Virus record (IMG/VR): IMGVR_UViG_3300035517_000383
Coordinates: 64,001 to 128,000 of that record
DNA length: 64,000 nt
Strand: one strand, 5' to 3'
From: a virus
Lineage: Duplodnaviria > Caudoviricetes
In this document: piece by piece, positions 1 through 64,000 of the stretch
Numbering within the stretch: position 1 is the stretch's first letter
Layout of the letters: each line of letters opens with the position of its first letter
Position numbers and translations under genes: made by a program
The notes under the pieces: generated by a model
What the model saw: only the letters and a program-made list of their open reading frames with translations
Told to the model about the DNA's origin: nothing
Databases searched by the model: none

Positions 1-2129
1 TGGTAGTTTTAAAGAAAAATGGAGCATTTGAATACGATGATACAAAAATTCAACACGCTATAATACAAGCATGGAATCAAATTGGTTATCCAGATTTTAA
101 TAAGGTTAAGGACTTGGTTAATGAAGTTAATAGTTTAGTATTAAAGGAATCTAAGAATAATGAAATTGAAGTTGAAAAAATTGAAAATTTTGTTATGAGT
201 ATTCTTTATAGGGAAGTCCCAGATGTAGCAAGAGAATATAGTGCTTATAAAATGGACAAGGAGAGAGCAATAAAGAATCCTACGGAAATTGAAAAGGTTC
301 TTTTTTGTAATAATGAAGTTTCGCAAGAAAATGCCAATAAAAACAATGAACTTACTCATATTAAAAATGCATATCTCGCTGAAATTCCGAGTAGAGAGAT
401 GATGGATAAACTCCTTCCACAAGAATGTATTGATGCTCACGAAAGAAAAATTGTTTATTTCCATGATTACTCCTATAGTGCGAGAGATAATTTTAATTGT
501 GAACTACTTAATCTTGAGGAATTGTTTAAGGGTTGCGAAATTAATGGTACTTGGGTTGAAACACCAAAAAGCTTTCGTACAGCCTGCACAGTAGCTACAC
601 AAATTCTTTGTCATGTATGCTCCAATACCTATGGCGGCACAACAATAAATTTATTACATTTAGCAAAATTTGTTGATGTTAGTCGAAAAAAGTTAAGAAA
701 AAAATATAAAAAATACAATTTTTCACAAGATGTTTATAATCAACTTGTTGAGGATGAGTTAAAAAATGAAATAAAAGATGGAATGCAAACTTTTCAATAT
801 CAATGTCAAACATTATGTTCTAGTGTTGGACAGGCAGTATTTTTAACTGTTTCTGTCTATTTAGGAGAAGCGGGAAAGTATATTGATGATTTGATTATGG
901 TCTTTACTGAAATGCTAAAACAAAGAATTCAAGGATTAAAAGATTCAAGTGGGCATTATGTTAATCCTAATTTTCCCAAAATTCTATATGCTTTAGATGA
1001 AAATACAATGCGTGGTGGAAAATACTATAATGTAACAAGACTTTGTGCAGAATGTACTGCAAAAAGACTCGTACCAGATTATATGAGTGTTAAAAAGCAT
1101 ATAGAACTTAAAGGGGTTTATACTCCAAGCATGGGTTGTAGGGCACTTTTGTCCCCATATAAAAATAAAGACGGAAATTATGTAACATGGTCACGTTTTA
1201 ACTGTGGAGTTCAAACACTAAACTTGCCATATATTGCTATGGAAAATAATTTAAATCATTCGGAGGAGATTTTGTTTAAAAATTTGGAGCATTATTTACA
1301 AATTGCTTATAGAGATTTATTATGGAGAGTAAATCATGTAGCTAAAATAAAAGCTAAATCCTGTCCAGTTCTTTATGTTTATGGTGGTGTAGCAAGATTA
1401 AATCCAGAAGATGATTTATCGAGTTTGGTTTATGGTGGTTATGCTACAGTTACTATTGGTTATATTGGTCTATATGAAACTGTAAAGTATATCACAGGAG
1501 AAAATCATTGGGAGGGAAAGGGAAAAATTCTTGCTCACAAAATTCTCGATTTTATTAACGAACACAATGATAAGCTTGGAAAAGAGATAAATGTATCAAT
1601 TGCCTTATATGCTACTCCTTCTGAAACCTTAACAGATAAGGTTGCTAGAGCTTGCTTAAAAGATTTCGGGCAAATTGGAGATGGAACACAAAGAACTTAT
1701 CTTACTAACGGCTATCACGTTCCTGTATTTGAAAAGATTGATGCTTTTTCTAAATTAACTGAGGAAGCTCAATTTAGTGATAAAACTAGTGGAGGTTCTA
1801 TTAGTTATGTTGAATTACCTAATCTCTCTGGTAATATAGATACTGTCCTTGAAATAATTGAACATATAGGTAATACAAGTTTATATGCAGAATTAAATTC
1901 AGAAGTAAGTCAGTGCGAAAATCCAGAATGCGGATTTAGCGGTTATGATTTTAAGAAAATAATTACAAAAGATGGAATCTCTTGGCAATGTCCAAAGTGC
2001 GGTGAGACTGAACGTGTTAGAACATCATATCGTGTATGTGGTTATTTATCAAACTTAACTAAGTTAACTCGTGGAAGAAGTTATGATGTATTTGAAAGAA
2101 CAAAACACGTAAATTTAGAAGAAGATTGA
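1..2129 (+). CDS. nrdD: Anaerobic (class III) ribonucleoside-triphosphate reductase; 5' end truncated by window edge
   Basis: Frame is open from position 3 (VVLKKNGAFEYDDTKI, ATP-cone-like; the ATG probably begins one base before the window). Contains SMGCR, ATPSETL, Zn-ribbon CxxxxC/CPKC and glycyl-radical motif RVCGYL. Confidence 0.95.
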   Translation, partial: VVLKKNGAFEYDDTKIQHAIIQAWNQIGYPDFNKVKDLVNEVNSLVLKESKNNEIEVEKIENFVMSILYREVPDVAREYSAYKMDKERAIKNPTEIEKVLFCNNEVSQENANKNNELTHIKNAYLAEIPSREMMDKLLPQECIDAHERKIVYFHDYSYSARDNFNCELLNLEELFKGCEINGTWVETPKSFRTACTVATQILCHVCSNTYGGTTINLLHLAKFVDVSRKKLRKKYKKYNFSQDVYNQLVEDELKNEIKDGMQTFQYQCQTLCSSVGQAVFLTVSVYLGEAGKYIDDLIMVFTEMLKQRIQGLKDSSGHYVNPNFPKILYALDENTMRGGKYYNVTRLCAECTAKRLVPDYMSVKKHIELKGVYTPSMGCRALLSPYKNKDGNYVTWSRFNCGVQTLNLPYIAMENNLNHSEEILFKNLEHYLQIAYRDLLWRVNHVAKIKAKSCPVLYVYGGVARLNPEDDLSSLVYGGYATVTIGYIGLYETVKYITGENHWEGKGKILAHKILDFINEHNDKLGKEINVSIALYATPSETLTDKVARACLKDFGQIGDGTQRTYLTNGYHVPVFEKIDAFSKLTEEAQFSDKTSGGSISYVELPNLSGNIDTVLEIIEHIGNTSLYAELNSEVSQCENPECGFSGYDFKKIITKDGISWQCPKCGETERVRTSYRVCGYLSNLTKLTRGRSYDVFERTKHVNLEED

Positions 2130-2194
2130 AGTTAAAGTTAAAACAGGATAAAAATAAAATAGAAAAATTATTTGTTTTTAAGTCAAGAGAAATC

Positions 2195-2223
2195 TTGACT
2201 TTTTCTTTTAATTGTGATATAAT
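2195..2223 (+). promoter_or_regulatory. sigmaA/sigma70-type early promoter (TTGACT-17-TATAAT with TG extension)
   Basis: ttgact 2195-2200, 17-nt spacer, tataat 2218-2223. Confidence 0.8.
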
Positions 2224-2256
2224 ATTAATATAAGATAAAAGAAAGGAAGTTTCTGA

Positions 2257-2805
2257 ATGGTTGGAATTTATTCTTTTACAAATATAATTAATGGAAAAGT
2301 CTACATTGGTAAGTCAGTTGATATAATTCGTAGATATAACGAACATATGGATTTTAGTCGTTATGCAACTCAATATGAGGATGAATTTCATTTTTTATTA
2401 AATGAACATCCCGAAAATTTTATATTTCAAATACTCGAAATTTGCAATAAAGAAGAACTTAATGAAAAAGAGGCTTATTATATAAATTATTATAATTCAA
2501 TAGAAAGTGGCTATAATAAAATTAAGGCTTCTAACAATTTTTATGAGGATAGCTGTGCGGCCGTCCCATCAAAAAGAGAGATAATAAAAATGATAACAAA
2601 CTTACTTGAAAAACCTTTATTTAAAGAAGATAAAGAAAAGTTAGCGAGATTTTTTAATTATAAAGGTTCTAAAGGACAATTATTAAAATGGAGAACAATT
2701 AAACAGATTATTATTGATAAGGGTTTTGATGTTGTAGAATCTAAAAGATTTTTTAATGGAAAAACGGTTAATTGTTCTATTATCAGATTAAGATGGGATG
2801 AATAA
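2257..2805 (+). CDS. Free-standing GIY-YIG endonuclease (putative homing endonuclease)
   Basis: N-terminus MVGIYSFTNIINGKVYIGKS..R..EH, later E..YI..YNS...GYN. Confidence 0.85.
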   Translation: MVGIYSFTNIINGKVYIGKSVDIIRRYNEHMDFSRYATQYEDEFHFLLNEHPENFIFQILEICNKEELNEKEAYYINYYNSIESGYNKIKASNNFYEDSCAAVPSKREIIKMITNLLEKPLFKEDKEKLARFFNYKGSKGQLLKWRTIKQIIIDKGFDVVESKRFFNGKTVNCSIIRLRWDE

Positions 2806-2809
2806 TTAT

Positions 2810-2838
2810 TTGATTTTTACTATAGTTTATGATATAAT
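2810..2838 (+). promoter_or_regulatory. sigmaA-type promoter (TTGATT-17-TATAAT)
   Basis: Same motif as the other early promoters, followed by AGGAGG RBS. Confidence 0.7.
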
Positions 2839-2873
2839 TTAATTTAATATAATAAAATAAGGAGGAAATTTAA

Positions 2874-3299
2874 ATGGAACAGCAGAAAAAGAAAGGTCCG
2901 AAGAAACCAGTTAAACGTGTTCGTAAGAATGTAATTAAGAATTTGGTAAAGGAAAATCAGCGAATTCATGATTATGATAGTCCATTTGGAGTAAAATTTT
3001 GGAATAAAATATTAAAGGATTCTAAATTTCTAGCAAAAAATCATAAGGTTTTTGATAAAAATTTACCAGCAATTATTGAACGAGATTATGAATATTATAA
3101 TCGTTGTTTGGAGACAGAAACCGACTCAAATAAAATCTATATTTTAAAAAGAAAAATCTATCAGCTTGAATATTTTCTTGATGATAGATGGAAAACACTT
3201 TTTGACGATGCGGCGCGACTTTACCCTGATAAAAGAGAAATTTTATGGGCAGAAAATCATGAAAATATTTATGAGAAAAAGAAAAACAAAGGTGAGTAA
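2874..3299 (+). CDS. Hypothetical basic protein
   Basis: 141-aa ORF, AGGAGG RBS. Confidence 0.75.
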   Translation: MEQQKKKGPKKPVKRVRKNVIKNLVKENQRIHDYDSPFGVKFWNKILKDSKFLAKNHKVFDKNLPAIIERDYEYYNRCLETETDSNKIYILKRKIYQLEYFLDDRWKTLFDDAARLYPDKREILWAENHENIYEKKKNKGE

Positions 3300-3301
3300 A
3301 A

Positions 3302-3844
3302 ATGAATTATCAAAAAATTAATTATTTTGACACCGCTAATGCACGAGGTCTATCAACTGTTTTATGGGTCAGTGGCTGTGAACATTATTGTGAGGATTGC
3401 TTTAATAAGGAGACTTGGAGTTTTGATAGTGGAAAAGAATTAACACAAAATAAAATTCGAGAAATTATTGCTTCTTTGAAGAATCGTCATATTAATAATT
3501 TTGTACTTAGTGGTGGTGACCCCTTGCACCCAAAGAACATAAGTGATACAATAGAGTTATGTAAGAAAATCAGACAAGAGGTTGAGGATATTAATATAAT
3601 TATTTACACTGGATATACTGTGAATGAATTATGGAATAGGGGTGAATATATGACCCTGTTTTCAATTGTGGATATTTTAATTGATGGTAGATATGATAAA
3701 ACTAAGCCTACTAAGGGATTAGATTATCGAGGTAGTACTAACCAAAGAGCAATTCAGTTTAAAGTTGATAAGAATGGAAAAATAATTGGTTATTATGATA
3801 AAAGCGATTTTTATTTTAAAGAATCTCAATTCATTATATCTTAG
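3302..3844 (+). CDS. nrdG: Anaerobic RNR activating enzyme (radical SAM)
   Basis: CEHYCEDC (CxxxCxxC), SGGDPL, YTGY, DILIDGRY, RGSTNQR. Ends in TAG; under code 15 it would extend to TAA at ~3856. Confidence 0.93.
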   Translation: MNYQKINYFDTANARGLSTVLWVSGCEHYCEDCFNKETWSFDSGKELTQNKIREIIASLKNRHINNFVLSGGDPLHPKNISDTIELCKKIRQEVEDINIIIYTGYTVNELWNRGEYMTLFSIVDILIDGRYDKTKPTKGLDYRGSTNQRAIQFKVDKNGKIIGYYDKSDFYFKESQFIIS

Positions 3845-3877
3845 TTTATAAATTAATACTTATTATTAGTTAATTAT

Positions 3878-3906
3878 TTGACTTTTTTATAAAAATATGA
3901 TATACT
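3878..3906 (+). promoter_or_regulatory. sigmaA-type promoter driving the large ncRNA
   Basis: ttgact 3878-3883, 17 nt, tg-a-tatact 3901-3906; no ORF follows. Confidence 0.75.
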
Positions 3907-3912
3907 ATATAA

Positions 3913-4482
3913 GTAAGATAAAATTCTTATTTACGGTTAGTTTTACTAACTGATTACCTCTACGATATATTCGTAACTACAAGTGAATAGCTAAGTAAGA
4001 ACTGATACAACACTAATGGATTGTACCACTGTATGAACAGCAAATTTAAGACAAAATGTTTTAATTTTAAATTAAACTAAATTGCCTTAACGCAGTAATG
4101 ACGCTGTAAAAGATACTGCGATAACAAAAAGAAATAAAGGGACTGTTGGGATGATAGGCTCTTTATTTCCATGTCTTTATAGTTTAATAAGCTGAGCAGT
4201 AGAAATTTATTCGTTTAATAAATATCGTAATATTAATCGTCAAAAAGGTATCTTAAACCTTTGACAAACGTATTGTCATAAAAGTAGGGGTAGGGCTTAT
4301 TGTAAATAGAAGAAACTGATTTGTCTTATAGGAGAGAAGTATAGACAGCACTTAACTTAATATTCTTTTTCAGTTTCAAGCCATCTGTGGTTTAAAGTTA
4401 TATAGTGTAAAAGGAAGAACTCATTTCGTATCAGTGACGGAACAGTTTAAAGCAAAAGACCAGAATTAATTTTCTGGTCTTT
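3913..4482 (+). ncRNA. Large structured non-coding RNA (~570 nt; ROOL/GOLLD-like size class, family not confirmed)
   Basis: Promoter upstream, terminator downstream, no ORF. Nested long-range helices: actgatac 4001-4008/gtatcagt 4428-4435, acacta 4010-4015/tagtgt 4403-4408, accac 4025-4029/gtggt 4387-4391. Local stems include cgcagta/tactgcg, gaaataaag/ctttatttc and gaaactga/tcagtttc. Confidence 0.7.
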
Positions 4483-4490
4483 ATTTGTTT
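4455..4490 (+). terminator. Rho-independent terminator
   Basis: aaagaccaga-loop-tctggtcttt followed by T-rich tail. Confidence 0.75.
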
Positions 4491-4569
4491 TCTCTTTCTT
4501 AGGGAAAAATCTATTTGAAATCGTTCGGGAACAGTTTAGTTTATAATATTTTTAAAGAGGTGAATTAAT

Positions 4570-5718
4570 ATTTTTATAAGTAATCAAAAATATTTTATTG
4601 ATAGAATAAACTCTCATGATGCAAATAAATTTGTAAGTATATACCACTATTCTCATAGCGGCTTTAAAGGTGCAAAATTAAACTTAGGAATTTATAATAT
4701 AAACACTAAAGAATTAGTTGGTGTTTAGCAATGGGGTCGTGCGGCTTAGTCTAAAATAAGACTTGACAGATATGTTAAAGAATCAATTAATATAGATGAA
4801 TATTATGAATTAAATAGATTTTGCATGGCTGATTCAGAAGAAAGAAATAGTGAAAGTCAAGCTATTTCTTTAGGTATAAAATGGATTAAGAAAAATTGTT
4901 AGAATATTAGATTATTAGTCTCTTATTCTGGCAGAAAAGAGGGAAATTATGGATATATTTATTAGGCTACTAATTGGGAGTATTTAGGTTATTTTTTATC
5001 TTCGGCTTTTTGGCGGCTTGACGGAGAAGAAAGACATTAGTTTACCGCTTGGTAGAGATATAAGTTACATGGAAACTAGAATTTAAGTTTTGTTGATGCA
5101 CTTTGTGAAATGTATCACGATGTCCGTTAGATTGAGAGTAAGCAATTTATTTATATAATAAGACTTGACAAAACTCTTACTCCCGCATCGACAGTACTTC
5201 CTTATCCCAAGTCAACAACTGAATATCCTATAGAAACAAACTGTATAATTTATTAGGAGGACAATAAATATTTGGAATATTCTTATAATTTAGAAAAGGA
5301 ACATTTTTATTATAAACCTTATCGAGAAAAAAGAAAAATAGATACAACTTGTTATAAATATGCTGTTTATGAATTAGATGGGACTTTAGAGGGAATTTTT
5401 GATAAACTAGGAGATATTAAAATTGATGGTTATACCTCAGATGGAATTCGTGCAGCCGCAAAAGAAAACAGAAAATACAAGAAAAAATATTTTTTGAGAG
5501 ATTTAGATGCTTCTAATTTTCCCTTACAGTTAGATATAACCCCAATATGCTGGATAGATGAAATTCCATTTTATACAAGACCTGATATTGTACAATATCT
5601 TCAAATTTCTAGACAAGCGGTACAGCAAGCTTGCGTACGTAAAAGTAAAATAATTGGTGGAAAGAATGTTATCTGGGGAGAGGAAAATAAAAATGAGCGA
5701 GTTTCGCACGAAAATTAA
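4570..5718 (+). CDS. Mom-like DNA-modification (GNAT-fold) protein with C-terminal NUMOD1/HTH-like extension; 9 in-frame TAG read as Gln
   Basis: With TAG=Q: HYSH...ELVGVQQWG...YELNRFCMADSEERNSESQAIS...LLVSYSGRKEGNYGYIYQATNWEYLG...LPYPK, continuing in frame into ORF 5272-5718. RBS GAGGTG at 4557-4562; only an ATT start is available. Confidence 0.75.
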
Positions 5719-5887
5719 AGCTTATGATAAAGAGGGTAATCTTTATGATTGTGAAATGGTTATAAATAATTGTAAATTGTTTCATAATGAGATAGAACGA
5801 TGTGAAGAAGTCACATTTAACAAGGAAACATCAATACAGTTTATTATTGATAATGCTAAAGAATTATTAGAAAGTCAAGATAAATAA
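5693..5887 (+). CDS. Small hypothetical protein
   Basis: ATG at 5693 after GAGGA RBS. Confidence 0.55.
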   Translation: MSEFRTKIKAYDKEGNLYDCEMVINNCKLFHNEIERCEEVTFNKETSIQFIIDNAKELLESQDK

Positions 5888-5889
5888 TC

Positions 5890-5918
5890 TTGACTTTTTC
5901 TTTAGTTTATGATATAAT
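5890..5918 (+). promoter_or_regulatory. sigmaA-type promoter overlapping a terminator hairpin
   Basis: ttgact-17-tataat. Confidence 0.8.
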
Positions 5919-5949
5919 TGTTATAGAAAATAAAAAAGGAGGAAAGTGA

Positions 5950-7806
5950 ATGAGTTATAATGCAAATGATTTAAAAACTCTCTCTGCTGGCGCGGCCTAT
6001 AGAGAAAAATTGGGTATGTATCTTTCAGCAGATTTACAAGAGGCTATTGATTTAGGACTACGAGAGCTTCTTTATAATGCTCAAGATGAATATGAAGCTA
6101 CTCATAAAGATGGAAGTCAAGTATCTATTACAATAGATACTAAAACTAATAAAATTATTGTAGAAGATAATTTAAGAGGTATTCCGTGTTCAATCAGAGA
6201 TGATGGAATTAATTCCCTTACTGCTGCCTGTTTACTACCTCATTCTGGTGCAAAGCATAAGGGTGAAAATGCTTATAAACAGGCGGTAGGTGTCAACGGG
6301 CAAGGAATGAAAATTGTCTGTCATACTTCTAGCTTTTTTGAAATTGAAGTAAAAAGAGATGGAAATATTTACTACCAATCTTTTCATGAAACAGACGAAG
6401 GTGCTGTCCCCAATGATGATGTAAAAATTATAGGAAGCACTTCTTTAACTGGAACAAAAATTACTTATATTCCATCTCCCACTGTATACGGAAAAGATAC
6501 TAAAATTGATATTGACCAACTTAAAAAGAATTTAACGGACTTATCTTATTTTACAAAAGGATTCAAAATCATTTTAGTTGTAGATGGAATTAAAACTGAA
6601 TTTTATTCAGAAAATGGACTTTTGGACGGTCTAGATTCTACACTAAGATACCATAAGAATGCTTTATATTTTCAAAAGGATTACAATGATTGTAGTGTGG
6701 AAATAGCAATTCAATGGAATAAAAAGCATGGGGAAATTAAACCTTATGCAAATAATTTGTATGTAAGAGATGGTGGCGCATTTATTGTAGGTTTTAAAAG
6801 GTCATTAACAACCACGTTTAATAGACTAGCTAATAAAAATTTTTCAGGAGACTTAATTAGAAAAACATTAGAAGGATATGTTAGTGTAAAAGTTTCTGAT
6901 GTTCAATTTTCAAATCAGGCTAAAACTGCTTTAGCTAATAAAGAAGCTCAAACTGCAACTTCTGCAGCAACTAAAGAAGCTTTAGAAACTTTTGCAAATA
7001 TTTTTAGAGATGATTTTTTTGCAATTGTCGAGGTACTATCAAAAGAAGAAAAAGCTGATAAGGCCGCGGAGAAAGCAAGAGAAAATGCACTAAAACGAGA
7101 TAATGAAATTAATAAAGAACTAAAGAAAAAAACAATTTTAGCGGGGAAACTTGCTGATTGTAGATACCATGATGAGAAATCTCAATTGATTATAGTAGAA
7201 GGCTTGTCAGCATTAGGCAGTATAATAAAATCAAGAAATAGTGATTATACAGCCGCTTTTCCATTGACAGGTAAAATTCTCAATGTACTAAAAAGTACAG
7301 AAGATGAACAAATTTCAAACGAAGTATTAAAAAATCTCCATACTGCTATTGGAGCTGGTTTTGGTTGTAATTTTAATATGAAAAAGATGAGATATGGAAG
7401 AATCGTTTTTGTGTGTGATGCAGATGAAGATGGATATTCTATTATGTGTTTGCTTTTGGCTTTTATGTATAAATATTATCCAGAATTGTTAAGACAGAAA
7501 AAGGTCTATTGGGGACAGACACCATTGTTTAAGGTTACAACAAAACAAGATAAAGTTTATTATGCATATACAGAAAAAGAACTCGAATCATTACCAGATG
7601 GTGATATTTTAAGAGCAAAAGGAATTGGAGAACTTGAACCAGAAGATTTTAAAAATACTCTTTTTTCAAAAGAAGGTAGATATATTCCTTTTAGTTTTGA
7701 AGATGCAGAAAAAGCAAATTATTATTTTGATGTATTACTTGGAGAGAATATTAAAGAACGTAAGGAATACATTAGTAAAAATGCAGATTTTGACGCTTTT
7801 GATTAA
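5950..7806 (+). CDS. gyrB: Type IIA topoisomerase B subunit (GyrB/ParE)
   Basis: GHKL motifs ELLYNAQDE, DNLRGIP, HSGAK, GVNGQG; TOPRIM IVEGLSA, PLTGKILNV, DADEDG, KGIGE. Confidence 0.93.
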   Translation: MSYNANDLKTLSAGAAYREKLGMYLSADLQEAIDLGLRELLYNAQDEYEATHKDGSQVSITIDTKTNKIIVEDNLRGIPCSIRDDGINSLTAACLLPHSGAKHKGENAYKQAVGVNGQGMKIVCHTSSFFEIEVKRDGNIYYQSFHETDEGAVPNDDVKIIGSTSLTGTKITYIPSPTVYGKDTKIDIDQLKKNLTDLSYFTKGFKIILVVDGIKTEFYSENGLLDGLDSTLRYHKNALYFQKDYNDCSVEIAIQWNKKHGEIKPYANNLYVRDGGAFIVGFKRSLTTTFNRLANKNFSGDLIRKTLEGYVSVKVSDVQFSNQAKTALANKEAQTATSAATKEALETFANIFRDDFFAIVEVLSKEEKADKAAEKARENALKRDNEINKELKKKTILAGKLADCRYHDEKSQLIIVEGLSALGSIIKSRNSDYTAAFPLTGKILNVLKSTEDEQISNEVLKNLHTAIGAGFGCNFNMKKMRYGRIVFVCDADEDGYSIMCLLLAFMYKYYPELLRQKKVYWGQTPLFKVTTKQDKVYYAYTEKELESLPDGDILRAKGIGELEPEDFKNTLFSKEGRYIPFSFEDAEKANYYFDVLLGENIKERKEYISKNADFDAFD

Positions 7807-7808
7807 TA

Positions 7809-7837
7809 TTGACTTTTTCTTAGAAATATGATATAAT
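7809..7837 (+). promoter_or_regulatory. sigmaA-type promoter
   Basis: ttgact-17-tataat. Confidence 0.8.
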
Positions 7838-7865
7838 ATATGTGTAATAAAAAAGGAGTGATTAT

Positions 7866-10492
7866 ATGAGAGAAATTGTTACTGATGGAGAATTAGAAGT
7901 ATCTGATGCACTTCCAAATTTTTACGTTCCTTATGCATCATATGTAATTCAAACAAGAGCATTACCTGATGCGAGGGATGGCTTAAAAACAGGGGCGCGC
8001 TTTATTTTGTATGCTCAATACAAAAATAAAAATACTTTTAAAAACAAGAGAAGAAAAGCCACAGCTACAAAATCGGCAGCAATGATGTTCAGCCCACATG
8101 GTAAATAATATTGCCTGTTATACCTTTTCTCAGTAATGAGGGTGTAAAAGCTAACGGGGAAAGCTAAGGGTTTCTATGCTAATCCCGTGGGAATTAATTT
8201 ACTTCTTTTAAAGAAATAAATTAAAACCTGTACAGACTATCCTTGGAACGAAGGAGTAAGAGAACTATTTTCTCTGAAATGGGTATTTCTATTTTATAGA
8301 TAAGATATAGTCGATACCTACAGAAATGTGGGAATAATATGGATGCGAGTATTTATGGAAACGCAGTAAGAATGAGTCAAGATTTTTCCTTACGCTACCC
8401 TTTAATTGATACTCACGGTAATAATGGTAGCTTAATGCATAATAACGACTTTGCGGCCGATAGGTATTTGGAAATGCGAAGTGGTGAGATTGCAGATGAA
8501 ATGACTAATTTACTGCAAAAAGAAACTATTGATAAATGGAAACTTAATTATACAGAGGAAGAAGAATATCCAACTTATTTTCCAACAACATTCCCAAATA
8601 GTTTAGTAAATGGAAATTTTGGAATCGGAGTAAGTTTAGCTTCTTCTATCCCCTCTCATAATTTGAGTGAAGTTTCAGATGCTTTAATAAGACTATTAAA
8701 TAATCCTGAAATTGATTTTGATGAAATTTATTGTCCAATTGATTTTCCGACTGGAGGAACTATAATTAATTCCGAGGAAGTTAAAGAAAGTCATAAAATG
8801 GGAACTGGTAAGGCCGCCATTATTAGAGCGGATATCATATATGATGAAAATACCAATGAGTTAACAGCGATAAATTTACCATATATGGTATTTTCTTCTA
8901 ATGCGACAGTATCAATACAAAATGCAATAGACGAAGGAAAAATTTATGGTATTGAAAGCGTATTTGATGGAACAGATATGGATGGAGTAAAAATAGTCAT
9001 AAAATTATCAAAGAATGCTAATGTAAATAAGGTTGTTAAACTACTATATAAACATACTTTACTACAAAGTAGCTATGGAATAAATATGAATATGTTGGCA
9101 GATGGAAAATATCCGAAATGTTTTACTTGGAAAGAGATGATGGAAACATATTTGGAACATCTTTGTAATATACTTAAAAAATCATATGAATTTGATTTGA
9201 AGAAACTGAAACAAAGACTTCATATTGTAGATGGATTAATTATTGCTATTCAGAATATTGAAGAAGTAATTAAAATTATTAAATCATCTTCTTCGCCCTC
9301 TCTCGCAAAAACAAGATTACAAGAAAATTTTAATTTATCTGAGGAGCAAGGTCAAGCAATACTAAATTTAAAACTTTCAAGACTTGCTAATTTGGAATTA
9401 CAAAAATTAATTGATGAAAAAAATGAATTAAATAAGAATATTGAAAATATTAATCTTATTCTTACAGACGAAAACAAATTTAAAGAAATTGTTACAAGCG
9501 AAATTTTAAGAATTAAAAATAAATATGGAGATAAAAGAAAGACTAAATGTATAAATCTTGATTTTACTTCTGAAGATGAAGATGCAGAACCAATTGAGAA
9601 AAAAGAACTCTTAATTTACTATACAAATCTTGGCAACATTTATACACAGGAATCTACAACTCTTGTAAAAACTCGCCGCGGTGGCAAGGGTACAAAGATT
9701 AAACTTGCAAAAAATGAAGCTGTAATTAAGACTTTAAATGATGATAATTTTAGTTCTTTACTTGTATTTTCAAATCTTGGTAAGATGTACCATCTTTCAA
9801 TTGATGAATTACCTATAAATGGCAAGATTAATATTGCACAGCTTTTTGAGTTTGAAACAGGTGAAAAGCCTACAACTATAACCTCTCTCGCTCGAAAGAA
9901 CGAAATTAATTATTTTGTTTTTGTCACAAAGAACGGAATGATTAAAAAGACAGCAGCTTCTGAATATACAATTAAGCGTGGTAAATCCTTAAAAGCAATT
10001 AACCTTAAAGACGATGACCAAGTAGTTAATGTACTTTTTATGAATAATGAAAAAGTTAGTATCTTGACTAATAATGGAAATTGTGTTATAATAGAGACAG
10101 AAGAAATTAATCCGATTGGAAGAGCAACGGCAGGTGTAAAAGCAATAAAATTATCTCCAGATGATTATGTAATTGATGCTCAGACAGTATCCAACTCGGA
10201 TAAATATCTCATTACTATATCTGAACATGGTCTTATTAAAAAAGCAAGTTTGGATGAATTTCCTACTTGCGGCAGAGCAACAAAAGGCAAGAAGATTTCT
10301 GATACTCGTGAAAATGACCAGATAATTAAACATTTGACTTTAGCACAAGATTGTGATATAATAATTATAGTAAATCAAAAGAACATAAAAATTTCCACTT
10401 CGGAACTTAGAGTTCTTTCAAGAACCGCAACGGGCGTTAAAGCAGTAGACATTGCTGATACAGATGTTGTAGTTGATTTAATTGTAAGTTAG
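7866..10492 (+). CDS. gyrA: DNA gyrase A subunit, spliced: join(7866..8102,8342..10492)
   Basis: RALPDARDGLK; splicing restores SPHG|DASIY; active-site AADRY; beta-pinwheel CTD with GyrA-box TRRGGKG. Confidence 0.92.
8103..8341 (+). ncRNA. Group I intron (239 nt, ORF-less) in gyrA
   Basis: Exon ends in U (catggt) and pairs with gcc in P1; intron ends in G; P7 gacta/tagtc; removal restores PHGD. Confidence 0.9.
10334..10362 (+). promoter_or_regulatory. Intragenic sigmaA-type promoter in gyrA 3' end
   Basis: ttgact-17-(tg a)tataat, matching the intergenic promoters. Confidence 0.55.
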
Positions 10493-10507
10493 GAATAAGT
10501 CATTTAT

Positions 10508-10536
10508 TTGACTTTTCCTTAGACTTATGATATAAT
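10508..10536 (+). promoter_or_regulatory. sigmaA-type promoter
   Basis: ttgact-17-tataat. Confidence 0.75.
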
Positions 10537-10550
10537 AAAGGAGGAAATTA

Positions 10551-10940
10551 ATGACATTAATTGATAAAATTAATATTATTAAAGAAAATAAAGAATCAGC
10601 AATTAAAGCGTTAAACGCTTATCTTGATTCTATTTATAATCTTACAGACCAATATTTTGATAATGAAAATAATCTCAAAGAGGGTTTAACCCATGACGAA
10701 AATCTTGAAAAATTTATAAAAGAAACTCGTCAAGATGCAGATAAGTTTGAAAAAGTTAGAAGAAAACTTATTGATAATGACTTTGATTTATCCGCTACTG
10801 AAATAGCAAGGGTAGGTTTGGCATATGTTTTTATTAGTACAAGTTGGGATAAGCAAATTACTAATCTCCAGAAAGCTAAGGAAGAAGTTACTAATATTAT
10901 TGAAAAGCTAATGAGTGGAGTTAAGGATTTAAAGACTTAA
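10551..10940 (+). CDS. Hypothetical helical protein
   Basis: 129-aa ORF with AGGAGG RBS. Confidence 0.75.
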   Translation: MTLIDKINIIKENKESAIKALNAYLDSIYNLTDQYFDNENNLKEGLTHDENLEKFIKETRQDADKFEKVRRKLIDNDFDLSATEIARVGLAYVFISTSWDKQITNLQKAKEEVTNIIEKLMSGVKDLKT

Positions 10941-10944
10941 ATAA

Positions 10945-11053
10945 TTGACTTTCAATGAGAATTATGATATAATATTTATATAATAAAGGTTAAGAAAATT
11001 AAATTAAATTAAAAAGTTTATAACTTGACTTTATTAATAAAATATGATATAAT
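10945..11053 (+). promoter_or_regulatory. Tandem sigmaA-type promoters
   Basis: ttgact-17-tataat at 10945-10973 and 11025-11053. Confidence 0.75.
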
Positions 11054-11158
11054 TAATATAGAAAATAAAACAAACGACATAAACGAAAAGTTTTGTAGTT
11101 GTGAGTTTTTATTTAATAAATAAATAATTTTAAAATTTTTAAAGGAGTGATTTTTATT

Positions 11159-11437
11159 ATGGCAACAAAGATGACAAAAAATAGTAGAGAAGTTTTTGAT
11201 TATTTGAAGGCAGCAGGTGCAGGTGTTAAGTTCACAACTAAGGATGTTCAGTCAGCTCTCGGTTTTGAAAAGGCAGGTTCAGTAACAGGTTCGGTAACAG
11301 GTCTTGTAAAGAAGGGTTATGCAGAAAGATTTACTGAGACAGTTGAAACTGAGGATGGCAAGGTAAAGGAAATTAAGTATTTTGCTCTTACAGAAGCAGG
11401 TGCTAATTTCGACCCCGATGCCGCAACAGAGGACTAA
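11159..11437 (+). CDS. Small winged-helix-like DNA-binding protein, probably highly expressed
   Basis: wHTH-like pattern (VFDYLK..FTTKDVQSALG..SVTGLVKKGY..YFALTEAG); double promoter, own terminator. Confidence 0.7.
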   Translation: MATKMTKNSREVFDYLKAAGAGVKFTTKDVQSALGFEKAGSVTGSVTGLVKKGYAERFTETVETEDGKVKEIKYFALTEAGANFDPDAATED

Positions 11438-11451
11438 TTTTAAGTTCATAA

Positions 11452-11481
11452 TTGAGAGGGTTAAGTACCCTCTCAACTTTT
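11452..11481 (+). terminator. Rho-independent terminator
   Basis: ttgagaggg-ttaagta-ccctctcaa + T tail. Confidence 0.75.
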
Positions 11482-11534
11482 AAGAAAAAGTATTGTTATT
11501 TTGCGATTAAATTATTTTGGAGGAAAAGAAATAT

Positions 11535-12419
11535 ATGTTAGATATTAATAAGATTGAAAGTAAAAATGAAGTTTATGTTAGTGGTATTCTTAATGAACTT
11601 GAAATTGTAGAAGGAATAACAAATGATGGTCGCGGCTGGGTACGTGGTAATGCACAAATTCGTGTTGACCAAGAAATTGATGGAGTAGTAACAGAGAATA
11701 TTATTCCAGTTAGAATGTTCTCTATGAGAAAGAAGAAAGACGGCACAGATAATAAGGTTTATGACCGTATTGTAGGGTACAAAGAAAAGTTTACCTCTCT
11801 CGCGGCTGCAGATGATGAAAGTGAGGCATCGAAGATTACTATCTCTAATGGTAGAATAGAAGAAAACCCCTATGTAAACAGAGAAGGAAATGTTGTTTCT
11901 TCATGGCAGATTTCAGCTAATTTCCTTAATGATTACAGAAATAATGACGAAGAGTCTGCTAAGTTTGAGGTAGTAGGTGTTATTGCTAATATTCGACAGG
12001 AAGTAAATAGAGATGGTGATGAAACAGGAAGAGATATTATTAGTCTTGTTCTTGTAGGATACGCCGGCAAGGCAAATGTAATTGACCTTATTGCTTCTGG
12101 TTCAGCTAAGGACTTTATTGAAACAAACTGGAACAAGGGCGATACAGTCCATGTTACAGGTCGAATTAGTATGACACGAAAGGTAGTTACTTGGAAGGAA
12201 GAGCAGGGATTTGGAGAACCAATTCTACGTTCTAGAACAGAAAGTCGAAAGGAACTTATAATTACTGGTGGCTCCCCTAGTGGACTTGAAGAGGCTCTTT
12301 CTTATGATGCAAATGATGTAAAGATTATTCTTAACAAGAGAAAGGCAGACCATGAAGCTCTTAAGAATGAGAGAACGGCGAAGGTTTCTCCCAAGAAAAC
12401 TATAGACCTCGGTTTTTAA
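11535..12419 (+). CDS. Single-stranded DNA-binding protein (tandem OB-fold type, putative)
   Basis: Two OB-like halves (NEVYVSGIL..., FEVVGVI...KGDTVHVTG), C-terminal IDLGF, next to AAA recombinase. Confidence 0.6.
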   Translation: MLDINKIESKNEVYVSGILNELEIVEGITNDGRGWVRGNAQIRVDQEIDGVVTENIIPVRMFSMRKKKDGTDNKVYDRIVGYKEKFTSLAAADDESEASKITISNGRIEENPYVNREGNVVSSWQISANFLNDYRNNDEESAKFEVVGVIANIRQEVNRDGDETGRDIISLVLVGYAGKANVIDLIASGSAKDFIETNWNKGDTVHVTGRISMTRKVVTWKEEQGFGEPILRSRTESRKELIITGGSPSGLEEALSYDANDVKIILNKRKADHEALKNERTAKVSPKKTIDLGF

Positions 12420-12460
12420 TCCGAAGTCTTATAGTTTTAAATAAAAAGGAGGAGAAATAA

Positions 12461-13701
12461 ATGGCTATTGATTTACTTAACCTAGAACCGCAGAAGATAA
12501 GCAAAGATTTAAAAGGAAAATTTACATTGATTTATGGACAAGCTGGGTGAAACACGCCCCTTATTTAAGTAATTAAATAATGAAAATAGAGTAAAAAGCT
12601 GGAAACCTAAACTTTTTTTGAGCATGGTAATCAGAGCGGAAGTTATTTTTAAAAGAGATAACACGCGCAACGCATAGGTAAAATAACTTTTAAAATTTAT
12701 TTTTAAGAGAATAAAAACCCAAGAGACTCTACAACCAAACAATGGTTGAAAAGATATGCTGAACTTATAGGAAACTATAAGAAATAAAAGATAAAAAACT
12801 TTTATGATAACACAATGGTGGAAAGACCACACTTGCTTCTCAGTTTGACAAATGCTTGATAGCTGGTTTCGAGCAAGGAAGCAATGCCCTAAATAATGTT
12901 TATGTTCAACCAATTAAAACTTGGCAAGATTGGAAGTCTGCAGTTTCTCAGTTGATAAAGAAACCAGAACTACAATCTAAGTTTAGTACAATTGCAATTG
13001 ATACAGCCGATGAAGCGTTTAAACTTTGTGAAAAATGGACTTGCTCACAATATGGAGCAGAAACGATTAAGGATATTGCGGCATATGGTGGCGGATACAA
13101 AATCCTAGATGATAATTTTATGACACCTTTTAGAGATTTAGCTTACGCTGGGTATGGTCTTATTTTTGTTTCTCATGAAGCTGAAAAGACTTATGTAAAT
13201 GACAATGGTGAGGAGTATACAAAGATTGTTCCTGCTCTTCCAAACCGTCCTTTTGGTCTTATTAATAAAATGGTAGATTTAATAGGTTATATACGAGAAA
13301 TTCCAATAAAGAAAGAAGATACTATAGAACATAAGAGATATATGTTCTTTAGAGGAGATGAAAGATTTTTAACTAAATCTCGTTTTAAGTATATCACTCC
13401 TAAAATAGAATTATCATATAGTGCTTTTGTTGACGCAATTTATGATGCAATAGATAAGGAAGTTGCTCATAGTGGCGGCGAAGCAACAGAAGAAAAGAAT
13501 CCTTATTTGGAACGTTCATTTGATGAACTTATGGGTGAAGCAAAGGAGCTTTGGAATAAGGTAATTGCAAATGATGTAATTGAAGATGCTAAAAAGATTC
13601 TAGAAACAGAATTTGGAAAGCCTATTAAATTTAGTGAAATTGTACCAGAACAAGCGGATAAATTAAGTAAAGTCCTTATCTTAATTAAAGAATTGTTCTA
13701 A
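12461..13701 (+). CDS. AAA ATPase, Sak4/AAA_24-like recombinase; spliced: join(12461..12548,12818..13701)
   Basis: Splicing rebuilds Walker A YGQAG-C-GKTT; Walker B TIAIDT; LIFVSH; DLIGY. Confidence 0.85.
12549..12817 (+). ncRNA. Group I intron (269 nt, ORF-less) in Walker A of AAA ATPase
   Basis: P1 gggU/gccc, P7 gcata/tatgc, terminal G; splicing restores frame and GxxGxGKT. Confidence 0.9.
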
Positions 13702-13706
13702 TTTTT

Positions 13707-13735
13707 AAGGTAGGAGATATTCTCCTACCTTTTTT
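13707..13735 (+). terminator. Rho-independent terminator
   Basis: aaggtaggag-atat-tctcctacctt + T run. Confidence 0.75.
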
Positions 13736-13754
13736 ATTTATTGGGAGGAATTAA

Positions 13755-15250
13755 ATGACTTATATTATTGATACGTGTGTACTTTTAGATTATCCTCAAA
13801 TTGTAGAAGATAAGAATAATCAATTAATTATTGCCACCAGTGTATTAAAGGAACTTGATGGATTAAAAAAACATAACAACCCAGAAACTGCTGCGGCCGC
13901 ACGACGTGCCGCTGTTTATATTTCTAGGAATTTAGACAATTTAGACTGGTATTCAGATTGTGAGAATTGGAATATTCCAGTTGATGACCAACTACTTAGA
14001 ATTACTAAAGAACTTTCAGGAATTTTATTAACTAACGATGTCTATTTAAAAGTTAAAGCTCTAATTGATGGAATTAATACTAAGGGATATGGTAATAAAG
14101 ATGATTATATTGGTGTAGAGTATTGGTATTTAAATTTTGATAGTAATTATTATAATGCTCGTTTAGCTCATGTTTTTGAGACTGGTAAAAAGCCTGAAGA
14201 AATTAAACTCTATGAAAATCAATATTTAATTGTAAAAAATCTTGACTCAATCGTAATGACAAGACATCAAGAAGAAGATTATGAGATTATGGCCTGCTTT
14301 GTTTATCGTAATGGCAGACTTATGCAAATTGATAATCTTAAAATTAAAAATAAGTGGATTAATTGTATTGTTCCAAAAAATGCTGAACAAATGTGTTTGT
14401 TTGAAGCTCTTAATAACAAAGATATTAATATACTCTATGCAGGAGGCAAATTTGGAACGGGTTATTGATTAGCTCCCTTATATAGTGATATATATTGAAT
14501 AACGTGGTTAATTACTGGAAAACCTAAGTCTTTTAGATATGGCAATCAGCAGCCAAGTCACTTAGTTAGTGAAAAGGTTCAACGACTATCTCGGAAGAGA
14601 GTAGAATTTTATTAATTCTAAATTACCACGCTTCTATTATTAGAAGAAGATATAGTCTACTCCGACCATTAAATTGGTGTTAAAGTATCTCGAAAGAGAC
14701 GGTATATAGGAAGTCCTTTATTTTAAATAATTTTGCATTGCAAGAGTTGGAAAAAGAAAGAATAAAGAAAATTGTTTATATTCCTAATAATTCTTATGTT
14801 GAAAATTCTATGGAACTAGGATTCCTTCCGGGTTCTGATTTTGAGAAGTTAACCCCCTCTATTGGTCCGTTAATTGACCTTATCGGAATTGATGCGGTTC
14901 AAGATATGATTTCTAGAGAACAGCTCGAAATTGTTCCTACTGGATTTATCAGAGGACGTAGTTTTGAAGATTCTATAGTAATTGTAAATGAAGCTCAAAA
15001 CCTTACAGAAGACCATATAAAACTTTTAATTGCACGTTGCGGCGAAGGCACAAGAATTCTATTTGACGGAGATTATAAACAAGCTGATTCTTTTATTTTT
15101 AGAAATAGAAATGGATTAAAGTTACTTCTAAATTTAAGAAAATCTCCTTTTTATGCAAAAATGTTTTCTACTGTTAAATTGGTTATTACAGAAAGAAGTT
15201 CTACCGCTCAGGCGGCTGAATACCTTGACCAATTAGCATCGGAAATATAA
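13755..15250 (+). CDS. phoH: PIN-PhoH family ATPase; spliced: join(13755..14462,14711..15250)
   Basis: PIN IIDTCVLL..ELDGLK..TND; Walker A GKFGTG|KS restored; GFLPG, FIRGRSF, NEAQN, GDYKQAD. Confidence 0.9.
14463..14710 (+). ncRNA. Group I intron (248 nt, ORF-less) in Walker A of phoH
   Basis: Exon ends gggU; aatcagcag; P7 gacta/tagtc; terminal G before aag (Lys). Confidence 0.9.
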
Positions 15251-15297
15251 AAATATAGTGGTACAATCTTATTTATTGTACCACTTAAAATAATATA

Positions 15298-15326
15298 TTG
15301 ACTTTTTTATAAAAATATGGTATAAT
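15298..15326 (+). promoter_or_regulatory. sigmaA-type promoter
   Basis: ttgact-17-tataat; preceded by hairpin agtggtacaat/attgtaccact. Confidence 0.75.
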
Positions 15327-15365
15327 ATATATAGAAAATAAAGAAGAAGGGTGAATAAAAATTAG

Positions 15366-16091
15366 ATGAAATTATCAGAAGAAACAATTTTAAAAATTCC
15401 AATTCTTTATAAAAAATTGGGAACAAAAAAACAAGTGGCGGAACAATTAAATATATCACCCACGACAGTTTCAAAATATTTAAATCTTTTTGAGGCGGCC
15501 GCACCGCAAGAAAAAACAAAGAAAGAAAAAAAGAAAAGAATTAAAATAACAGATGAAATTATTGAAAAAATAAATCAAGTTTATAGTGAACAAAAGAATT
15601 TAACAAAGACAGCAGAAATTATAGGTTGTTCTATTCAAACAATTAAAAAATATTTGACAGAAGAAAATCTTAATATTAGTGAATCCCAAAAAGATGACAG
15701 AGATGCATTGTTCTTCTATATTTATAATCTATTTGGACAATATTCAGATGACAAACCTGTTAGTGACTGGAATCTTGTTCAGATGCAAAATTTTAAAAAG
15801 CAGGGAATGTCTTACAAGGGACAATTACTTACTTTAAAATATTTTTATGAAGTAAAGAAAAATTCAATTGAAAAATCAAATGGTTCGATTGGAATAATTA
15901 AATATGTATGGGATGAAGCGGAAAGATATTATACTCAGCAAGCAGAAAAAGCAGAAGAATTTAATAAAGCAATTCAGCGGCAACTTGAACAAGACAGACT
16001 TTCAATTAAATATAATCCAGAAGATTATGTCAATAAAAGAAGAAGAAAGAAAACTATTGACCTAAATTCATTAGGAGGTGAAAGTGGTTGA
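15366..16091 (+). CDS. HTH-containing DNA-binding protein upstream of helicase (possible initiator/loader)
   Basis: Two HTH-like segments (KQVAEQLNISPTTVSKYL; TKTAEIIGCSIQTIKKYL); overlaps helicase start. Confidence 0.65.
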   Translation: MKLSEETILKIPILYKKLGTKKQVAEQLNISPTTVSKYLNLFEAAAPQEKTKKEKKKRIKITDEIIEKINQVYSEQKNLTKTAEIIGCSIQTIKKYLTEENLNISESQKDDRDALFFYIYNLFGQYSDDKPVSDWNLVQMQNFKKQGMSYKGQLLTLKYFYEVKKNSIEKSNGSIGIIKYVWDEAERYYTQQAEKAEEFNKAIQRQLEQDRLSIKYNPEDYVNKRRRKKTIDLNSLGGESG

Positions 16092-17776
16092 TTCAAATTG
16101 ATAGACGTACCATAATCCAAATTTTTGGCAGTTTGATGAGCCGTCCCAATCTTTTAAGTGATGTTGATAAATACCACCTAGAACCTAATGACTTTCATAA
16201 TCAGTTTGATAAATATGTTTTTTCTGCAATTTATAATCTCTATGTAAACGGAGCAGAAATTATTCATACTGTTGATATAGATAATTTTCTTCAATCTAAT
16301 ACATTAGCTAAAGATTTATTTGAAAAAGAAAACGGAGTAGCTTTTCTTCAAGATTGTGAAACATATTGCGAACCTAATAACTTTTCTTATTATTACAATA
16401 AACTAAAAAAGATTAATCTATTAAGAGAGTTACAGAGAACAGGAAAAGATATTAGTAAATTCTATTCAGAGGATTCTTTAGATGAAAATCATGATAGTAT
16501 AAATATGAATTTTGAAAAATTAAGTACTTCTGATATTGTTAATGCTTTAAAAGGGGAAATTGCTGGACTAGAAAGAAAGTACGTTCTTAATTCTGTTGTT
16601 GAAGAAAGTAATGCCTATGATGGTATAAGAGACTTGATTCAAGACCTAAAAACAGTTCCAGAAATTGGTTGTCCACTTCAAGGTGAAATATTTGATACAA
16701 TTGCTCGTGGCGGCCGCAAGGGAAAAATGTATTTACGTTCAGCGGCAACATCAGTGGGTAAATCAAGAAGTATGGTTGGTGATGCTTGTAATATTGCTTA
16801 TCCAATTAGATATGAACCGACTTATGGTAAGTGGATTGCTACAGGACATCATGAAAAAGTTCTTTATATAATGACAGAACAAGACCCCGCGGAAATTCAA
16901 ACGATGATTTTGGCGTATCTTACTGGATATAATGAGGAAATGTTTCTATATGGAACATATCAAGAAGAGCATATGGATAGAATTATGAAAGCTATTGATA
17001 TTATGGAAAAATATAAAGATAATATGTTATTTGCTAGAGTTCCAGACCCATGTGCCTCAGTAATTAAAAACTTGTTTAGACGTTATGCTTTACAATATGG
17101 AGTAGAAAATTTTTTCTATGATTATATTTTTTCTTCTCCTGCAATGCTAGATGAATATAGAGATTTAAAACTTCCAGAACACGTTTGTTTAAGATTGTTT
17201 ACAACAGCCTTAAAAAATCTTGCGGTTGAACTTGATGTTTTTATCATGACTTCCACTCAGATTAGCGGAGACGAAGAAGAAGGTTTTAGAGATTATAAAA
17301 AAATTAGAGCTTCTAAATCAATAGCAGACCTTGTAGACTTGGGTTGTATTATGTCAAGACCATCTATAGATGAATTAAAGATGGTTGCTAATTTTCAAAA
17401 GAATTTTGGATTCAGTCCAAATTGCGTTACTGATATTTACAAAAACAGACGTGGCCGCTGGAATATGGTTAGAATTTGGTCTAGAAAAGATTTAGGAACG
17501 TGTAGAACTTATGACTTATTTGTAACAACAGCAGATAATAAAATTATAGAAGATTTTCAAATTATTGATTTTGAGTGTCTTAAGACTAAAGAAATGGATG
17601 AATTAGAAGATTTTTATAATAATGGAGTTGTTTCTGATGAAGTAGTAGAGGATTTATTAATGAATATTTCTAGAGAAGAGCCAGAAAGTCTTTTGGAATC
17701 AGTTACTAATGCTTTTGGAGATTTTGAAAAGAAAAAAGAAAAAATAAAAGAAACAGATTTGAGTGATTTATTATGA
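16088..17776 (+). CDS. dnaB: Replicative DnaB-like helicase
   Basis: Walker A-like AATSVGKS, YIMTEQ, FYDYI, TSTQ, KNRRG. Confidence 0.85.
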   Translation: MIQIDRRTIIQIFGSLMSRPNLLSDVDKYHLEPNDFHNQFDKYVFSAIYNLYVNGAEIIHTVDIDNFLQSNTLAKDLFEKENGVAFLQDCETYCEPNNFSYYYNKLKKINLLRELQRTGKDISKFYSEDSLDENHDSINMNFEKLSTSDIVNALKGEIAGLERKYVLNSVVEESNAYDGIRDLIQDLKTVPEIGCPLQGEIFDTIARGGRKGKMYLRSAATSVGKSRSMVGDACNIAYPIRYEPTYGKWIATGHHEKVLYIMTEQDPAEIQTMILAYLTGYNEEMFLYGTYQEEHMDRIMKAIDIMEKYKDNMLFARVPDPCASVIKNLFRRYALQYGVENFFYDYIFSSPAMLDEYRDLKLPEHVCLRLFTTALKNLAVELDVFIMTSTQISGDEEEGFRDYKKIRASKSIADLVDLGCIMSRPSIDELKMVANFQKNFGFSPNCVTDIYKNRRGRWNMVRIWSRKDLGTCRTYDLFVTTADNKIIEDFQIIDFECLKTKEMDELEDFYNNGVVSDEVVEDLLMNISREEPESLLESVTNAFGDFEKKKEKIKETDLSDLL

Positions 17777-18831
17777 TTGATTTAAAAGAATTGGAACAAA
17801 GTTTAACAGACGAACGTATAATTGAATTAGTTACTGAATTAGGTTCTGATGATTATAAAGATACACCAAACGCTATAATATTTAAAACAATATGTCATAA
17901 CATAGATTCTACAGAAGCAAGTTTAAAACTTTATTATTATAAAAATACTAAAAGATTTAAATGTTATACAGATTGCGGTGATACATTTAATATATATGAG
18001 CTGTTTAGGCGGCGATATGAGTTATTAGGAATAGAATATGATTTTTATAAAGATATAATTCTTAAAATCTCAGAAAACAATCTGGTGTTTCAAGAAAAAG
18101 GTTTTTACAACAAATATGAAAGTGTTTATGAGAAATATAAGAAAAATAGCCCTAAAGTAAATATATCTATTCTACATCCTTCTTTATTAAATACTTTTAC
18201 TTTCTATCCAACACAAGAATGGTTAAATGATGGAATTAGTATTCAATCTATGAGAGAATATAACATAAAATATTCAGTATCTGAAAACAAAGTTGTTATT
18301 CCTCATTACGATAAAGACGGATATTTAATTGGAATCCGTGGACGTGCCCTTAATGAAGAAGATATTGAGCTTGGTAAGTATATGCCAATTCAAATCGAGG
18401 GAAAATTTTATTCTCATCCTCTTGGATATAATCTTTATGGATTAAATTTTGTTAAAGGTAATATTAAGAAAAATAAAATTGCAATAGTATATGAATCGGA
18501 AAAAGCTGTTCTTCAATATAATACAATGTTTGGACATCAAAATAATATTGCTGTTGCGGCTTGTGGTAGCAGTTTTCATGATTATTAGATGAAATTGCTT
18601 GTGGCCGCTGGTGCAGAAAAAGTAATAATTGCTTTTGATAAAGAAGGGGAGGATTGGAAATCGAAAGATAGATATTATAATAAATTAAAAAAAATATGTG
18701 AACGCTACAAAAATATTTGTAATATGGGTTTTATATTTGATTTTCAAAATCTACTGGCTTTAAAAGATAGTCCAACAGACAAAGGTAAAGATATTTTTTT
18801 AAAATTATATAAAAAGACAATATGGATATAA
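17773..18831 (+). CDS. dnaG: DNA primase (Zn finger + TOPRIM) with one in-frame TAG (Gln) at 18586-18588
   Basis: CHN..CYTDC zinc domain, VIPHYD..IGIRGR, LYG, YESEK, then DY(Q)MKLL..IIAFDKE..KDSPTD in one frame. Confidence 0.85.
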
Positions 18832-18851
18832 TAGGAGGAATTTTCTTAAAA

Positions 18852-20597
18852 ATGAAGTATATACAACGAACAAAGACAAATATAGATAATGATTTTTTTA
18901 GGAATTTGTTAATTGATAGAAAGATTATTGATTCTTCTAGAGAAAGTTATGAAAATTTTATAAGACCTAGAAAAGATTTTTTATTAGAACCAACCCTGCT
19001 AGATAATATGGAAGAAGGTTTTAAATTATTTAAAAAACATTTAGATAATAATAGTACGATATATTTTGTAGTTGACTGCGACGTAGACGGCTTTACTTCT
19101 TCATCAGTACTCATTAATTATTTTAATGACAATTTGAAAGAAAAATATCCTAATGTTGAAATTCAATATCATGTACCAGAAGCAAAGGCGCATGGACTTT
19201 CAACAATTATGGAAAATTTTACTAATAAAAAGATATGTGATTTAATTATATGTGCGGATTCTTCAAGCAATGATTTTGAAGAGCATAAGATACTTAAAGA
19301 TTTAGGGTATGATATATTGGTTTTAGACCATCATATTACATCTCATTATAGTGAAAATGCAGTTGTAATTAACAATCAGTTATCAGAAAATTACTCTAAT
19401 AAGAATTTAAGTGGCGTTGGGGTTGTTTATAAATTTCTTCAATATTGTGATGAGCAATTTAATTTTAATAATGTCGCTGATAATTATTTAGATTTAGTTG
19501 CATTCGGTGAAATAAGTGATATGATGGAAATGACAACTTTAGAAAATAGATATATTTGTAAATATGGACTTGACCACATAAATAATCAATTTATGAAAGA
19601 TTTAATTGAAAAGCAATCATACTCGCTTGGAGATAATCTTACTCAAATTGGTGTAGCATTTTATTTAACTCCTCTTGTTAATGCTCTTATTCGAATAGGC
19701 TCTCAAACTGAAAAAGAAAACCTATTTAAAGCTTTTATTGATGGTCTTGAAATTGTTCCTTCTACGAAACGCGGCGACAAGGGTAATTTTGAAACAATTA
19801 GTGTACAGAGCGTAAGAAACTGCGTTAATGCTAAAGCAAAACAAAATAGAGAAAAAGAAAAAGCAATGGAAATTCTTGATATTCAAATTATTGAGAATTG
19901 TTTGGATGACAATAAAATATTAATTCTCAACGCTGATGAATTAGATGTTCCTAATTCATTGACAGGATTGATAGCAATGGGGGTTAGTGCTAAATATAAG
20001 AAACCAGTGCTGCTTGGTAGAACAAGTCCAGATGGATTTTTAAAAGGCTCAGGTCGTGGCCGTAATGGAAGCGAATTACAGGACTTTAGACAATTTCTTT
20101 TAGATAGTGGCTATATGGATTTTGCAGAAGGACATTCTCAAGCTTTTGGACAATCAATTAAAATTTCCAATATTGATAAGCTAACTAATTATGCTAATTA
20201 CAAATTGGCGGATATCAACTTCAACGAAGGATTCTATGAAGCTGATTTTGTTGTTAATGGCAGTTATCCTGCACTATCTACCTTAATTGAGGAAATGGAT
20301 AAAGGAAAAACTCTGTGGTCGCAAGGTAATGATGAGCCAATTATTATTATAAAAAATATTCAGGTTAATAAAAATGAAATTTCTATAATTGGCAAAAATC
20401 ATGATACTATAAGGCTTGTTTATAATGGAATTACTTATATAAAATTTAAAGCAGAAGAAATAATTAAAATGCTTGATAATATTAGTGATGATTTAATAAT
20501 TACAATTGCTGGTAGAGCAAATATAAATGAATGGGGCGGCCAGAGAAAGCCGCAGATATTAGCAGACGAGATGGAAATTATTGATGTTTCGTTTTAA
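18852..20597 (+). CDS. recJ: RecJ-like DHH ssDNA exonuclease
   Basis: DCDVDG, LDHH, SGVGV, GSGR, EGHSQAFG. Confidence 0.88.
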   Translation: MKYIQRTKTNIDNDFFRNLLIDRKIIDSSRESYENFIRPRKDFLLEPTLLDNMEEGFKLFKKHLDNNSTIYFVVDCDVDGFTSSSVLINYFNDNLKEKYPNVEIQYHVPEAKAHGLSTIMENFTNKKICDLIICADSSSNDFEEHKILKDLGYDILVLDHHITSHYSENAVVINNQLSENYSNKNLSGVGVVYKFLQYCDEQFNFNNVADNYLDLVAFGEISDMMEMTTLENRYICKYGLDHINNQFMKDLIEKQSYSLGDNLTQIGVAFYLTPLVNALIRIGSQTEKENLFKAFIDGLEIVPSTKRGDKGNFETISVQSVRNCVNAKAKQNREKEKAMEILDIQIIENCLDDNKILILNADELDVPNSLTGLIAMGVSAKYKKPVLLGRTSPDGFLKGSGRGRNGSELQDFRQFLLDSGYMDFAEGHSQAFGQSIKISNIDKLTNYANYKLADINFNEGFYEADFVVNGSYPALSTLIEEMDKGKTLWSQGNDEPIIIIKNIQVNKNEISIIGKNHDTIRLVYNGITYIKFKAEEIIKMLDNISDDLIITIAGRANINEWGGQRKPQILADEMEIIDVSF

Positions 20598-20650
20598 TTT
20601 TATTTAAAAAAATCAAGAATATATTATAAACAGATTTAAGGAGGATAATA

Positions 20651-21172
20651 ATGGAAACTAAATTAATGTATGTAGCCTTAGACGGTTCAATGTTCTGTTC
20701 TTCGGAACAGTGTGAAGCATATGATAAAAAGTTAAAAAAAGAGAATAAAGTAAGTAAAGACAATTTTTTTGATAATATTCGTATAATTTCTTTAGAACAT
20801 GATTTCTATGATATCAACAATAACAAAAATGGTATAACAATAAGTACACCTGAAAATTTTAGAGATTTTTTAAAAATGATAAATGGTGATATTACAGCCA
20901 TTTATTTTGACCATCAAATTTATCAAAAATTTTTATTAGATTTGTCTGAACAGACACAAAAAGAATATCAAGACAAAGAAAAAAATCTCTTTCGCAGTCT
21001 TAAAAGTAATCTTCTTTGCCACAGAATAACTAACAGTAATGCGATTATTTTTTATTACAACAAAGAAAAAGATTGTTGGGAAACTCTTGAAGATATTCTT
21101 GATAAGCAGGCGGCAATATATAAGCATTTTATAAAAATTAATAATGACATTATAAAATATGCAAAATACTAA
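20651..21172 (+). CDS. Hypothetical protein
   Basis: 173-aa ORF with GGAGG RBS. Confidence 0.7.
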   Translation: METKLMYVALDGSMFCSSEQCEAYDKKLKKENKVSKDNFFDNIRIISLEHDFYDINNNKNGITISTPENFRDFLKMINGDITAIYFDHQIYQKFLLDLSEQTQKEYQDKEKNLFRSLKSNLLCHRITNSNAIIFYYNKEKDCWETLEDILDKQAAIYKHFIKINNDIIKYAKY

Positions 21173-21270
21173 AAATAGAATATTAATATTTTATTCTAAT
21201 CATAAGATTTTACATTTTAAATAAATTATGCTATAATTATTATAGTAAATAGGAAAAGGAGAGAAAAACT

Positions 21271-21459
21271 ATGGAAGAAATAATTTTAAAAAGAACAGAA
21301 GAATGGAGAACAAATTCTGAGGAAGAAGCAGAAGCACTTATTAGAAAAGCAAAAGAAGACCCAGATAACGAGGGGTATGAATTGACTTCATATTCTTCAA
21401 CAAGAAAAGAAAAGAAAGATGACTTATATTATATTGTTAAGTTAGTTAAGGTATGGTAA
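21271..21459 (+). CDS. Small hypothetical protein
   Basis: 62-aa ORF, RBS AGGAG, promoter tttaca-17-tataat at 21209-21237. Confidence 0.7.
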   Translation: MEEIILKRTEEWRTNSEEEAEALIRKAKEDPDNEGYELTSYSSTRKEKKDDLYYIVKLVKVW

Positions 21460-21486
21460 TACAAAAATTTAAACAGGAGGATATTT

Positions 21487-21908
21487 ATGAAAATTTTAGT
21501 AGCAGGTAGTCGAGAATATAATGATTATGAAGAATTTCAGGATATGATGAAAATTTTTATATAATAAATATACTATTACTGAAATAGTTAGTGGTGGAGC
21601 GAGAGGAGCAGACACTTTCGCCATCTCTTTTTGTAAAAAGAATAATATTCCAATTAAAATTTTTTAAAGCTGACTGGAAGCTATATAGAAAACGTGCAGG
21701 ATTTCTTAGAAATGTAGAAATGCACAAATATCTTAAGGATTTCTCAGATAGATTATGCATATGTTTTTGGAACGGAAAGTCTAAAGGAACAACATATAAT
21801 TTTAAGTTATGCGAAAAATACAATACGCCATTAATTATATATGATTATAACAAACATCATGTTGTAAATGCTAGTGATGAAATTATTAAACAAGGTGAGA
21901 AAAAGTGA
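21487..21908 (+). pseudogene. SLOG/YspA (DUF2493-like) protein disrupted by two +1 frameshifts
   Basis: MKILVAGSREYNDY / EIVSGGARGADT / KADWKLYRKRAGFLRN..FWNGKSKGT lie in three successive frames. Confidence 0.75.
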
Positions 21909-22084
21909 GATTATTTGATAGAAAAAATGTTAGTAAGAGCAAAAAGATATGCAAAGTAAATTAATCAAATTGATAAACTATTAAATCAGTTTGAGAAAAG
22001 AAAGGAATTATCACAAGATGCAAAAGAATTAATTAATAAAATTGATGAGATTTTAGAGTAAAAAGAATAGTCAAGGTATAATCC

Positions 22085-22113
22085 TTGACTTTTTCTATAA
22101 ATTATGATATAAT
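22085..22113 (+). promoter_or_regulatory. sigmaA-type promoter overlapping a terminator hairpin
   Basis: ttgact-17-tataat. Confidence 0.8.
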
Positions 22114-22181
22114 ATATATAGAAAATAAATAAGAGATAGAAATTTTGGAAATCTTCATCTCTATTTTAAGGAGGGTACTAA

Positions 22182-25100
22182 ATGGAATTTTATGGAAGTC
22201 TGCATAACCATACCGACCGCTCAAATTTTAGACTTAGGGATAGTACGAACAGACTTGATGAACTTTGTTGGTATGCAGCTGAACTTGGACATAGATTTAT
22301 TGGAATTACTGACCATGAGACAATCAATACAGCAATAGATTGTGAAAAGGTTGAGAAAAAAATAAGAGAAAAATATCCCGATTTTAAAATAATTCGTGGT
22401 AATGAGATTTATTTATGTAGAAATGGTCTTACCAAAGAAAATTTTAATAAGGAAACTGACAAGTATTTTCATTTTGTGTTAGTGGCTAAGGACGCTGAGG
22501 GGCATAGGCAGATAAGAGAACTTTCCACAAGAGCATGGTTAAGAAGTTTTGAAGAAAGAAGAATGATTCGTGTGCCTACTTATTATCAAGATATTATTGA
22601 TATTATTGGAGCCAATCCCGGCCATGTGATTTGTTCTAATGCCTGTGCTGGCGGCTATGTGGGTCAATCTCTTCTGAAATATATGAGAACTGAAAACGAA
22701 GAAGACTATGAATATATAAAGGCTTGGATTTTAAGAATAGCAGAAATTGTGGGTAGAGAAAATTTTTATCTTGAAACCCAACCTTCCTTTAATAAGGAAC
22801 AGATTTTTGTAAATCAGCAGATTAAAAGAATATCAGAGGAAATTGATTTTCCAGTTATTATTACTCTCGATGCCCACTATTTAAAGAAAAGTGATGCAAG
22901 TATTCATAAGGCTTTTCTTAATTCACAGGGCGGCGATAGAGAAACAGAAAGTTTCTATGCTACAACATATATGATGTCAACAGAAGAAATTCATTCTTAT
23001 ATGGATGAAACAATTGGAACTGAAACAGTAACACAGTGGATGGAAAATTCAAAATTGGTTTATGATGTTTGCGAAGATTATAGTCTGATTAAACCACTAA
23101 AAATTCCTTATCTTCCTAAGACAGTCGATACAATTTCATTTGAAGAATTTCATCAGTTTGAGAATAAAATTAGGGAACTTTCTTATTTCTATCATTCGGA
23201 AGGACAACCTGATAGAGATATGGCCGCGGCAATTGTAAGAAAGATTTTGAACGACCCAATTCAGTATTCAAATGAAAAAACCTTTGCCGCAATTGATGAA
23301 TGTTTAACAGCAATTCGTCTTGCGTCAGAAAAACAGCATACTTATTGGAGTGCTTATCTTCTTAATATGAGAGATTATGTTAATATAATTTGGGAAAAAG
23401 GAAATTCTCTTGTTGGCCCAAGCCGTGGAAGTGGTGGTGGTTTTATACTATTGAATATTCTTGGAATTACGCAGATTAACCCAATTCTTGAAAAAGCTCC
23501 ACTTCGTGCATGGCGTTTTCTTAACCCAGAGCGTGTATCCCCTCTCGATATTGATACAGATATAGAAGGAGGAAAGAGAGCACAAGTTTATAAAGCTTTT
23601 CAAGATGAATATGGTTCAGATAGAGTTTCAAAAGTTCTTACAATTAGAACTGAAAAGAGTAAGTCTGCAATCCTTACCGCCGCGAGAGGTTTGGGAGTTG
23701 ATATTGACGAGGCTCAGTATTTATCTTCCTTTATTAAGGCTGACAGAGGAATGGATAGAACTCTAAAACAAACATTCTATGGTGACGAAGAAAACGATAT
23801 ACCAGCAGATACAAAGTTCCAAAAGCTTATGACAGAGAAATATCCAGAACTTTGGGAGGTTGCTCAAAGAATTGAAGGACTTTGTAATGGTGTTGGCTCT
23901 CATGCTGGTGGTGTAATTTTCTATGATGAAGATATTACAAACACAACAGCATTAATGGCTACAAACAATGGAGATATTGTAACTCAGTTCGACCTCCATA
24001 CTGCCGAAGGTTGTGGTCTTATTAAAATCGACTTGCTTTCAATTGAAGCACTCGATAGAATAAGAGCTTGTTTAGACCTGCTTGTCAAGTATGGTTATAT
24101 TAACGGAAAAGAAAAGACCTTAAGAGAAATTTACGAGGAAGCAATTGGAGTCTATAATATCGAAAGAGATAGTGAAAAAATGTGGAAAATGCTTCACGAG
24201 CATAAGGTTCAAGCATTATTTCAAATGGAACAGCAGAGTGGAATAAAAGGTATCGAATTAACAAAACCAACTACAGTTGAGGAATTAGCGGCTATCAATT
24301 CGGTAATGAGACTTATGCCGCCAGAGAAAGGAGCAGAACAACCACTTGATACTTTCGCAAAGAGAAAGAAAGATTCTACAATTTGGGAAAAAGAAATGAT
24401 TAGTTATGGACTTAATAACCATGAAAGACAATGGTTACATAGTTGGCTTGATACAAGTTATGGAATTTGTGAAACACAGGAAACTATGATGAGTATGTTA
24501 CAGGATAAGGAAATTGGTGGACATTCATTACTTTTTGCAGATAGAGTTCGTAAAGCTGTGGCAAAGAAAAAGCCAAAGGAATTCCTTGAATGTCAGGCCG
24601 AATATTATCAAACAGCAAAAGAACAAGGATTAAGTGAAAAACTCACTCATTATTGTTGGGATGTTATTTTTAGTAGTAGTAGAGGATATTCATTCTGTAT
24701 GGCTCATACACTTGCTTATTCAATTGTTGGTCTACAAGAACTAAATCTTGCATATAAATACCCTATTATTTTTTGGAATACAGCTAATTTGATAGTGGAT
24801 TCTGGCTCAATGAATTTATCTCAAGAATTTAATTTTGACGAAGATAATGAGGATGAAAAAATTGAAAATTCTTCTGCTGATTATGGACGTATTGCTGCGG
24901 CGATAGGTAAAATGAAAAGTAGTGGTATTAAATTTACCCTTCCTGATATTAATGAATCTGATATTACCTATTCACCAAATGTAGAAAAAGATATGATTAT
25001 TTGTGGGCTTCGTGGTCTTACGAGAATTGGTAATCAACTTATTTATGATATTATCAAAAATAGACCTTATACTTCAGTTGAAGATTTTTTGAACAAGGTT

Positions 25101-26099
25101 AAAGTCAATAAAGTTCAAATGATTTCTCTTATTAAATCTGGTGCATTTGACTCTCTTTATAATGGTAATAGAAAAGAAGCAATGCAAATATATCTTGAAC
25201 TTATTGCAGACAAAAAGAAAAGAATCACTCTCCAGAATATGCAAATGCTTATTAACAAGAATATGATTCCAGAAGAGCTAAATTTTGAAAAAAAACTTTT
25301 TAACTTTAATAAGTATTTGAAACAATTTAAAGAAGGAAATTATTATAGACTTGATAAGATTGCGATGAAGTTTTTTATTGAAAATTATGACGAAAATATT
25401 CTTGAAAATGTTGAAATTAATAATGAAGAAATGACTGCATTAATTAAACAAAGTATTTGGGATAATACCTATAAGAAAGGAATGGATGCAGTAAGAACAT
25501 GGATGAAAGCGAATCATAATATAATTCTAGATGCTCTTAACCAGTCATTACTTGATGATGTTGCTGAAAAATATACAGAGGGTAGTATTTCTAAATGGGA
25601 AATGGATAGTCTTAATTTTTATTATCATGAACATGAACTTGCTTCTCTTAAAAATATAGCTTATGGTATTGTTGAATATACAAATTTACCAGATGAGCCA
25701 ATAATTGATAGAGAATTTACAACGAAAGATGGACATGAAGTTGTTATTTATGAAATTAATAGAATTGCAGGAACTGTTATTGATAAAGATAAAAATAAAG
25801 GTATTGTAACTTTATTGACAACCTCTGGCGTTGTTACAGTTAAAGTTTGGAAATCACAGTTCTCTATATGGGATAAACAAATTTCAGCAAAGGATACAGA
25901 TGGAACAAAACACGTTTTGGAAAAGTCTTGGTTTTCGAGAGGTACAAAATTAATTATCACTGGGATAAAAAGGGACGATACATTCATTCCTAAAAAATAC
26001 AAAAATACAGAATGGCCGCTCTTTGAGAAAATTGAAGAAATTGATGAGAATGGATATATAACCAAATCATCAACAGAAAGAATTGAAATTGAAGAGTAA
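22182..26099 (+). CDS. dnaE: DNA polymerase III alpha subunit (family C)
   Basis: PHP HNHTD..ITDH..DAHY, GPSRGSG, FLNPER..DIDTD, HAGG, KIDLL, C-terminal OB fold. Confidence 0.95.
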   Translation: MEFYGSLHNHTDRSNFRLRDSTNRLDELCWYAAELGHRFIGITDHETINTAIDCEKVEKKIREKYPDFKIIRGNEIYLCRNGLTKENFNKETDKYFHFVLVAKDAEGHRQIRELSTRAWLRSFEERRMIRVPTYYQDIIDIIGANPGHVICSNACAGGYVGQSLLKYMRTENEEDYEYIKAWILRIAEIVGRENFYLETQPSFNKEQIFVNQQIKRISEEIDFPVIITLDAHYLKKSDASIHKAFLNSQGGDRETESFYATTYMMSTEEIHSYMDETIGTETVTQWMENSKLVYDVCEDYSLIKPLKIPYLPKTVDTISFEEFHQFENKIRELSYFYHSEGQPDRDMAAAIVRKILNDPIQYSNEKTFAAIDECLTAIRLASEKQHTYWSAYLLNMRDYVNIIWEKGNSLVGPSRGSGGGFILLNILGITQINPILEKAPLRAWRFLNPERVSPLDIDTDIEGGKRAQVYKAFQDEYGSDRVSKVLTIRTEKSKSAILTAARGLGVDIDEAQYLSSFIKADRGMDRTLKQTFYGDEENDIPADTKFQKLMTEKYPELWEVAQRIEGLCNGVGSHAGGVIFYDEDITNTTALMATNNGDIVTQFDLHTAEGCGLIKIDLLSIEALDRIRACLDLLVKYGYINGKEKTLREIYEEAIGVYNIERDSEKMWKMLHEHKVQALFQMEQQSGIKGIELTKPTTVEELAAINSVMRLMPPEKGAEQPLDTFAKRKKDSTIWEKEMISYGLNNHERQWLHSWLDTSYGICETQETMMSMLQDKEIGGHSLLFADRVRKAVAKKKPKEFLECQAEYYQTAKEQGLSEKLTHYCWDVIFSSSRGYSFCMAHTLAYSIVGLQELNLAYKYPIIFWNTANLIVDSGSMNLSQEFNFDEDNEDEKIENSSADYGRIAAAIGKMKSSGIKFTLPDINESDITYSPNVEKDMIICGLRGLTRIGNQLIYDIIKNRPYTSVEDFLNKVKVNKVQMISLIKSGAFDSLYNGNRKEAMQIYLELIADKKKRITLQNMQMLINKNMIPEELNFEKKLFNFNKYLKQFKEGNYYRLDKIAMKFFIENYDENILENVEINNEEMTALIKQSIWDNTYKKGMDAVRTWMKANHNIILDALNQSLLDDVAEKYTEGSISKWEMDSLNFYYHEHELASLKNIAYGIVEYTNLPDEPIIDREFTTKDGHEVVIYEINRIAGTVIDKDKNKGIVTLLTTSGVVTVKVWKSQFSIWDKQISAKDTDGTKHVLEKSWFSRGTKLIITGIKRDDTFIPKKYKNTEWPLFEKIEEIDENGYITKSSTERIEIEE

Positions 26100-26112
26100 A
26101 GGGAGGAATTAA

Positions 26113-27030
26113 ATGGCTTCAATAGGAATAGTAGATTTAGACCTTTGGTCTAATATTAAATCATTTCCCAATTTAGAATTAATGAAAGTTTATAATTATT
26201 ATTATAATAAAAACAATATAGTTAGAATGGTGCGGCCAACTGACCCATTAACAACTTTTACTCATATTTACTTTTTTAAAGAAAATCCTAATACATCAAT
26301 TTCAAAAAAAATTAATATGAGAATGGATAATAAAACTCTATATGGATATGGTTTCTATAAGAAATTTTTTCCTTTAAAAAATGAAATAAGCGAGGTGCCG
26401 CCGAGGTATCTCCCTTATGATTCTTTTGTGGAACGATTAGCTAATACAAAATCTTATGATACAATGAAACAGAGTTCCTATATAAGAGTGGAAAATAAGG
26501 ATTTTACAGACTATAAACCTGATAGAACAAATATTTATATTGCGGATTATGATTTTATTCATTTACAAGAATCTTTAGATTTTCTTTAGGAATATAAAAA
26601 GCATAATTTTAAATTCACTCATGGGTTAAAAATTGATAACGAAATCCTTTATAATCAATTTATTAGATATAGTAATCTATTTGATAGAAGATTATATATT
26701 ACTTTTAATTACTCTAAGGACTTTTTATTAGAAAATTATTATGAGAATATAGTGCTAAACATTAACAAGCCCCTAAATGAAATAATACAAATTATTTTAT
26801 TCTTAAAAAGTAAAGAAAATAGTAAGGCTATTCTAGAAAAAGTAAGTAATATTAATCAATTATAGGATTATGTCATTAAATGGGGTTATGCCGCGGCAAG
26901 AGAATCTTACTATGAATATTATAAGAAAAACAGGAACGCAATAAATCTTGCTGAAAAAAGTGACAGTAATATACGTCTACTTTTAAAGACAAAACCTAAA
27001 AACTATAAATCCTCAAATATTGACTTTTAA
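26113..27030 (+). CDS. Hypothetical protein (N-terminus resembles phage IGLID...FPNLALMK proteins); 2 in-frame TAG
   Basis: With TAG=Q the frame runs from 26113 to TAA at 27028-27030 and fills the gap. Confidence 0.7.
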
Positions 27031-27048
27031 GATAAATTATGGTATAAT
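27020..27048 (+). promoter_or_regulatory. sigmaA-type promoter
   Basis: ttgact-17-tataat. Confidence 0.75.
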
Positions 27049-27079
27049 TATAATACAAAATAAAGAGGAGGGGAAGATA

Positions 27080-27283
27080 ATGGAAAAAGATGTTTTAACT
27101 CAAATTTCTGAAAGATATGAAACATTGTGTTTTTCTTTAGAAAGAAAACACTCAGAATTAGAGCAACTGAAAGTTGATATTTTTACACATAACCCTAAAT
27201 TTCAAAAATTAATTACAGAAATTACGCAATTAGAAAATGAGAAAAATGATTTGGAGGATTTAATGAATGGAAGAAAAGATTAA
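27080..27283 (+). CDS. Small coiled-coil hypothetical protein
   Basis: ATG at 27080 after GAGGAGG. Confidence 0.65.
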   Translation: MEKDVLTQISERYETLCFSLERKHSELEQLKVDIFTHNPKFQKLITEITQLENEKNDLEDLMNGRKD

Positions 27284-28016
27284 TCAACAAGACATAATAT
27301 CAATTTATAATGAAGATGGAACACTAAAAACTAAAGAAGAGTTTCTTAATCTTGTTGGACAAACCTATGATGTAATGCTAGAGGAAGAAAGTAAAAATAT
27401 AGATATTTTTGAAGAACTTACTAATTCTGAAAATCATATAGATGTAGAACAAACTCTTGAAACTTTTGATTTTATTGAACGTTCAATTTTTATTCAGGCA
27501 GAAATTACTCCAGACCATGCAAATCAAGTTTTTGAATTAATTAAATTTTGGAATAAAATTGATTCAGTCAATCAAACCCCAGTTGAAGAAAGAATTCCAA
27601 TAAAAATTTATATTAATACACCAGGTGGCGACCTTAATGCAGTATTTAGTATAATTAGTTCTATTAAAATTTCTCAAACACCAGTTCATACAATTACAAT
27701 TGGTACTGGATATAGCGGTGGATTCTTTATTGGAATTTGCGGTCATAAAAGATTTGCTTATCCTTATAGTTCGTTCCTTTTTCATGAAGGATGCTCAGCA
27801 AACGAAGGTGACGCACATAAGTTTATTCAGAATGCAGAGTTCTATAAAACTCAATTATCTATTTTAAAAAAGATTACAATTGATAATACAAAGATTAAAG
27901 AAACAAAATATGACAAACATCGCAAAGATGACTGGTATTTTGATGCTGAGGAAGCTTTAAAATATGGAGTCATTGATGAAATTATTACAAATTTTGATAA
28001 ACAAGGAGAGATATAA
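27267..28016 (+). CDS. clpP: ClpP-like serine protease
   Basis: IYINTPGG, GYSGG (Ser), LFHEG (His), DWYFDAEEALKYGVIDEI. Confidence 0.85.
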   Translation: MEEKINQQDIISIYNEDGTLKTKEEFLNLVGQTYDVMLEEESKNIDIFEELTNSENHIDVEQTLETFDFIERSIFIQAEITPDHANQVFELIKFWNKIDSVNQTPVEERIPIKIYINTPGGDLNAVFSIISSIKISQTPVHTITIGTGYSGGFFIGICGHKRFAYPYSSFLFHEGCSANEGDAHKFIQNAEFYKTQLSILKKITIDNTKIKETKYDKHRKDDWYFDAEEALKYGVIDEIITNFDKQGEI

Positions 28017-28018
28017 GA

Positions 28019-28813
28019 ATGAAGAATGAAATTAGAGATACTTTTAAAAAGATAGCTAGCACATCTGGTAGTGATGGTACTATAGAACAGTTTATGGCAA
28101 TTCTGGATTTACCAGATGAAAAATTTGATAGTGTTTATCCAACTTTTAAAGAAAAACTTTCAGAGATTTTTGAATCAAGTTCTTTTCAGAAAGAAGTTCT
28201 AGATAATATTAATATGAACCCCAATATTAATATTGAAGAAGAGAGCGCAGCGATAAAGGAATTTATTGCGGAAATTAAAGCTGATGATTCATTGTCAGAC
28301 AATAAGAAAGATATGTTGATTACTTTAATTGATAAATCTCTTCTTTCTGTTTATGAACTCGTTAAAAACCCTAGAGAACGTATTTCAGTTAAGATTCAGA
28401 AGATTAGTGAAGATGCAGTTATTCCTACTTATGCTCATGATTCTGATGCTGGCTGTGATGTTTATGCAATTGAAGAAACAGTTCTTAAGCCTCATGAAAC
28501 AGTCCTTGTTAAAACGGGTATTAAAGTTGGTATTCCTCTCGGCTACGAGTTGCAGCTAAGACCTCGCAGTGGAACAAGTTTAAAAACAAATATAAGAATT
28601 GCAAATACACCGGGCACCATTGATGCTAACTATCGTGGAGAGGTTGGCGTTATCTGTACTAATACTGGTAATCTCTCTTATACAATTAACAAGGGAGATA
28701 AAATTGCTCAGATGATTATTGCTAAGTCACCTATGATTAAGTGGGAGGAAGTTACTGAACTTGATGAAACAGATAGAGCAGAAAATGGTTTTGGTAGTTC
28801 AGATAATAAGTAA
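28019..28813 (+). CDS. dut: Trimeric dUTPase with ~120-aa N-terminal extension
   Basis: AGCD, RPRSG, GTIDANYRGE, IAQ, RAENGFGSS. Confidence 0.92.
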   Translation: MKNEIRDTFKKIASTSGSDGTIEQFMAILDLPDEKFDSVYPTFKEKLSEIFESSSFQKEVLDNINMNPNINIEEESAAIKEFIAEIKADDSLSDNKKDMLITLIDKSLLSVYELVKNPRERISVKIQKISEDAVIPTYAHDSDAGCDVYAIEETVLKPHETVLVKTGIKVGIPLGYELQLRPRSGTSLKTNIRIANTPGTIDANYRGEVGVICTNTGNLSYTINKGDKIAQMIIAKSPMIKWEEVTELDETDRAENGFGSSDNK

Positions 28814-28815
28814 TT

Positions 28816-29541
28816 ATGGCAAACAAAATTAAATTTGAAGATGTAAAATAGGATATAGAGAAAAATGGTTGGCTATTAAAGTCAACCGAATATCTTAATT
28901 TAAAAACAGATTTATTGGTTGAATGTCCAGAAGGTCATGAATGTCATGTATCCTATGAGAAGTGGCGGCGAAAGAACTATGAGTGTCCAACTTGTAAAAA
29001 CAATCCTTATGCCCATAGTGATAATATTGTAGTAAAGAAAACTGGTTTTAGAATTCTTGCTTTAGATTAGGCATCAATTACAAGTGGTTGGGCAATATTT
29101 GATGATGGAAAATTAATTAAATTTGGTAAATGGACCTCAGATGGAAATAAAAGTACAGAAAGAATTGCAAAGACTAAATACTGGGTAGCCTCTATGATTG
29201 ATAAATGGAGGCCAGACCAAGTAGTACTTGAAGACATATAGCTTCAAAAGTTTGATAGTGGACAAGAAGGTGTTACTACTTTTAAGAAACTTGCTCATTT
29301 ACAGGGGGTTTTAAAAAATTATTTCTATGAATTGGGCTTACCTTATAAAGTCGTGCCGCCGTCAACATGGAGAGCTTTTAGTGAGATTAAAGGAAAAACT
29401 CGTTCAGATAAAAAGAAAAACGCTCAAATTAAAGTTAAGCGTTTTTATGATATAAGTGTAGACAATGATACAGCAGATGCAATTCTAATAGGTCACTGGG
29501 CAGTGCATGATAATGAAAGCAATAAAATAATTGAATTTTAA
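28816..29541 (+). CDS. ruvC: RuvC-like Holliday junction resolvase with N-terminal Zn ribbon; 3 in-frame TAG
   Basis: With TAG=Q: CPEGH..CPTC, ILALDQASITSGWA, VVLEDIQ, PSTWR, DNDTADAILIG. Confidence 0.85.
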
Positions 29542-29575
29542 AAAGGGAGCAGAATAATCTGTTCCCTTTTCTTTT
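29542..29575. terminator. Bidirectional terminator between converging modules
   Basis: aaaagggagcaga-ataa-tctgttcccttttc, A-run before and T-run after. Confidence 0.75.
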
Positions 29576-29909
29576 ACATTGATTTTAATTTGTCTATATG
29601 TCTTTTAATTATATCCTTTTCAGCACGAGTGCCAGTATAATTATAAAGTTCATAAATTAATTTATCTATATGGTCCATAATTTTATTAATCTGCTCATCT
29701 TGACTTTCAGTTAAAAAATGTTCGCCATGAACTTCTTCTGATTCTACCCAATCTTCATATTTCTTAGCCTTAACTTCATAATAATGGGCCTCTTTAATAT
29801 CTTTATAAATATCTATTAGTTTATAGGTAGTATCAAGATTAGAAGATGTTAAACCTTTATCCCCAATGTTTTCGAGTTCCTTACAAACTCTTTCTTCAAG
29901 TCTCTGCAT
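29574..29909 (-). CDS. Hypothetical protein
   Basis: ORF-track gene; best RBS (AAGGAG) points to MQRLEE start. Confidence 0.7.
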   Translation of the reverse strand: MQRLEERVCKELENIGDKGLTSSNLDTTYKLIDIYKDIKEAHYYEVKAKKYEDWVESEEVHGEHFLTESQDEQINKIMDHIDKLIYELYNYTGTRAEKDIIKRHIDKLKSM

Positions 29910-30321
29910 TAGTCTCATCTCCTTCATTATCTACTTTTGCAGTTGTAGTAGTTATTGGTAATGCTGCGGCCGCACCGCACATGGAACAATTTGATGTCCC
30001 CAGCATTTTAAAAACTCCAGACTAAATATTAGTATGAACTCTTACAGAATATCTTGTACGGCTATGAATTTGGCAAGCTTTCACATTCGTACAATCATTA
30101 TTTACTAATGGATATGCTGTAGTACCAGTTCCTATTGTAATAACTGCATTTGCGGCGATAGTTGTAGTTAATGGAATTGACTACCCAACAACTATACAGT
30201 ATTTTTCATTATTCCCATAACTACCAGCTGGAATATTAATAATCAATTGACCATTGGAATAAGTAACACTTTGCGAAATAATTAAATGCTCACAAAGGCA
30301 TTTAGTAGCTGAGCAACTCAT
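29896..30321 (-). CDS. Cys-rich hypothetical protein (141 aa, 2 TAG)
   Basis: MSCSATKCLCEHLIISQSV...KYCIVVG(Q)SIP...RTRYSV; open only with TAG=Q. Confidence 0.75.
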
Positions 30322-30331
30322 AAAGCATCAC

Positions 30332-31499
30332 TTAGCAGCAGCCGCAAGAATTTCCATTTGTAGGGAATACTCCGCCAAGGGGAATTGATTGATACGGTGA
30401 GGTTACTAGGTATGAAGGCTAAGGTGTGGGTTGAAGAGCATTTATAATATTACTTGTTTGTGAAAGTTGTGACAACTGGAAATTAGCGGACTGTAATTGA
30501 GTTCTTAAATTATCCATTTCAGACTGAACCATATGATTAATAATTCTATCTGTATTAGCATCTGCATTAGTCTTTAATTCACAAGCGGCCTGTGCAATAG
30601 CATAATTAAGTTTTTCTTGTCCGTTCTGAACGCCGCAGAATCCAGACTGCATTTGAGATTGAATATTATTGAATGCGCTCTGATTATTGAAATTAGACTG
30701 CATAATTGACTCTCTTGTCTCGCAGCAACAATCTTTCATGTTGTAGTTTGTATTAGCAATCGCACTTTGAATGTTGTCAAAACCGCAATTTAGTGACTGC
30801 TGAATTCCATTGACTCCAGAATTTACTGCGTTCTGTAATGCGAAATTATTTTGCATTGCATTAATTTCACTATTATAAGAATTTGCTTGTATCTGCGAAC
30901 CAATATTAGCAAGTTCTCCACTCATAGCATAGAAGCCTTGACATAAACCATTTTGTGCACCTCTAATGCTATTATTAAGACTATTGAAATTAAAGGCATC
31001 TGTCATGCCTTGCTGAGTTGCTGGTGTGCAACAAGCATTATATCCATTATTTTCATTGTTAGGAATTATTACTGTATTTGGACCACCGTTTCCACCACGA
31101 TTTCCGTTCCATCCTCCTACTGCAAAGAAAAGAATTAATATAATCACCCCAATATGTTATCATATAAGCTTTTTATCTTATATTTCTATTACTTTCTATT
31201 CGTAATAGTTCAGCATAACTTTTCAACTATTTTTAATTAAATAGTGCCGCGGCCTCGTGGAAACATTATATCTTTTCAGTTTCTATGCGTTGCCCCTGAC
31301 TTAACTTTGTTAAGTCTTCGGTTCGGATTAGCATTTCAGCCTTCCCGTTTAATTCCGCGGTTATTCAATATAAGTTACCTTATAAGGTGGCAGGAGTCTA
31401 CCATGCGCCACTGGCACCGCCAAAAGTATCATTACTATTCTGTCCATTTTTGTTTTGCAATGCCAAAGCATCTGCTACTGTTAAACCATTTTCTCCCAT
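30332..31499 (-). CDS. Asn/Gln/Cys-rich protein with N-terminal TM helix; spliced: join(complement 31400..31499, 30332..31149); 1 TAG
   Basis: MGENGLTVADALAL...GAW|WVIILILFF...DCCCET...PTP(Q)PSYLVTSPY...CGCC; RBS AGGAGG. Confidence 0.8.
31150..31399 (-). ncRNA. Group I intron (250 nt, ORF-less)
   Basis: P1 UGGU/GCCA, P7 GCAUA/UAUGC, terminal G; splicing gives Trp codon T|GG and restores frame. Confidence 0.88.
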
Positions 31500-31533
31500 A
31501 AATAATACCTCCTAAATATTATTTTATTATTGT

Positions 31534-31773
31534 TTATTTAAACATAGACATAAATGAGTTAAATTCCTGACCAAAATTTAACCCCTGTTGTCCAAAATAG
31601 TTTTCTGCCATTTTATTAAGACTTGAAATATCACCATTCTAAGCTAACGAAACCATTTCATTAATAGTAGGGTCATTTATATTATTTTCTTTTATAATAG
31701 ACCTTACTAGCTGTTCTGGGTTCATACCTCCTTTTAATAATCCTATCAATTGCATTGGATTAACATTCATCAT
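31534..31773 (-). CDS. Hypothetical protein (MNVNPMQLIGLL..., 1 TAG)
   Basis: 79 codons to TAA with TAG=Q. Confidence 0.7.
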
Positions 31774-32204
31774 AATGGAAATTCACCACCATTAGGTTTA
31801 ATATTTTTTTGAAGCTCATTAATTTGAGACTCAATTTTTACAAAACGATTATTAAATTCTTCTAATTGAGAAGAAGTAAGATTACTTATTTCTTCATTTA
31901 CTTGATTACTGTTCTCTTTGGGTATATTATTGTAAGGTTCAATTTTATATGCCCAGAATAGAGGATTACCATTCTACATAGATTTAATATACATCAATCC
32001 TTCATTCAAACATAAAGCAACAGATATTCCAGCACCAGTTGGTACATTAGCAACTTCTAAGGTTGAATTTATGTTATATACATTACCTTGTGGCTGAGGA
32101 AATAAAGGTTGTACGTTTTGCTGCTAAGCTTGAAAATTATAATTTTGCTATTGCGGCACAGCGTTCTAGATTAGCTGTTGATTCGCGTTATAATTATAAG
32201 CCAT
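31770..32204 (-). CDS. Gln-rich hypothetical protein (144 aa, 4 TAG)
   Basis: RBS GAGGTG; TAGs sit among CAA/CAG codons in a Gln-rich N-terminus. Confidence 0.75.
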
Positions 32205-32267
32205 TATTTATCACCTCGTTTTATCTTATACTTACAAGTGAAAAATAAAATAGATTTTAGAAAATAA

Positions 32268-32324
32268 AAAAGTGATATATAGAAGTTTTTCTCTGTTTTA
32301 TACAAAATTCTATATATCACTTTT
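32268..32324. terminator. 17-bp inverted repeat, probable terminator
   Basis: aaaagtgatatatagaa ... ttctatatatcactttt. Confidence 0.6.
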
Positions 32325-32346
32325 ATTAAATTTTTACAATTTTATT

Positions 32347-32724
32347 TTATTTTATAAAAGGCATTAATATTTCAAGTTCTTTTAATGTCAAACCTAATTC
32401 ATTTAATTCATCTGTTGAAAAATATATATCTGGCAAGGAAATATTAAGATTATTTAACTGATTAATTTCTTGATTACATAGGTCAATATATTCTTTCTAT
32501 ATTTTACAGCCACCTTTGTCGTCAGTTATAATATTTCCATTATCATCTTTCTCAAAATAATTTTCAATATTTTTAAACAATACATCTTGATAGATTAATT
32601 CTTCTTGTTCTAATGCTTGTTTAATTTTTAAGAATTTATATTGAGTTTGAATATTAAATTTCTTATTAGATAATTTCTCTATAATATATAAAATTGAAGA
32701 AATTTGGCTAGACTTTATTATCAT
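32347..32724 (-). CDS. Hypothetical protein (125 aa, 1 TAG)
   Basis: ORF 32497-32724 continues through TAG to TAA at 32347. Confidence 0.7.
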
Positions 32725-32737
32725 ATAAAATCACCCC

Positions 32738-34726
32738 TTATTTTGTAATATTTTCGTTAAATGAATAATTATCACCAGTCCATCTATAGAACAAATATTT
32801 ACCACTTCCATTTTCTGGAGTTCCAGTATCTATATCTTTTGAGACATTATAATTAACACAAAAAGCAATTGGAAGTTTATTATAAAAGTTAGAATCTGAG
32901 TTATTGTATCTTGGCATTTTTCCGCAGGCATCTAGAATAGCCTTTTGATAATTTTTACTAAGTTCGCTAAAATCATCATCTAAAAATAACTAAGGATATT
33001 TGATGTTTTTATAAATTAGCTAAGCCTATTTTAATGACTAGTCATTACTTGCTGTCCACTATTTCCAAGTTCCTGAATTGTAAAATTGGTCATCATTAAG
33101 ATTATCGAACCACTGTGTCATATTGTCTCCTTTCCAGCGGCTTTCTGAAATCATTTTTGTTCTAATTAATTTTGAATAACTTATCTAAGCAGAAGAGGTA
33201 AAACCAGAATACTCAGTATCAGTACAAATAGCTGTAGCATATCTTAAACCAATATTATTGTTTAATTCATTTATACTATTAGGATAATTACCCATCCAAC
33301 TATCACTTATTATTCCATTGTAATAAAATTGAATAATATTACTAGGAACACTATCTAAACTACTATCATTCTAATAAGAGGATAAGTCCTAACCTCCACC
33401 TACAGACAAGGATGATTCAAGATTACAAGTAAATAGTTCAGGTGTTCCACTAAAAATTCCATAACAATAATTTAAAGAATTGTTCTCAATGACTGGTAGG
33501 CCGCTAGAAGAACTACTTGATGACGCAATTGTTTTATTTTTTAAACTATCCCAATTTGGTATTGAGTAGTTTCCATTTTGAACTAATTTAATTGTTGAAG
33601 AGGGGTCACTACTATTTGTTCTAAAATGAATATGTACATGAACAAAATAACCATCTACCCCTTCCGTATTACCACTCGCGCCAATACCCCCAATGATAGA
33701 CCCTTTAGAAATAGAATCTCCTTCTTTCCATGTTTTTGAAAGAGAATATGTGGTATCTTCTGGATTGATTAAATGAGCATATACAATATAAAAATTATCA
33801 TCAATTAATTCGTTATATTTTGTATTAGTACATTTAACAATAACATGATTACCTAATCCGCCATTTTGTCCTTTTTCTTCACTGGTTTTTGCGATTGATT
33901 CACAACCATACTTCGCAGCAGTTATAATTCCATCAGTCATTGAATACACGGGAGAGCCAACGGCATCGTTTCCATTTGAATATGAAACATCTACTGCGCC
34001 GCCATGACTAACATAAGAAGTAACTTTAGCTGTGTTTCCATTTAAACCAAGTGGGTGACAAAAATAATTAAATAATTGTTGCATAAAATCTAAATTAGAA
34101 TAATCTATATCCACTTTTCCGTTAATACCAGTAATTGTCCCATCTTCTGATGCCTAGTGAATATCATAATTGTAACCTTGATAGCTTGACGTGTCTTCTA
34201 TTGAACTGGTCCAGTTTGCTACCCAAAGTGAACAGCTATCTGCTATTGTTTTAAATTTGTCTGATTGATACCATTTATCTATATGAGATTGAGATGAATA
34301 AAGGCCAATAGAATAAGAGGTATTGCTGAACTATTCTTTGAAACTATTAAAGAGTTCTGCTATTGTATCTCCTTCAGAATTTATATGATTACTTTCTTCC
34401 ATATCATAATAAATTGGTAATTCCAAAGTGACTTCATTCTCTCCCAATTCTGAGGCTAAGTCGTTTAAAGCCAATAAGCACTATTGTCCTTCTTTTACAG
34501 ACTCTTCTGTGCTTGTACTATAAGAATACCAATATATTCCAATTGGAATCCCCAAGTTTCTAAACCCCTTAAAATTAGTAATATATTTTTTATCTTTTGA
34601 ATTCTCATAGCCATATCCACAACGAATTATTACAAAATTGACATCATTTTTTGAAATTAAATTAAAATCAATACTTCCTTGATGTTCCGAAACATCAATT
34701 CCCATATATTTTAACTATTTTGACAT
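32738..34726 (-). CDS. Multi-domain cell-wall hydrolase: GH25 muramidase + M23 peptidase + unknown C-terminal domain (662 aa, about 12 TAG)
   Basis: GIDVSEHQG, IIRCGYG, GIYWYSY, LPIYYDME, DIH(Q)ASEDG.ITGI.GKVDID; then HGGAVD, YAHL, HVH; single frame with TAG=Q. Confidence 0.85.
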
Positions 34727-34737
34727 TTTATCACCTC

Positions 34738-37700
34738 TTATTCTATGATATCCTATAATCCATAACTCTAAGAGGAAGACATAGATGAACTAGAATCTAA
34801 ATCTTCTGTACCAACGTAATCTGTATAAGAATTTGAAAGATTAAAGGTATAAGAATTATTCTCGTTAATAGTTGCAATTTCATTAGACCATTGTAAAGCA
34901 TATCCTTTTTCACTACCACTAGGGGTATAACTATAAGAACCTTTTTCTAAAAGCTCTTGAATTAATAAAAATAAACGATAATAATTATCAGAATTCTCAT
35001 CCTAAGAAATATGCTATAAACATTGTTTAAAATTCTCATAGCCGTTAATTTGTCCTTTTTTTGGTACATAATTTTTTACTCCAGAATAGGTGGATATAGA
35101 CCCAGTTAAGGAAGATATAGAGTGTCTGTGCCGCAAGAGTGCACCCTAGCTATTTTCTAGAAAGAAGTTCAAAGAGTTTCCACTCATATCTTTTAAATTA
35201 TCAAAATCAATTTGTAATCCATCTTTAGATAATCTCATGCTAGGATTATTAATTACGATGTTATTAGATAATTCCGTCAAAGCCGTAGAAGTTCCATCAC
35301 TATTTTGAATAGAACCACCTATATAAAGTACACCATCTTTTAATATACTTAATATATTTTCAATACCATTCGATGAAGAAGTGTTGTCTTGGTGGCCGCA
35401 ACAAAAGATTCTTTCATCCGCCTATCCATTTTCAGCACTTAGAGAAGTATTGTTAATATATAAAGCTACTGTCTAATCTTCTTGACTTTGATTAATATTA
35501 CTGTTCTATGTCTTGTTTTTAAAATATTGATAGCTGGATAAATTAGAAACATAATAAAGATTCTCGGTTACTTTTTCTGCCTATCCAATGTCTTTTATTT
35601 TATAGTAAGTAATTCTTGATAAACTCAAATTTTTTGTAATGGAATAAGTATTACTACTATTTTGTCCATTTAAAATATAGCAGCTTGAAACTGTAGAACT
35701 TCTAGTAAATATACTCTGTTCTTTTTCGTTTATATAGCATTTATATGTTTTTGTAAGACTATTATTCTTATCAAAAGTAAAAGTATCATAAGAAAAATAA
35801 TTTGAATATAAATCGCTATTCAAAAAGCCCGTAGCAGGATTTTCATTAGTCTCCCAATTCTTATAGGTATAATAATCACTATTTGTTCCATCTGATATTT
35901 CAAAGGTAGTATCAAAAGGAGTTTCATTCTATAAAATATAAGAAATCATCATCAAATAAGGTGTTGAATCCGATTCAAAATCATTAAGCAGATAAACAAG
36001 TTTTTTTGTTGCTCCCTCTTCTGTGCTATATTCTATAGTATCAGTTATATCAGTATAAGTAGAATAGTTTGATTGTTTTATATCAAGAGCGTTAGAATAT
36101 GAAAAATATATATTAGTAGATGTAATATTATCTAATATTTTGTTCGTAACAAATATTTCCCCTGTAAGAGATATTTTTGCAGTTTCTTCACTACTTTCTG
36201 CTTGCTACATTTCCAATAATTTCTATCCTTTTAATTTAAGAATTTCATCATCAGTTAAACCTTTAGCTTCATCTTCTGTTAGCTCTACATCGTTAATTGT
36301 TAAAGATGAGTTCGTTGCAGTTGTTGTGCTAAAAATCTTTTTACCTTCACTATTATAGAGATAAAAACCTATATTTCCTGTCGTATCATTTTCTGTAGAC
36401 ATTACACCGTTATCTCCTGAGAAGTCATAGCCAGCTCTTAATCTAATAATACCATTTTCTACTAATGATAGGCCTTGTTTATTGAATTTAGCATAATCAC
36501 TAAAACTAGATTCATCTTCTGTTGGCTCTCTGTATGCAGTTATACCACTCTTATCCCATAAGAAATATAAGTAATCATTATCAACAATTCTTATTTTTCC
36601 TGCGTCTAAAGTTCCAACTTTAATATAGTCCGCATTTATTCCGCTTGGCCCTACGCCTACATTCCAAGACTGACCACCATTATTAGAAAAGAAAAGTCCT
36701 TGTCCATTTAGTTTGTACTGATTATTATGATTATTAATATCACTGCCGCTCTGTCCAGCTGAATCAATATTAATATTACTTTCTTCTGTATTAATTAATG
36801 TTAAATCATTAGTATCTAAAGTTCCCTATAAACTATCTTGTTGAATGTTTTGAGTTGAAGTAAAATTAGAAGCTCTTTTATACAAATTTTCATTAAAACT
36901 TAAGGACTATACCGTAGCTGTAACCTATTGAAACAAATCCTCAAATTGAGTCGTATAATTTTGCACATTTATAGAATTATTTGTCGGAGTGTCTAAATCT
37001 TCTGTGATTTCAGAAATGATTACTTTTAATTTATTAGGTAATCCTGTTTTTTGATTGATACCAAACATACCTATATCTTCAATATAAGTTGTATCAGCAA
37101 TTTCAAATTTATAATCTTCATATTCAGGTAAATCATATAAATCAACTACTGTAATTGAATAGCTAACCTTTGGAATTGCACCTTCTGCGGCGACCTCTTT
37201 TGCTCCAAAATAATAAGCATTATCAGTTAAATAATTACTATCAGTCCAAGTTCCTTCCTTTAGATAGGGTTCGTAATGTTGATAAAAAGCCAAGGATATT
37301 CTATTTATATCTTTTAAATATTTAGAACGCTGTTTTTTCCAAGCTTGAATTTGTAGATATTCAGCGTTATATTGTCCTAATAATCCTAAAGTATATTTAT
37401 GGGTATCTACCCAGTTTTCTTTTATTTGTGTAAAATTAGTATTATTATATTCCAAAAAGTTATCAATTGGAATCTCAGTTGAAATTACTAATTCTTTTAA
37501 GATAGATGGGTCTAAACAAGAATTGTCACTGGAATAAAAAGTAGACTGAACTAAACCATTCAAAATATTTTTCTGTTCTTTCCATTTTGTAACATAATTT
37601 TTATAAGTGTCATTCTAAGTATAACTAGTATATTGAGTAGCAATACCTTTATATCTATCCATCTGTTTTTTGATTTTGTTTAGTTCCTTTTGTGCGGTAT

Positions 37701-40700
37701 CAATACCTTCTAAGTTTACAGTAAGATTAGCCTCCAATTCTGTAAAAGACTAATTCTATAAATTAATAATTTTATTAGTTAATTCATCATATTTCGTATT
37801 ATAATACCCAAGTGTTTTTAAATATCCCTTATCATTCTCATTTATTCCATATAAATCTGCCTCTGTTGTGTCTTTATCAAGTAAACCTTTTGAAATATAG
37901 TAAGAAAAATCAATAATGAAACTATCTTTAGAGGGGTTATCTTCTGCTGTTTTTATAGAACATAATCCTGTTGAAGACAAATCACTATCAACATCTTCTA
38001 CATATAATTTTGTTACAATTGAATCACTAGCTAAAGTTCTACTAATATTAGAAAGATTTTTTTCATATCTAAATCCTAATTTATTTTCAGAGCCTTTTTC
38101 TGTTATATAAAAAACCTCTTTAATCATTTTACCGTTATCATCACATTTAATTTTTCCATTGGAATAATGTTCTATATAATAAATTGGATAAACTTCAAAA
38201 ACTTTACTGAGTTCTTGTGTTAAATTAAAACGATTAGATTTTTCTCCATTTAAGGTTCTTATTTTGCGGCAATGCTTCTGAGTTTTAAATAAATAAGGAC
38301 AATATCCATATTTCTAATATAAGCACACTTTATTTGGTTCATCGATACAACCATATTTACAATCAAAAGAATCCCTAGTGTTATCTTCAACATAATAAGA
38401 GCATTTATTTAAATCAATATAATCTGTAATAATTTCATAATCATCATCTGTGTACTTTGCGGCGCTAAGTGGCAAGGTTGTAGAATCTTCATCTACATCA
38501 TCTGAAAGATAAGAAGTTTGCATAAAAGTATCTGCATTTATTGTATCTTTGACCTTTAATTGTTGAACAAAATATCGTAAATAAGAATAGGTATCACCCT
38601 CTATAACATCATCTTCAAATAAAATATAATTACGAATATTAGATTCGTTGTAACATCCATAATGATAAGATTGCTATCTTTCTGTCTAAATAGAATGAGT
38701 TACTATAGGAACATATTTAGAGAATAAATCTCTACCACTATATTTAAAATTTCCTTCTTCAAAAAAATCTTGTCCTTTAGTGTATGCTTCAAATAAATAG
38801 CAATGTTTTATTTGAATTTCTTCTTCTGAGTAAATACAAAAATATGGATTATCAATATTTTTAGAAGGTTTAAAGAGTAGATAATTATTATTTTTATTAA
38901 ATAATATTGTATTATTAGACTCTGCATAATAAGTAAAAGTTAAAATGTTACTTTTTTGCTCTTGTAATCCATAATCACCCTAAGATATTAAAAGACCTTC
39001 TCCAATTTCAATGGTAACATTTTTGTTAGGTGTCTTATTAAATTCAATACCTAAACAATAGATTTTATCTTTTTGAATTGTTTCTTCTTGTCCTGATATT
39101 CCAAAATTAATAAAAGTGTTGTATGCTTTTGTATATTCTTCATTTGTTAATTCAACTGTTGTTGGTGTAAAAGTTAAATAAGAATTCTCAATACCTTCTA
39201 CTAAATCACTATCACTTTCGTTAACTTTCTCTTCTATAGTTACTTCTAATTTAGCAGAAGATTCTGTTATATTCGCGCCAGAATATAATTTCATAACTTC
39301 CCAGCCATCTGTAGAAGTTATTTCAATACCATTTTGTACCAAGTTTCTAGCTAGTTGCGGCACAATCTAACGAGTATCTGTTTTTGAACAAACTCTATAT
39401 CCGTCGTGACTACCCTGCCAATCATCATTACTATATTTATCTTCATATTCTTTAGAATCATTTTGATATACAGTTACATATTGGTCAATCTCTTCACTAA
39501 TATTAATCTCGGTTCTATCGGTAATTGAAATCTTCTTACCATAGACTACTTCAATATCATTTATACTATCCAAATATCCAGAATATCCAGCGATTCTATT
39601 ACCATGAATCTTCCAGTTATTACTATTGGGAATTGTTATTTCTTTTTTATCAACATCTTCCCATAGATAAACCTAAGAATTTTTATTAAGAGAATTCCAT
39701 TGTTCCACCGTCATTATGTAAGAATAATTTTTATTAATAATGACACTAGCTTCATCTATATCGACTTCCGCTCCTGTTGGGATGGCTATGAATTGAATTA
39801 GTGCGGTAGGGTCTACAGATGACGGTGCAATTGCATAAGAAGAAATACCATTGGCATTATAATATGCCGCCTCCTCTGTTGCGGCCAAGCTTGAACCGCT
39901 ACTAGTTGTTATATAACAAAAATCTAAGCAAGAATAGGGTATATAAATATACCCATCGTTCTCTATATTTTCTACTAATTTTTCTGTTAAAGAGAACCCC
40001 TTGTCATGAGAACCATTATCCCAAAAATAACCTAGTTCTCTAGCTTTATCATCACTCATTTCGAGGTTTCTTTTTTTACCAGTAAAAACATTTTTTATAC
40101 AATCTTTTTCTTCAGGAATTTCAAACTCTAATTTATAGCCGCAAATTGAAGAAAATTGGCTTACTGGGATTTTAAACAATTTTTCCTCAGAATACTCAGT
40201 AAAATCACCACTATTATAACTAGAATTATATTCCCAAATACTATCTTCTAAAATTTCTTCTGTAAAAGTGCCAATTTCTTCAACATTATTATATAAATCA
40301 GTACTAAAAGTAATACCATATCCATTTCTAGAAAGCTCATCTATGAATGCATCTTGACAAGTATAACTATTCATATAGCTTTTAAAATTTTTACTTTCCT
40401 AAATATTTTTAATATAAAATTCAAGCCACTCATCTTTATATTTTAATTTTAGTTTTCTTTCATTAAAAAGATAGTCAATTAAGTCATTGTGAATGTATTC
40501 TCCCTTTTCACTATCAAAATATTTATCTGGCATTTGAAAAGTAAGAGAATGAGTACCATTTATTTTAGTCTATAATTTTACAGATGTTGCTTTACCGAGA
40601 TAAGTCATATCATGTGCTCCAATTATAGCTAATTTCTTTTCAATTTTACTACCATTCTCTCCAAGTATTTCATTCCAAACACTTAACTCGTACTCTTTCT

Positions 40701-40713
40701 TTTTAATTGCCAT
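34738..40713 (-). CDS. Large tail/baseplate-hub (Tal-like) protein, ~1991 aa, many TAG
   Basis: Seven ORF-track fragments share one frame and each ends in TAG; YEKNLSNISRT..IVTKLYV and GINADYIKVGTLD are tail-protein-like; follows the Dit-like gene. Confidence 0.8.
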
Positions 40714-40725
40714 TCTTTTCACCTC

Positions 40726-43209
40726 TTAATAAAATAGTGGTATATATTTAATCTATAGCTAATTTAATAAATCTGCATATCCCCAGTATAAAGGTGGAAA
40801 ATTATTCCAAATATAATCATTTGCATACCACCACCAATCATCTATATCTCCAATCGGTTGTCCGTTTTCATCTAAGTGATTAACTCTCCAATAATCGGCT
40901 AAAAGCTTTAAATACCCATATTCAGCAGATTCTACTCGTTTTCTTTGAATTTCATATCCTAAACCATAAATGGTATTTTTTACAGTTTGATAATATTCAT
41001 CCATAGTACCATATTTTTCAAAAATAGACTGTCCCTCATACCATCTCCGAAATTGGATATAGTTTTCTATATCATCAGAATAAGTCAAATTATTTAAATA
41101 TTTCTTTAGACCAGCCGCACTATAATCTGTTGGTGCGCCGCCCTGCTTATCTGCATATTGTTTAATTTGAAAAACAGATTTAGGACAGTTCTAAGCTATA
41201 TACTCAGTCGCCGCAGCTTTATAGACACTATTAAAATCTTCTCTAAAGGATTCATCTGGAGTACCCCAATAAAATGGTCTTCCATCTAACCATCTTTTGC
41301 CGCCCCATAGGTCTTCATCAACAATAGGACTAATATCAATTAATGACCAACCCGGCGGTATTTTAAACCAATGACCACGTATAATATTGTCATTTAAAAT
41401 ATTCTTTGTTGGTTTAAAATTATAGAAATTATCTATTAACTTAGGATTCTCATCTATCCACTTCTCATTATTTTTCCATTCTGGTTCTTCAATATTATAC
41501 AACATTCTTTCTTCTGTGTCAAGAAATAAAGGTACTGTAGTCGAACGATTGGCTATAGGAGTTTTTTCACAGGTGTCTGCGCCGCAACATCCAGAAAGAA
41601 TTTCCTTAAAATTCTCGCTACTTATATCAAAATAATCATAAGTATAATAAGAAGGCAATTGGGTATTATTAAACTGAAATTGTCCATAGTCCTAATTTCC
41701 ATTATCTCTTATATATTCTGGAGGATTGTAAATATAGTCATATACAAAATCTTCATAAGTATAATCATCATTAAAGATAGCTAATGACTCATCTTCATCT
41801 GATAAAATCTAATTAACTTTATTATATTGCTATAATATCGCCTATTCTAAAGTCTGCCAATATAATTCATATTTTTCTTCTTCTGTAATACAAAGATTAT
41901 ATAGTTCTTCATATCTATCAGCATATCGCTTGCCTTCTTCATAGTCACATAAGCAATTTGAATTACCATTTTTTAATAGCTAAGACTACCAATAAAAAAG
42001 TTTAATGAAATCTCCTAAATGTTCTTTTGGTATTGGCTCTACTACATATGTATGGTGAGGATGGGATTTTTTTAGGCTTTTATAAATAGGCTCTTTATTA
42101 TCTGTTTTACTATTTTCAAGAATAGTAAAATAGCGATTACCATATTTATAATCACTATCATCATCTCTATTGTATGTTTTTAATCCAGTCCAATCTACAG
42201 CTTGTTCAATCGTAAGTCTTTGAACATTATATCTGCTTATTCTAAAAGTATAATTATCTAAATTCTTTCTAAATTCTGAACTTAAATTTCCTAGTCTTAA
42301 CTCAAAATCGACAGGTAAATCGCCGGGATTATAAACTAAGATTCTACTACCAATTAATCCATTCTATCTATTTAAACCTGTATCCATATTAATGTAATTG
42401 GTCTTACTATATTGAGGTAGATAAATAAGTTCTTTATCAAAATCAAGAGTTGGCGTAGTTAATAGTTTTGCTGTCCCTTGCCATTCTGGAATATTTTCCC
42501 AGTAATTCCGAACATCAATAATCATTTTATCTTCATTTGTGTTGCTATCTTTAAAATATAGTTCTCCCCATTGAACCTATTCTTTGGATGGATAACCTCC
42601 TGTCCACGGAGTATTCATATTAGGAGCAACATTATAATGGTCTTTTATTAAACCTGTTAATAACTTAGGTTTTTTCTTACGTCTATAAGGGCTATCCTCA
42701 ATTGAATTAGTGATAATCTCTGCTGGTTGTAAGCATTGATAATAGTCAGCCGCGTGCACAACATATTTATTAAATCCAAATGCATATGGAAAATAGCAAA
42801 TAAAATTTAAAGTTCCTTCACCTTTATAAACTCTTTCACCGCTGTCTCTATCAGTAAAACAAATGAATTTAAATTCTGGTTTTGCTCTTAATTTTGCTCT
42901 AAAAGTTTTGTATGGCATTTCATCAAAAACTAAATCTTGAAGTTTGTCTGTAGAAAATAACTAAGAAATTTGTCTAAAATTTTGTTCACTTACTTTATTA
43001 AAAGCAACATTTACTGTAAAAGTTCTATTTTTATAAGTCTAGCCAAAATAGTATTGTCCATCTGACCCCGGCACATCAGTTGTGTAATCTGTTGGGTCTG
43101 GAAGTAAATTTTTTTCATATCTGTTACTTGAAGATACAACCACAAGATTTAAGTCAGTTGAATGAATATTACCAAATCTAAAACCTTGAAAATCTTTCGT
43201 TTTTGTCAT
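40726..43209 (-). CDS. Distal tail (Dit-like) protein with large insertion, ~827 aa, many TAG
   Basis: FRFGNIHSTDLNL..DVPGSDGQYYFG..LVFDEMPYK..LNFICYFPYAF; directly downstream of TMP. Confidence 0.75.
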
Positions 43210-43227
43210 TATCTCACCCCATATTAA

Positions 43228-43262
43228 GGAGAGAGTTCCAATTAAGGAACTCTCTTTTTATT
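43228..43262. terminator. Terminator-like hairpin between TMP and Dit
   Basis: agagagttcc-aattaa-ggaactctct. Confidence 0.55.
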
Positions 43263-43263
43263 T

Positions 43264-46200
43264 TTATTTAGTTAGTATAACCGAAGTTCCAGTAGGTTTT
43301 GAAACATCTACTATATCTTGTTTAACTCTTTCAATCATTTGGTCTACATCATAATCATCTGAAATATTTTCTACATTAATGTGAATTTCAATAGAGGTAT
43401 CTCCAATATTTGAAGATACAGCATTAGATGCATTTGAGGTAGAATTGAGAATTGGAAGATTTGCAAGGAGTTGTGCGGCTTGACCTATACGTTCGGTATC
43501 TTGTGCGGAAAGGAAAGCTTCAGGTTTTTGGGGTGTGCCGTCTACCCAAGCTGGACCTGTATAGTCTACAAGACCGCCTGTTTTATATGAACTATAAGAT
43601 GTCCTTCTATTCAAATAACCGAGAAGACTTGACCATTTGTGGTGACCAACTTGAGATTCTATTGTACCTTCATCGTTAGAGATATAATTATTTTCTCTAG
43701 CCCAATCCACATTTTTTTTAACTTCTTCCTCTGTATCTCCATATATACACAATTTACTATTAGGGTCACACCATCTAAATGACATAGTAGACTCTCCATT
43801 TATCATATTATTCCATTTGGTCTCTTTTTCTAAAGTCTGTTTTACATCATTATCAAGAGGAAAAGGTCCCATTTGAACTGAGGGAGAATCTACAACTGTA
43901 TTTGTATCTTTATTTTTTGCAGAATCTACATAGTCTCCATTTGAAAGTGTGAAACCCTCTGAATGAGCTTGTCTATCAATCTCATCCCTTTCCATATCTG
44001 ATTTAGCAGTATTGTATGCCCAAGTAAACTCCTCTGCTCTACTAAGATTAGACGACAAACTCTCCTTAGTCATACTGTCGTCACTATCTAACCCATAATC
44101 CTTACTTGAACTGGTACTTGTGCTATCTGTTTCAAGAAGTTCATCATATGCTTCTTGTGCTTTAGTGATAGCATCTACTATATCTTTTGTAGATTGTTCT
44201 AAAGATGAAGTTCCGCTATTTGTTGCAGTTTCCGAAACTCTTTCTTGAACAGAATCAATCTCATTTTGTGAAGCCTCTATTTGACTAGTTAAATCAGTAT
44301 TTAAAACTTCATCTGCTAACTATTTAGCAGTAAACAAATCTGTCCAAGAATTTATTTGTTCTTCTAGTTTCGCATCTGACCAAGATTCTGTTTCGGTACT
44401 ATTTTCCATCATCCAAGCAATCATATCGTCTGAACTTTTCCAGTTTGAAATTATAGAGACGGCTTCTGCTGTTAAAGATTCTTCATTTAAAGACAATTCC
44501 ATTAGTTCAAGCTATTGTTCATTTTGTTCTTTCTATTCTTCATATTTTTCTTTCATAGTTTCAAGAATATCATCTACTGTATCATCTAATAATTGTTGTC
44601 TATCATCTTCAATTTCATCTTGTAAACTTAAAATATTGGCTTGGTTTGCTCCAGAAGTGTCTCTTTGTAAGAGAGATAATTTCTTTTCTTTTTGTGCTAA
44701 ATCATCCCACTGGTTTTGTCTATCTCTTAAATCTCTTTCCTTTTGAATTGCATCTTCTAAGGCATCTAAATATTCATCATTTGCGTCTGCTAATGCGTCA
44801 TATTTATCTTTTGCATTATCTATCTCTTCTTGGTATTTTTCCTTTAAAGTAGAAATAACTTCGTCTTCAATTGCAACAGTATTTTTTAAAGCGTCTTCTT
44901 GTAATTTTTTAATTTCATCGGCTCTTTTCTTTTCCTATTCTAAGTTTTCAGTTTGTACATCTTCATATTTCTATAATTGTTGAATTTGTTCTTCAATCCA
45001 TTTCTTAAAATCATCAGAGAACTGTGCTGAATTTATAGCTTCATAATTAGCCATCCATGTTTTAGAAATATCATCATAATACACATAGTCAGACGTATCT
45101 GAGCTAAGTTGATAATTAGGATTCATTGCATTAATTTCATCTATTTTAGATTGTAATCCTGAAGTTAATGCTTCCTAAATATTTTGAATACCCTATTTAG
45201 CAACATTATTTTCTGCTTGTCTATATGCAGATTCTTGTCGTGCGGCAGTGGTATAATCAGAAAGAGCTTCTGCTATATTCGTATCGGCATCTAGGTTATC
45301 AAGAACATCTTTTGCGTTAGATGCGGCATCTGATAAATTGTTGATTGCAGTTGTATAGTTATATAAGTAATCTAAACTATTTTTATATGTATCTGTACCA
45401 TATAATGCTTCATTTAAAGCTTCTAATTTCTCTGTTAATTCTTCTACTTCATCAGATGTATCAGAGATACTATCTCGTGTATCTGTAAATTTATTGTCTA
45501 TTTCTTTAAGTGCCGCAAGTCTTTCTGGTTCAGATAATGCTTCCCATAAAGCATCATCATCGTTTATTAAAGAATCGAGATAATCTACTTGTTCAGATAA
45601 TTTATCTATATAATCTGATACATCATTACCATTTAAGGAACTTAGAAAATCTTCTACTGTTGTTGTACTTGTTATCTCGGAAGTATCTTTACCCATTAGT
45701 GTAGCTAAATCTTTCCAAACTGAAAGACGGGCATTATCAATGAGTAATAGGTCTTTTTGCAGGTCTGTTTCATTCTACAATCCTATAAGTGCGTCAAGCT
45801 GAGCTTGAATTTTATCCCTTTCTACAGTAAGTTGTTCTTTTGCAGTTGTAATTAAATAATCTTCACTAGTAATCTATTCTTCAATTCCAGTTTGTAAATC
45901 ATCTGTTCTTAATGTTATGCCATCCTCAGTTATATCTACATAATCTTCAATAGACATATTAACTTCTTCTAATGTTTCCGCTAAATCTCTATATGTTGAA
46001 TATTTTATATTTCCATTTTCTAGCTGCTCTTCTACTGCGTCCTAAACATCTTCTGCTGTCTATACTGCGGTATCGTATATAGTTTCCATTGATTCTTTAA
46101 AACTTTTAACTGCCGTTTCATTATTAAAATTAAATTCAATAGCTAAATCTTGTTTACCTTCGTTAACAACTTTTTCAAAATAATCAGACCAAAATTCTTC

Positions 46201-49200
46201 ATCATAAGTATCTCCAACACTTTCCTCCACAATAGAAAGGAATTGGTCTTTAAGAGAAGTCATTGTGGATAAATCTAGGTCTTGCCAAGCTATATTATTA
46301 AAAATATTGGAAATTGCATTAGCGTCTAACCCTTGTGTTTCTAAGTTCTTAGCAAGTAAACTGTAAAATTCAGTTGCAGATTTTTCAGACACTCCAGAAT
46401 CAATAGCATTACCAACTGCTGTCGTATAAGAGCTTAATTGTTTTGTATTCCATTTTTGAGACTATGATGTAAGAAGTCCATAATTCTTAGCGTCTTCTTG
46501 TGCCGATTTGAGAGATTCCTCAAAACTACCTAATATATCAGCAATAGCATCTTCCTCTACACCAAGTGTTCCTAAAATGTTATTAAGTTTTTCAAGATTG
46601 GCCTCAGAAGTATCTTCGGCTAATGTTTCATAAGCTTTATTAGCTTCACGATTTTCTCCAATTTTTTCAGCTTTTTCTGTTGCGTCTGTGTCTTGAAAAT
46701 CAGATAAATAGATAAGAACATTTGATAATATTTCCGCCTCCGCCGCATCTGTATTATCATCGCCATATTTCTCTTTTATTTCGTCTATTGCTGCTTTTAC
46801 TGAACTATCGCCTCCATATAGTTCCTCAAGGGCGCTGTTAAGAATATTTTCGGTTAATTGAATAAATTCTCCTTGCTCATTATAGTACCCCAAACCCTCA
46901 ACTGGACCTTTTATAGTAAAGCCTGCTGTACCATATTCATTGGCATATAATTGAATTTTATTTTCATTTTTGGTGTCACTTTCTACTATATCAAATACTT
47001 CATCGGCATAATTTTTTTCTTGACTTTCAATTTCTCTTGCCTAAACAGCCGCATAAACCAAAGATTCAAGACTAGAAGAATTAGCATTTATTAATTCATA
47101 TTCTTCCTTTAAATTATTAATTCTAGCTTGATGCTATTCGTTTAATGCATCTATATACTCTTGATTATATCCTTCTATCTTAGAATAAGTTGTCTCTAAG
47201 TCAGTATATGATGATAATAATTTTAACAAATCTTCCGCGTCTGTTTGATAGAAAAAATCATTTAGAGAAGAATAACCCATATTAGCCACCTAATCTGAAA
47301 GGAGCTTACGTACCCCCTAAAAATTCCCAGAATTTACAAAATCTTTGTATACTACATTTTCATCTTCTGGACCACTTAATGTGTATTCTCCCCTTAATTT
47401 ATCATAAAAGAAATCTAAATCTAAGTTTCTCTAATAATTACTTGATTCCGTATCATTTAGAATGTCAGATAAGGTGTTTTTTATTATTTCTATATCTTCT
47501 AGATTTTCTTCAATCTATTCATTGTCGAAAAAATCTTCTGCTATGAAAGTGCCTTGTTCAGATAACTTTGATTCTATTTTTGTAGCTGAAAGTCCAATTA
47601 AAGAAGAGATATTTTTAATCTAATCATTTTTCGCATCTGCTTCATTTAACTGAATAGAAGTTTCACCTTGTACTGCGGCGGCCTTTGCAGATATATCAGC
47701 TGATTCTTTCTATTGCTCTAAAATCCTATCCCATAATGAAGTCTGTACCTATAACTCTCCAGTAACTTCGTTATAATAAGTTACAACTTCTGGATATTGT
47801 TCTTGAATTTCTTCAACTAAAGAATTATAAGTTTCTTGTTCTTCGGTTGTTAATGTTTGTTTTTTATTTAATTCTTCAAAATTCTTTTTGAGCTTTTTCC
47901 CAGAAGTTACAAGATTTTCAGCTTCTTGTGCCGCAGAATCTAAATTATCAGCTAATTCTTTTGCAGCTTCTGCTGATTCTTTTAATGCAGCGGCCTAATT
48001 TTCCCAAATCTCTTCGTCTGATAAAGAATCCTTAGCGGATGCCCATGCATAAATTAGAACGCCTGCTATAGCAGCTCCCACAAGAGCTATTGCAACAGGA
48101 CCACTTAGAACAGTAACAAGACCTGTTATCATTTTCTCTGCTGCAAAAGATATTATAGATGGTAATGCTGATAAAAGCATGGATTTCCAAATTGTACTAA
48201 AATCAGAACCAGAAATTGCCATCATTAATCCAGTTGTTATTGCTCCAGAAACAGCATTTGATATAGTTGAAGTTAATGGATTAGTTATTTGCTGTGCTCT
48301 GTCAGCTGTATCACGAAGTTTATCTGAATTCTAACCAGTTCTTATTGCTCTCTCAGCCTCTGCCGCACCAGCCTCCTTTATTTTATTAGCTAATTTCTAA
48401 TATTCAGTAATTTGGTCTGCAACTTCTTGCGTAATTTCACCATTTTCTACTTTTGTTTGAAGAGCGTTTTGTAATATATCTCCCCCTAAAAGGTATTCTC
48501 TTTCTAATCCATTAATTGCTTCCTAAATTTCACTAGGCATCTGAGCATATGTAATCAACATATTTGTTGTTTTTGTCTTTAAATTATCAGTAGTTACTCC
48601 AGCATCTTGTAAAGCTGTTTTAAATTTATTAATTGACGTTTCATCATATGTGGGGGTTATATTAAAATTGAGTTTAAATTTTTTTGTAACTTTATTAAGA
48701 GTATTTTGTATTCTTAACTGTAATTTATTTACTTCTGTCTATATCTATCTAGTTCCTTGTTGAATTCCTTTTATAAAGTTAGTAATAACACTCTTTCCAA
48801 GTGTCATACCTATTAATCCAATAGATATAAGTTGCTTAGCATCTAATGAACTAATTTTTTCAACAAGCTTTGTAATTCCATCTATAGCGTTCTTAAAAGT
48901 ATCACTCTTTAAAAAACTTTGTCTTAATTCTTCCCATGCTACTTTTAATTTATTAAGTTTATTTTCAATTGTATCTTGATATTTTGCAAATTGTTCTTCT
49001 GATTTTCCTGCGGAATTCTATGCAGTTTCTACTAGTTCCATGGTTCTGTCATAGTCTTCCATTAACTTTATTTTTTAAAGCTATTCGTTAAATAACTTCC
49101 CATTTGGCTTATAGTTTCCTATAAGAAAAGGTCATATCTTATCTTTTCAGAAATTCTCCACTTCGGGACACTTATCCCTACAAATGACCGTCGAACCTTC

Positions 49201-52200
49201 ACCCTAACGGTGCTTGGATGCTGATTGTCCAATCCTAATAATTTTCAAACTTTCACACTTAAGATTTCTCTTTATGTTGTAGTTTATTAGGCTCTAAGGA
49301 GTTTCCAGCAATTCAAATATTATAGCCTTAATTTAAGCTATGAATCTACTTTGCTGCAAGTAGATTATTTAATATGTTTTTTCCAATAATAATTATGGGT
49401 TTTGTTTCCATTTCTTATTGCCCGTCTTATAAGTGCAGGCTAGCATTTCATTTCTTTTGCCGCCGCAGCAATAGATGGAAAAATTTTAATGATATTTCCC
49501 TCAATATCAATTTGTTCTACAGGTATCATATTTCTGTGACCATTATTCATTGCGTTATTCATATTTTCTGAATGAGAAATGTCTCTTAAATTTGTATAAT
49601 GATTATTCAATTTATTACCATCTATATGGTCTATTTCATTAAAAATTATATTATTAACAAAAGCTTTGTAGACTAAAATATGAGCAGGAATTGTTTTCAA
49701 TTCATTATTAATATAAATCGAATAACGTAAGTACCCATCTTTTTTAGGTCTTAGCTTTATTCTTGTATTGGAATTATAAATTTCTCCATTTTCAGAAATA
49801 TAATACTAAGTATTTTCAATCTATCTCCATTGTTTACTGTTTAGTTCTTTCTCTGTAATATATTGTTTAGTAGTATTACTTGTTTTGCGGCCAGCAATAT
49901 ACGCTTCTTTTAAGTTTGTAGAAAAATCAACCCATTCTAAATTATTTTTATGATTATTAAGACGATTACCGTCTTTATGATGAACACATGAAAAATTATT
50001 ATCATTACTTAAAAAATATTCTGCAACTAATCTATGAGCTAGTTTATTATAATACTTCCCTTTAATCGTTAACTAATAAGTTCTATAACCTGTTGAATTA
50101 ACACTCCCTTTTAAATAATGATTTGTTTTTTTGTTAAATAAACGTCCATCATCAAAAATTAGATAGTTTGTTTCCTAATCATTAATTATTATTGTTTTAT
50201 ACATATTATCACCTTCTTATATTTTTCAATAAAGCTCGACTATATAATTTACTATTAGTAATTCTCTTTTAAGTCTGTGAACCTTCACCTTAGCGGTGCT
50301 TGGATGCTGATTATCTATTTTATAGTAACCTATAAATCCAATCATTTTTTAGAACCATCACACTTAAGATTTCTCTTTATGTTGTGGTATAATTGGCTTT
50401 AAGACGTTCCAGCATTTGAAAGAATTGTGTTTTTTTAGGCCGTACACTTCGCCAGCATTTTAACGAGAACCGGCCGCCGTAGTTGCTATCAGTTTTTCCT
50501 ATTATCTTTCAATAATAGCTAGACTATATCATAAGTTAATATTTAATTAACTTCCCACTACTTCGATTTTCTAAAATCTACTCTACTTATAATTTCGATA
50601 GTCGTTGAACGGTTTATTTACTATAGTAAATAAGTTCGCTGCGGATTGTCCAAAATAACACGATATTACCATACCTTAGTCATTACCTTCGCCGCAACTC
50701 TTAGAATTGTTTGGTTGTGTTATTTTTAAGGAGATTCCCGCAATTCAATGGGTTACGTTACCTAGCTTTATTATTTTTTATTTAAGAATTCATCATATTC
50801 TGCTTTTGAAATTTCCCTCCAATAATAACCGTGACTAATGCCGCCAGTTTTCATTGCACGAGAGAGATTCGAGCAATTGTTTAATCCAAGACTTCTTGCA
50901 GCTTCTGAGGTACTAGGAAAAACTTGAATTAAATTCATCTCTAAATCATATTGTCCAGTCAGTTTTGTTTGTTTTGTTTTTGTTTGATAATAACTTTTTA
51001 TAACATTCTCTCTTTGAGAAACATTCTCTAAATTACTTAATCTATTATTGCCTCTGTTAGAATCAATATGATTAATAACATTGATTTTTTCATCTGGGTG
51101 GAAAACCATATAAACAGCTCTATGAGCTTGAATTTCTTGTCGATTTCCATCTAAATCGTTATATGTCCACCTAATATAACCACTATTTTTATTCCTACTA
51201 CCAAAAGTTATCTTTCCAGTCTGTAAATTTTTAATTCTACCCATATTGGATACTTCATATTTACTATTTTGTAAAGGTTTCCATTCTTCCTCTTCTAATT
51301 CTTCTGATGTTAATTTCTCAGTTATTTTATGTTCAACTGGATTAATAATTTTATTAAGATTTTCTTCTTGGCTTACCCATTCTAAATTATCTAAGGCATT
51401 ATTTCTTGGACACCCATCTTTATGATGAACAATAGGTTTGTTTTCAGGGTTTGGAATAAATAATCGCGCCATTAATTGATGTTTATAAATGCCTATCGTT
51501 TCTCCGTCAATTTCAAGAGTAAATCTTATATACCCTTGGTTTATTGCACCTTGTGCAATTCTATGCGTATTTTCATTATATAAATCTCCATTCTTAAATA
51601 AAAAATACTGTGTTTCCTTTCCATTAATTATGACTGGTTTTCCTTCAACCATTTTTATATCACTCCTAGCTATAATATTTAGTAAAGATTTTCCTTTACT
51701 AATAATATTATATCACAAAATATTATTAAAGTCAATATTTTAAAAATGTTTTTCTTGTGATACAAGCATATTTTTAAAAATGGAATGGTATCCGATAACG
51801 CTATGTATTGCGGTCAAGTGTATTCCATTTAGCACTCAACTCTAAAAATACATCATCTAAGTCTCTAAATTGTCCTGTGGTATCTTTTAATGAAATACCT
51901 ACAGATTTTAACGCAGTATCTACGTCATTATAATCTAAGTCGTCAAATTCTGAATCAGAGGCCGAGACATTTTCCTTTAATTCTGTGAATCTGGCGATTA
52001 TTGTTTTCATTCGTTTTATGTTCCTTTATAAAGTCGCAATTTTTATAAAGACCCAATAGGGTTTTCTTTATGTTACCATAAAGACCAGACTATATCTTCA
52101 TCTTATTTTTAAAATAAGAGTCTCCCATTTCGAGGTCATTCACTTACCTCTATCGGCATTTCAGCCGTTAGTCTTTGAACCTTTAATTAGGGAATTAGTA

Positions 52201-55200
52201 TAATTTAGTTTCTTATTATATAAATACCAATTATACCTTCCTTTTATTACTTGGCTGCTGATTATCTTGTTGTAGTATAATTATACGATACCATAAGACT
52301 TCCCAGCAATTAAGGAGATTTCAAATATATTTCACAATATATTAGGGTTAATGATTAGCCGTACCAATGTTTTCCTTTTTATTCAGATGGTTCGTTATTC
52401 CATCCCGTTTATTAAACTGCTATAGGCTTTCCCTATAGAATAGACTATATCTTCTTCCTTTTCTCTAAAAGGAAGTATAATACTTCGGTATCACTTGATA
52501 CCTATCAGAGCCAATCCTGATAGTCGTTGGACGTTTTACTTAGAATTCTAAGCAACTTCGCTGCGAGTTATCCAATCTCTTACTTTTTTACTTTACCAAG
52601 CTGATTAGACTTGCCGCCGCCCTATCACTAAGGCGGTTTAGTAGTAAAAGCTCTAAGGATTTTCTCGTCAATTCATTATATTCTACTATAATAATTGCTT
52701 ATTATAGACCCCGACTTAAAAATAAGTTATTGAATATTTTTTCTTCATAGTCGTCTTTTGTTTCCTTCTAATTGATTGTCTTAAAATTCGTGCGTCTATT
52801 TCTGGATATAATTTTGTTAAGTTATTTATTTCATCATAATTAAAATATAATTTAATATTTTCATTTGATAACATATATTGAGTTTGTCTTTCTTTCTCGA
52901 ATTTGTCATCTTTATCTGTGTTAATAATAGGATTTTCGATTATTTTTTCAGCAACAGGACTTTTTCCTTCTCTTTCTGTTGGAAAAAAATGATTATCTGA
53001 TATTAAATCCCACTGCACTTCGATTTCCTTTCCACTTTCAATAAGATAACCGTTAAAAGAGTACTTTTCTATTTTATTAGTAGCCTCTTTATAATGACCA
53101 TTTAATTCTGCTTTAACTTCATCTATTTTTATATATTTAGTTTTATATGAAGTTTTGTTTTTATAGTTTAAAATCCAATTTAAGGCATCTGTCGAGATAG
53201 GATATTCTTCATACCAGAAAATACAATCCTTGTGTGTTACTCTTTGACCAGAAAGAACATTAAAGATACATCCTCTTGAAAAATTATTATCCTTGCAGAA
53301 TTGTGTTAAATTATTAAAAACTTTTGTTATATTTTTCTTTAAATCATAGCAAACAATATTTTTTAAATTTACACCTCTTAAATTATTCTCATTATAGTAA
53401 TTTGATTGGTCACTGTTTGATGTCGCCAAATTTTTATTATAAAAATGAGGATTTGGAATTTTATAATATTCCAAATAGTATTTTTCAAGCCATGATAATT
53501 CATTCCCATCCTTAGCGGCGGCCAAATAATGAACAGAAAAATTTTCTCTACCAAATTTTTTGAAAGCTTTTTGCAATTCTACTCCACTACCCTTATAACC
53601 ATGCCAATAGAATAGCTAATTAGAATTTACTTTTCCAATATACATCATTCCATTAATTTCATTTCTTACATAATAAATATAACCATAATCCATTTTATTT
53701 TTGCCTCCTGTAGTTTTAATCTGCGGTTTATCCGCTCACAGGATAAGTAAAAATAGAAAAATCCACATCTAATACTTTGAAACCAAAAACGAATCAAATT
53801 CTTATTTTTATAGACAAGGGGCCTCCTACGTTGTCTCAATCATTTGTGTTAAGAACGCAGAAGTTGTTTCAAAGCTCATACCTGCCGAGTTAGCAATCGC
53901 TTATAAAAATGTCTATTTTAGACATTTAGACTATATCTTTTTCAAATATCACTTCGGAATATTTATCCCTACTCTCTGTCGAGATAGTCGTTGAGCTTTA
54001 GTTTAAGATAATTATTTAAATTCTTTATTTCCCAATAAGGAACTTCAATTAAAGGTATATTGTTAGCTAGACAATATTCTCTTTTTATAGTATCTCTTCT
54101 TTTCTAATCTTCTATTGTGCCTAAATAAGCATCATTTACCGTATAATAATGTTGTTGTCCTTGAACTTCAATTAAAATTTCTTTTTTATCTTTTGTAAAA
54201 ACACAAAAATCAAAACTAAAAGATTTTAAATCTTCATATCTTTTTTGAAAAACAAAATCATATCCATTGTTAATTAAAAAATTTCTTACTTTCTATTCTA
54301 ATAGTGACATTTTAGAATAGCATTTTGGACAACCTCTTCCAAGTTCAGAAATCCTTTTAGAAAAAACAAAACCACAATTATGTTTTATTAAAGATTTATT
54401 ATTTGTTCCAGTAAACTATAGTAATTCATATTCATTATTTCCAACTTGATTTAAAAATTCTTGACCCTGTTTAAAATCGAATTTATTATAGACTTTAAAA
54501 CAATTGGGACATATTTTACCATCAAAATTTCCTCGAACTTTTTTTTCAAAAATATGGCCGCATCTTTTACATTTAAATTTAGAATAGTCATTAGTACCTT
54601 TCCATTCTAACAATTCAAGATAACCTTTTTTCAGTTCTTTTTGTATATGATTATAGATTTTGTTTTTATCTTTTTCACAGTTACTACAAAAAAATTCCTT
54701 CCGTCCTATTATTACAGCTTCAATATTATTAATTATTTCAATCTTGCCGCACTTATTGCATTTAATTTTACAGGACTTTCTCAATCCTTGATAGTTTAAT
54801 AAAACAAAATCTGAATTTGGAAATAACAATTCTAATCGTTCTTGTAATCTCTCCTTATTCCATCTTGAATATGGTTTATAGCATTTAGAACATAATGTTA
54901 TTTTAGTTAATAAATTTCTTGCATTTTTATAATTATAAATTTCACCACATTCTATACATTTATATTTGATAGAAGATTTTTCACCATTAAATTCTAAAAT
55001 TTCTATTTTATTTTTATTAAATACTCTTTTTAATGTTTCTACAAAATCATACATATTTTTTCTCCTTTTATCTTAAACTCTTAGCTGCTGATTATTCATT
55101 ATTTAGTACTTAGGTTAGCAATTCCATATACCATACTATTACTTTTTTCTACTTTCGTAACCATTATGGTGTAATAGTCATTAGAATGTTCCAGCAATTC

Positions 55201-56928
55201 AATATTTTAAACGCCGATTGACGCTGTTTTACTCATAGCATAAGCAATATCTTCAACACTAGCAGCGGCATTAGCAGCAAGCTCAGAGTAAACATCTGTT
55301 ACGTGAGAGCCTTCTTCCATTTCTAATTTAAACCCGCGCAAGGCCGCCGTCATTTCAGAAGTGGCTGTACTAAAATCTAGACCAGCCAAAGTAGCAAGTT
55401 TCATTGTGTCTTCTGTAAGTGATAAAGCTTCATTTGTATCAAGGCCTTGTTGGTAGAATAAAGCAGAAGCTTCAATAACGCTTTTAGTTTCCTGTCCTAA
55501 ATTTTTTGCCATATCGGCATAATCACTATAACTATCCCACATTTCTGATACAGAATAATCAGTAACCATTGCAATGGATGCAAAAGCACTATCTAATTCT
55601 TTTACGTCCTAAAATGTTTCTTGTATAGCTTGTTTTACTAGTCTCCATGCAGACCCAATTGAAAGTATTTGTTTTACAGTGTTTTGTAAATTACTAAATG
55701 CGTTGTTAACATTTTCCTAAGCTTCTGCCCATTCTAAGTTTGCCTAAACTGTGTCATGTGCGGCACCTCTAACGTTTTCCTGAGCCTCTACATTTCTGTC
55801 TAGTTGCTAATTAAAGTTCTCAACATTCTATCCAGCTAATGCCATTGCAGAGGACAAAGTACTTTCCAATTGTTGTGTAATCTATTCAACTTGTTGTAAA
55901 TTCTAAGTTAAAGACTAAACATCACTATTATTAACGAGATTTTGTCCTGCTTCACTTAGTTCAAATTCACCTTGTGCATTACTTTGGCCAAGAACCATTG
56001 AATTTCTTGCTCTAGTAATTTGTCCTTTAATACCACTTTCTGTTGCAGCATTAGTCATTGCATTTAAATCTCTAGTAAAGTCCTCTTGGAGTTCATCTGT
56101 ACTTGTAATAGCAACTCCATATTTTTTCATTTCTGCTTGTAGTCTTGCAACAGCATCAGCCGCAGTTTTGCCGCTATTTCCAATTTCTTTTAATACCTTA
56201 GAATACTCTTCTGTTAATGCAGACTAAACATTGGATGCTTCTACCGTCCTATTAGCAGTTACTCCAGTACCACTTCTTAAGTCTGTTCCTCCGTGAGTAC
56301 CCCTTCTGTCAGTTGCGGCATAAGTATATTTATTAGCATCAACAGTTACATTCTCTGCGTATGATTGAGCATTTGCACTTTTAGCAACTTGTTTACCAAT
56401 GCTTTTTCTTGCGGCTTCTTCTTTTGCTTGACCGACCTTTTTAATTGCTGCTTCAAGCTGTTCTTGATTTTTAATTTCACCAGTAATAGATTTAATTTCT
56501 TTATCGTTTAGTTTTAAACTTTTAGCTTGTTCAGTCAAACTATCTTTAGCTGTCTTAACTAAATCTTCTTGTTTACTGTTTAGATTGTCAAGCTAGGTTC
56601 TATATTTCTGAACCTCAGCGGCATTTACATTGAAATTACCAGCTTGATTAACTTGTCTTAATCCAACCTAAATTTTAGCAATAACTGTATCAAGTTTATC
56701 AAATTGTTTACCAAAATTTTGCACGTCTTTGCTTCCAGAAAATCCTTTTTGTACATGAGCAAGAAGTTCTTGCACCATTTTATCTGCCGAAGCAATATCT
56801 TTATCTACTTGAGTAAACATACTATTCTATGCGCCAGCCTATGACATAGCCTGACGAACTTGTTTTAAGGCATTAAGTATATTACTAACATCTAAATTAC
56901 CTTTTATAGTATAATTTCTATCTGCCAA
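43264..56928 (-). CDS. Tape measure protein (~2624 aa) in 7 exons: 55221-56928, 53817-53899, 52358-52374, 51795-52011, 50463-50489, 49336-49356, 43264-49065; many TAG
   Basis: Exons total 7875 nt (divisible by 3) and rebuild the TP901-type TMP core ..AMSKTASIANSAGMSFETTSAFLTQMIETTQEAPENIGTAMKTIIARF..LDRNTQRYIATTAAGSRQQSRFIALMEDYDRT..; TTG start after AGGTGA. Confidence 0.88.
49066..49335 (-). ncRNA. Group I intron 6 of TMP (270 nt, ORF-less)
   Basis: P1 AUAGCU/GGCUAU, P7 variant GGUCA/UGACC, terminal G. Confidence 0.88.
49357..50462 (-). mobile_element. Group I intron 5 of TMP (1106 nt) with HNH ORF in 3' (P9) region
   Basis: P1 UCGU/GCGA, P10 UGCUG/CAGCA, P7 GACU/AGUC, terminal G. Confidence 0.88.
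49365..50204 (-). CDS. Intron-encoded tandem HNH endonuclease + NUMOD1 (279 aa, several TAG)
   Basis: AHRLVAEYFL..VHHKDGNRLNNH..NLEWV; AHILV..IDHIDGNKLNNH..NL; IEGNIIKIFPSIAAAA. Confidence 0.82.
50771..51652 (-). CDS. Intron-encoded tandem HNH endonuclease + NUMOD1 (293 aa, no TAG)
   Basis: VHHKDGCPRNNALDNLEWV; INHIDSNRGNNRLSNL; QYDLEMNLIQVFPSTSEAA. Confidence 0.88.
   Translation of the reverse strand: MVEGKPVIINGKETQYFLFKNGDLYNENTHRIAQGAINQGYIRFTLEIDGETIGIYKHQLMARLFIPNPENKPIVHHKDGCPRNNALDNLEWVSQEENLNKIINPVEHKITEKLTSEELEEEEWKPLQNSKYEVSNMGRIKNLQTGKITFGSRNKNSGYIRWTYNDLDGNRQEIQAHRAVYMVFHPDEKINVINHIDSNRGNNRLSNLENVSQRENVIKSYYQTKTKQTKLTGQYDLEMNLIQVFPSTSEAARSLGLNNCSNLSRAMKTGGISHGYYWREISKAEYDEFLNKK
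51707..51735 (-). promoter_or_regulatory. Early-type sigmaA promoter inside intron 4 upstream of its HNH gene
   Basis: Minus strand TTGACT-17-(TG A)TATAAT. Confidence 0.75.
52012..52357 (-). ncRNA. Group I intron 3 of TMP (346 nt, ORF-less; putative C-A 5' splice pair)
   Basis: AAUUGCUGGGAA, AAUCAGCAGCC, P7 GACUA/UAGUC; GC|A junction restores GTAMKT. Confidence 0.8.
52375..53816 (-). mobile_element. Group I intron 2 of TMP (1442 nt) with GIY-YIG ORF in P1 loop
   Basis: Exon end CCCU pairs with GGGG after the ORF stop; P7 GACUA/UAGUC; terminal G; restores QEAP|ENIG. Confidence 0.85.
52716..53693 (-). CDS. Intron-encoded GIY-YIG homing endonuclease (325 aa, 1 TAG)
   Basis: MDYGYIYYVRNEINGMMYIGK..YKGSG..AFKKFGRENF..LEKYY..FYN; RBS AGGAGG. 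Confidence 0.85.
53900..55220 (-). mobile_element. Group I intron 1 of TMP (1321 nt) with nuclease ORF in P6 loop
   Basis: P1 AGCGU/GCGUU; AAUUGCUGGAA; AGUUUAAGAUAA/UUAUCUUAAACU stem brackets the ORF; P7 GACUA/UAGUC; terminal G. Confidence 0.87.
53963..55054 (-). CDS. Intron-encoded Zn-ribbon-repeat + PD-(D/E)XK/Vsr-like endonuclease (363 aa, 4 TAG)
   Basis: Repeated CxxCG..CxxC units, then S..E..V..FL..FDF..LIEVQGQQHY..RD..KREYC..NNIPLIEVPYW. Confidence 0.8.
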
Positions 56929-56942
56929 ATTAACTCACCTCA

Positions 56943-58706
56943 TTATATTGATAAAGCTGAAATAGAAATTAATTTTAAAATGTTCTCGATTTCAGTTTCT
57001 TTTATTTTATGAATTTTTTTTGTACTCTATCCCACGACATTATTTCTTCCTGTGTCGTTAATTTCTTTTACGGTATAAAAATCTCTAATAATATTCGTAT
57101 TATTTAATACTTTTGATTTCTCTAATATATCAGCATATCTCTAAGCTAAAATAGCCGAGGCGGGATAGAAATATCCAGAAATTTTGAATATAGGGCTATA
57201 TAAAATGTCCTTTTCTTTTATTTTTTGCAATGCCCTATTTTTCATTCCTTCGTAAGTTGCTGCTCTTATCTGACCCAAATCCGCCTAAGATAAAACTGCA
57301 TTTATATATGTTTTATCTTCGTCATATAACTCTATTAAAGAAGTTAATATTTCAATTTGCTATACTGATAATAGCTAAACAGCTTCTTTAATTGATAAAT
57401 TATCTATATTTAAATTTTTAGTTGAATATAGTCCTGTATTTATGCCTTTAGTCTTTCCTGTAATATTTATCAAATTAAACTCTTTATCCTATATTCCGTA
57501 ATAATGACCCTTTATCTTTATTATTTCATCAACACCAGATTTAGCTTTCCCCATAACTGTTGGATTGAGTGAGCGTTCTCCAACACTAGTTGTTTTAATT
57601 CCGACAATTTTGTTTATATAAGTAGTTAATATTTCTCCATAATCACCTTTGAATGCTCTACTTATATAACCCTTATTTTCTTTGTTTGAAACATAAGTAA
57701 TTTTTACAAGTTCATATCCTGATGCAATTAATTTTTTATGCATTTTTTGCCAATATTCTTTGTTATTTAATATTTTTTCTAATTTGCCTATTAATTTCTT
57801 ACTTCTGCTAAGTTTTGATTTTACGGCGCGTAAATATTCCTATTGAATTGGAATAACCACATATTTTTTAAACATCTCATAATTTTTTGAAAATTCATCT
57901 ATCTACTTTTTATAATCTTCGGTATCTAAAGACTATGTTTTATTGTTTTTTTTATTCTATTTGTTATCACATATATTTTTTATTGCTGTTCCAGTGGCTT
58001 CTCTTAATGCTTCATTCAATTTTTTACCGAATTCTTCAAAATTATTAGCATTAATTGGAGTAGTTTGGAGATTATTTTCTAATTGTGTATTGAGTGACTA
58101 AATTTCTTTCATATTTTTATTTAAATTTACAATATCATCGTTTGTTATATAAAATTCGCCCTATGTAATAGTAAAACCTCCAGCCTTACTAATTAAAAAC
58201 AATAAATACGCAAAATTTTTTTCATTATCAAAGTCGTCTTCATCTACAATTTCTTTGAGTTCCTGTCGAATGCTATCTTTGCTTCCTTTTATTTTTACCT
58301 CATTGTCTGTATTTAAAAATTTTTCTTCTCTACCAAAATAAAATTGACTAAAATAATTATTAAAATCATTAGCATATTTGTTTGCAACCTGTCTTAATTT
58401 ATTTATATTATTACAATAATCAACCGATGGTTTTTTAAAATTACAATCGGGATTGTCTTTTTTAATATCCTCAATTAATGTTTTCTCTACATTTAACAAA
58501 GTATTTAAAGGAATTTTTATTAATTCTTCCTTGTCGTTAAAATTTGTATTGCTTTTTTCTTGATGCAAGGCCTCGTTTGTAAGATTTTTTTCATATTTAA
58601 GAGTTTTATCACATTTTAAAAAATTATCAAATTTTTCTTTGTTTTTTATATAAAAACCGTATGGTTCGGAAGATTCTTCTATTTGTCCGAAATTATAAAT
58701 ATTCAT
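56943..58706 (-). CDS. Hypothetical protein upstream of TMP (~587 aa, many TAG)
   Basis: Fragments 58161-58721 and 57489-57743 share a frame; RBS GGAGGTG; TAA at 56943. Confidence 0.7.
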
Positions 58707-58724
58707 TTTTCTCACCTCCAAAAA

Positions 58725-58751
58725 TAAAAATGAGCGACCTTTGCCGCTCCT
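58725..58751 (-). terminator. Rho-independent terminator
   Basis: GAGCGGC-AAAG-GTCGCTC-ATTTTT on minus strand. Confidence 0.65.
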
Positions 58752-59653
58752 TAAATATAATCTCCAGTTAATTCCGTATCTAAAAAAGTTATATATGCTA
58801 TAGTCTACCCCTCTCTCCTTCTATTTTCATCTGGATAACCAGTAAAATAGAAATCACTAACAGTAGACATATCATAACTTTTTCCCAATTTCACTGATAA
58901 ACTCGAAGATAATTTAATTTTTGGCATCTCCAATATCGCAGTGGTCACTTCTCCACTCTTTTCATCCTTTACACTCATTTTCCCATTTAATCTGAGAAAA
59001 CCATTAAAAAGTCGGTTTCCGACTTCAATTACCTTAATCTTATCTTCATAAGTAAAAGTATAATCGACCAAAACATTTCTATATTGCTCTTGAAAGAAAA
59101 TTCGATTTTGATAAATTTCAAAATCTCTAATTCGCAGACCCGTATCTGCATCGTAACAGAAAATCCATTTTGTCTTTGAAGGCAGCAATGGTTTCAGCAT
59201 CAACTCTGGTCTACGTCCCATTGGCAATGGTTCATTATATGGATTAGGTTGTGCGCCAATCTTACAATCGCAATTATTTGGTCTATATTTCAAATCAACA
59301 TAGCAATAGTTACCATCATCTATTGTATGCAAAGTCTCATAATACTATACCGATTTGATATTCGGTTCCTTTAACTATGAGTTACTTAGTAATGCCCAAC
59401 TTGTAGGAGATAATACTCCATGAGTAATAGCAAAACTAGCTTCTCTATCAATTTCCCAATTTACTAATGCCGGATTATGATAGCCACCACTTGCTTGTAC
59501 AGTTCTCTTTTGTTCTTGGAACTATGCAATCTCAGCGGTAGAAAAAGATAATATCGTTTCATTAATATCATATTTTCGTTCACCAATTTCAAGTGGATTA
59601 TTTAGCCTTAGAGTAACGTCATAAAGTTCTTTCATACCAGCAAAATTCTCCAT
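58751..59653 (-). CDS. Divergent tail-tube-family paralog (300 aa, several TAG)
   Basis: MENFAGMKELYDVT resembles the GIKEVADV N-termini; GGYHNPALVNWE; LEMPKIKLSS. Confidence 0.65.
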
Positions 59654-59715
59654 TAGATATTTCACCTCCTTTTACTCCTTCTTTTAATAAAGTAAAGATT
59701 GTTAGTTTCTAGTAT

Positions 59716-59745
59716 AAAAAAATAAGACGACCTTGCGGCCGCCTT
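59716..59745 (-). terminator. Rho-independent terminator
   Basis: AAGGCGGCC-GCAA-GGTCGTCTT-ATTTTTT on minus strand. Confidence 0.65.
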
Positions 59746-59751
59746 AAAAAA

Positions 59752-61149
59752 TTAATAAATTTCTGGATTGTCGATTCCAGTTGTCTCTGCAATTTCGATT
59801 TGTGTAGGTGTATATGTATAACGAGATTTCTGTGGTACAACTCTTGTGCCGCCATGTACGTTATCATCATCTACATCAAACTGTTTCAATTCAATCATAA
59901 TATCATTTGGAGGAGTTAGAACATCAATGCTCATACTAAAAGTTGTTGGGTCGCCCTCTGCTTCTAATGTTAAGCTTGTATCTGATGATACTTGTGCTCT
60001 ATGGATTGTGAATTGATAACGCTGGTCTTTACCTGTTTTCTGGTCACGAATATAGGTTTCACCAACAATTTTATAAGTCTCAGGGAATGTTTCTGCATCA
60101 ATTACCAATGTTTTTCCAAGAATACCATCATCAGTACCCTCCTTGCGTTTTACAGTACGTGACCACTTATAATAAATAGTACCAATTTTAAGTTTAAAAG
60201 TATCGGAATCAGTTACTCTATCAAAGTTCTTATCATAGTGTTCGTCTGAATCATTGTCCCAACCTTGAATGAAACCTTCGTCAGAAACACTAAGTAAAGG
60301 AAGCATTGTCTTTGCATCATAATAGATTACATAAGAAGAAGTTTGGTCATCACGATAGTATTTAAGTAAATTCTCTTTCTGCTCTTTTGTACTGATAGTA
60401 AGTCCATTTCTATCTTTCACAATGCACTTTTCCATTCTATCAATTACCTCTAAATCATACATTTCAGTTTCAATTGTGCCAAGTTTATTTAACTCATTAA
60501 TGTAAGTTAAAATCTTATCACAAACTACCTGTGGCATAGCCTATTGAGAATTTCTTTCTTCTTCATCTGTTGGTATCATTGCTTTTGCATATTCTTCATT
60601 AGAAAGCCAAATTCTTTTAAAATAACCTTTTCTTAATCGTGTTCTTGCTTCTTCAATTTGCGGCTCATCTTCATTATAATTATTCTTCCAGTAAATTGTA
60701 CTGTTGCCACCAGTTGAAATGTTTTCTTCGGTTGCGGCCTTAAAAATAATTTCCCATTCTTCATCAGTTAAAGCTGGGGAAGGATAAGCTTTTGTAGAAT
60801 AATGTAACTTTCCATATTTGTTAGCCATATTAATTTTAACAATTGCAGACGTATAAGGAGAAAGCTTGGCTTGAAGTTCTCCGCCCCAAATCATGCTCAT
60901 AGAAGCAGGAGAAAACAAAGCATCTTCAAGAGACAAGGTGATTTCCTTACCAAAATTCCAAGTAATTAATTTTTTGTTACCTTTACCACCCTCAGCACTA
61001 ACTTTCTCTGCCGATTTTTCTATTGTAGAAACCTTTAAAGTATCAAGAAGAAGGACTGGTGTATAGAATTCTTCGTCGCCCACTGTCGTAATACTGTAAA
61101 AAACTACGTCAGCCACTTCTTTAATACCATATTTTTGGAATAAGTTCAT
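59752..61149 (-). CDS. Tail-tube/major-tail-family protein (465 aa, 1 TAG at 60541)
   Basis: Two ORF-track fragments joined by TAG; YGIKEVADV..DTLKVSTIE..LEDAL..LTLEAEGDPTTF. Confidence 0.75.
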
Positions 61150-61162
61150 TTAATTCACCTCT

Positions 61163-61558
61163 TTAATTTGTTTCTTTTATCTACAAAATAATTTCATCAT
61201 CAGAAGTATTTATTACTATGTTCTCTGGTGAAATTATTTTAGATGTAGATTTAATTTGTAATTCTCTTTGCTATCCCGTAGGCTCACTCTTTACACCATC
61301 AACTAAATAATATTCAATTTGCGGCTAGTAAACTTTATAATAAAGTTTTACTACTAAATTTGATTCATCAATTAAACTATTATTACTTACTGTAATAGAT
61401 GTAATATTAGATATTGGATTAGCCTCGTTATCATCTAAATAATACACCTGATTATCTTCAGGACTTACGATTTCTATCTTTGTATATGTATTATATTGCT
61501 TACCTTCGTTATACCAAGATTTTGTTATTACTGGAATATGTTCTGGAGTATCATCACT
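61163..61558 (-). CDS. Start-less 131-codon frame, possible frameshift extension of upstream tail protein
   Basis: Open with TAG=Q from the A of the upstream TGA to TAA at 61163; no RBS or start seen. Confidence 0.45.
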
Positions 61559-63810
61559 CAGTCAGACCCATCAATATCTTCATATGTTGGGTCTGTGGGC
61601 ATCACCCCATCACTAGGAACTATTTCAGTACTACCACTAGCATAATTGTCGTACTTCTTAGTAGAAACATCGTACTGAGTAAGTTTCATCATTACACCAT
61701 CCTCTCTACGTAATACTTTCAGATTCATAGTGAAAGTTGTTGGGTCACCTGCTGCTTCTAGTGTTAAATTAGTATCACTACTCATTTTACAAAGTGGAAT
61801 CTCAAACTAAAGTCTTTGGTCTTTACCATTATCTCTCGCACGAGCATAAGTTTCTCCCACTAAACGATAGGTACCGGGATAATGAATTGCATCTACAATT
61901 ACCTAATGTCCAAGTGTTGTATATTCAGGCGCACGACTACGAGTCCATTTATAATAAACCTCATACTGTTTAATTACACGAAGATTTCCTTGAATAATTT
62001 GCCCATTCTTCCTATAATATTCATCAGTATTTGGCTCATAAGGTTTCATTGTTTTGGGGTCAATAAATACTGTTATTTCAGATTGAGCATATTCTGGCAT
62101 ATAACGATAATTACCAAGACGAATATTACTATCAGTATTGATACAAAACGTCTGACTAGCCTTACATTTTTCCATTCTATCTAAATAATAAACATCTTCA
62201 ATACCGCTGTTAATAGGATAAATTAAATCTTGTGGAGGAACATTGTTATTATTCCAGTCAGAAATAATATAGAAAGTACCAACTTTAACTCTTGTTATAT
62301 AAGTGCTATTAATATTACTTAATGCTGTTGGAACAGACCAGTCAAGATTTAAATAAAAATCAATTTTTGAACCATATTGTTCGTAGAACCAACCATAACT
62401 TTGCTCTGCAACTTCTTGATTTTTTAGCTTATCATATGAAAAAATTTCTTTATCACTTGATTTATCCCAAGAGTCTGTAGATTCATTATGAACCGTCTCG
62501 TACAACCCTTGTCTAGCAATCATAATTTCTTTATTAATATTGTCTTCTGGTACTCTAAAACGTACACTTGCATTTTCAATATAATAGCAATCTTGCTCTC
62601 CTTCTAAAGAAGTCATTTTCAAATCCGTTTTATTCCAAAGATAGCTGTAAATTCTGTCATTCGCATCAGCACAATAAATATTGTTTTCACCCAATTCTTG
62701 ATAATAACATTGTTCATCATTATCTGTTTTTGGTGCAAACTTATACGTTTTATAATCAAAATCTCCAAAAGCATCAATTATTATTTCTGCTTTTTCTGGA
62801 CGTTTTTTATTTACCCATTTGTTTAGTTGAAGTTCTATTTCAGAATATTTCCAAAGAGGTTCTTCATCGTCTTCGTTTTCAAAAATCTCTTTTCCTAAAG
62901 GACAAATTGATGAGGTACCTTCTAATTCTCCAGTTCCACTCTTCTTAAGATATTTATAAACCCCATCATTTTCAACATAACGAATAAGCTTAATTTCTCC
63001 ATCACATGGACATTCAAAAATTACATAACCTTCTTCTAAGTAACTATTGATTATATCTAAGCAAGAAATCATATCATCATTATTAATAACAGAATCTATT
63101 AAACTATCTTTTTCATTCAAACTAAAATAAGAGTTTGAATTTTCTTCATCCTCAATTAAACTCAAAGATTGTCTTATCTTAGAAACAATAGTTGCTGTTG
63201 ATGGATGAGAAGAATCCTGTCCCAAAAGTCCATTTTGTGCGGCCTTAAGCAATTTTGTATAAGCATTCTTTACTAAATCATTATTCTTAATATATTTATT
63301 ACCATTAGTATCTATAAAAACACCAATATTATCAAAATTATAAGTCCAAAGTAAAGAATTTTCTTCTTCATCATAAATTTTCACAAAAAGAGACTCATAA
63401 CCCGTAATAATATTGCTGGAAATTTCCGCTAAAGAAACAACTTCCTTCTTAAGATATAGTGTTCTTCCATATCTATCCTTTGGATATACATAAGGATTCC
63501 AAACACCGTAAATCTTAGAATTCTTTGTGCCAAATTTTCCTCCCCACATTAAACTTTGACTTGCAGGAGTGTAAAGAGCATCTTCCAAAGTAACAGAAAT
63601 TTCCTTACCGTAATCCCACATAATAAGCTCTGGATTGCCCAAGCCGCCGCGAGCAGAAGTCTGCTCGGCGGTTTGTTCAACTGTAGAGACTTTTAATGTG
63701 TCAAAGTATAACACTGGAACATATATTTCATCGTCATTTTTATCAAGTTCAATAGCATAAAGCGTTACATCTGCAACTTCTTTAATACCATATTGGTCAA
63801 ATATGTTCAC
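61558..63810 (-). CDS. Tail-tube-family protein with large internal insertion (750 aa, 2 TAG)
   Basis: YGIKEVADV..DTLKVSTVE..LEDAL..DRMEKC..YYKWTR..PGTYRLVGETY..LTLEAAGDPTTF; reads through TAG to TGA at 61558. Confidence 0.78.
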
Positions 63811-63826
63811 TTATTTTCGCCTCCTT

Positions 63827-64000
63827 TTACTCACTTAACACTTCTGTTGAGCCATCTTTGATTTCAAAGTTACCTTCATCATTCATTACCATTTTATCAG
63901 CAGTCTCATAAGTAGTAATTTCCATCATAAGTCCACTGCGCGGGCGTGCAACTTCAAGTTCAAGGTTAAAAGTTGTAGGGTCACCTGCTGCTTCTAATGT
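63827..64000 (-). CDS. C-terminus of another tail-tube-family paralog (truncated by window)
   Basis: TLEAAGDPTTFNLELEVARPRSGLMMEIT...*. Confidence 0.7.
   Translation of the reverse strand, partial: TLEAAGDPTTFNLELEVARPRSGLMMEITTYETADKMVMNDEGNFEIKDGSTEVLSE

Follow-up and report, generated by a model that had tools for sequence, protein, structure and literature searches.

The pentamer GCSGC is the target of the restriction-modification systems TauI, CglI and NgoAVII, and the Chi sequence of Lactococcus is GCGCGTG. GCSGC is on record as a restriction-modification target (PMC4267653), the Chi sequence of Bacillus subtilis is AGCGG (PMC4614115), and Chi is over-represented in lambdoid phages that lack RecBCD inhibitors (PMC3784561). 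In cyanobacteria, HIP1 is GCGATCGC, and Cyanothece PCC 7822 has GCsGC as an alternative HIP (PMC4390886; PMC5861425); in the model of Elhai, HIP is driven by mismatch repair directed by GmeC. A partial search of the phage literature returned no report of the enrichment described here.

Across the window, by which we mean the whole 64,000-nucleotide stretch of phage DNA that was analysed, GCSGC occurs 123 times (63 GCGGC and 60 GCCGC; about 1.9 per kb, or one per ~500 bases), against a zero-order expectation of 10.1 at 30.2% GC, an observed-to-expected ratio (O/E) of 12. The whole 152-kb genome holds 315 sites (2.1 per kb), where a first-order model predicts 25. The dispersed, unstranded sites run from position 634 to position 63650, randomly spaced over coding and non-coding sequence. 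The extreme over-representation noted in a preliminary description is thus confirmed (123 against about 10), and its estimate of ~50 sites in the first 30 kb is close to the 56 we count; its GC content (27-28%) was too low and its extent (2558-59742) too narrow. GCGGC/GCCGC is the top-ranked pentamer of the window under zero-order and maximal-order Markov models. Equal enrichment of other GC-rich pentamers, named earlier as counter-evidence, was not found: GCGGC is dominant among GC-rich words in joint models, and the other enriched ones, CGGCG, CGGCC and CCGCC, overlap it.

Single-letter variants of the motif are roughly dyad-symmetric in this phage (G000) and in G022, and coding-strand enrichment is equal for the two orientations in both gene blocks (5.5-fold vs 5.6-fold) and uniform across gene classes, homing endonucleases included. 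Gaps between sites are Poisson-like, both in variance and at short lags, and the pentamer effect is additive, being unchanged by gap size (0.52, 0.54, 0.56 and 0.51) with no premium on isolated sites; these observations rule out even spacing or gap filling. The same genome avoids GATC (0 sites), CCWGG (2) and GGWCC, and does not favour AGCGG.

The phage has recoded TAG to glutamine: 83% is coding under genetic code 15, against 59% without it, a suppressor tRNA with a CUA anticodon lies at genome position 27510, and TAG is carried by the late genes of a genome whose two gene blocks have opposite skew. An AAA_24 protein (12856..13701, plus strand) occupies the position of SPbeta YorG, a Sak4-like annealing protein. 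The five NotI sites were placed exactly in the preliminary description. Two encode Ala-Ala-Ala, one within a PIN/PhoH gene (13893..13900) and one within an HTH/endonuclease-like ORF (15495..15502); the third encodes Gly-Gly-Arg (GGC GGC CGC) within a DnaB-like helicase (16710..16717), the fourth lies inside a code-15 ORF on the minus strand (29966..29973) and the fifth in a short intergenic spacer with late genes on either side (59735..59742), none of the five sites itself being stranded. We reject NotI as a signal of its own, since each site is two overlapping pentamers and such pairs occur at near the chance ratio (NotI : GCGGCGGC/GCCGCCGC : GCCGCGGC of 8:16:5, chance 1:2:1).

Synonymous shuffling of the coding strands under genetic code 15 leaves a 5.5-fold enrichment overall, as the codon-preserving check proposed at the outset required: coding GCGGC occurs 171 times against 29.9 (shuffle maximum 45) and coding GCCGC 99 times against 18.5 (shuffle maximum 28). 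Both orientations and several codon phases had been reported, and all three phases are enriched, with 142 sites against 39 in phase 0 (Ala-Ala), 89 against 8 in phase 1 (11-fold) and 39 against 1.9 in phase 2 (20-fold). As a correction to the earlier remark on Ala-Ala dicodons, roughly one coding site in two is Ala-Ala, and these too exceed expectation. Rare codons are used to hold sites, and the three contexts given for this are correct: AGG-CGG-CGA at 18009 in a YorJ-type primase (17773..18831, plus strand, one in-frame TAG), TGG-CGG-CGA at 28965 in a RuvC-like Holliday junction resolvase (28816..29541, plus strand, three TAG), and CGC-GGC. Non-coding sites number 27 against 1.8 at zero order (~15-fold); the earlier mention of introns and terminators needs the correction that most non-coding sites lie outside hairpins. 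At positions where a single synonymous transition makes or breaks a site, 251 of 326 and 131 of 178 (76%) are in the site state, against a 14% baseline. The push is alike at all five motif positions and in both orientations, and the odds of a site are about twentyfold above neutral in this genome. Shuffle and toggles together exclude a codon or amino-acid artefact. In the same shuffle, GTGGC stands at 1.46-fold, GCGAC at 0.85-fold and GCWGC at 0.42-fold.

Enrichment is clade-wide. Among some 65 relative loci, collected with gyrB (5950..7806, plus strand) and with the primase as second marker, O/E ranges from 1.2 to 12, the weakest GCGGC enrichment being that of members favouring GCGCG; density reaches 4-5 sites per kb, and the log odds ratio (lnOR) is close to 2 across lineages. 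The complete 163-kb genome G020 has 329 sites against 39, and phAss-1 has 159 GCSGC against 56 expected. No enrichment was found in SPbeta or in the four cultured relatives GR1, SA2, 949 and a C. difficile phage (O/E 0-2.2), 66 unrelated methyltransferase-bearing viral loci have O/E of at most ~4 with few sites, and six candidate host genomes are not enriched (lnOR -2.8 to +0.7); host composition is rejected as the source. The preference extends to dipeptides: Ala-Arg/Arg-Ala stand at 1.6-1.9 and Ala-Ala at 0.8-0.9 times expectation in GCGCG phages, whereas in GCGGC phages Ala-Ala stands at 1.1-1.7 and Ala-Arg at about 1.0-1.2. GCGCG disappears in members that avoid GCGC, and the GCGCG/CGCGC variant is not a dyad or palindrome on the axis of GCSGC.

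Two-state estimates from five close pairs of GCGGC genomes put synonymous losses at 0.30-0.58 and synonymous gains at 2.4-4.6 times neutral. For groups B and D (loss 0.30-0.49, gain 2.4-3.3) these values are close to the calculated Kimura expectation at S of about 2 (loss 0.29, gain 2.4). Group A gains at 4.0-4.6 times neutral, with a confidence interval above 2.8; this exceeds the selection-only prediction and counts against selection. Synonymous losses are unreduced at the shallowest tips (16 vs 17.1) and fall to 0.41-fold deeper down, in small numbers, a pattern that delayed purging of mildly harmful losses would produce. Under strict polarisation pooled synonymous losses fall only to 0.75-fold (P 0.07), which also counts against selection. 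GCGCG phages show a reduction in GCGCG loss, with 49 synonymous losses against 72. Gains arise at all five motif positions in the simple polarised test, in which controls were also gained 1.7-3.1-fold in group A. Methylatable positions show no excess of C-to-T loss. These results support a dispersed, actively kept DNA-level signal. The earlier proposal of such a signal under selection stands as to dispersal and maintenance; biased repair, an option it did not list, may be the force instead of selection.

A search of the genome for a C5 methyltransferase, as had been suggested, finds one 5.2 kb before the window, a HhaI-like protein of 322 aa with motifs intact, whose QSNR segment aligns with the target-reading segment QGER of HhaI. 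No close characterised relative of it was found, and an adjoining D12-like ORF has no Pfam match. The phage's own C5 methyltransferase is not the cause of the enrichment, because 19 of 21 complete relatives, all enriched, lack one (PF00145 matches in 2); an N4/N6 methyltransferase is rejected likewise, PF01555 matching in just 1 of 18 relatives, all enriched. The self-mark that had been proposed thus fails as a cause, and we consider it very unlikely that GCSGC is marked by this enzyme and spared by a partner nuclease: none was found, most complete enriched relatives (e.g. G020) lack PF00145, and the methylatable positions tell against it, even though the intact enzyme, its alignment and the slightly higher enrichment of members with a C5 methyltransferase (lnOR 1.95-2.46 vs median 1.86; P 0.012, uncorrected for kinship) speak in its favour. 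The main rival to selection is a drive without function, in which repair or gene conversion resolves mismatches towards the GCGGC strand as has been modelled for HIP, raising the rate of site gain and lowering that of loss; it is possible, though we hold it to be somewhat improbable. The pentamer is that of Cyanothece PCC 7822 (PMC4390886), gains fall at all five positions with orientations equal, the effect is flat over gap size and over gene classes including homing endonucleases, lnOR is near 2 in all lineages and slightly higher in members with a C5 methyltransferase, and RecJ, ligase and Pol III alpha are encoded across the clade, with UvrD in most members. Such near-equal strength in lineages of differing population size is more easily explained by repair bias. 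Yet this drive requires a methyl mark, which 19 of the 21 complete relatives could not supply through PF00145, and a host mark should have enriched the host chromosome, as it has not in candidate hosts; Elhai's saturation of about one site per kb is also exceeded, at up to 4-5. Very-short-patch repair is rejected as the drive, the genome having no PF03852 (vsr) match, GTGGC and GCGAC being undepleted, and gains coming from all positions.

That GCGGC is the Chi of the host AddAB, stocked on both strands against end degradation or spacer acquisition, we judge improbable. Stocking has its precedent in the lambdoid phages (PMC3784561), and the Chi pocket of one Acutalibacteraceae AddB keeps Q42, E48, F68, R70 and F210, with T44 and W73 changed. 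GCGG is moreover the core of AGCGG, GCGCG begins the Lactococcus Chi, and over 31 kb of the MAG that holds a clade contig (G036) GCGGC is polar at 40:9. This polarity, chosen after the fact, is lost in larger samples: larger contigs of the same MAG give 12:10 and 17:11, G086, a congeneric genome, carries 100 TGCGGC and 100 GCCGCA on one strand of a single 222-kb stretch, and candidate host G044 has 336:349. Codon-controlled toggles in candidate hosts show no polar excess, isolated sites are unfavoured with Poisson spacing, and cultured relatives do not stock their own hosts' Chi. The Chi-like AddAB option offered originally is accordingly unsupported, AGCGG being unfavoured too; searches for a host by dockerin pattern and DnaA-box cluster gave nothing. 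Were the reader host AddAB, the motif would be the Chi of uncultured gut Clostridia. A primase start or other strand-specific replication signal is most unlikely: the clade has its own primase and one site per 0.5 kb fits Okazaki spacing, but coding-strand orientations are equal in both gene blocks, spacing is uneven, and by eye the zinc finger has no difference that tracks the motif. Barely credible is an origin as a side effect of codon use and restriction avoidance, with GCWGC purged and Ala-Ala pushed to GCS-GC. The low GCWGC, GATC and CCWGG counts and the Ala-Ala half of coding sites suit it, but the shuffle and the toggles refute it: phases 1 and 2 and non-coding sequence are enriched, and positions 1, 2, 4 and 5 are pushed as strongly as the centre. 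Nor does GCAGC come out negative in the joint model.

The enrichment points to a putative DNA-reading factor rather than to the phage's own methyltransferase. Tentatively, we take weak additive selection for sites of a putative phage-coded factor as the best reading, and, with more reserve, suggest that a large gut phage family codes a methylation-independent reader of GCGGC (or GCGCG), and that selection for its sites has reshaped codon choice and protein sequence across the genome. We infer that the force is selection rather than repair bias and that the reader is phage-coded, although it may instead be a host factor. GCGGC in either orientation would be a short recognition word of a factor acting along the entire phage DNA, for instance a protein that coats the genome or one that serves replication or recombination. 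The benefit of each site would be small and independent, with a scaled strength of about 2, rising to about 3 in the present phage; this may suffice to keep roughly two thirds to three quarters of the places where a synonymous site is possible in the site state, despite a strong GC-to-AT mutation pressure, and to nudge protein sequence as well; in a sub-clade the reader would take GCGCG too, or instead. The C5 methyltransferase of a minority is probably secondary, and its putative role would be to protect undeletable sites from host restriction. Of the three options in the preliminary description, sites for a putative phage binding protein fit best. A candidate reader is a 96-aa winged-helix protein (11147..11437, plus strand) between gyrA and yorF, of generic winged-helix fold. 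Its gene is clade-core, present in phAss-1 and not found in the outgroup regions examined; gene and trait being of single origin, their co-occurrence is one data point, and its recognition helix does not track the switch between GCGGC and GCGCG. UvrD is rejected as reader, since it is missing in G005 and G009, both enriched.

In size (~154 kb), opposite-skew blocks, late-gene TAG and suppressor tRNA the phage resembles the Agate clade of recoded gut phages of Firmicutes (bioRxiv 10.1101/2021.08.26.457843) and phAss-1 (PMC10607447); the available parts of the two papers do not mention the motif, which could serve as a cheap marker of the clade. Like lambdoid Chi, it is a short GC-rich word hoarded by a phage, a habit of phages that code a recombinase and lack inhibitors, and it has the GCGG core of B. 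subtilis Chi; unlike Chi, it has no polarity in candidate hosts, and its sites are genome-wide in both orientations, whereas lambdoid Chi clusters in the interval from the origin to the packaging site. The degenerate word is identical to GCSGC restriction-modification targets, which phages avoid; short palindrome-like words are usually lost by phages under restriction, and this clade gains one while purging GATC and CCWGG. It also resembles HIP: an outlier GC-rich word at 1-4 per kb, strand-symmetric, coding and non-coding, with sites conserved between genomes and a motif that differs by lineage. It differs in belonging to a phage clade rather than a chromosome, in spacing that is random at short range, in the off-axis GCGCG/CGCGC variant, and in the cognate C5 methyltransferase being mostly absent, so that a pentamer identical to a HIP persists without the enzyme demanded by the main HIP model. 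With ~60 shared clade genes, the origin and use of an iterated word become far more tractable. If our reading is true, these phages encode a genome-wide cis-signal system that does not depend on methylation and differs from Chi, restriction sites and uptake sequences, and they offer the HIP problem an accessible model.

The window (bases 64001-128000 of a 152,102-base IMG/VR virus record that is 92% complete) contains 123 copies of GCGGC/GCCGC (GCSGC) against 10.1 expected, and the whole genome contains 315 against 25. The preliminary description had reported this over-representation, had placed five NotI sites at positions that we find to be exact, and had argued that Ala-Ala dicodons do not explain it; indeed, enrichment is seen in all three codon phases and in non-coding DNA, and the excess survives shuffling in which all protein sequences and the codon usage are preserved (observed 171 vs 29.9 and 99 vs 18.5). 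A NotI site is simply a pair of pentamers that overlap, and its frequency relative to the other overlaps is that expected by chance. Our cleanest measure was the synonymous toggle, a third codon position at which a single transition creates or destroys a site, with GC-flanked neutral positions as baseline: 251 of 326 and 131 of 178 toggles were in the site state, against 14% at baseline (log odds 3.0 and 2.8). The effect is equal at all five motif positions, and 16 of 25 CGG codons lie inside a site. It is uniform along the genome, alike in both orientations and across all gene classes; spacing is Poisson, and a toggle's site probability is independent of the gap it would leave. Several intergenic sites, often in short spacers between genes, lie within a few bases of a GTC or GAC, for example in a GCGGC-AA-GTC-like form (window 52613, 58743 and 59735; genome 4854, 5701, 6354, 25567 and 143141), possibly as parts of a longer regulatory element.

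Reading TAG as glutamine raises coding density from 59% to 83%. This recoding affects late genes, mainly at window 26113-64000 and seen across the whole genome, and a suppressor tRNA with a CUA anticodon lies outside the window (genome 27510-27603). A Mom-family DNA modification gene (window 4825-5718) is readable only with TAG as glutamine. Within the window lies an SPbeta-like replication block (NrdD, GyrB, GyrA, YorF, AAA_24/YorG, DnaB, primase, RecJ, Pol III alpha, dUTPase and a RuvC-like resolvase), followed on the opposite strand by lysis and tail genes, where homing-endonuclease-like ORFs interrupt the tape-measure region (49066-56928). A UvrD-like helicase (locus L328:16900-19068, genome 36897-39068) contains an intein; the helicase occurs in 16 of the 19 complete records searched. 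The phage matches the Agate clade in size, layout and recoding, and may belong to it; its published relative phAss-1 has a predicted host among the Clostridia.

Relatives of the phage, gathered by means of GyrB and of the methyltransferase, are also enriched, with observed/expected ratios mostly of 2-12 over about 65 loci of at least 8 kb. The lowest ratios belong to sister phages whose top word is GCGCG/CGCGC (G007, G027, G029 and also G023; loci L094, L127, L142 and L144), and GCGCG is lost entirely from genomes that avoid GCGC. Dipeptide frequencies change along with the motif: Ala-Arg and Arg-Ala are 1.6-1.9x in GCGCG phages (G007, G027), and Ala-Ala and Cys-Gly are shifted in GCGGC phages, these two being noisy in outgroups when taken alone, so that the informative part is the switch with the motif. 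No enrichment was found in 44-50 kb each of SPbeta, Geobacillus GR1, Staphylococcus SA2, Lactococcus 949 and a C. difficile phage, all of which carry the clade's primase family, nor in 66 unrelated viral loci. The bias for GCGGC is real, strong, clade-wide, orientation-free and additive. We found no publication on it within our partial coverage of the literature.

A two-state model applied to five genome pairs (about 91-97% identity; reference, GC-flanked neutral positions) gave synonymous loss at 0.30-0.58x and gain at 2.4-4.6x the neutral rate (log odds 1.9-2.3). Intervals were obtained for four of the pairs, with upper bounds of 0.58-0.82 for loss, so that a mutation bias acting purely through gain is excluded. 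Strictly polarised losses are fewer and give a weaker signal than the pair estimates: the shallowest tips show 16 vs 17 and the deeper group 13 vs 21, and in GCGCG phages the count for GCGCG is 49 vs 72. Of the options raised in the preliminary description, a binding site for a phage protein now leads: we tentatively place weak selection, which would keep sites for a phage-coded factor, narrowly ahead of a functionless biased repair or conversion, which we consider only a little less likely. That GCGGC is the Chi of a host AddAB is improbable. GCGG is the core of B. subtilis Chi, AGCGG (PMC4614115), the Chi pocket is partly kept in one Acutalibacteraceae AddB, Chi is over-represented in lambdoid phages without RecBCD inhibitors (PMC3784561), and in 31 kb from one MAG, G036, no pentamer is more polar than GCGGC; however, this polarity is 12:10 and 17:11 on larger contigs of that MAG, 100:100 over 222 kb of a genome of the same genus and 336:349 in another genome, G044. 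No polarity excess persists under codon control, and the cultured relatives carry no surplus of the Chi words of their hosts. The suggested match to host Chi therefore finds no support in the candidate hosts, which are MAGs holding a clade contig, or kin of such MAGs, and may not be the true host; samples of six such genomes gave GCSGC log odds of -2.8 to +0.7.

The core genes common to the whole genomes belong mainly to replication and to the virion. One candidate for a reader of GCGGC is a 96-aa protein, modelled as a generic winged helix and encoded between gyrA and yorF (window 11147-11437). Almost every member has it, as does phAss-1, and no copy was found in the outgroup regions. We stress that it is a candidate only, as its recognition helix does not change in step with the GCGGC/GCGCG switch.

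The C5 methyltransferase that the preliminary description had proposed to look for does exist: a 322-aa, HhaI-like enzyme is encoded 5.2 kb before the window (genome 57795-58763) and has about 35 orthologues, those checked sitting in related phages. Nevertheless, PF00145 matches occur in only 2 of 18 complete relatives (one weak) and in none of three further ones, and the complete relative G020 has 329 sites against 39 expected without the enzyme; the methyltransferase is therefore not the cause of the enrichment, and a methyltransferase self-mark is contradicted as a general explanation of it. Enrichment is slightly stronger in members with a C5 methyltransferase (P 0.012, with no correction for kinship), although not all of these enzymes are orthologous to the 322-aa one. 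No Vsr was found in the genome, and no methylation-type decay signature at the sites. In relative G017 the methyltransferase is split over two frames (L172, L176; G017:27649-28571). The enzyme may instead shield sites that the phage cannot delete, as we infer from a Clostridia MAG and possible host, G034 (L261-L265, L166, L170, L175). In this MAG GCNGC is avoided, AGCGG is favoured (70 vs 27) and a C5 enzyme is encoded, while a GCSGC-rich phage contig, paired with it by binning, carries another.

GATC is absent from the genome against about 470 expected, and CCWGG occurs twice against 79, so the phage avoids restriction sites while gaining GCGGC. GACC is raised, probably as a synonymous escape from GATC. 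In Lactococcus phage 949 (L382, 1-50000), restriction avoidance reshapes proteins: GCNGC occurs 2 times vs 27, and Ala-Ala is almost missing (1 vs 24 expected). A separate group of large phages (L036-L038, L042, L044, L045, L054) has no GCSGC, no GGCC and about 5-6x CCGGC/GCCGG.

A known parallel is the highly iterated palindrome (HIP) of cyanobacteria (PMC4390886, PMC5861425). Because most complete members of the phage clade lack the cognate methyltransferase that goes with a HIP, we do not class its motif as one; the bias itself, however, works in the same way.

What the first reader, a model, noticed from the sequence alone, without database searches (positions are those of the whole stretch)
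3913..4482. Independently transcribed ~570-nt ornate ncRNA
Seen: consensus promoter (3878-3906), terminator (4455-4490) and no ORF even with TAG=Q. Three nested long-range helices (4001/4428, 4010/4403, 4025/4387) enclose further stems: gcaaattta/taaattgc, cgcagta/tactgcg, gaaataaag/ctttatttc, gtcaaa..aggt/acct..ttgac, ggctt/aagcc, gaaactga/tcagtttc. It lacks group I P7, tmRNA ends and the RNase P GAGGAAAGUCC motif. Established: large phage-associated RNAs of unknown function (ROOL, GOLLD) exist in Firmicute phages. Inference: a ROOL-like or new large RNA class, sitting directly upstream of a DNA-modification gene.
Basis: partly seen in the sequence, partly recalled or inferred. Interest (0 to 1): 0.8.

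Follow-up and report, generated by a model that had tools for sequence, protein, structure and literature searches.

The report
New large pseudoknotted phage RNA gene
A stop-codon-recoded phage carries a stand-alone gene for a roughly 580-base, heavily folded non-coding RNA that matches no known RNA family, recurs in three other phage lineages, and has no known function.

Summary
The feature is real. Window 3857-4568 has no conserved reading frame, even with TAG=Q. It starts at a recurrent TTGACT-17-TATACT phage promoter (3878-3906) and ends at an intrinsic terminator (4455-4490).

I found homologues of 590-620 nt in three other TAG-recoded phage lineages from IMG/VR. Each has its own promoter and terminal hairpin, and each sits between different replication or nucleotide-metabolism genes.

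On structure-blind alignments, 51 base pairs are about 94% canonical, against 32-55% when partners are slid. Twenty-one pairs show compensatory changes, and 0 of 500 shuffles reach the observed values.

One pseudoknot is well supported and a second is probable.

No Rfam 15 family matches, including ROOL, GOLLD, OLE, group I introns, RNase P and tmRNA.

Its three nested long-range helices and three other stems are not conserved; the homologues support different partners. The link to mom is incidental.

Best reading: a mobile, moron-like gene for a trans-acting folded RNA, and a new family of the large ornate phage RNA kind. Function is unknown. The family is rare: 4 lineages among about 75 related phage records searched. 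This scan had flagged the same stretch once before, on an overlapping window of the same genome.

The parts
3878..3906 (+). Sigma-70-type promoter TTGACT-17-TATACT with TG before the -10 box. The start of transcription is inferred near 3913.
   Evidence: The same ~45-nt promoter-like sequence recurs at 14 other places in the genome. All three homologues have TTGACT or TTGATT-17-TATAAT with TG at the same place.
3913..4490 (+). The RNA gene, about 578 nt from the inferred start to the end of the T-run.
   Evidence: No conserved ORF. Homologues: L038:3064-3676(+), L029:1180-1801(-) and L080:1212-1802(-). Invariant G-U pairs fix the + strand.
3914..3974 (+). Variable 5' domain. It holds hairpins H1 (3914-3918/3925-3929), H2 (3936-3941/3945-3950) and H3 (3962-3965/3971-3974), plus the single-stranded TGATTACCTCT (3951-3961).
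   Evidence: In three lineages the hairpins sit at the same places with different sequences. H3 reads ACGA/UCGU, CCGA/UCGG or CCGU/ACGG. The fourth lineage (G011) has a different 5' domain.
4006..4025 (+). H4 hairpin TACAA/TTGTA with a GGA-containing loop.
   Evidence: C-G changes to U-A in G001.
4046..4090 (+). H5 helix TTAAGAC/GCCTTAA, enclosing a variable tip.
   Evidence: UCAUGGU/ACCAUGA in L038 and UUAAGGU/ACCUUAA in G001, with two compensatory positions. There is one A-C mismatch in this phage.
4091..4120 (+). H6 helix CGCAGTA/TACTGCG with a conserved 16-nt loop.
   Evidence: helix 1: 3 of 7 pairs change on both sides.
4109..4178 (+). Pseudoknot PK1: the H6 loop AAAGAT (4109-4114) pairs with GTCTTT (4173-4178) downstream of H7.
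   Evidence: helix 2: 100% paired in four lineages, and 2 of the 5 counted pairs change on both sides. The four versions are AAAGAU/GUCUUU, AAUGAC/GUCAUU, AAAGAC/GUCUUU and GAGGAU/GUCCUC.
4131..4169 (+). H7/H7b, a 16-bp hairpin. Its top, GGGACTGTYGNGATRATAGGCTC, is almost invariant and is the signature of the family.
   Evidence: helix 3: 7 of 16 pairs change on both sides in the lower stem, and the top is invariant. Used as a search pattern.
4181..4193 (+). H8 small hairpin AGTTT/AAGCT.
   Evidence: helix 4: weak support, with one compensatory pair.
4212..4239 (+). H9 helix CGTTTAATA/TATTAATCG with a U-U mismatch. Its loop is the site of variable insertions.
   Evidence: U-A changes to G-C in G001. 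The loop is 10 nt here, 24 nt in L038 and 107 nt in G001.
4246..4278 (+). H10 (AGGT/ACCT, 4246-4249/4257-4260) and H11 (TGACAA/TTGTCA, 4262-4267/4273-4278).
   Evidence: helices 1 and 2: 100% paired, and 5 of 6 H11 pairs change on both sides.
4279..4311 (+). Conserved G-rich single strand, TAAAAGTAGGGGTAGGGCTTATTG... Its partner is not resolved.
   Evidence: Conserved in all four lineages. Candidate partners were examined by hand from the sequences and none was consistent.
4312..4377 (+). H12 helix GAAACTGA/TCAGTTTC, enclosing H13 (TGTCT/AGACA, 4322-4326/4343-4347). The H13 loop carries a conserved AGGAG.
   Evidence: H12: helix 3. In G001 the pairing is kept with a 6-nt bulge. H13: the four lineages have four different stems (UGUCU/AGACA, CGAUG/CAUCG, CCCUU/AAGGG, GUCGA/UCGAC) around the same loop motif.
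4348..4408 (+). Probable pseudoknot PK2: GCACT-TAAC (4348-4356) pairs with GTTA-tat-AGTGT (4397-4408), across the 3' strand of H12.
   Evidence: The same two-segment duplex starts at the first base after H13 in all four lineages. The duplex-versus-shuffle test gives p = 0.27, 0.09, 0.16 and 0.01. My own Fisher combination is about 0.01.
4378..4393 (+). H14 hairpin AAGCCA/TGGTTT.
   Evidence: A hairpin at the same place with other sequences in L038 and G011. It is absent in G001.
4455..4490 (+). Intrinsic terminator: an 11-bp stem, a 6-nt loop and a T-rich tail.
   Evidence: All four lineages end in a stable hairpin (-9.7 to -24.8 kcal/mol) with a U-tract.
4499..4535 (+). Conserved block downstream of the terminator, TAGGGAAAAATCTATTTGAAATCGTTCGGGAACAG. 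Unexplained.
   Evidence: Conserved in L038 and G011, and more weakly in G001. CTATTTG is complementary to the conserved TGAATAG at 3983-3989.

Best explanation
Window 3878-4490 is a self-contained gene for a non-coding RNA of about 580 nt.

Shown:
- It has a promoter of the class the phage uses for its rightward early/replication block.
- It has no conserved reading frame.
- It has a fold of at least 14 helices conserved through compensatory changes, with one well-supported and one probable pseudoknot.
- It has an intrinsic terminator.
- The whole promoter-RNA-terminator unit occupies different sites in the replication and nucleotide-metabolism module of four related TAG-to-Gln recoded phages. 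It is absent from most of their relatives.

Inferred:
- It behaves like a 'moron', an accessory transcription unit that moves as a cassette.
- The RNA acts in trans as a folded molecule. The near-invariant H7 hairpin top, the H10/H11 pair, the G-rich strand and the exposed AGGAG loop are likely contact surfaces for a protein, for another RNA or for copies of itself.
- It therefore works like the large ornate phage RNAs ROOL and GOLLD, as a scaffold, decoy or assembly. It does not code, and it does not regulate its neighbour in cis.

Odds: I put about 0.9 on 'a real stand-alone structured RNA gene' and about 0.35 on 'a trans-acting scaffold, decoy or assembly' specifically. The biochemical function is not known.
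For: - Promoter and terminator.
- No conserved ORF in any of four lineages.
- Homologues at 66-72% identity with indels in hairpin loops, including a 97-nt alignment gap in the H9 loop.
- A fourth lineage found only with a covariance model (62 bits, E 9e-13).
- Covariation on MAFFT alignments made without structure: 33 pairs, 94.6% of cells paired against 41-55% when slid, 13 pairs changed on both sides against 2-3 when slid. 0 of 500 shuffles reach the observed value on four of five measures, and 1 of 500 on the fifth (further pair types).
- Covariation on the second alignment: 18 pairs, 94.4% paired against 32-50% when slid, 8 pairs changed on both sides against 0-3. 0 of 500 shuffles reach the observed value on four of five measures; the fifth (further pair types) is reached by 107 of 500.
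- Four invariant G-U pairs would be A-C on the other strand, which fixes the + strand.
- The flanking genes differ in each lineage: nrdG and mom; NT5C and ligase; RNase H plus a 233-aa ORF and NT5C; PhoH and an HTH gene.
- In G011 the next gene has its own promoter downstream.
- Close relatives L009 and L011 have nrdG, a 175-aa ORF and gyrB with no RNA and no mom.
- The own genome has RNase H at the site where G001 has the RNA.
Against: - There is no expression data of any kind.
- Only four sequence lineages exist, so the covariation statistics have limited power. Part of the helix table (H1, H2, H13, H14, PK2) was fitted by eye.
- Conservation continues about 40 nt past the terminator, so the true 3' end or a read-through form is uncertain.
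- In this phage no separate promoter for mom was found between 4490 and 4570. Mom is therefore probably transcribed through the RNA's terminator, and the unit is not fully insulated here.
- Nothing tested bears on what the RNA binds.
Confidence: 0.7

Rival explanations
1. It is a long cis-acting leader, an attenuator or riboswitch-like element. It would control read-through of the terminator at 4455-4490 into the downstream gene, which here is the TAG-rich mom-like gene.
For: No sigma-70-like promoter was found between the terminator and the mom-like start. The nearest candidate, by my own reading, has a 21-nt spacer. Conservation continues past the terminator to just before the next ribosome-binding site in this phage and in L038.
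Against: The downstream gene differs in each lineage: mom, DNA ligase, NT5C and an HTH gene. In G011 a full promoter lies between the RNA unit and the next gene. Eleven other Mom-like genes have no such leader. At about 580 nt it exceeds any known bacterial leader, to my own knowledge.
Confidence: 0.08
2. It is a replication-origin transcript, in the manner of ColE1 RNA II. A folded RNA of about 550 nt would prime or open an origin. The G-rich block would anchor an R-loop and RNase H would process it.
For: It always lies in the replication module, near RNase H, ligase, helicase or gyrase genes. The size is similar. It has a conserved G-rich strand in a 30% GC genome.
Against: The cumulative GC skew turns at about 55-56 kb and 93-94 kb of the genome, not at 67.9 kb where the RNA lies. 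A strong intrinsic terminator releases the RNA. The unit sits at different places in related genomes and is absent from most relatives, which is unlike an origin.
Confidence: 0.05
3. It is a divergent member of a known large RNA family: ROOL, GOLLD, OLE, a group I or group II intron, RNase P RNA or tmRNA.
For: Its size (about 580 nt), pseudoknots and phage location resemble ROOL as described in PMC12286853. The genome is full of group I introns.
Against: No Rfam 15 family matches at E<=10 in this RNA or in two of its homologues. ROOL run alone on the whole genome gives nothing. The group I model finds five introns elsewhere in the window with the same tool but nothing here. ARAGORN finds no tmRNA. 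There are no flanking exons; a promoter and a terminator flank it instead.
Confidence: 0.03
4. It is a decayed remnant with no function as RNA: a pseudogene, a dead intron or a dead mobile element.
For: The distribution is sporadic and the region is AT-rich. The single-sequence folding z-score is modest and similar on both strands.
Against: Compensatory changes keep 21 of the 51 tested pairs intact across lineages that differ at about 30% of positions. The promoter and terminator are retained in all four lineages. There is no trace of a frame.
Confidence: 0.03

Closest known systems
ROOL RNA (Rfam RF03087)
   Same: Encoded by phages and prophages, about 580 nt, with a complex fold and several pseudoknots. 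It is a free-standing gene of unknown function (PMC12286853).
   Different: There is no similarity to the ROOL covariance model. It is not near tRNA genes: the phage's tRNAs lie about 40 kb away on the other arm. The conserved motifs differ. Whether it forms a multimeric cage is untested.
GOLLD RNA
   Same: A large ornate RNA of phages and prophages of unknown function, made during lytic growth (PMC12286853).
   Different: GOLLD is often over 800 nt, lies near tRNA islands and has a different secondary structure. The all-family Rfam scans give no match. My attempt to run GOLLD alone used a wrong accession, so GOLLD rests on the all-family scans only.
OLE RNA
   Same: About 600 nt, highly structured, with long stretches of invariant nucleotides.
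   Different: OLE is a chromosomal gene of extremophilic and anaerobic Bacillota, with the partner genes oapA, oapB and oapC (PMC12054373 abstract; partner names from my own knowledge). There is no Rfam match and no such partner genes beside this RNA.
Phage morons (promoter-gene-terminator cassettes)
   Same: A self-contained transcription unit, inserted between conserved genes at different sites in related phages and absent from many relatives.
   Different: Classical morons encode proteins, to my own knowledge. Here the cargo is a large structured RNA.
ColE1 RNA II
   Same: An untranslated, folded transcript of about 550 nt made from its own promoter inside a replication region.
   Different: RNA II is not ended by an intrinsic terminator at its functional end and always sits at a fixed distance from the origin. 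Here the unit moves, and the GC skew gives no origin signal.

Membership tests
ROOL (RF03087) | Scores at or above the family's covariance-model threshold (99.1 bits). | tested here: not met
   No match at E<=10 in the whole 152-kb genome. Nothing in the E<=10 all-family scans of this RNA or of two homologues. The control genomes did not ring either, so the negative rests on Infernal alone.
ROOL (RF03087) | Often encoded next to tRNA islands in phages and prophages. | tested here: not met
   No tRNA in the 64-kb window. The six tRNAs lie at genome positions 25.6-27.8 kb and the RNA at 67.9 kb.
ROOL (RF03087) | Forms a homo-octameric RNA-only cage. | not testable with these tools
   This needs cryo-EM or sizing of the transcript.
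GOLLD / OLE / raiA / HEARO and other large Rfam RNAs | A match to the family covariance model. | tested here: not met
   Scans of all 4227 Rfam 15 families at E<=10 give only four chance-level hits, all far below their gathering scores, and none inside the homologues.
Group I intron (RF00028) | A catalytic core recognised by the model, and insertion within a gene so that exons are rejoined. | tested here: not met
   The model finds five introns elsewhere in this window but nothing at 3700-4700. The element is flanked by a complete nrdG gene, a promoter and a terminator.
tmRNA / RNase P RNA | A tRNA-like domain with a tag frame, or the conserved RNase P core. | tested here: not met
   ARAGORN finds no tmRNA. 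No Rfam match.
Cis-regulatory leader (riboswitch, attenuator, T-box) | Conserved linkage to the same downstream gene or pathway. | tested here: not met
   Four lineages have four different downstream genes. In G011 a promoter lies between the unit and the next gene.
Structured non-coding RNA gene (generic) | A fold conserved through compensatory base changes, no conserved ORF, and its own transcription signals. | tested here: met
   covariation with controls; no common frame; signals.

The most novel reading that the evidence does not exclude
This is the founding member of a previously undescribed class of large phage RNA. On this reading it has an activity of its own: a new large ribozyme, an RNA-only assembly, or an RNA decoy against a host defence or translation factor. 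It is carried as a mobile accessory cassette by stop-codon-recoded phages.
Probability: 0.3. Interest if true: 0.85.

Novelty: new variant of a known kind. Interest (0 to 1): 0.62.

Why it matters
To my knowledge few bacterial or phage RNAs above 500 nt have a conserved, pseudoknotted fold, and several (RNase P, group I and II introns, OLE, ROOL, GOLLD) have proved to be a ribozyme, a ribonucleoprotein or an unexpected RNA-only assembly. This family adds a candidate that Rfam 15 does not hold.

It comes from uncultured phages that read TAG as glutamine, a group whose biology is poorly known. The family already offers a promoter, a terminator, four natural sequence variants and a partly solved secondary structure. 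That is enough to synthesise the RNA and test it by chemical probing, sizing or cryo-EM without needing the host.

Its behaviour as a mobile cassette suggests an accessory role. Anti-defence or host take-over functions would be plausible.

Tried and rejected
- BLAST of the region against 50,697 deposited phage genomes gave no match.
- Sequencing-run look-up: none was listed, and no RNA holder was listed. There is therefore no expression test.
- Pattern scans of the metagenome and genome collections with the H7 signature gave only chance matches, which the family profile rejected. Extra IMG/VR patterns added nothing new.
- A profile search of 65 loci around NrdG, Mom and NT5C relatives found only the known copies.
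- Covariance-model searches of 72 related phage records found one new lineage. The other hits, at 15-26 bits, are terminator-like hairpins.
RNAalifold on two or three sequences over-predicted and was not used.
- A possible circular permutation (the G001 5' end resembling the 3' tail of the others) was dropped. This phage has the motif at both ends.
- The idea of symmetric palindromic kissing loops, as in OLE and GOLLD, was dropped. The H11 loop reads ACGUA, ACAUA or ACGCA and does not stay palindromic. UUAA in the H10 loop is invariant and so uninformative.
- The idea of a CsrA or anti-Shine-Dalgarno sponge (GGA and AGGAG loops) rests on only two or three motifs. It was not pursued.
- A pairing of CCUCU (3957-3961) with the AGGAG loop gives 4-5 bp, competes with H3, shows no covariation and is absent in G011.
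- The partner of the G-rich strand was not resolved.
- GOLLD run alone: I used a wrong accession (a group II intron domain model, which also gave no match).
- I did not look for a reverse transcriptase in the genome.

Full report
WHERE IT LIES. The window is bases 64001-128000 of a 152-kb IMG/VR phage record (30% GC, estimated 92% complete). The phage reads TAG as a sense codon. It encodes a tRNA with anticodon CTA, and genes such as the mom-like one only open with TAG=Q (nine TAGs). The finding lies in the rightward replication and nucleotide-metabolism block. The order is nrdD (3-2129), a GIY-YIG endonuclease (2257-2805), a 141-aa ORF, nrdG (3302-3856), the gap (3857-4569), a Mom-family gene (4570-5718; Pfam PF25680, E 8e-42) and a gyrB-like topoisomerase subunit (5950-7806). 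No deposited phage is close; the topoisomerase is at most 34% identical.

THE OBSERVATION. The promoter is more than a chance match. About 45 nt around it recur at 14 other places in the genome. There is no ORF of any length shared with the homologues. Under a very lenient ORF definition, only six stretches of 250 nt or more in the genome lack a frame. One of the others lies at the tRNA cluster and one holds group I introns. Single-sequence folding is only mildly better than shuffles, and equally so on both strands (z -2.8 and -3.2), so it proves nothing.

HOMOLOGUES. BLAST against the related phage G001 (157 kb) found the same element at about 72% identity in another place. A signature from the most conserved hairpin then retrieved all copies present in IMG/VR. 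These are five near-identical contigs of the G001 type and one distinct 5-kb contig, L038 (66% identity over the full length). A covariance model of the core found a fourth lineage, G011, at 62 bits. The lengths are 578, 613, 622 and 591 nt.

All four copies start just after a TTGACT or TTGATT-17-TATAAT promoter with TG. All four end in a stable hairpin with a U-tract; the simple scan flags two of them.

The neighbours differ in each lineage:
- this phage: nrdG and mom;
- G001: NT5C and DNA ligase;
- L038: RNase H plus a 233-aa ORF, then NT5C and ligase;
- G011: PhoH, then an HTH gene leading on to DnaB.

In the window's own genome, RNase H occupies the NT5C-ligase gap where G001 has the RNA. 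The close relatives L009 and L011 have a 175-aa ORF between nrdG and gyrB, with neither the RNA nor mom. Eleven other Mom-like loci have no such gap or sequence. The unit therefore moves as a cassette, and its position next to mom is incidental. Covariance-model searches of 72 further related records found no other copy, and neither did pattern scans of the metagenome and prokaryote genome collections. The family is rare.

STRUCTURE. I tested the structure on MAFFT alignments made without any structural input.
- Core A (4084-4211) holds H6, PK1, H7/H7b and H8: 33 pairs. 94.6% of cells are paired, against 41-55% with partners slid by 1-3 columns. 13 pairs change on both sides, against 2-3. On four of five measures 0 of 500 shuffles reach the observed value; on the fifth, 1 of 500 does.
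- Core B (4231-4414) holds H10, H11 and H12: 18 pairs. 94.4% are paired, against 32-50%. 8 pairs are compensated, against 0-3. On four of five measures 0 of 500 shuffles reach the observed value; the fifth (further pair types) is reached by 107 of 500.

Invariant G-U pairs in H7 and H8 would be A-C on the other strand, so the + strand is the RNA strand.

PK1 pairs the H6 loop with the strand after H7. It is paired in every lineage, with A-U changing to G-C and to U-A.

A hand-made table adds H1-H5, H9, H13, H14 and PK2. It holds 95 pairs, 53 of them with changes on both sides and 8 of 355 cells unpaired. Those registers were chosen by eye and are weaker evidence.

PK2 pairs the segment just after H13 with the 3' tail. 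It has the same two-segment geometry in all four lineages. Duplex-versus-shuffle p values are 0.27, 0.09, 0.16 and 0.01. My own Fisher combination is about 0.01, so I rate PK2 as probable.

Length variation falls in hairpin loops. The H9 loop is 10, 24 or 107 nt long in three lineages, and the H5 tip is replaced outright.

Its three nested long-range helices, gcaaattta/taaattgc, gtcaaa/ttgac and ggctt/aagcc are not conserved.

WHAT IT IS NOT. No Rfam 15 family matches in this RNA or in two of its homologues at E<=10. ROOL run alone on the genome gives nothing. The group I intron model works in this very window, finding five introns, but is silent here. No tRNA or tmRNA is found. A published survey of IMG/VR structured RNAs reports motifs of 29-151 nt only (PMC10690425), so it cannot describe this RNA as a whole. 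I found no paper describing a large RNA of this kind in recoded phages, but the library is not exhaustive.

HOW IT PROBABLY WORKS. What is shown is a stand-alone, promoter-to-terminator RNA gene with a selected fold, mobile within the replication module. I infer that it acts in trans as a folded RNA, through its invariant hairpin top (GGGACUGUYGNGAURAUAGGCUC), the H10/H11 pair, the G-rich strand and the AGGAG loop. It may serve as a protein scaffold or decoy, or as a self-assembling particle like ROOL and GOLLD (PMC12286853).

- A cis-leader role is unlikely. The downstream genes differ, and in G011 a promoter intervenes.
- An origin-primer role is unlikely. The GC skew turns at about 55 kb and 94 kb, not at 67.9 kb, and the unit is dispensable in relatives.

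Two facts keep the picture open. Conservation continues about 40 nt past the terminator. In this phage, mom has no promoter of its own.

VERDICT. This is a real and apparently undescribed family of large pseudoknotted phage RNA. It is a new variant of the 'large ornate phage RNA of unknown function' kind. It is rare, has no expression data and has no function assigned.

Noticed in passing
window 50217-50478 and 50500-50796, minus strand: Two tandem group I introns (Rfam RF00028, 50.3 and 61.7 bits). The whole-window gathering scan missed them, although both reach the threshold. With the three found, the window holds at least five.
   Followed up: partly
window 4499-4535: A block of about 35 nt downstream of the RNA's terminator is conserved in the other lineages. 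It is complementary in part (CTATTTG) to the conserved TGAATAG at 3983-3989. It may be a closing helix in read-through transcripts, a processing site or a DNA-level element.
   Followed up: partly
window 4570-5718: The Mom-family DNA-modification gene has nine in-frame TAG codons. It has no ATG, GTG or TTG start behind its GAGGTG ribosome-binding site; the frame opens with ATT at 4570. It has no promoter of its own after the RNA's terminator, and it carries a C-terminal extension of about 170 aa with no Pfam match.
   Followed up: partly
window 3857-5950 compared with L009:4552-5162 and L011:4555-5733: The RNA, the mom-like gene and a 77-aa ORF replace a single 175-aa ORF that sits between nrdG and the gyrB-like gene in the closest relatives. 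This is a variable insertion hotspot.
   Followed up: partly
genome G000:C1:27510-27603 (outside the window): A tRNA with anticodon CTA, which ARAGORN calls Pyl. It lies in a cluster of six tRNAs on the leftward arm and is the likely TAG suppressor.
   Followed up: no
L029:1408-1510 (minus strand), G001 lineage: The H9 loop is 107 nt long in this lineage, against 10 nt in the window (a 97-nt gap in the pairwise alignment). Its own structure was not examined.
   Followed up: no
window 2257-2805: A free-standing GIY-YIG homing-endonuclease gene lies between nrdD and nrdG. L038 has an HNH-like ORF two genes upstream of its RNA copy. Mobile endonucleases are frequent around these loci.
   Followed up: no
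genome G000:C1, about 55-56 kb and 93-94 kb: The cumulative GC skew has its minimum and maximum here, matching the switches of transcription direction. The rightward block at 56-94 kb holds the replication genes and the RNA.
   Followed up: partly

Follow-up and report, generated by a model that had tools for sequence, protein, structure and literature searches.

The gut phage analysed here, with a siphovirus-like genome of 152 kb, is stop-codon-recoded and uses genetic code 15 (TAG=Gln), a further example of a known phenomenon. TAG is a sense codon in this phage, a tRNA(CUA) gene exists in its genome, and TAG use is strongly biased between gene modules, a bias that is conserved among relatives but graded and leaky, with no clean split. 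We consider a dual-code explanation very probable, in which TAG is decoded as glutamine by the phage tRNA(CUA) and is kept from the early genes in a host that has RF1. The window is the whole analysed stretch of 64,000 nucleotides (positions 64,001 to 128,000 of the phage record), and coordinates refer to it unless marked as genome. No near-identical deposited phage was found, the best nucleotide match to any phage record being 258 bp at 68-69%.

TAG as a sense codon and its meaning

The comparison of coding densities proposed in the preliminary description gave 0.693 under code 11 and 0.883 with TAG as sense, and 0.728 in the control with TGA as sense. Under table 11 the minus strand from 32.7 to 63.8 kb consists of short broken ORFs, and reading TAG as Q restores ORFs of 662 aa (32738-34726), 1994 aa (34738-40722), 827 aa (40726-43209) and 1932 aa (43264-49062). 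All four terminate in TAA, in agreement with the earlier claim that merged genes end in TAA or TGA. The 662- and 827-aa genes were described correctly and the 1991-aa gene is the 1994-aa ORF with another start, but the 2624-aa gene is not a single ORF, its length being about the sum of the tape-measure pieces (1932 + 573 aa and small exons). Joining fragments across TAG yields the following full-length genes, with the HNH genes that lie within one of them:

4564..5718, plus strand, Mom-family DNA modification gene within the TAG-poor block (PF25680, E=4e-24); 9 TAGs across the open frame, of which 7 lie downstream of the first ATG (4825), TAG share 0.47
28816..29541, plus strand, RuvC-like Holliday junction resolvase with an endonuclease-like N-terminal segment (phrog_159, E=3e-20); 3 TAGs, share 0.38
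32738..34726, minus strand, GH25 muramidase and M23 peptidase (PF01183, PF01551); 12 TAGs, share 0.48
34738..40722, minus strand, tail protein of 1994 aa; 26 TAGs, share 0.31
40726..43209, minus strand, distal tail protein, Dit (PF05709, phrog_202); 13 TAGs, share 0.34
43264..56928, minus strand, tape-measure gene, in pieces (C-part, N-part and small exons)
43264-49062, minus strand, tape-measure C-part; 28 TAGs
55207-56928, minus strand, tape-measure N-part; 13 TAGs
49365-50204, HNH endonuclease gene within the tape-measure gene; 5 TAGs, share 0.62
53963-55054, HNH endonuclease gene within the tape-measure gene; 4 TAGs
56943..63810, minus strand, virion genes of 592 aa (12 TAGs, share 0.50), 304 aa (4 TAGs) and 465 aa (1 TAG), and, in the same stretch, of 94 aa (3 TAGs) and 750 aa (2 TAGs)

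In-frame TAGs number about 250 in the genome, with as many as 28 in one gene, and homology runs through them on both sides; gene ends are TAA in 116 of 147 genes. Assembly errors, pseudogenes or the use of code 15 by the host itself might also produce such a pattern, with a probability that we regard as negligible: nothing specific was found in favour of an artefact, the frames are interrupted by TAG alone and never by TAA or TGA, independent assemblies carry TAG or CAA/CAG at the same sites, early genes avoid TAG, and the probable host has RF1.

Related loci were retrieved with a portal query, Dit peptide patterns having returned no relatives. Alignment of 62 TAG sites with 78 IMG/VR loci gave Gln in 28%, TAG in 12% and the next residue in 6%, with CAA as the commonest codon; true Gln sites in these loci are conserved at 32%, the same figure as TAG sites. 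The ln-likelihood margin of Gln at TAG sites is 45 over Glu, 54 over Ser, 70 over Ala, 76 over Tyr and 89 over Leu, with no residue closer than 45; the lack of Gln preference in homologues, named at the outset as evidence against recoding, was not observed. The close relative G003, which uses the standard code, has Gln at 55 of 158 aligned TAG sites (0.35) vs 0.38 at true CAA/CAG, and the Gln fractions at TAG and true Gln sites are 0.46 and 0.47 in G001, 0.33 and 0.30 in G005, and 0.38 and 0.39 among 28 full-length homologues of the sigma-like protein discussed below. In the reverse test, TAGs of the relatives fall on Gln of this genome at 0.034 per site, vs at most 0.010 for any other residue. 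Judged by these substitution patterns, the evolutionary meaning of TAG is Gln.

The five TAG motifs named in the preliminary description are all in place and all align to Gln codons (or TAG) in relatives. IY*ATNW of Mom (TAG at 4963) has Q in G003, which carries Gln at 5 of the 7 Mom TAG sites; ALD*A of RuvC (29068) aligns to Q, TAG and Q in G001, G002 and G005, as does the RuvC TAG at 29239. DIH*ASEDG of GH25 (34154) coincides with the Q of WQYT, a motif of PDB 4jz5, and with CAA in G002. RNT*RY (51801) and TT*EAP (53826) lie in small tape-measure exons, the former with Q in G003 and the latter read there as TTQEAP. The Dit TAG at 42577 is Q in 4 of 4 relatives.

The suppressor tRNA and its expected charging

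As first stated, no suppressor tRNA or release factor is visible in the window, which holds no tRNA at all. The suggested search elsewhere in the genome detected a suppressor tRNA outside the window, 36 kb upstream of it. It belongs to a cluster with seven tRNA genes in all, within a TAG-poor block, and lies close to a second gene of Gln type:

genome 27510-27603, minus strand, suppressor tRNA of 94 nt with a CUA anticodon (ARAGORN; Rfam tRNA 47.7 bits, gathering score 29)
genome 27810-27935, tRNA-Gln(UUG)-like gene, interrupted, 300 nt from the CUA tRNA

The acceptor, D and T arms of the suppressor match a phage tRNA-Gln(UUG), its U1-A72 pair and A73 are the same as in R. callidus tRNA-Gln, and all four helices are kept; on these matches the suppressor tRNA is a derivative of tRNA-Gln. 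Its variable arm contains a conserved extra 17-nt hairpin, atypical for tRNA-Gln, which covaries between this genome (GGGAAA-GAGA-TTTCCC) and the G001 type (GGAAGG-GAGA-CCTTCC). A wider search for long-arm suppressors found G001-type loci only, and one chance match within a coding region. Further atypical features are C33, at a position where U33 is near-universal in tRNAs, and a G3.U70 wobble pair with A73, G3.U70 being the chief AlaRS identity element; the suppressor of a sister lineage has the canonical G3-C70.

The endolysin has homologues in Ruminococcus (55-62% identity), suggesting that Ruminococcus (Bacillota) is probably the host. R. callidus has prfA, encoding RF1 (529 bits), and two GatB genes, and GlnRS (PF03950) was not found in it; RF1 and GatCAB are present and GlnRS is absent in the likely host clade. 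Charging by host GluRS with subsequent amidation by GatCAB is therefore expected, a route that the conserved U1-A72 pair fits. The phage genome encodes no release factor domain, and neither GlnRS nor GluRS was found in it, so a code-change module like that of the Jade phages is absent.

The same features could mean that TAG is sense but that its present-day residue is not, or not only, Gln: Glu without GatCAB amidation, Ala via G3.U70, or a type II residue (Ser, Leu or Tyr) via the long variable arm. The unusual C33, G3.U70 with A73 and long arm are consistent with this reading, Gln takes two enzymatic steps in a probable host clade without GlnRS, and substitution patterns record the long-term meaning, which would trail a recent change of tRNA identity. 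We nevertheless consider a non-Gln residue improbable, since Gln is favoured over every candidate from Glu to Leu by the likelihoods given above, four independent comparisons give TAG sites the Gln rate of true Gln codons, the body of the tRNA agrees with phage and host tRNA-Gln, as do U1-A72 and A73, and G3-C70 is canonical in the sister lineage. The type II reading of the long arm was rejected on the substitution likelihoods and the tRNA-Gln-like body.

A decoder other than the CUA tRNA was also considered. Anticodon loops of tRNAs in this phage family carry inserts of 46-51 nt, which have the shape of a tRNA acceptor/T minihelix and end in NCCA. Such an insert is present in the suppressor tRNA of sister phages (G001 type and G002), and the same type interrupts the tRNA-Gln(UUG)-like gene of this genome and tRNA-Leu genes of relatives. 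When the inserts are taken out, CUA loops also emerge in the G001-type and G002 genomes, and with the insert taken to end at CCA the tRNA-Gln-like gene has a host-like Gln loop, CTTTGAC. The ARAGORN call of this gene as an ochre (UUA) tRNA is unlikely in view of this loop and of the TAA ends of most genes; uninterrupted homologues of it were not found in viral contigs.

The CUA tRNA might be decaying, with TAG read as a near-cognate codon by the tRNA-Gln(UUG)-like gene product or by host tRNA-Gln, as C33 and G3.U70, the second Gln-type gene with the same 24-nt leader, and the heavily recoded G002 without an uninterrupted CUA tRNA could suggest. We find this very improbable: the many in-frame TAGs demand efficient decoding, the CUA tRNA scores 47.7 bits with all four helices intact, and the CUA loops reappear in the sister genomes after insert removal. 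The 24-nt leader was also considered as a genome-wide promoter and rejected, having only two copies genome-wide, those of the two Gln-type tRNA genes; for the same reason it is uninformative on timing. The contig is about 92% complete, so a further suppressor tRNA could be missing from it.

A tentative proposal, which we think has a minor chance of being correct, is that TAG decoding relies on non-standard tRNA biology in this family of phages, combining an extra-arm suppressor charged via GluRS/GatCAB with interrupted sister suppressors. If the inserts are cut by RNase P/Z-type action and sealed by the RNA ligases of the phage, they would constitute a new class of intervening sequence in tRNAs, and their removal an extra processing step gating the code change.

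Partition of TAG among genes

The genes on which the partition was assessed on the replication side, with the endolysin, are as follows:

3..28813, plus strand, replication/nucleotide-metabolism block, TAG-poor (Pfam, codon counts)
3-2129, plus strand, NrdD (Pfam); 0 internal TAG
5950-7806, plus strand, GyrB (Pfam); 0 internal TAG
8339-10492, plus strand, GyrA (Pfam); 0 internal TAG
12856-13701, plus strand, AAA_24 (Pfam); 0 internal TAG
16088-17776, plus strand, DnaB-like (Pfam); 0 internal TAG
18822-20597, plus strand, RecJ (Pfam); 0 internal TAG
22182-26099, plus strand, DnaE (Pfam); 0 internal TAG
17773..18831, plus strand, replication-block gene with one TAG (codon 272 of 352); homology continues 80 codons beyond the TAG
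26113..27030, plus strand, replication-block gene with two TAGs (codons 159 and 251 of 305); homology flanks each TAG
genome 49238-50470, amidase endolysin; 0 TAG

In-frame TAGs per 1000 codons number 1.4 in block A (auxiliary, TAG-poor), 2.1 in block C (replication), 8.0 in block B and 10.7 in block D, whereas the out-of-frame count is even across all blocks (20-28 per 1000 positions). The partition is significant (Fisher odds ratio 0.20, p = 1e-21), and the contrast of A/C with B/D recurs in G001, G002 and G005. TAG makes up 0.064 of Gln-type codons in block C and about 24% of glutamine codons in later-translated genes; at the late-gene rate the probability of no TAG among the 136 Gln codons of six large replication genes is 1e-16. 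The absence of internal TAG from nrdD, gyrB, gyrA, helicase (DnaB), recJ and dnaE thus holds as originally described, gyrA having a table-11 stop at a TAG that is followed by GAA TAA. The function-linked partition likewise stands, but not as a clean split: at least 7 replication-side genes have internal TAGs (1-2 each) with homology continuing on both sides, and TAG use forms a gradient.

Recoding concentrated in late and lysis genes had been described as known for code-15 gut phages; this is correct of the phenomenon but oversimplifies the present genome. None of the 9 Gln codons of the amidase endolysin is TAG (the G002 endolysin has 6 TAGs), the adjacent 117-aa holin-like protein (2-3 TM) has none, and 1 TAG is present in each of two upstream membrane proteins, so the lysis cassette is not preferentially recoded. 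The only TAG-rich lysin is the GH25/M23 protein, encoded where the tail module ends, for which a role as a tail-associated lysin is more likely. No TAG occurs either in the probable major capsid protein or in an 871-aa virion protein, and both prefer CAG.

A TAG-rich 398-aa protein, sigma-4-like, is likewise rich in TAG throughout the recoded relatives (5, 23 and 6 TAGs). It had no Pfam, PDB sequence or Foldseek match, and VIA-align gave no more than Z 6.1-6.3, against region 3-4 of three sigma factors; its identity as a sigma factor is putative. Orthologues of the 1994-aa tail protein contain 3, 28, 0 and 8 TAGs in G001, G002, G003 and G005, and the late-gene TAG share across the family takes values of 0, 0.08, about 0.2, 0.24 and 0.40-0.45 at a protein identity of only 50-60%.

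In the dual-code explanation, the phage-encoded tRNA(CUA) would decode in-frame TAG as glutamine in a host that is on the standard code with RF1, so genes translated before the suppressor accumulates could not tolerate TAG. This would account for the TAG-free NrdD, gyrase, helicase, RecJ and DnaE genes and for block A. Later-translated genes, namely those for tail, head, Mom, resolvase, intron homing endonucleases and the sigma-4-like regulator, would accept TAG and use it like any sense codon, while its avoidance in the endolysin and in the virion proteins of highest abundance would be expected of a slow codon competing with RF1. We infer the expression timing, the charging route, RF1 competition and any adaptive timer role; early and late genes were assigned by gene function and strand blocks.

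The partition could have arisen with no role in timing or lysis control, TAG drifting in, through CAG to TAG transitions, at any place that tolerates a slow codon, and ordinary translational selection excluding it from pre-tRNA and highly expressed genes. TAGs are uniform along genes (KS p = 0.22) with the +4 context of CAA/CAG, neither positional clustering nor a special +4 context being detected, and drift would also fit the TAG-free, CAG-preferring capsid and 871-aa proteins, the difference between the endolysins of this genome and G002, and the continuous degree of recoding among relatives (late-block share 0 to 0.45). On the other hand, the sigma-4-like regulator is TAG-rich in all recoded relatives, and Mom, resolvase and intron endonucleases are TAG-rich in or beside TAG-poor DNA, which resembles gene-specific gating. 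We consider drift a serious possibility, if somewhat the less probable one; it touches only the purpose of the partition and is compatible with the main mechanism.

Comparison with known recoded phages

TAG-to-Gln gut phages with late-gene recoding are known from the crAss-like, Garnet and Topaz clades (10.1101/2021.08.26.457843; PMC7886860), with metaproteomic proof of TAG=Gln by Peters et al. (PMC9523058). As in these clades, TAG is Gln, the suppressor tRNA(CUA) of the phage lies within standard-code DNA, the host uses the standard code, replication genes are without TAG, structural genes have many TAGs, as does an intron homing endonuclease, and close relatives mix standard-code and recoded genomes. 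Unlike those phages of Bacteroidota, this 152-kb siphovirus-like phage has a probable Ruminococcus (Bacillota) host, its suppressor tRNA has a long variable arm, and its amidase endolysin is TAG-free, whereas lysis genes are the most biased families in crAss-like phages.

Also recoded is phAss-1 of the proposed Phassvirus group, a 136-kb gut phage of Clostridia related to Enterococcus phage EF1 (PMC10607447), which shares TAG=Gln (about 28% of its ORFs), a tRNA-Sup(CTA), the lack of a phage aaRS, and recoded and standard-code genomes in one clade (PMC10607447). It has three CTA tRNAs among 36 tRNAs, compared with one and seven here, and no long-arm or interrupted suppressor tRNA was reported for it (PMC10607447). 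The portal proteins are 30% identical, a distant relationship and below genus-level similarity to Phassvirus.

Mgcod models block-wise dual coding (10.1101/2022.06.29.495998), and this genome does split into standard-code-compatible and reassigned-code blocks. Unlike the Mgcod blocks, the standard-code block contains the recoded Mom and RuvC genes and the recoded blocks contain TAG-free genes, which makes the gene, rather than the block, the unit. In TGA-recoded Jade phages the code-change module consists of suppressor tRNA, TrpRS and RF1 (10.1101/2021.08.26.457843); the decoding machinery is similarly in standard code and upstream of recoded genes here, but it consists of the tRNA only, with no release factor or synthetase.

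The standard code misreads about one fifth of this genome, so that all tail genes, Mom and the resolvase come out fragmented in annotation. A TAG-free endolysin and TAG-free virion proteins of highest abundance, beside a TAG-rich putative regulator, Mom, resolvase and intron endonucleases, limit the published lysis-timer model. A host probably without GlnRS poses the concrete question of how an amber suppressor is converted to Gln-tRNA by GluRS/GatCAB, and the natural series of late-gene TAG shares in the family is good material for studying stop-codon capture.

Glutamine as the meaning of TAG

The contig is a single IMG/VR viral sequence of 152,102 bp (GC 30%, CheckV completeness ~92%), and the window covers its bases 64001-128000. 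A greedy ORF picker was run on the entire contig under each of four codes, and the comparison of code 15 with code 11, suggested in the preliminary description, gave coding densities of 0.883 and 0.693 (0.728 with TGA as sense). Reading TAG as sense instead of table 11 changed the gene number from 194 to 161 and the median length from 126 to 180 aa. Under table 11 the minus strand of the window from 32.7 kb onward splits into a run of short ORFs; when TAG is read as Gln the fragments merge, as had been claimed. The merged ORFs have 662, 1994, 827, 1932, 573 and 592 aa and more, each stopping at TAA or TGA.

Gene content of the contig
Window, plus-strand block: NrdD, GyrB, GyrA, AAA_24 ATPase, DnaB-like helicase, RecJ, DnaE
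Window, genes with TAG: Mom, RuvC-like resolvase, GH25+M23 lysin, Dit, tape measure, HNH endonucleases, virion proteins
Outside the window: portal, phrog_4088 protein (probably major capsid), 871-aa virion protein, phrog_5767 'sigma factor' protein
Outside the window: tail fibres, giant proteins, Amidase_2 endolysin
Auxiliary block: BrxL-like Lon protease, two RNA ligases, AAA_33 kinase

The portal is 30% identical to that of phAss-1 and 22-26% identical to those of large siphoviruses of Enterococcus, Bacillus, Lactococcus and Brevibacillus. With it as the query, 186 relatives were retrieved from IMG/VR and 78 loci kept; stop-to-stop frames were translated with X at TAG and aligned by BLASTP, and the codons were then read back. 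These loci cover 62 TAG sites of the contig, at which the site-weighted residues are Gln at 28.2% (CAA 22.2%, CAG 6.0%), TAG at 11.6% and next Asp at 6.3%. True Gln codons are conserved at 32%, which equals the value at TAG sites, 28.2/(100-11.6). With substitution frequencies taken from these alignments, the best meaning for TAG is Gln, ahead of Glu by 45 ln units, Lys by 46, Ser by 54, Ala by 70, Tyr by 76 and Leu by 89. Homolog alignment thus detected a preference for Gln by at least 45 ln units, the absence of which had been named as refuting. In the reverse direction, TAGs of the relatives fall on Gln of the contig at 0.034 per site and on any other residue at 0.010 or less.

Four complete relatives were fetched (G001, G002, G003 and G005). 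G003 uses the standard code (coding density 0.845 vs 0.859, 15 TAG stops, 17 tRNAs), and no CUA tRNA was found in it. Against G003, Gln stands at 55 of 158 aligned TAG sites (35%), followed by Glu at 16, and at 38% of true CAA/CAG sites. The Gln fractions at TAG vs true Gln sites are 0.46 vs 0.47 for G001, 0.33 vs 0.30 for G005 and 0.24 vs 0.31 for G002; for the TAG-rich sigma-like protein, aligned with 28 full-length database homologues, they are 0.38 vs 0.39. All five sites quoted as conserved Gln positions (Mom 4963, RuvC 29068, GH25 34154, RNT*RY 51801, TT*EAP 53826) are Gln in relatives, and the GH25 site coincides with the Q of the WQYT motif of Listeria phage Gp26 (PDB 4jz5). The original observation and its reading are correct. 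TAG-to-Gln recoding in phages is already known, with proteomic proof in crAss-like phages (PMC9523058) and a distantly related recoded group of Clostridia phages (PMC10607447); this phage is a new lineage that shows it.

TAG is nearly lost as a stop (TAA 116, TGA 31). About three early genes, gyrA among them, plausibly still stop at TAG, backed up in each case by another stop 1-3 codons downstream. The gyrA 3' end (window 10490-10498) reads TAG GAA TAA, and in two other early genes TAG likewise precedes TAA/TGA by 1-3 codons (window 3842-3856; genome 13642-13974, with a tandem TAG TAG). All three resemble one-time TAG stops followed by back-ups.

The Mom frame (window 4564-5718, nine TAGs) is open from 4564. 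Its real start is probably non-canonical, since no ATG, GTG or TTG precedes codon 88 and the Pfam match, beginning at the first ATG, starts at profile position 77. The tape-measure gene is interrupted at window 49066-55220: the PhageMin_Tail domain breaks off where ORF 55207-56928 ends, at position 106 of the 201 in the profile, and the two large pieces are separated by HNH endonuclease genes and small exons (with RNT*RY and TT*EAP).

Distribution of TAG between gene blocks

In-frame TAG by gene block (per 1000 codons; share of Gln-type codons)
Block A, genome 1.8-39.1 kb, minus strand: auxiliary genes and tRNAs; 1.4; 0.05
Block B, genome 39.1-54.7 kb, minus strand: fibres, giant proteins, lysis; 8.0; 0.23
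Block C, genome 54.8-93.6 kb, plus strand: replication; 2.1; 0.06
Block D, genome 93.5-149.2 kb, minus strand: tail and head; 10.7; 0.24

Blocks A and C differ from B and D with a Fisher odds ratio of 0.20 (p = 1e-21), while out-of-frame TAG is flat in all four (20-28 per 1000 positions). The six large replication genes hold no TAG among 136 Gln codons (P = 1e-16 if TAG were as frequent as in late genes). TAGs are spread evenly along recoded genes (KS p = 0.22), and the following base shows no difference from that after CAA/CAG (p = 0.32); T precedes 50% of in-frame TAGs vs 32% of CAA/CAG (chi-square p = 2e-5; recoded genes, genome-wide).

The proposed partition by gene function stands as a block contrast conserved in relatives, but it is leaky, with exceptions in both directions. 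Some genes that do not belong to the virion modules are TAG-rich: in block C the TAG share reaches 0.47 in Mom and 0.38 in the resolvase; it is 0.62 and 0.29 in the intron HNH genes and 0.48 in the sigma-like protein, whose gene holds 5 TAGs in G001, 6 in G005 and 23, in 392 codons, in G002. One or two internal TAGs, with homology continuing on either side, also occur in at least seven further replication-side genes. The sigma-like protein has no sequence match in Pfam or PDB, and its AlphaFold model (pLDDT 80) has no Foldseek match. VIA-align matched residues ~249-348 to sigma-H, ECF sigma-L and SigB (Z 6.1-6.3), and the PHROG sigma label is weakly suggested for the modelled protein.

For 'late and lysis genes', the tail and head blocks are indeed TAG-rich, but the amidase endolysin and its 117-aa neighbour with 2-3 membrane segments are TAG-free; two further small membrane proteins upstream of the endolysin carry one TAG apiece. 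Also TAG-free are the following proteins.

TAG-free virion proteins
L005:9236-10333 (sequence stretch L005): probable major capsid; CAG 10, CAA 2
L005:3266-5881: 871-aa virion protein; CAG 15, CAA 4
L005:10360-11019: 219-aa head protein; CAG 6, CAA 1

The joint probability for the TAG-free late-block genes is 3e-6. The remainder of this AT-rich genome favours CAA, unlike these CAG-preferring proteins, which are presumably the most abundant.

The relatives, at 49-60% protein identity, span the standard code (G003) to heavy recoding (G002). Their late-block TAG share is ~0.08 in G001, 0.19-0.23 in G005 and 0.40-0.45 in G002; the A and C blocks of these three stay at 0.01-0.13, and DnaE and GyrB are TAG-free throughout. 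This smooth range, like the way the most abundant proteins avoid TAG, fits a slow codon that spreads wherever it is tolerated; the TAG load seen consistently in the putative regulator, Mom and the resolvase still allows gene-specific gating.

Block-wise coding has been described (10.1101/2022.06.29.495998), and our data fit the published model (10.1101/2021.08.26.457843; PMC7886860), in which a standard-code host is combined with a phage suppressor tRNA and TAG would be tolerated only in genes read once the tRNA is present. Preferential recoding of intron endonuclease is shared with Borges et al. (10.1101/2021.08.26.457843), whereas the model's stress on the lysis cassette is not borne out here.

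The suppressor tRNA and its charging

The 64-kb window contains no tRNA gene, in agreement with the preliminary description, which saw neither a suppressor tRNA nor a release factor in it; a search of the phage genome found no release factor and no Glu/Gln-tRNA synthetase. A CUA tRNA was detected elsewhere on the contig, in a minus-strand cluster at 25.6-27.9 kb with Leu(CAA), Leu(UAA), Met, Ile(GAU), Lys(UUU) and an interrupted seventh tRNA.

Features of the tRNA cluster (L002, sequence stretch)
L002:8510-8603 (genome 27510-27603), minus strand: CUA tRNA, 94 nt, Rfam 47.7 bits
L002:8810-8935 (genome 27810-27935), minus strand: seventh tRNA with insert, Gln-type body, D-arm identical to host tRNA-Gln-CUG
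L002:8607-8630 and L002:8937-8960 (genome 27607-27630, 27937-27960), minus strand: 24-nt leader
L002:6841-6911 (genome 25841-25911), minus strand: HDV-like ribozyme match RF02682, below gathering score

The acceptor, D and T arms of the CUA tRNA closely match tRNA-Gln(UUG) of G005, and it has U1-A72 and A73, like the tRNA-Gln genes of Ruminococcus callidus. Judged from these sequences, the amber suppressor is a tRNA-Gln derivative. Unlike normal tRNA-Gln, it has a 17-nt variable-region hairpin, C33 and G3.U70, which are not mentioned in the Borges, phAss-1 or theta-ribozyme papers. The G001-type gene (four IMG/VR contigs) has the same variable arm, in which both strands of the stem have changed but the GAGA loop is retained, so the hairpin is not accidental. 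The only two copies of the leader TTGAAATAAGCYGTCTTGAATTTA in the genome lie immediately ahead of the two Gln-type tRNA genes. With this lineage come an unusual suppressor tRNA and, at the family level, a useful recoding gradient.

Bacterial genomes contain 52 relatives of the TAG-free endolysin, almost all in Ruminococcus/Oscillospiraceae (55-62% identity); three are on the complete chromosome of R. callidus ATCC 27760. This strain has prfA above the curated cut-off and two GatB genes, and the GlnRS-type anticodon-binding domain is absent from it (controls as expected). In a host of the R. callidus kind UAG is a true stop, and Gln-tRNA would be made by GluRS and then GatCAB. GatCAB picks out tRNA-Gln by U1-A72.

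Inserts in tRNA anticodon loops

ARAGORN in intron mode and Rfam detected 46-51-nt inserts in tRNA anticodon loops in five cases across the phage family: the seventh tRNA of this contig, the CUA suppressor of the G001 type, a G005 tRNA-Leu and two tRNAs of G002, of which one turns into a CUA tRNA when its insert is taken out (relatives' loci L092:1450-1589, L100:13505-13631, L100:15293-15425 and L112:1781-1914). We found no paper describing such inserts, which are too short to be group I introns. The layout is an outer stem and a linker, then a 5-bp stem whose 7-nt loop is of the GGCAG type, followed by a single nucleotide and an invariant CCA at the 3' end, with compensatory changes at nine of ten predicted pairs; the shape resembles a tRNA acceptor/T minihelix. 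Setting the insert end just after CCA gives a sensible loop matching the tRNA body in all five (CUA, UAA for Leu or UUG for Gln). Removal of these candidate inserts from the tRNA is hypothetical.

The weak ribozyme match (31.6 bits, gathering score 44) lies directly 3' of tRNA-Leu(UAA), where theta ribozymes have been described (PMC10879173). A set of RNA repair genes (Rnl1-like ligase, AAA_33 kinase, second RNA ligase) and the BrxL-like Lon protease adjoin the tRNA cluster in the TAG-poor block (L001:16711-17835, L001:18800-19720, L002:1564-2562 and L001:12165-13601, respectively); they could counter anticodon nucleases or have a role in tRNA processing.

Follow-up and report, generated by a model that had tools for sequence, protein, structure and literature searches.

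How can a gene that is interrupted six times, with pieces of coding sequence as short as 17 nt in between, give rise to one long structural protein? This question is raised by a locus in the sequence of an uncultured 152-kb phage, of which a window of 64,000 nt (positions 64,001 to 128,000 of the IMG/VR record IMGVR_UViG_3300035517_000383) has been analysed. The tape-measure gene occupies 56928-43264 on the minus strand, to which all features discussed below belong, and consists of seven exons of 1708, 83, 17, 217, 27, 21 and 5802 nt and six insertions of 1321, 1442, 346, 1305, 1106 and 270 nt. The joined exons amount to 7875 nt, equivalent to 2624 codons and a stop, with a frame that is free of stops besides 43 in-frame TAG codons. 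The initial annotation had proposed a division into seven exons by six group I introns, with TAG read as glutamine and a tape measure protein of 2624 aa, and all these elements are borne out, with the exon and intron coordinates recurring to the base in the recomputed map. With a probability of roughly 0.88, the gene is considered to encode the tail tape measure protein of a siphovirus-like phage of approximately 152 kb which reads TAG as Gln in late genes, to be restored by six self-splicing introns and to have gathered these introns in its conserved core as accumulated selfish elements rather than as a regulatory device.

The reading frame can be judged against more than 100 uninterrupted homologues of 2400-2680 aa that align straight over all six junctions. 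Intron-less homologues disagreeing with the reconstructed peptide had been named among the findings that would overturn the exon structure; the homologues align across every junction. Exon 1 (55221-56928, 1708 nt) begins with a TTG start and is matched by the intronless homologues from residue 1 (tblastn), exon 2 (53817-53899, 83 nt) shows 86% and exon 4 (51795-52011, 217 nt) 81-86% identity with homologues, and exon 7 (43264-49065, 5802 nt including the stop) is aligned by tblastn up to the homologues' C-termini. In one homologue (P0002), residues 1-574, 573-600, 607-679 and 694 onward correspond to exons 1, 2, 4 and 7 with 47-86% identity, and the gaps in this alignment are closed by the peptides ENIGTA, IATTAAGSR and QQSRFIA of the three micro-exons, namely exon 3 (52358-52374, 17 nt, encoding ENIGT and two nucleotides of an Ala codon), exon 5 (50463-50489, 27 nt) and exon 6 (49336-49356, 21 nt). 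The homologues read ENIGTA, IATIAAGSR and QQSRFIA at these places, so that six of six, eight of nine and seven of seven residues match in the correct order and with an intron-terminal G before each micro-exon, which excludes chance. The predicted ligation restores the sequence of the homologues exactly.

The identity of the protein is indicated by PF10145 (PhageMin_Tail), which is carried by the homologues, two of which bear the JGI name 'TP901 family phage tail tape measure protein'. Exon 1 alone matches this profile with 49.3 bits (cut-off 33.2) from position 2 to 106 of 201, where the match breaks off at the exon end, and tape-measure PHROGs match both exon 1 and exon 7, the latter covering positions 850-1088 of phrog_4211. 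The Dit gene, for the distal tail protein, lies directly downstream; PF10145, the great length of the protein and this position among the tail genes together identify a TP901-family phage tail tape measure protein. The reading of TAG as glutamine is backed by a tRNA with anticodon CUA encoded in the phage genome and by the alignment of TAG codons mostly with Q of the homologues, including three columns where every homologue has Q.

The insertions possess the hallmarks of group I introns. In all six, four conserved core segments occur in the right order and the last nucleotide is a G, and the P1 and P7 pairings reported initially are equally verified in each. The 5' splice site follows the U of a U.G pair of P1 in introns 1, 2, 4, 5 and 6; the exon-guide pairing in P1 comprises 3-6 bp overall and 4-6 bp in five introns, and in introns 1, 3, 4, 5 and 6 the guide sequence also forms a P10 of 4-6 bp immediately 5' of its P1 portion, with no convincing P10 found for intron 2. 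The search with group I covariance models suggested by the initial annotation, conducted with Rfam RF00028 at a cut-off of 50 bits, is passed by introns 2 to 5, whereas introns 1 and 6 stay below. Intron 2 (52375-53816, 1442 nt), whose ORF follows the 5' splice site and precedes the guide sequence, reaches 66.7 bits (52729-52420), has compensatory changes in 35 of 83 predicted pairs across nine relatives and forms the P1 CCCU/GGGG with the guide sequence at 52712. In intron 4 (50490-51794, 1305 nt; 61.7 bits, 50796-50500), where the ORF is located likewise, the guide sequence at 50761 contributes to a 6-bp P1 (CGUUAU/GUAACG, with U.G) and an adjacent P10; this intron is 96% identical with the intron at the same site of the related assembly L014. 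In intron 5 (49357-50462, 1106 nt; 50.3 bits, 50478-50217) the core comes first and the ORF lies between P9 and the 3' splice site. Its P1 UCGU/GCGA adjoins the P10 CAGCA/UGCUG, and P1, P10 and a hairpin spanning the 3' splice site covary with L018 and L025.

Four of the six introns carry a homing-endonuclease ORF, two of them of the HNH type with NUMOD, one GIY-YIG-like and one phrog_559-type, and their products are predicted to be active endonucleases. The ORFs of intron 4 (50771-51652, 293 aa) and intron 5 (49365-50204, 279 aa, five in-frame TAG) both combine HNH_3 and NUMOD inside an intron, as is characteristic of the I-HmuI type. In the former, HNH_3 (7.7e-18), NUMOD4 and NUMOD1 are each above the Pfam cut-off and phrog_59 matches at 2.1e-55; in the latter, HNH_3 (2.3e-11) is above the cut-off, NUMOD1 scores 22.7 bits against a cut-off of 22.8 and phrog_59 matches at 1.6e-58. 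The ORF of intron 2 (52716-53693, 325 aa) is probably a GIY-YIG-type homing endonuclease, with phrog_314 'homing endonuclease' at 7.8e-16 and, over the N-terminal 99 aa, SegE_GIY-YIG at 1.2e-4 (22.8 bits, Pfam cut-off 25) and GIY-YIG at 15.5 bits (cut-off 22.6); a PDB match was not found by sequence. The endonuclease-like ORF of intron 1 (53963-55054, 363 aa, four in-frame TAG) matches phrog_559 'HNH endonuclease' at 9.8e-45 and also phrog_7140 'intron encoded nuclease', with weak zinc-ribbon and DUF2726 matches in Pfam.

The following course of gene expression can be envisaged. The tape-measure gene would be transcribed into one pre-mRNA of approximately 13.7 kb, in which each intron would fold into its own ribozyme and choose its 5' splice site by the exon-guide pairing within P1. 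Excision would proceed by the standard two-step reaction, started by free guanosine and making use of the terminal G of the intron, and exact ligation, as predicted from the sequence, would yield the 7875-nt mRNA to be translated with the phage-encoded tRNA(CUA) into the 2624-aa protein. Each micro-exon is long enough to accommodate both P10 of the intron before it and P1 of the intron after it, so that no splicing order would strictly be required. Six ribozymes side by side in one transcript are at risk of misfolding or exon skipping.

The location of the introns points to how they may have accumulated. The five internal exons sum to 365 nt. The introns lie in the most conserved 122 codons of the gene, and the intron-bearing stretch is the only strongly conserved part of the protein, with 85% identity versus 27% elsewhere. 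Among related IMG/VR phages, at least 12 insertion sites are used within this stretch, and a tape-measure gene may have from zero to nine introns, one relative carrying nine; exons as short as 8-9 nt occur among this locus and its relatives, and the intron sites are empty in approximately 55 of 80 relatives. Complete relatives with terminal repeats contain either 10-14 group I matches each or none. We infer that the clustering results from homing, in the course of which six mobile introns of the group I type would have invaded these 122 codons and piled up there because no other part of the gene is conserved enough among diverged relatives to be a homing target.

The array might, on the other hand, be more than a parasitic load, although the readings of this kind are unlikely even when taken jointly. 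The six ribozymes and four endonucleases, crowded into the one stretch common to all relatives, could act jointly as an exclusion cassette that cuts the tape-measure genes of intron-free rivals in mixed infections, and the flanking tail genes could be dragged along. Alternatively, co-folding of the six neighbouring ribozymes could set the amount of tape measure protein that is made, and could also give rise to a variable tape measure through in-frame forms lacking the 27- or 21-nt exon. Such in-frame skipping is arithmetically possible and has precedents in Twort orf142 and Bastillevirinae; it would remove highly conserved residues. Exon 6 is almost wholly paired with both flanking introns, with nucleotides 1-5 forming P10 of intron 5, nucleotides 7-14 pairing with the tail of intron 5 and nucleotides 16-21 forming P1 of intron 6. 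Covariation of these pairings with synonymous changes of codons means that the coding sequence is already being shaped by RNA structure.

Self-splicing of all six introns, as favoured here, has to be weighed against at least one insertion, likeliest intron 3 or introns 1 and 6, being splicing-dead, with the gene either dead or in need of help from a protein, for instance a maturase or a host factor. This is improbable, despite the record being a metagenome assembly with an estimated completeness of 92%. Intron 1 (53900-55220, 1321 nt), with core segments at 55199, 55093, 53994 and 53937 and its ORF inserted after P6, shows only a partial RF00028 match of 21.2 bits (54019-53911), and intron 6 (49066-49335, 270 nt, without an ORF) a weak full-length match of 20.6 bits (E 0.015), both under the Rfam cut-off. 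Compensatory P1/P7 changes across relatives are nevertheless seen in both and imply selection on a working ribozyme. In intron 1, the P1 AGCGU/GCGUU with its U.G pair, which is accompanied by a 6-bp P10, covaries with L014 and L002, and homologues of the intron occupy this site also in L002, L014 and L023. Intron 6 is a paralogue of the intron 5 core (72% identity over 144 nt), and an alignment with six relatives displays compensatory changes in 11 pairs including P1 and P7, the compensated P7 being GGUC/GACC, with covariation also in P9; its P1 AUAGCU/GGCUAU with U.G, next to a 5-bp P10, follows a synonymous exon change in relatives.

Intron 3 (52012-52357, 346 nt, without an ORF) reaches 76.2 bits (52367-52066) and has the P10 AAUGA/UCAUU. 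In its P1 (GGCUAA/UUAACC), the C that precedes the splice site faces an A, which is unusual among natural group I introns, and this P1 has just three exon bases, while P1 is also short in introns 2 and 5 with 4 bp each. The C.A wobble can substitute for U.G at the cleavage site of the Tetrahymena ribozyme, and the C-containing junction is retained in L002 and L003. Moreover, micro-exons and long exons alike are intact, conserved and without stops besides TAG, which speaks against a dead gene.

That free-standing endonuclease cassettes fragment the gene, leading to separate polypeptides or loss of the core without RNA splicing, is very improbable. Gene finders do call separate ORFs across the gene, and free-standing homing-endonuclease genes are common in phages; two of the insertions, however, lack any ORF, and all six contain group I cores whose P1 and P10 match the exons on either side. 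In addition, the frame of exon 1 meets a stop four codons beyond the junction, and the 17-27-nt micro-exons have neither start codon nor ribosome-binding site and are sensible only if spliced. A chimeric metagenome contig, conceivable for a linear IMG/VR record lacking terminal repeats, is practically negligible as an explanation, with the same introns at the same sites and with 66-96% identity in the independent assemblies L002, L003, L014, L015 and L023, of which the first four come from other samples and L015 is a complete 157-kb genome with terminal repeats.

A tape-measure gene that bears such an array of introns has consequences for annotation and for the understanding of ribozymes, even though the underlying mechanism is the familiar group I one. 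As gene finders yield unrelated ORFs and overlook exons of 17-27 nt, the largest structural gene is mis-annotated throughout a clade of 150-180-kb phages from gut and rumen. Equally, this locus and its relatives represent a natural series for the number of adjacent ribozymes that can fold within a single transcript, for the minimum length of an exon that holds P10 and P1 and for the frequency of exon skipping, and show that homing elements accumulate where diverged genomes still share sequence.

Published precedents exist for group I introns in tape-measure genes, for a phage gene with three introns and a 23-nt exon, and for gut phages rich in introns. Outside phages, the fungal mitochondrial cox1 gene harbours many mobile group I introns with endonuclease ORFs and very short exons in the most conserved gene part; this is an organelle genome in which splicing is often maturase-assisted, whereas the present gene is a late gene of a phage, in which a stop codon is recoded. 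The published uncultured gut phages resemble the present case in that their essential genes contain numerous group I introns and homing endonucleases, and in crAss-like phages introns coincide with late genes in which TAG or TGA is recoded. They belong to other phage groups and their genes are in two to five fragments; arrays with exons below 30 nt are not described in the portions of these accounts drawn on here. Another case is the tail tube gene orf142 of Staphylococcus phage Twort, which according to later summaries contains three group I introns and a 23-nt exon and undergoes exon skipping (Landthaler & Shub 1999, as cited in PMC10136302, PMC11878797). Several group I introns share one tail gene and a micro-exon lies between two similar IA introns, the counterpart here being the 21-nt exon 6 flanked by introns 5 and 6. 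The same two sources mention misfolding or exon skipping among neighbouring group I introns for Twort and SIOphi (PMC10136302, PMC11878797). Twort has, as summarised there, three introns with experimental splicing and skipping, compared to six with splicing deduced from sequence. In Bacillus cereus-group prophages, the tape-measure genes themselves contain the group I introns TMP-IVS1, IVS2 and IVS3a/b, located at three sites spread along the gene with at most two introns per gene (Tourasse & Kolsto 2008; PMC2504315). The host gene family, the IA-type phage intron and the location in conserved sequence are alike, and in both cases P1 changes adapt related introns to neighbouring sites and occupancy varies; micro-exons and stop-codon recoding were not reported there. 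With tape-measure group I introns described in 2008 (PMC2504315) and up to nine in relatives, the view that the intron density is exceptional was overstated. Rather, with six introns within 365 nt of exon and at least 12 sites in relatives as compared to the Bacillus cereus group, the locus is a very dense, extreme case of a known phenomenon which related phages share.

When TAG is read as glutamine, a late-gene block emerges on the minus strand of the window, and within it a 6.2-kb stretch with four endonuclease-like open reading frames (ORFs) is flanked by two long minus-strand frames, 56928-55207 (573 aa) and 49062-43264 (1932 aa). The first corresponds to positions 183-740 of the tape-measure family phrog_4211 and matches Pfam PhageMin_Tail over profile positions 2-106 of 201 only, the match ending with the frame, and the second picks up phrog_4211 again at positions 850-1088. 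Since these matches break between the two frames, about 110 residues of the conserved core of the tape-measure protein (TMP) are absent from the ORF track. A search for longer proteins with exon 1 retrieved over 100 homologues without interruption (2400-2680 aa), every one of them with PF10145 and two named TP901-family tape measure proteins; among cultured phages, tblastn with the same exon recovered distant tape measures only (25-34% identity). Projected onto the window by tblastn, five homologues covered four blocks (56928-55216, 53900-53817, 52010-51795 and 49071 onward), of which the two internal ones are 81-86% identical to the homologues. The gaps left between blocks amount to 6 and 14 residues, where the homologues read ENIGTA and IATIAAGSRQQSRFIA, and coding for the missing peptides is found in the window at 52374 (ENIGTA), 50489 (IATTAAGSR) and 49356 (QQSRFIA).

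With the rule that the exon ends in U and the intron in G, unique junctions were obtained, delimiting seven exons of 1708, 83, 17, 217, 27, 21 and 5802 nt and six introns of 1321, 1442, 346, 1305, 1106 and 270 nt. These figures are identical to those of the initial annotation, and the reconstructed peptide agrees with intron-less homologues, the tblastn blocks and the ENIGTA, IATTAAGSR and QQSRFIA micro-exons together filling the core. Inteins were ruled out, as the insertions break the reading frame and contain many stops, and group II introns because neither a reverse transcriptase ORF nor a group II match was found.

All six insertions can be assigned to group I introns, as four conserved core segments (P3/P4 5' strand; P4 3' strand with P6; J6/7 with P7 5' strand; J8/7 with P7 3' strand) occur in the correct order in every one of them. 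The claim of six group I introns was borne out by the Rfam models, with a cut-off of 50 bits, for introns 3 (76.2 bits), 2 (66.7 bits), 4 (61.7 bits) and 5 (50.3 bits), whereas intron 6 (20.6 bits, a weak full-length match) and intron 1 (21.2 bits, a partial match from a wider search) fall below it, although their core segments are present in order. Searched alone against Rfam, intron 1 gave no match, and it was assigned from its core segments and from P1 and P10, the helices of the guide sequence with the exon at the 5' splice site and with the start of the 3' exon, respectively. Its poor model score is explained by the location of its ORF between P6 and J6/7. The ORFs of introns 2 and 4 occupy the P1 loop, between 5' splice site and guide sequence, and that of intron 5 follows P9 and precedes the 3' splice site. 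No PDB sequence matched the ORFs of introns 1 and 2, and a blastn comparison of intron 3 with cultured phages aligned only a 70-80-nt part of the P7-P8 core.

P1 pairing, P7 and a terminal G, previously ascribed to each intron, are present in all six. The P1 helices are AGCGU/GCGUU in intron 1, CCCU/GGGG in intron 2, CGUUAU/GUAACG in intron 4 (with the guide sequence approximately 1030 nt downstream), UCGU/GCGA in intron 5 and AUAGCU/GGCUAU in intron 6; these five have the U.G pair at the splice site. Intron 3 (GGCUAA/UUAACC) departs from this pattern, with a C at the position preceding the splice site (52357-52358), where U is near-universal, and this C placed opposite A in P1, an arrangement also seen in the related IMG/VR loci L002 and L003. 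A junction one base later, with the exon ending in U and the intron in A, was rejected because the terminal G would be lost. P10 reads CGAUUG/CAAUCG, AAUGA/UCAUU, UAGC/GCUA, CAGCA/UGCUG and UUAAU/AUUAA in introns 1, 3, 4, 5 and 6, while no convincing P10 was found for intron 2; every P10 found immediately adjoins, on the 5' side, the portion of the guide sequence that forms P1, as in the canonical arrangement. The P1 drawn by Rfam for introns 2, 4 and 6 was rejected, since the actual 5' exon takes no part in it; the guide sequences of these introns were located by hand.

Exon 1 as a query for related loci in IMG/VR found nothing; exon 4 retrieved 80 loci, and homologous introns at the same sites with 66-96% identity occur in L002, L003, L014/L015, L018, L020, L023 and L025. 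In the intron 2 core, compensatory changes affect 35 of 83 predicted pairs among nine sequences, and intron 6 has 11 compensated pairs among seven sequences, including pairs in P1 and in P7 (GGUC/GACC). The guide sequence of intron 6 has changed to match a synonymous AUA to AUC exon change, and P1 of intron 1 equally tracks a synonymous exon change from GCG to GCA. In intron 5, P1 is UCGU/GCGA in the window versus CCGU/GCGG in L018 and L025, and P10 is CAGCA/UGCUG versus UAGCA/UGCUA; the exon change under this P10 converts CAG to TAG, which is glutamine either way given the recoding. Judged from sequence comparison, such compensatory changes are the marks of selected ribozymes.

The 21 nt of exon 6, which encode seven conserved residues, are almost wholly taken up by predicted RNA structure, with nucleotides 1-5 contributing to P10 of intron 5, nucleotides 7-14 to a hairpin arm and nucleotides 16-21 to P1 of intron 6. 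This hairpin, at 49343-49366 (minus strand), straddles the boundary between intron 5 and exon 6: the intron tail pairs with exon nucleotides 7-14, and the loop exposes the terminal G together with the P10 bases. Both arms are altered in L018 and L025 with pairing and shape kept, the exon arm changing synonymously from the Ser-Arg codons AGU AGA to UCA CGG. The hairpin presumably helps the intron 5 core to reach a 3' splice site located approximately 860 nt away.

The joined exons comprise 2624 codons, 43 of them TAG, followed by a single stop, and the uninterrupted frame proposed under glutamine recoding has been substantiated by a tRNA with anticodon CUA encoded in the 152-kb genome and by alignment columns, as glutamine is the residue most often aligned to the TMP TAG codons among 20 homologues and occupies positions 594, 673 and 2202 in 20 of 20. 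On this comparative basis, the TMP TAG codons are assigned to glutamine. The tRNA gene, of suppressor type and labelled 'Pyl' by ARAGORN, lies outside the window at 27510-27603 of the whole genome record, where six tRNA genes are clustered; the window itself contains none. In-frame TAG codons also occur in three of the four intron endonuclease ORFs (49365-50204 with five, 52716-53693 with one, 53963-55054 with four), and the ORF of intron 4 has none. The ORFs of introns 1, 2 and 5 are therefore translatable only with TAG as a sense codon, presumably late in infection. No link between recoding and intron load was observed, with one to three introns in standard-code relatives and none in one TAG-recoded relative.

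Identity of the TMP to 20 homologues is 85% at residues 496-692 versus 27% elsewhere, and the best 60-residue stretch (559-618, 93%) contains introns 1-3. Among the 80 relatives, the core is uninterrupted in approximately 55 and interrupted in approximately 25. A custom spliced aligner, unreliable past about residue 750 where spurious small 'exons' arise, together with inspection placed insertions at codons 495/496, 529/530, 570/571, 590/591, 597/598, 600/601, 601/602, 602-603, 607/608, ~618, 675/676, 681/682, 684/685 and 691/692. The complete 157-kb genome L014/L015 with terminal repeats (IMGVR_UViG_3300035521_000351 and 3300035520_001075) harbours nine group I introns within 163 TMP codons (L014 5950-13506, same as L015), at 529/530, 570/571, 597/598, 601/602, 607/608, 675/676, 681/682, 684/685 and 691/692, with small exons of 12, 18, 18, 9 and 21 nt; the Rfam cut-off is attained by five of these introns. 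L002 and L003 carry an additional intron of approximately 900 nt between ENI and GTA (L003 2057-2973; L002 9552-9618), with a LAGLIDADG-motif ORF and 8-9-nt exons on either side; the ENI exon of L003 was placed by inspection, and a one-base shift gives U before the splice site and a terminal G. Whole-genome searches yielded nine group I matches in this genome, 10 and 14 in two relatives that bear introns and none in two relatives with intact TMP genes. The best reading of the clustering is that homing elements build up in the TMP core because lineages would share no other stretch of sufficient similarity to serve as a target, a reasoning also offered for Bacillus prophage tape-measure and tail-tube introns (PMC2504315).

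The genome total amounts to at least 11 group I introns, including the six of the TMP gene. A PhoH-like gene, its halves at 13755-14468 and 14738-15250 corresponding to phrog_2765 positions 3-263 and 275-441, is split by a group I intron without an ORF (14453-14680, plus strand, 74 bits), and a match at 8093-8333 (plus strand, 58.8 bits when the whole genome was searched) falls between the genes for the two subunits of topoisomerase II (5950-7806 and 8243-10498), overlapping the start of the latter. Three more matches are located beyond the window, at 130036-130367, 144477-144795 and 144932-145033 of the whole genome record (loci L081 and L086), one between two phrog_2729 'virion structural protein' ORFs and two adjoining a GIY-YIG-like ORF and a phrog_559-type endonuclease ORF. 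Relatives L089-L094 are 153-182 kb contigs in metagenome-assembled genomes labelled Ruminococcus, Oscillospiraceae, Clostridia, Bacilli and Melainabacteria; mis-binning of phage genomes is the probable reason, and the labels hint only weakly at a Firmicutes host.

The observation of an intron-split TMP gene and its core interpretation are correct and strongly backed by comparative evidence, and we infer that the introns are spliced. For studies of ribozyme crowding and of micro-exon recognition, the array provides a useful natural test case, and it is a caution for gene annotation. In the literature searched, no paper was found that reports a single phage gene with at least six introns or phage exons below 20 nt. 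Group I introns occupy three sites in tape-measure genes of Bacillus cereus-group prophages (PMC2504315), Bastillevirinae genes have up to three introns, with exon skipping reaching 47% for one of them (PMC10136302, PMC11878797), and in Cluster J mycobacteriophages spliced introns are present in capsid and tail genes (PMC3706429). Further accounts describe the tail tube gene orf142 of Twort, which has three introns and one 23-nt exon and undergoes exon skipping (PMC10136302, PMC11878797), Zeta crAss-like phages whose genomes carry as many as 14 introns and in which a capsid gene is broken into five fragments (PMC7886860), and Jug phages with approximately 18 group I introns per genome and splicing backed by metatranscriptome data (PMC12880540). 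Set beside these systems, the TMP array is an extreme case of a known phenomenon.
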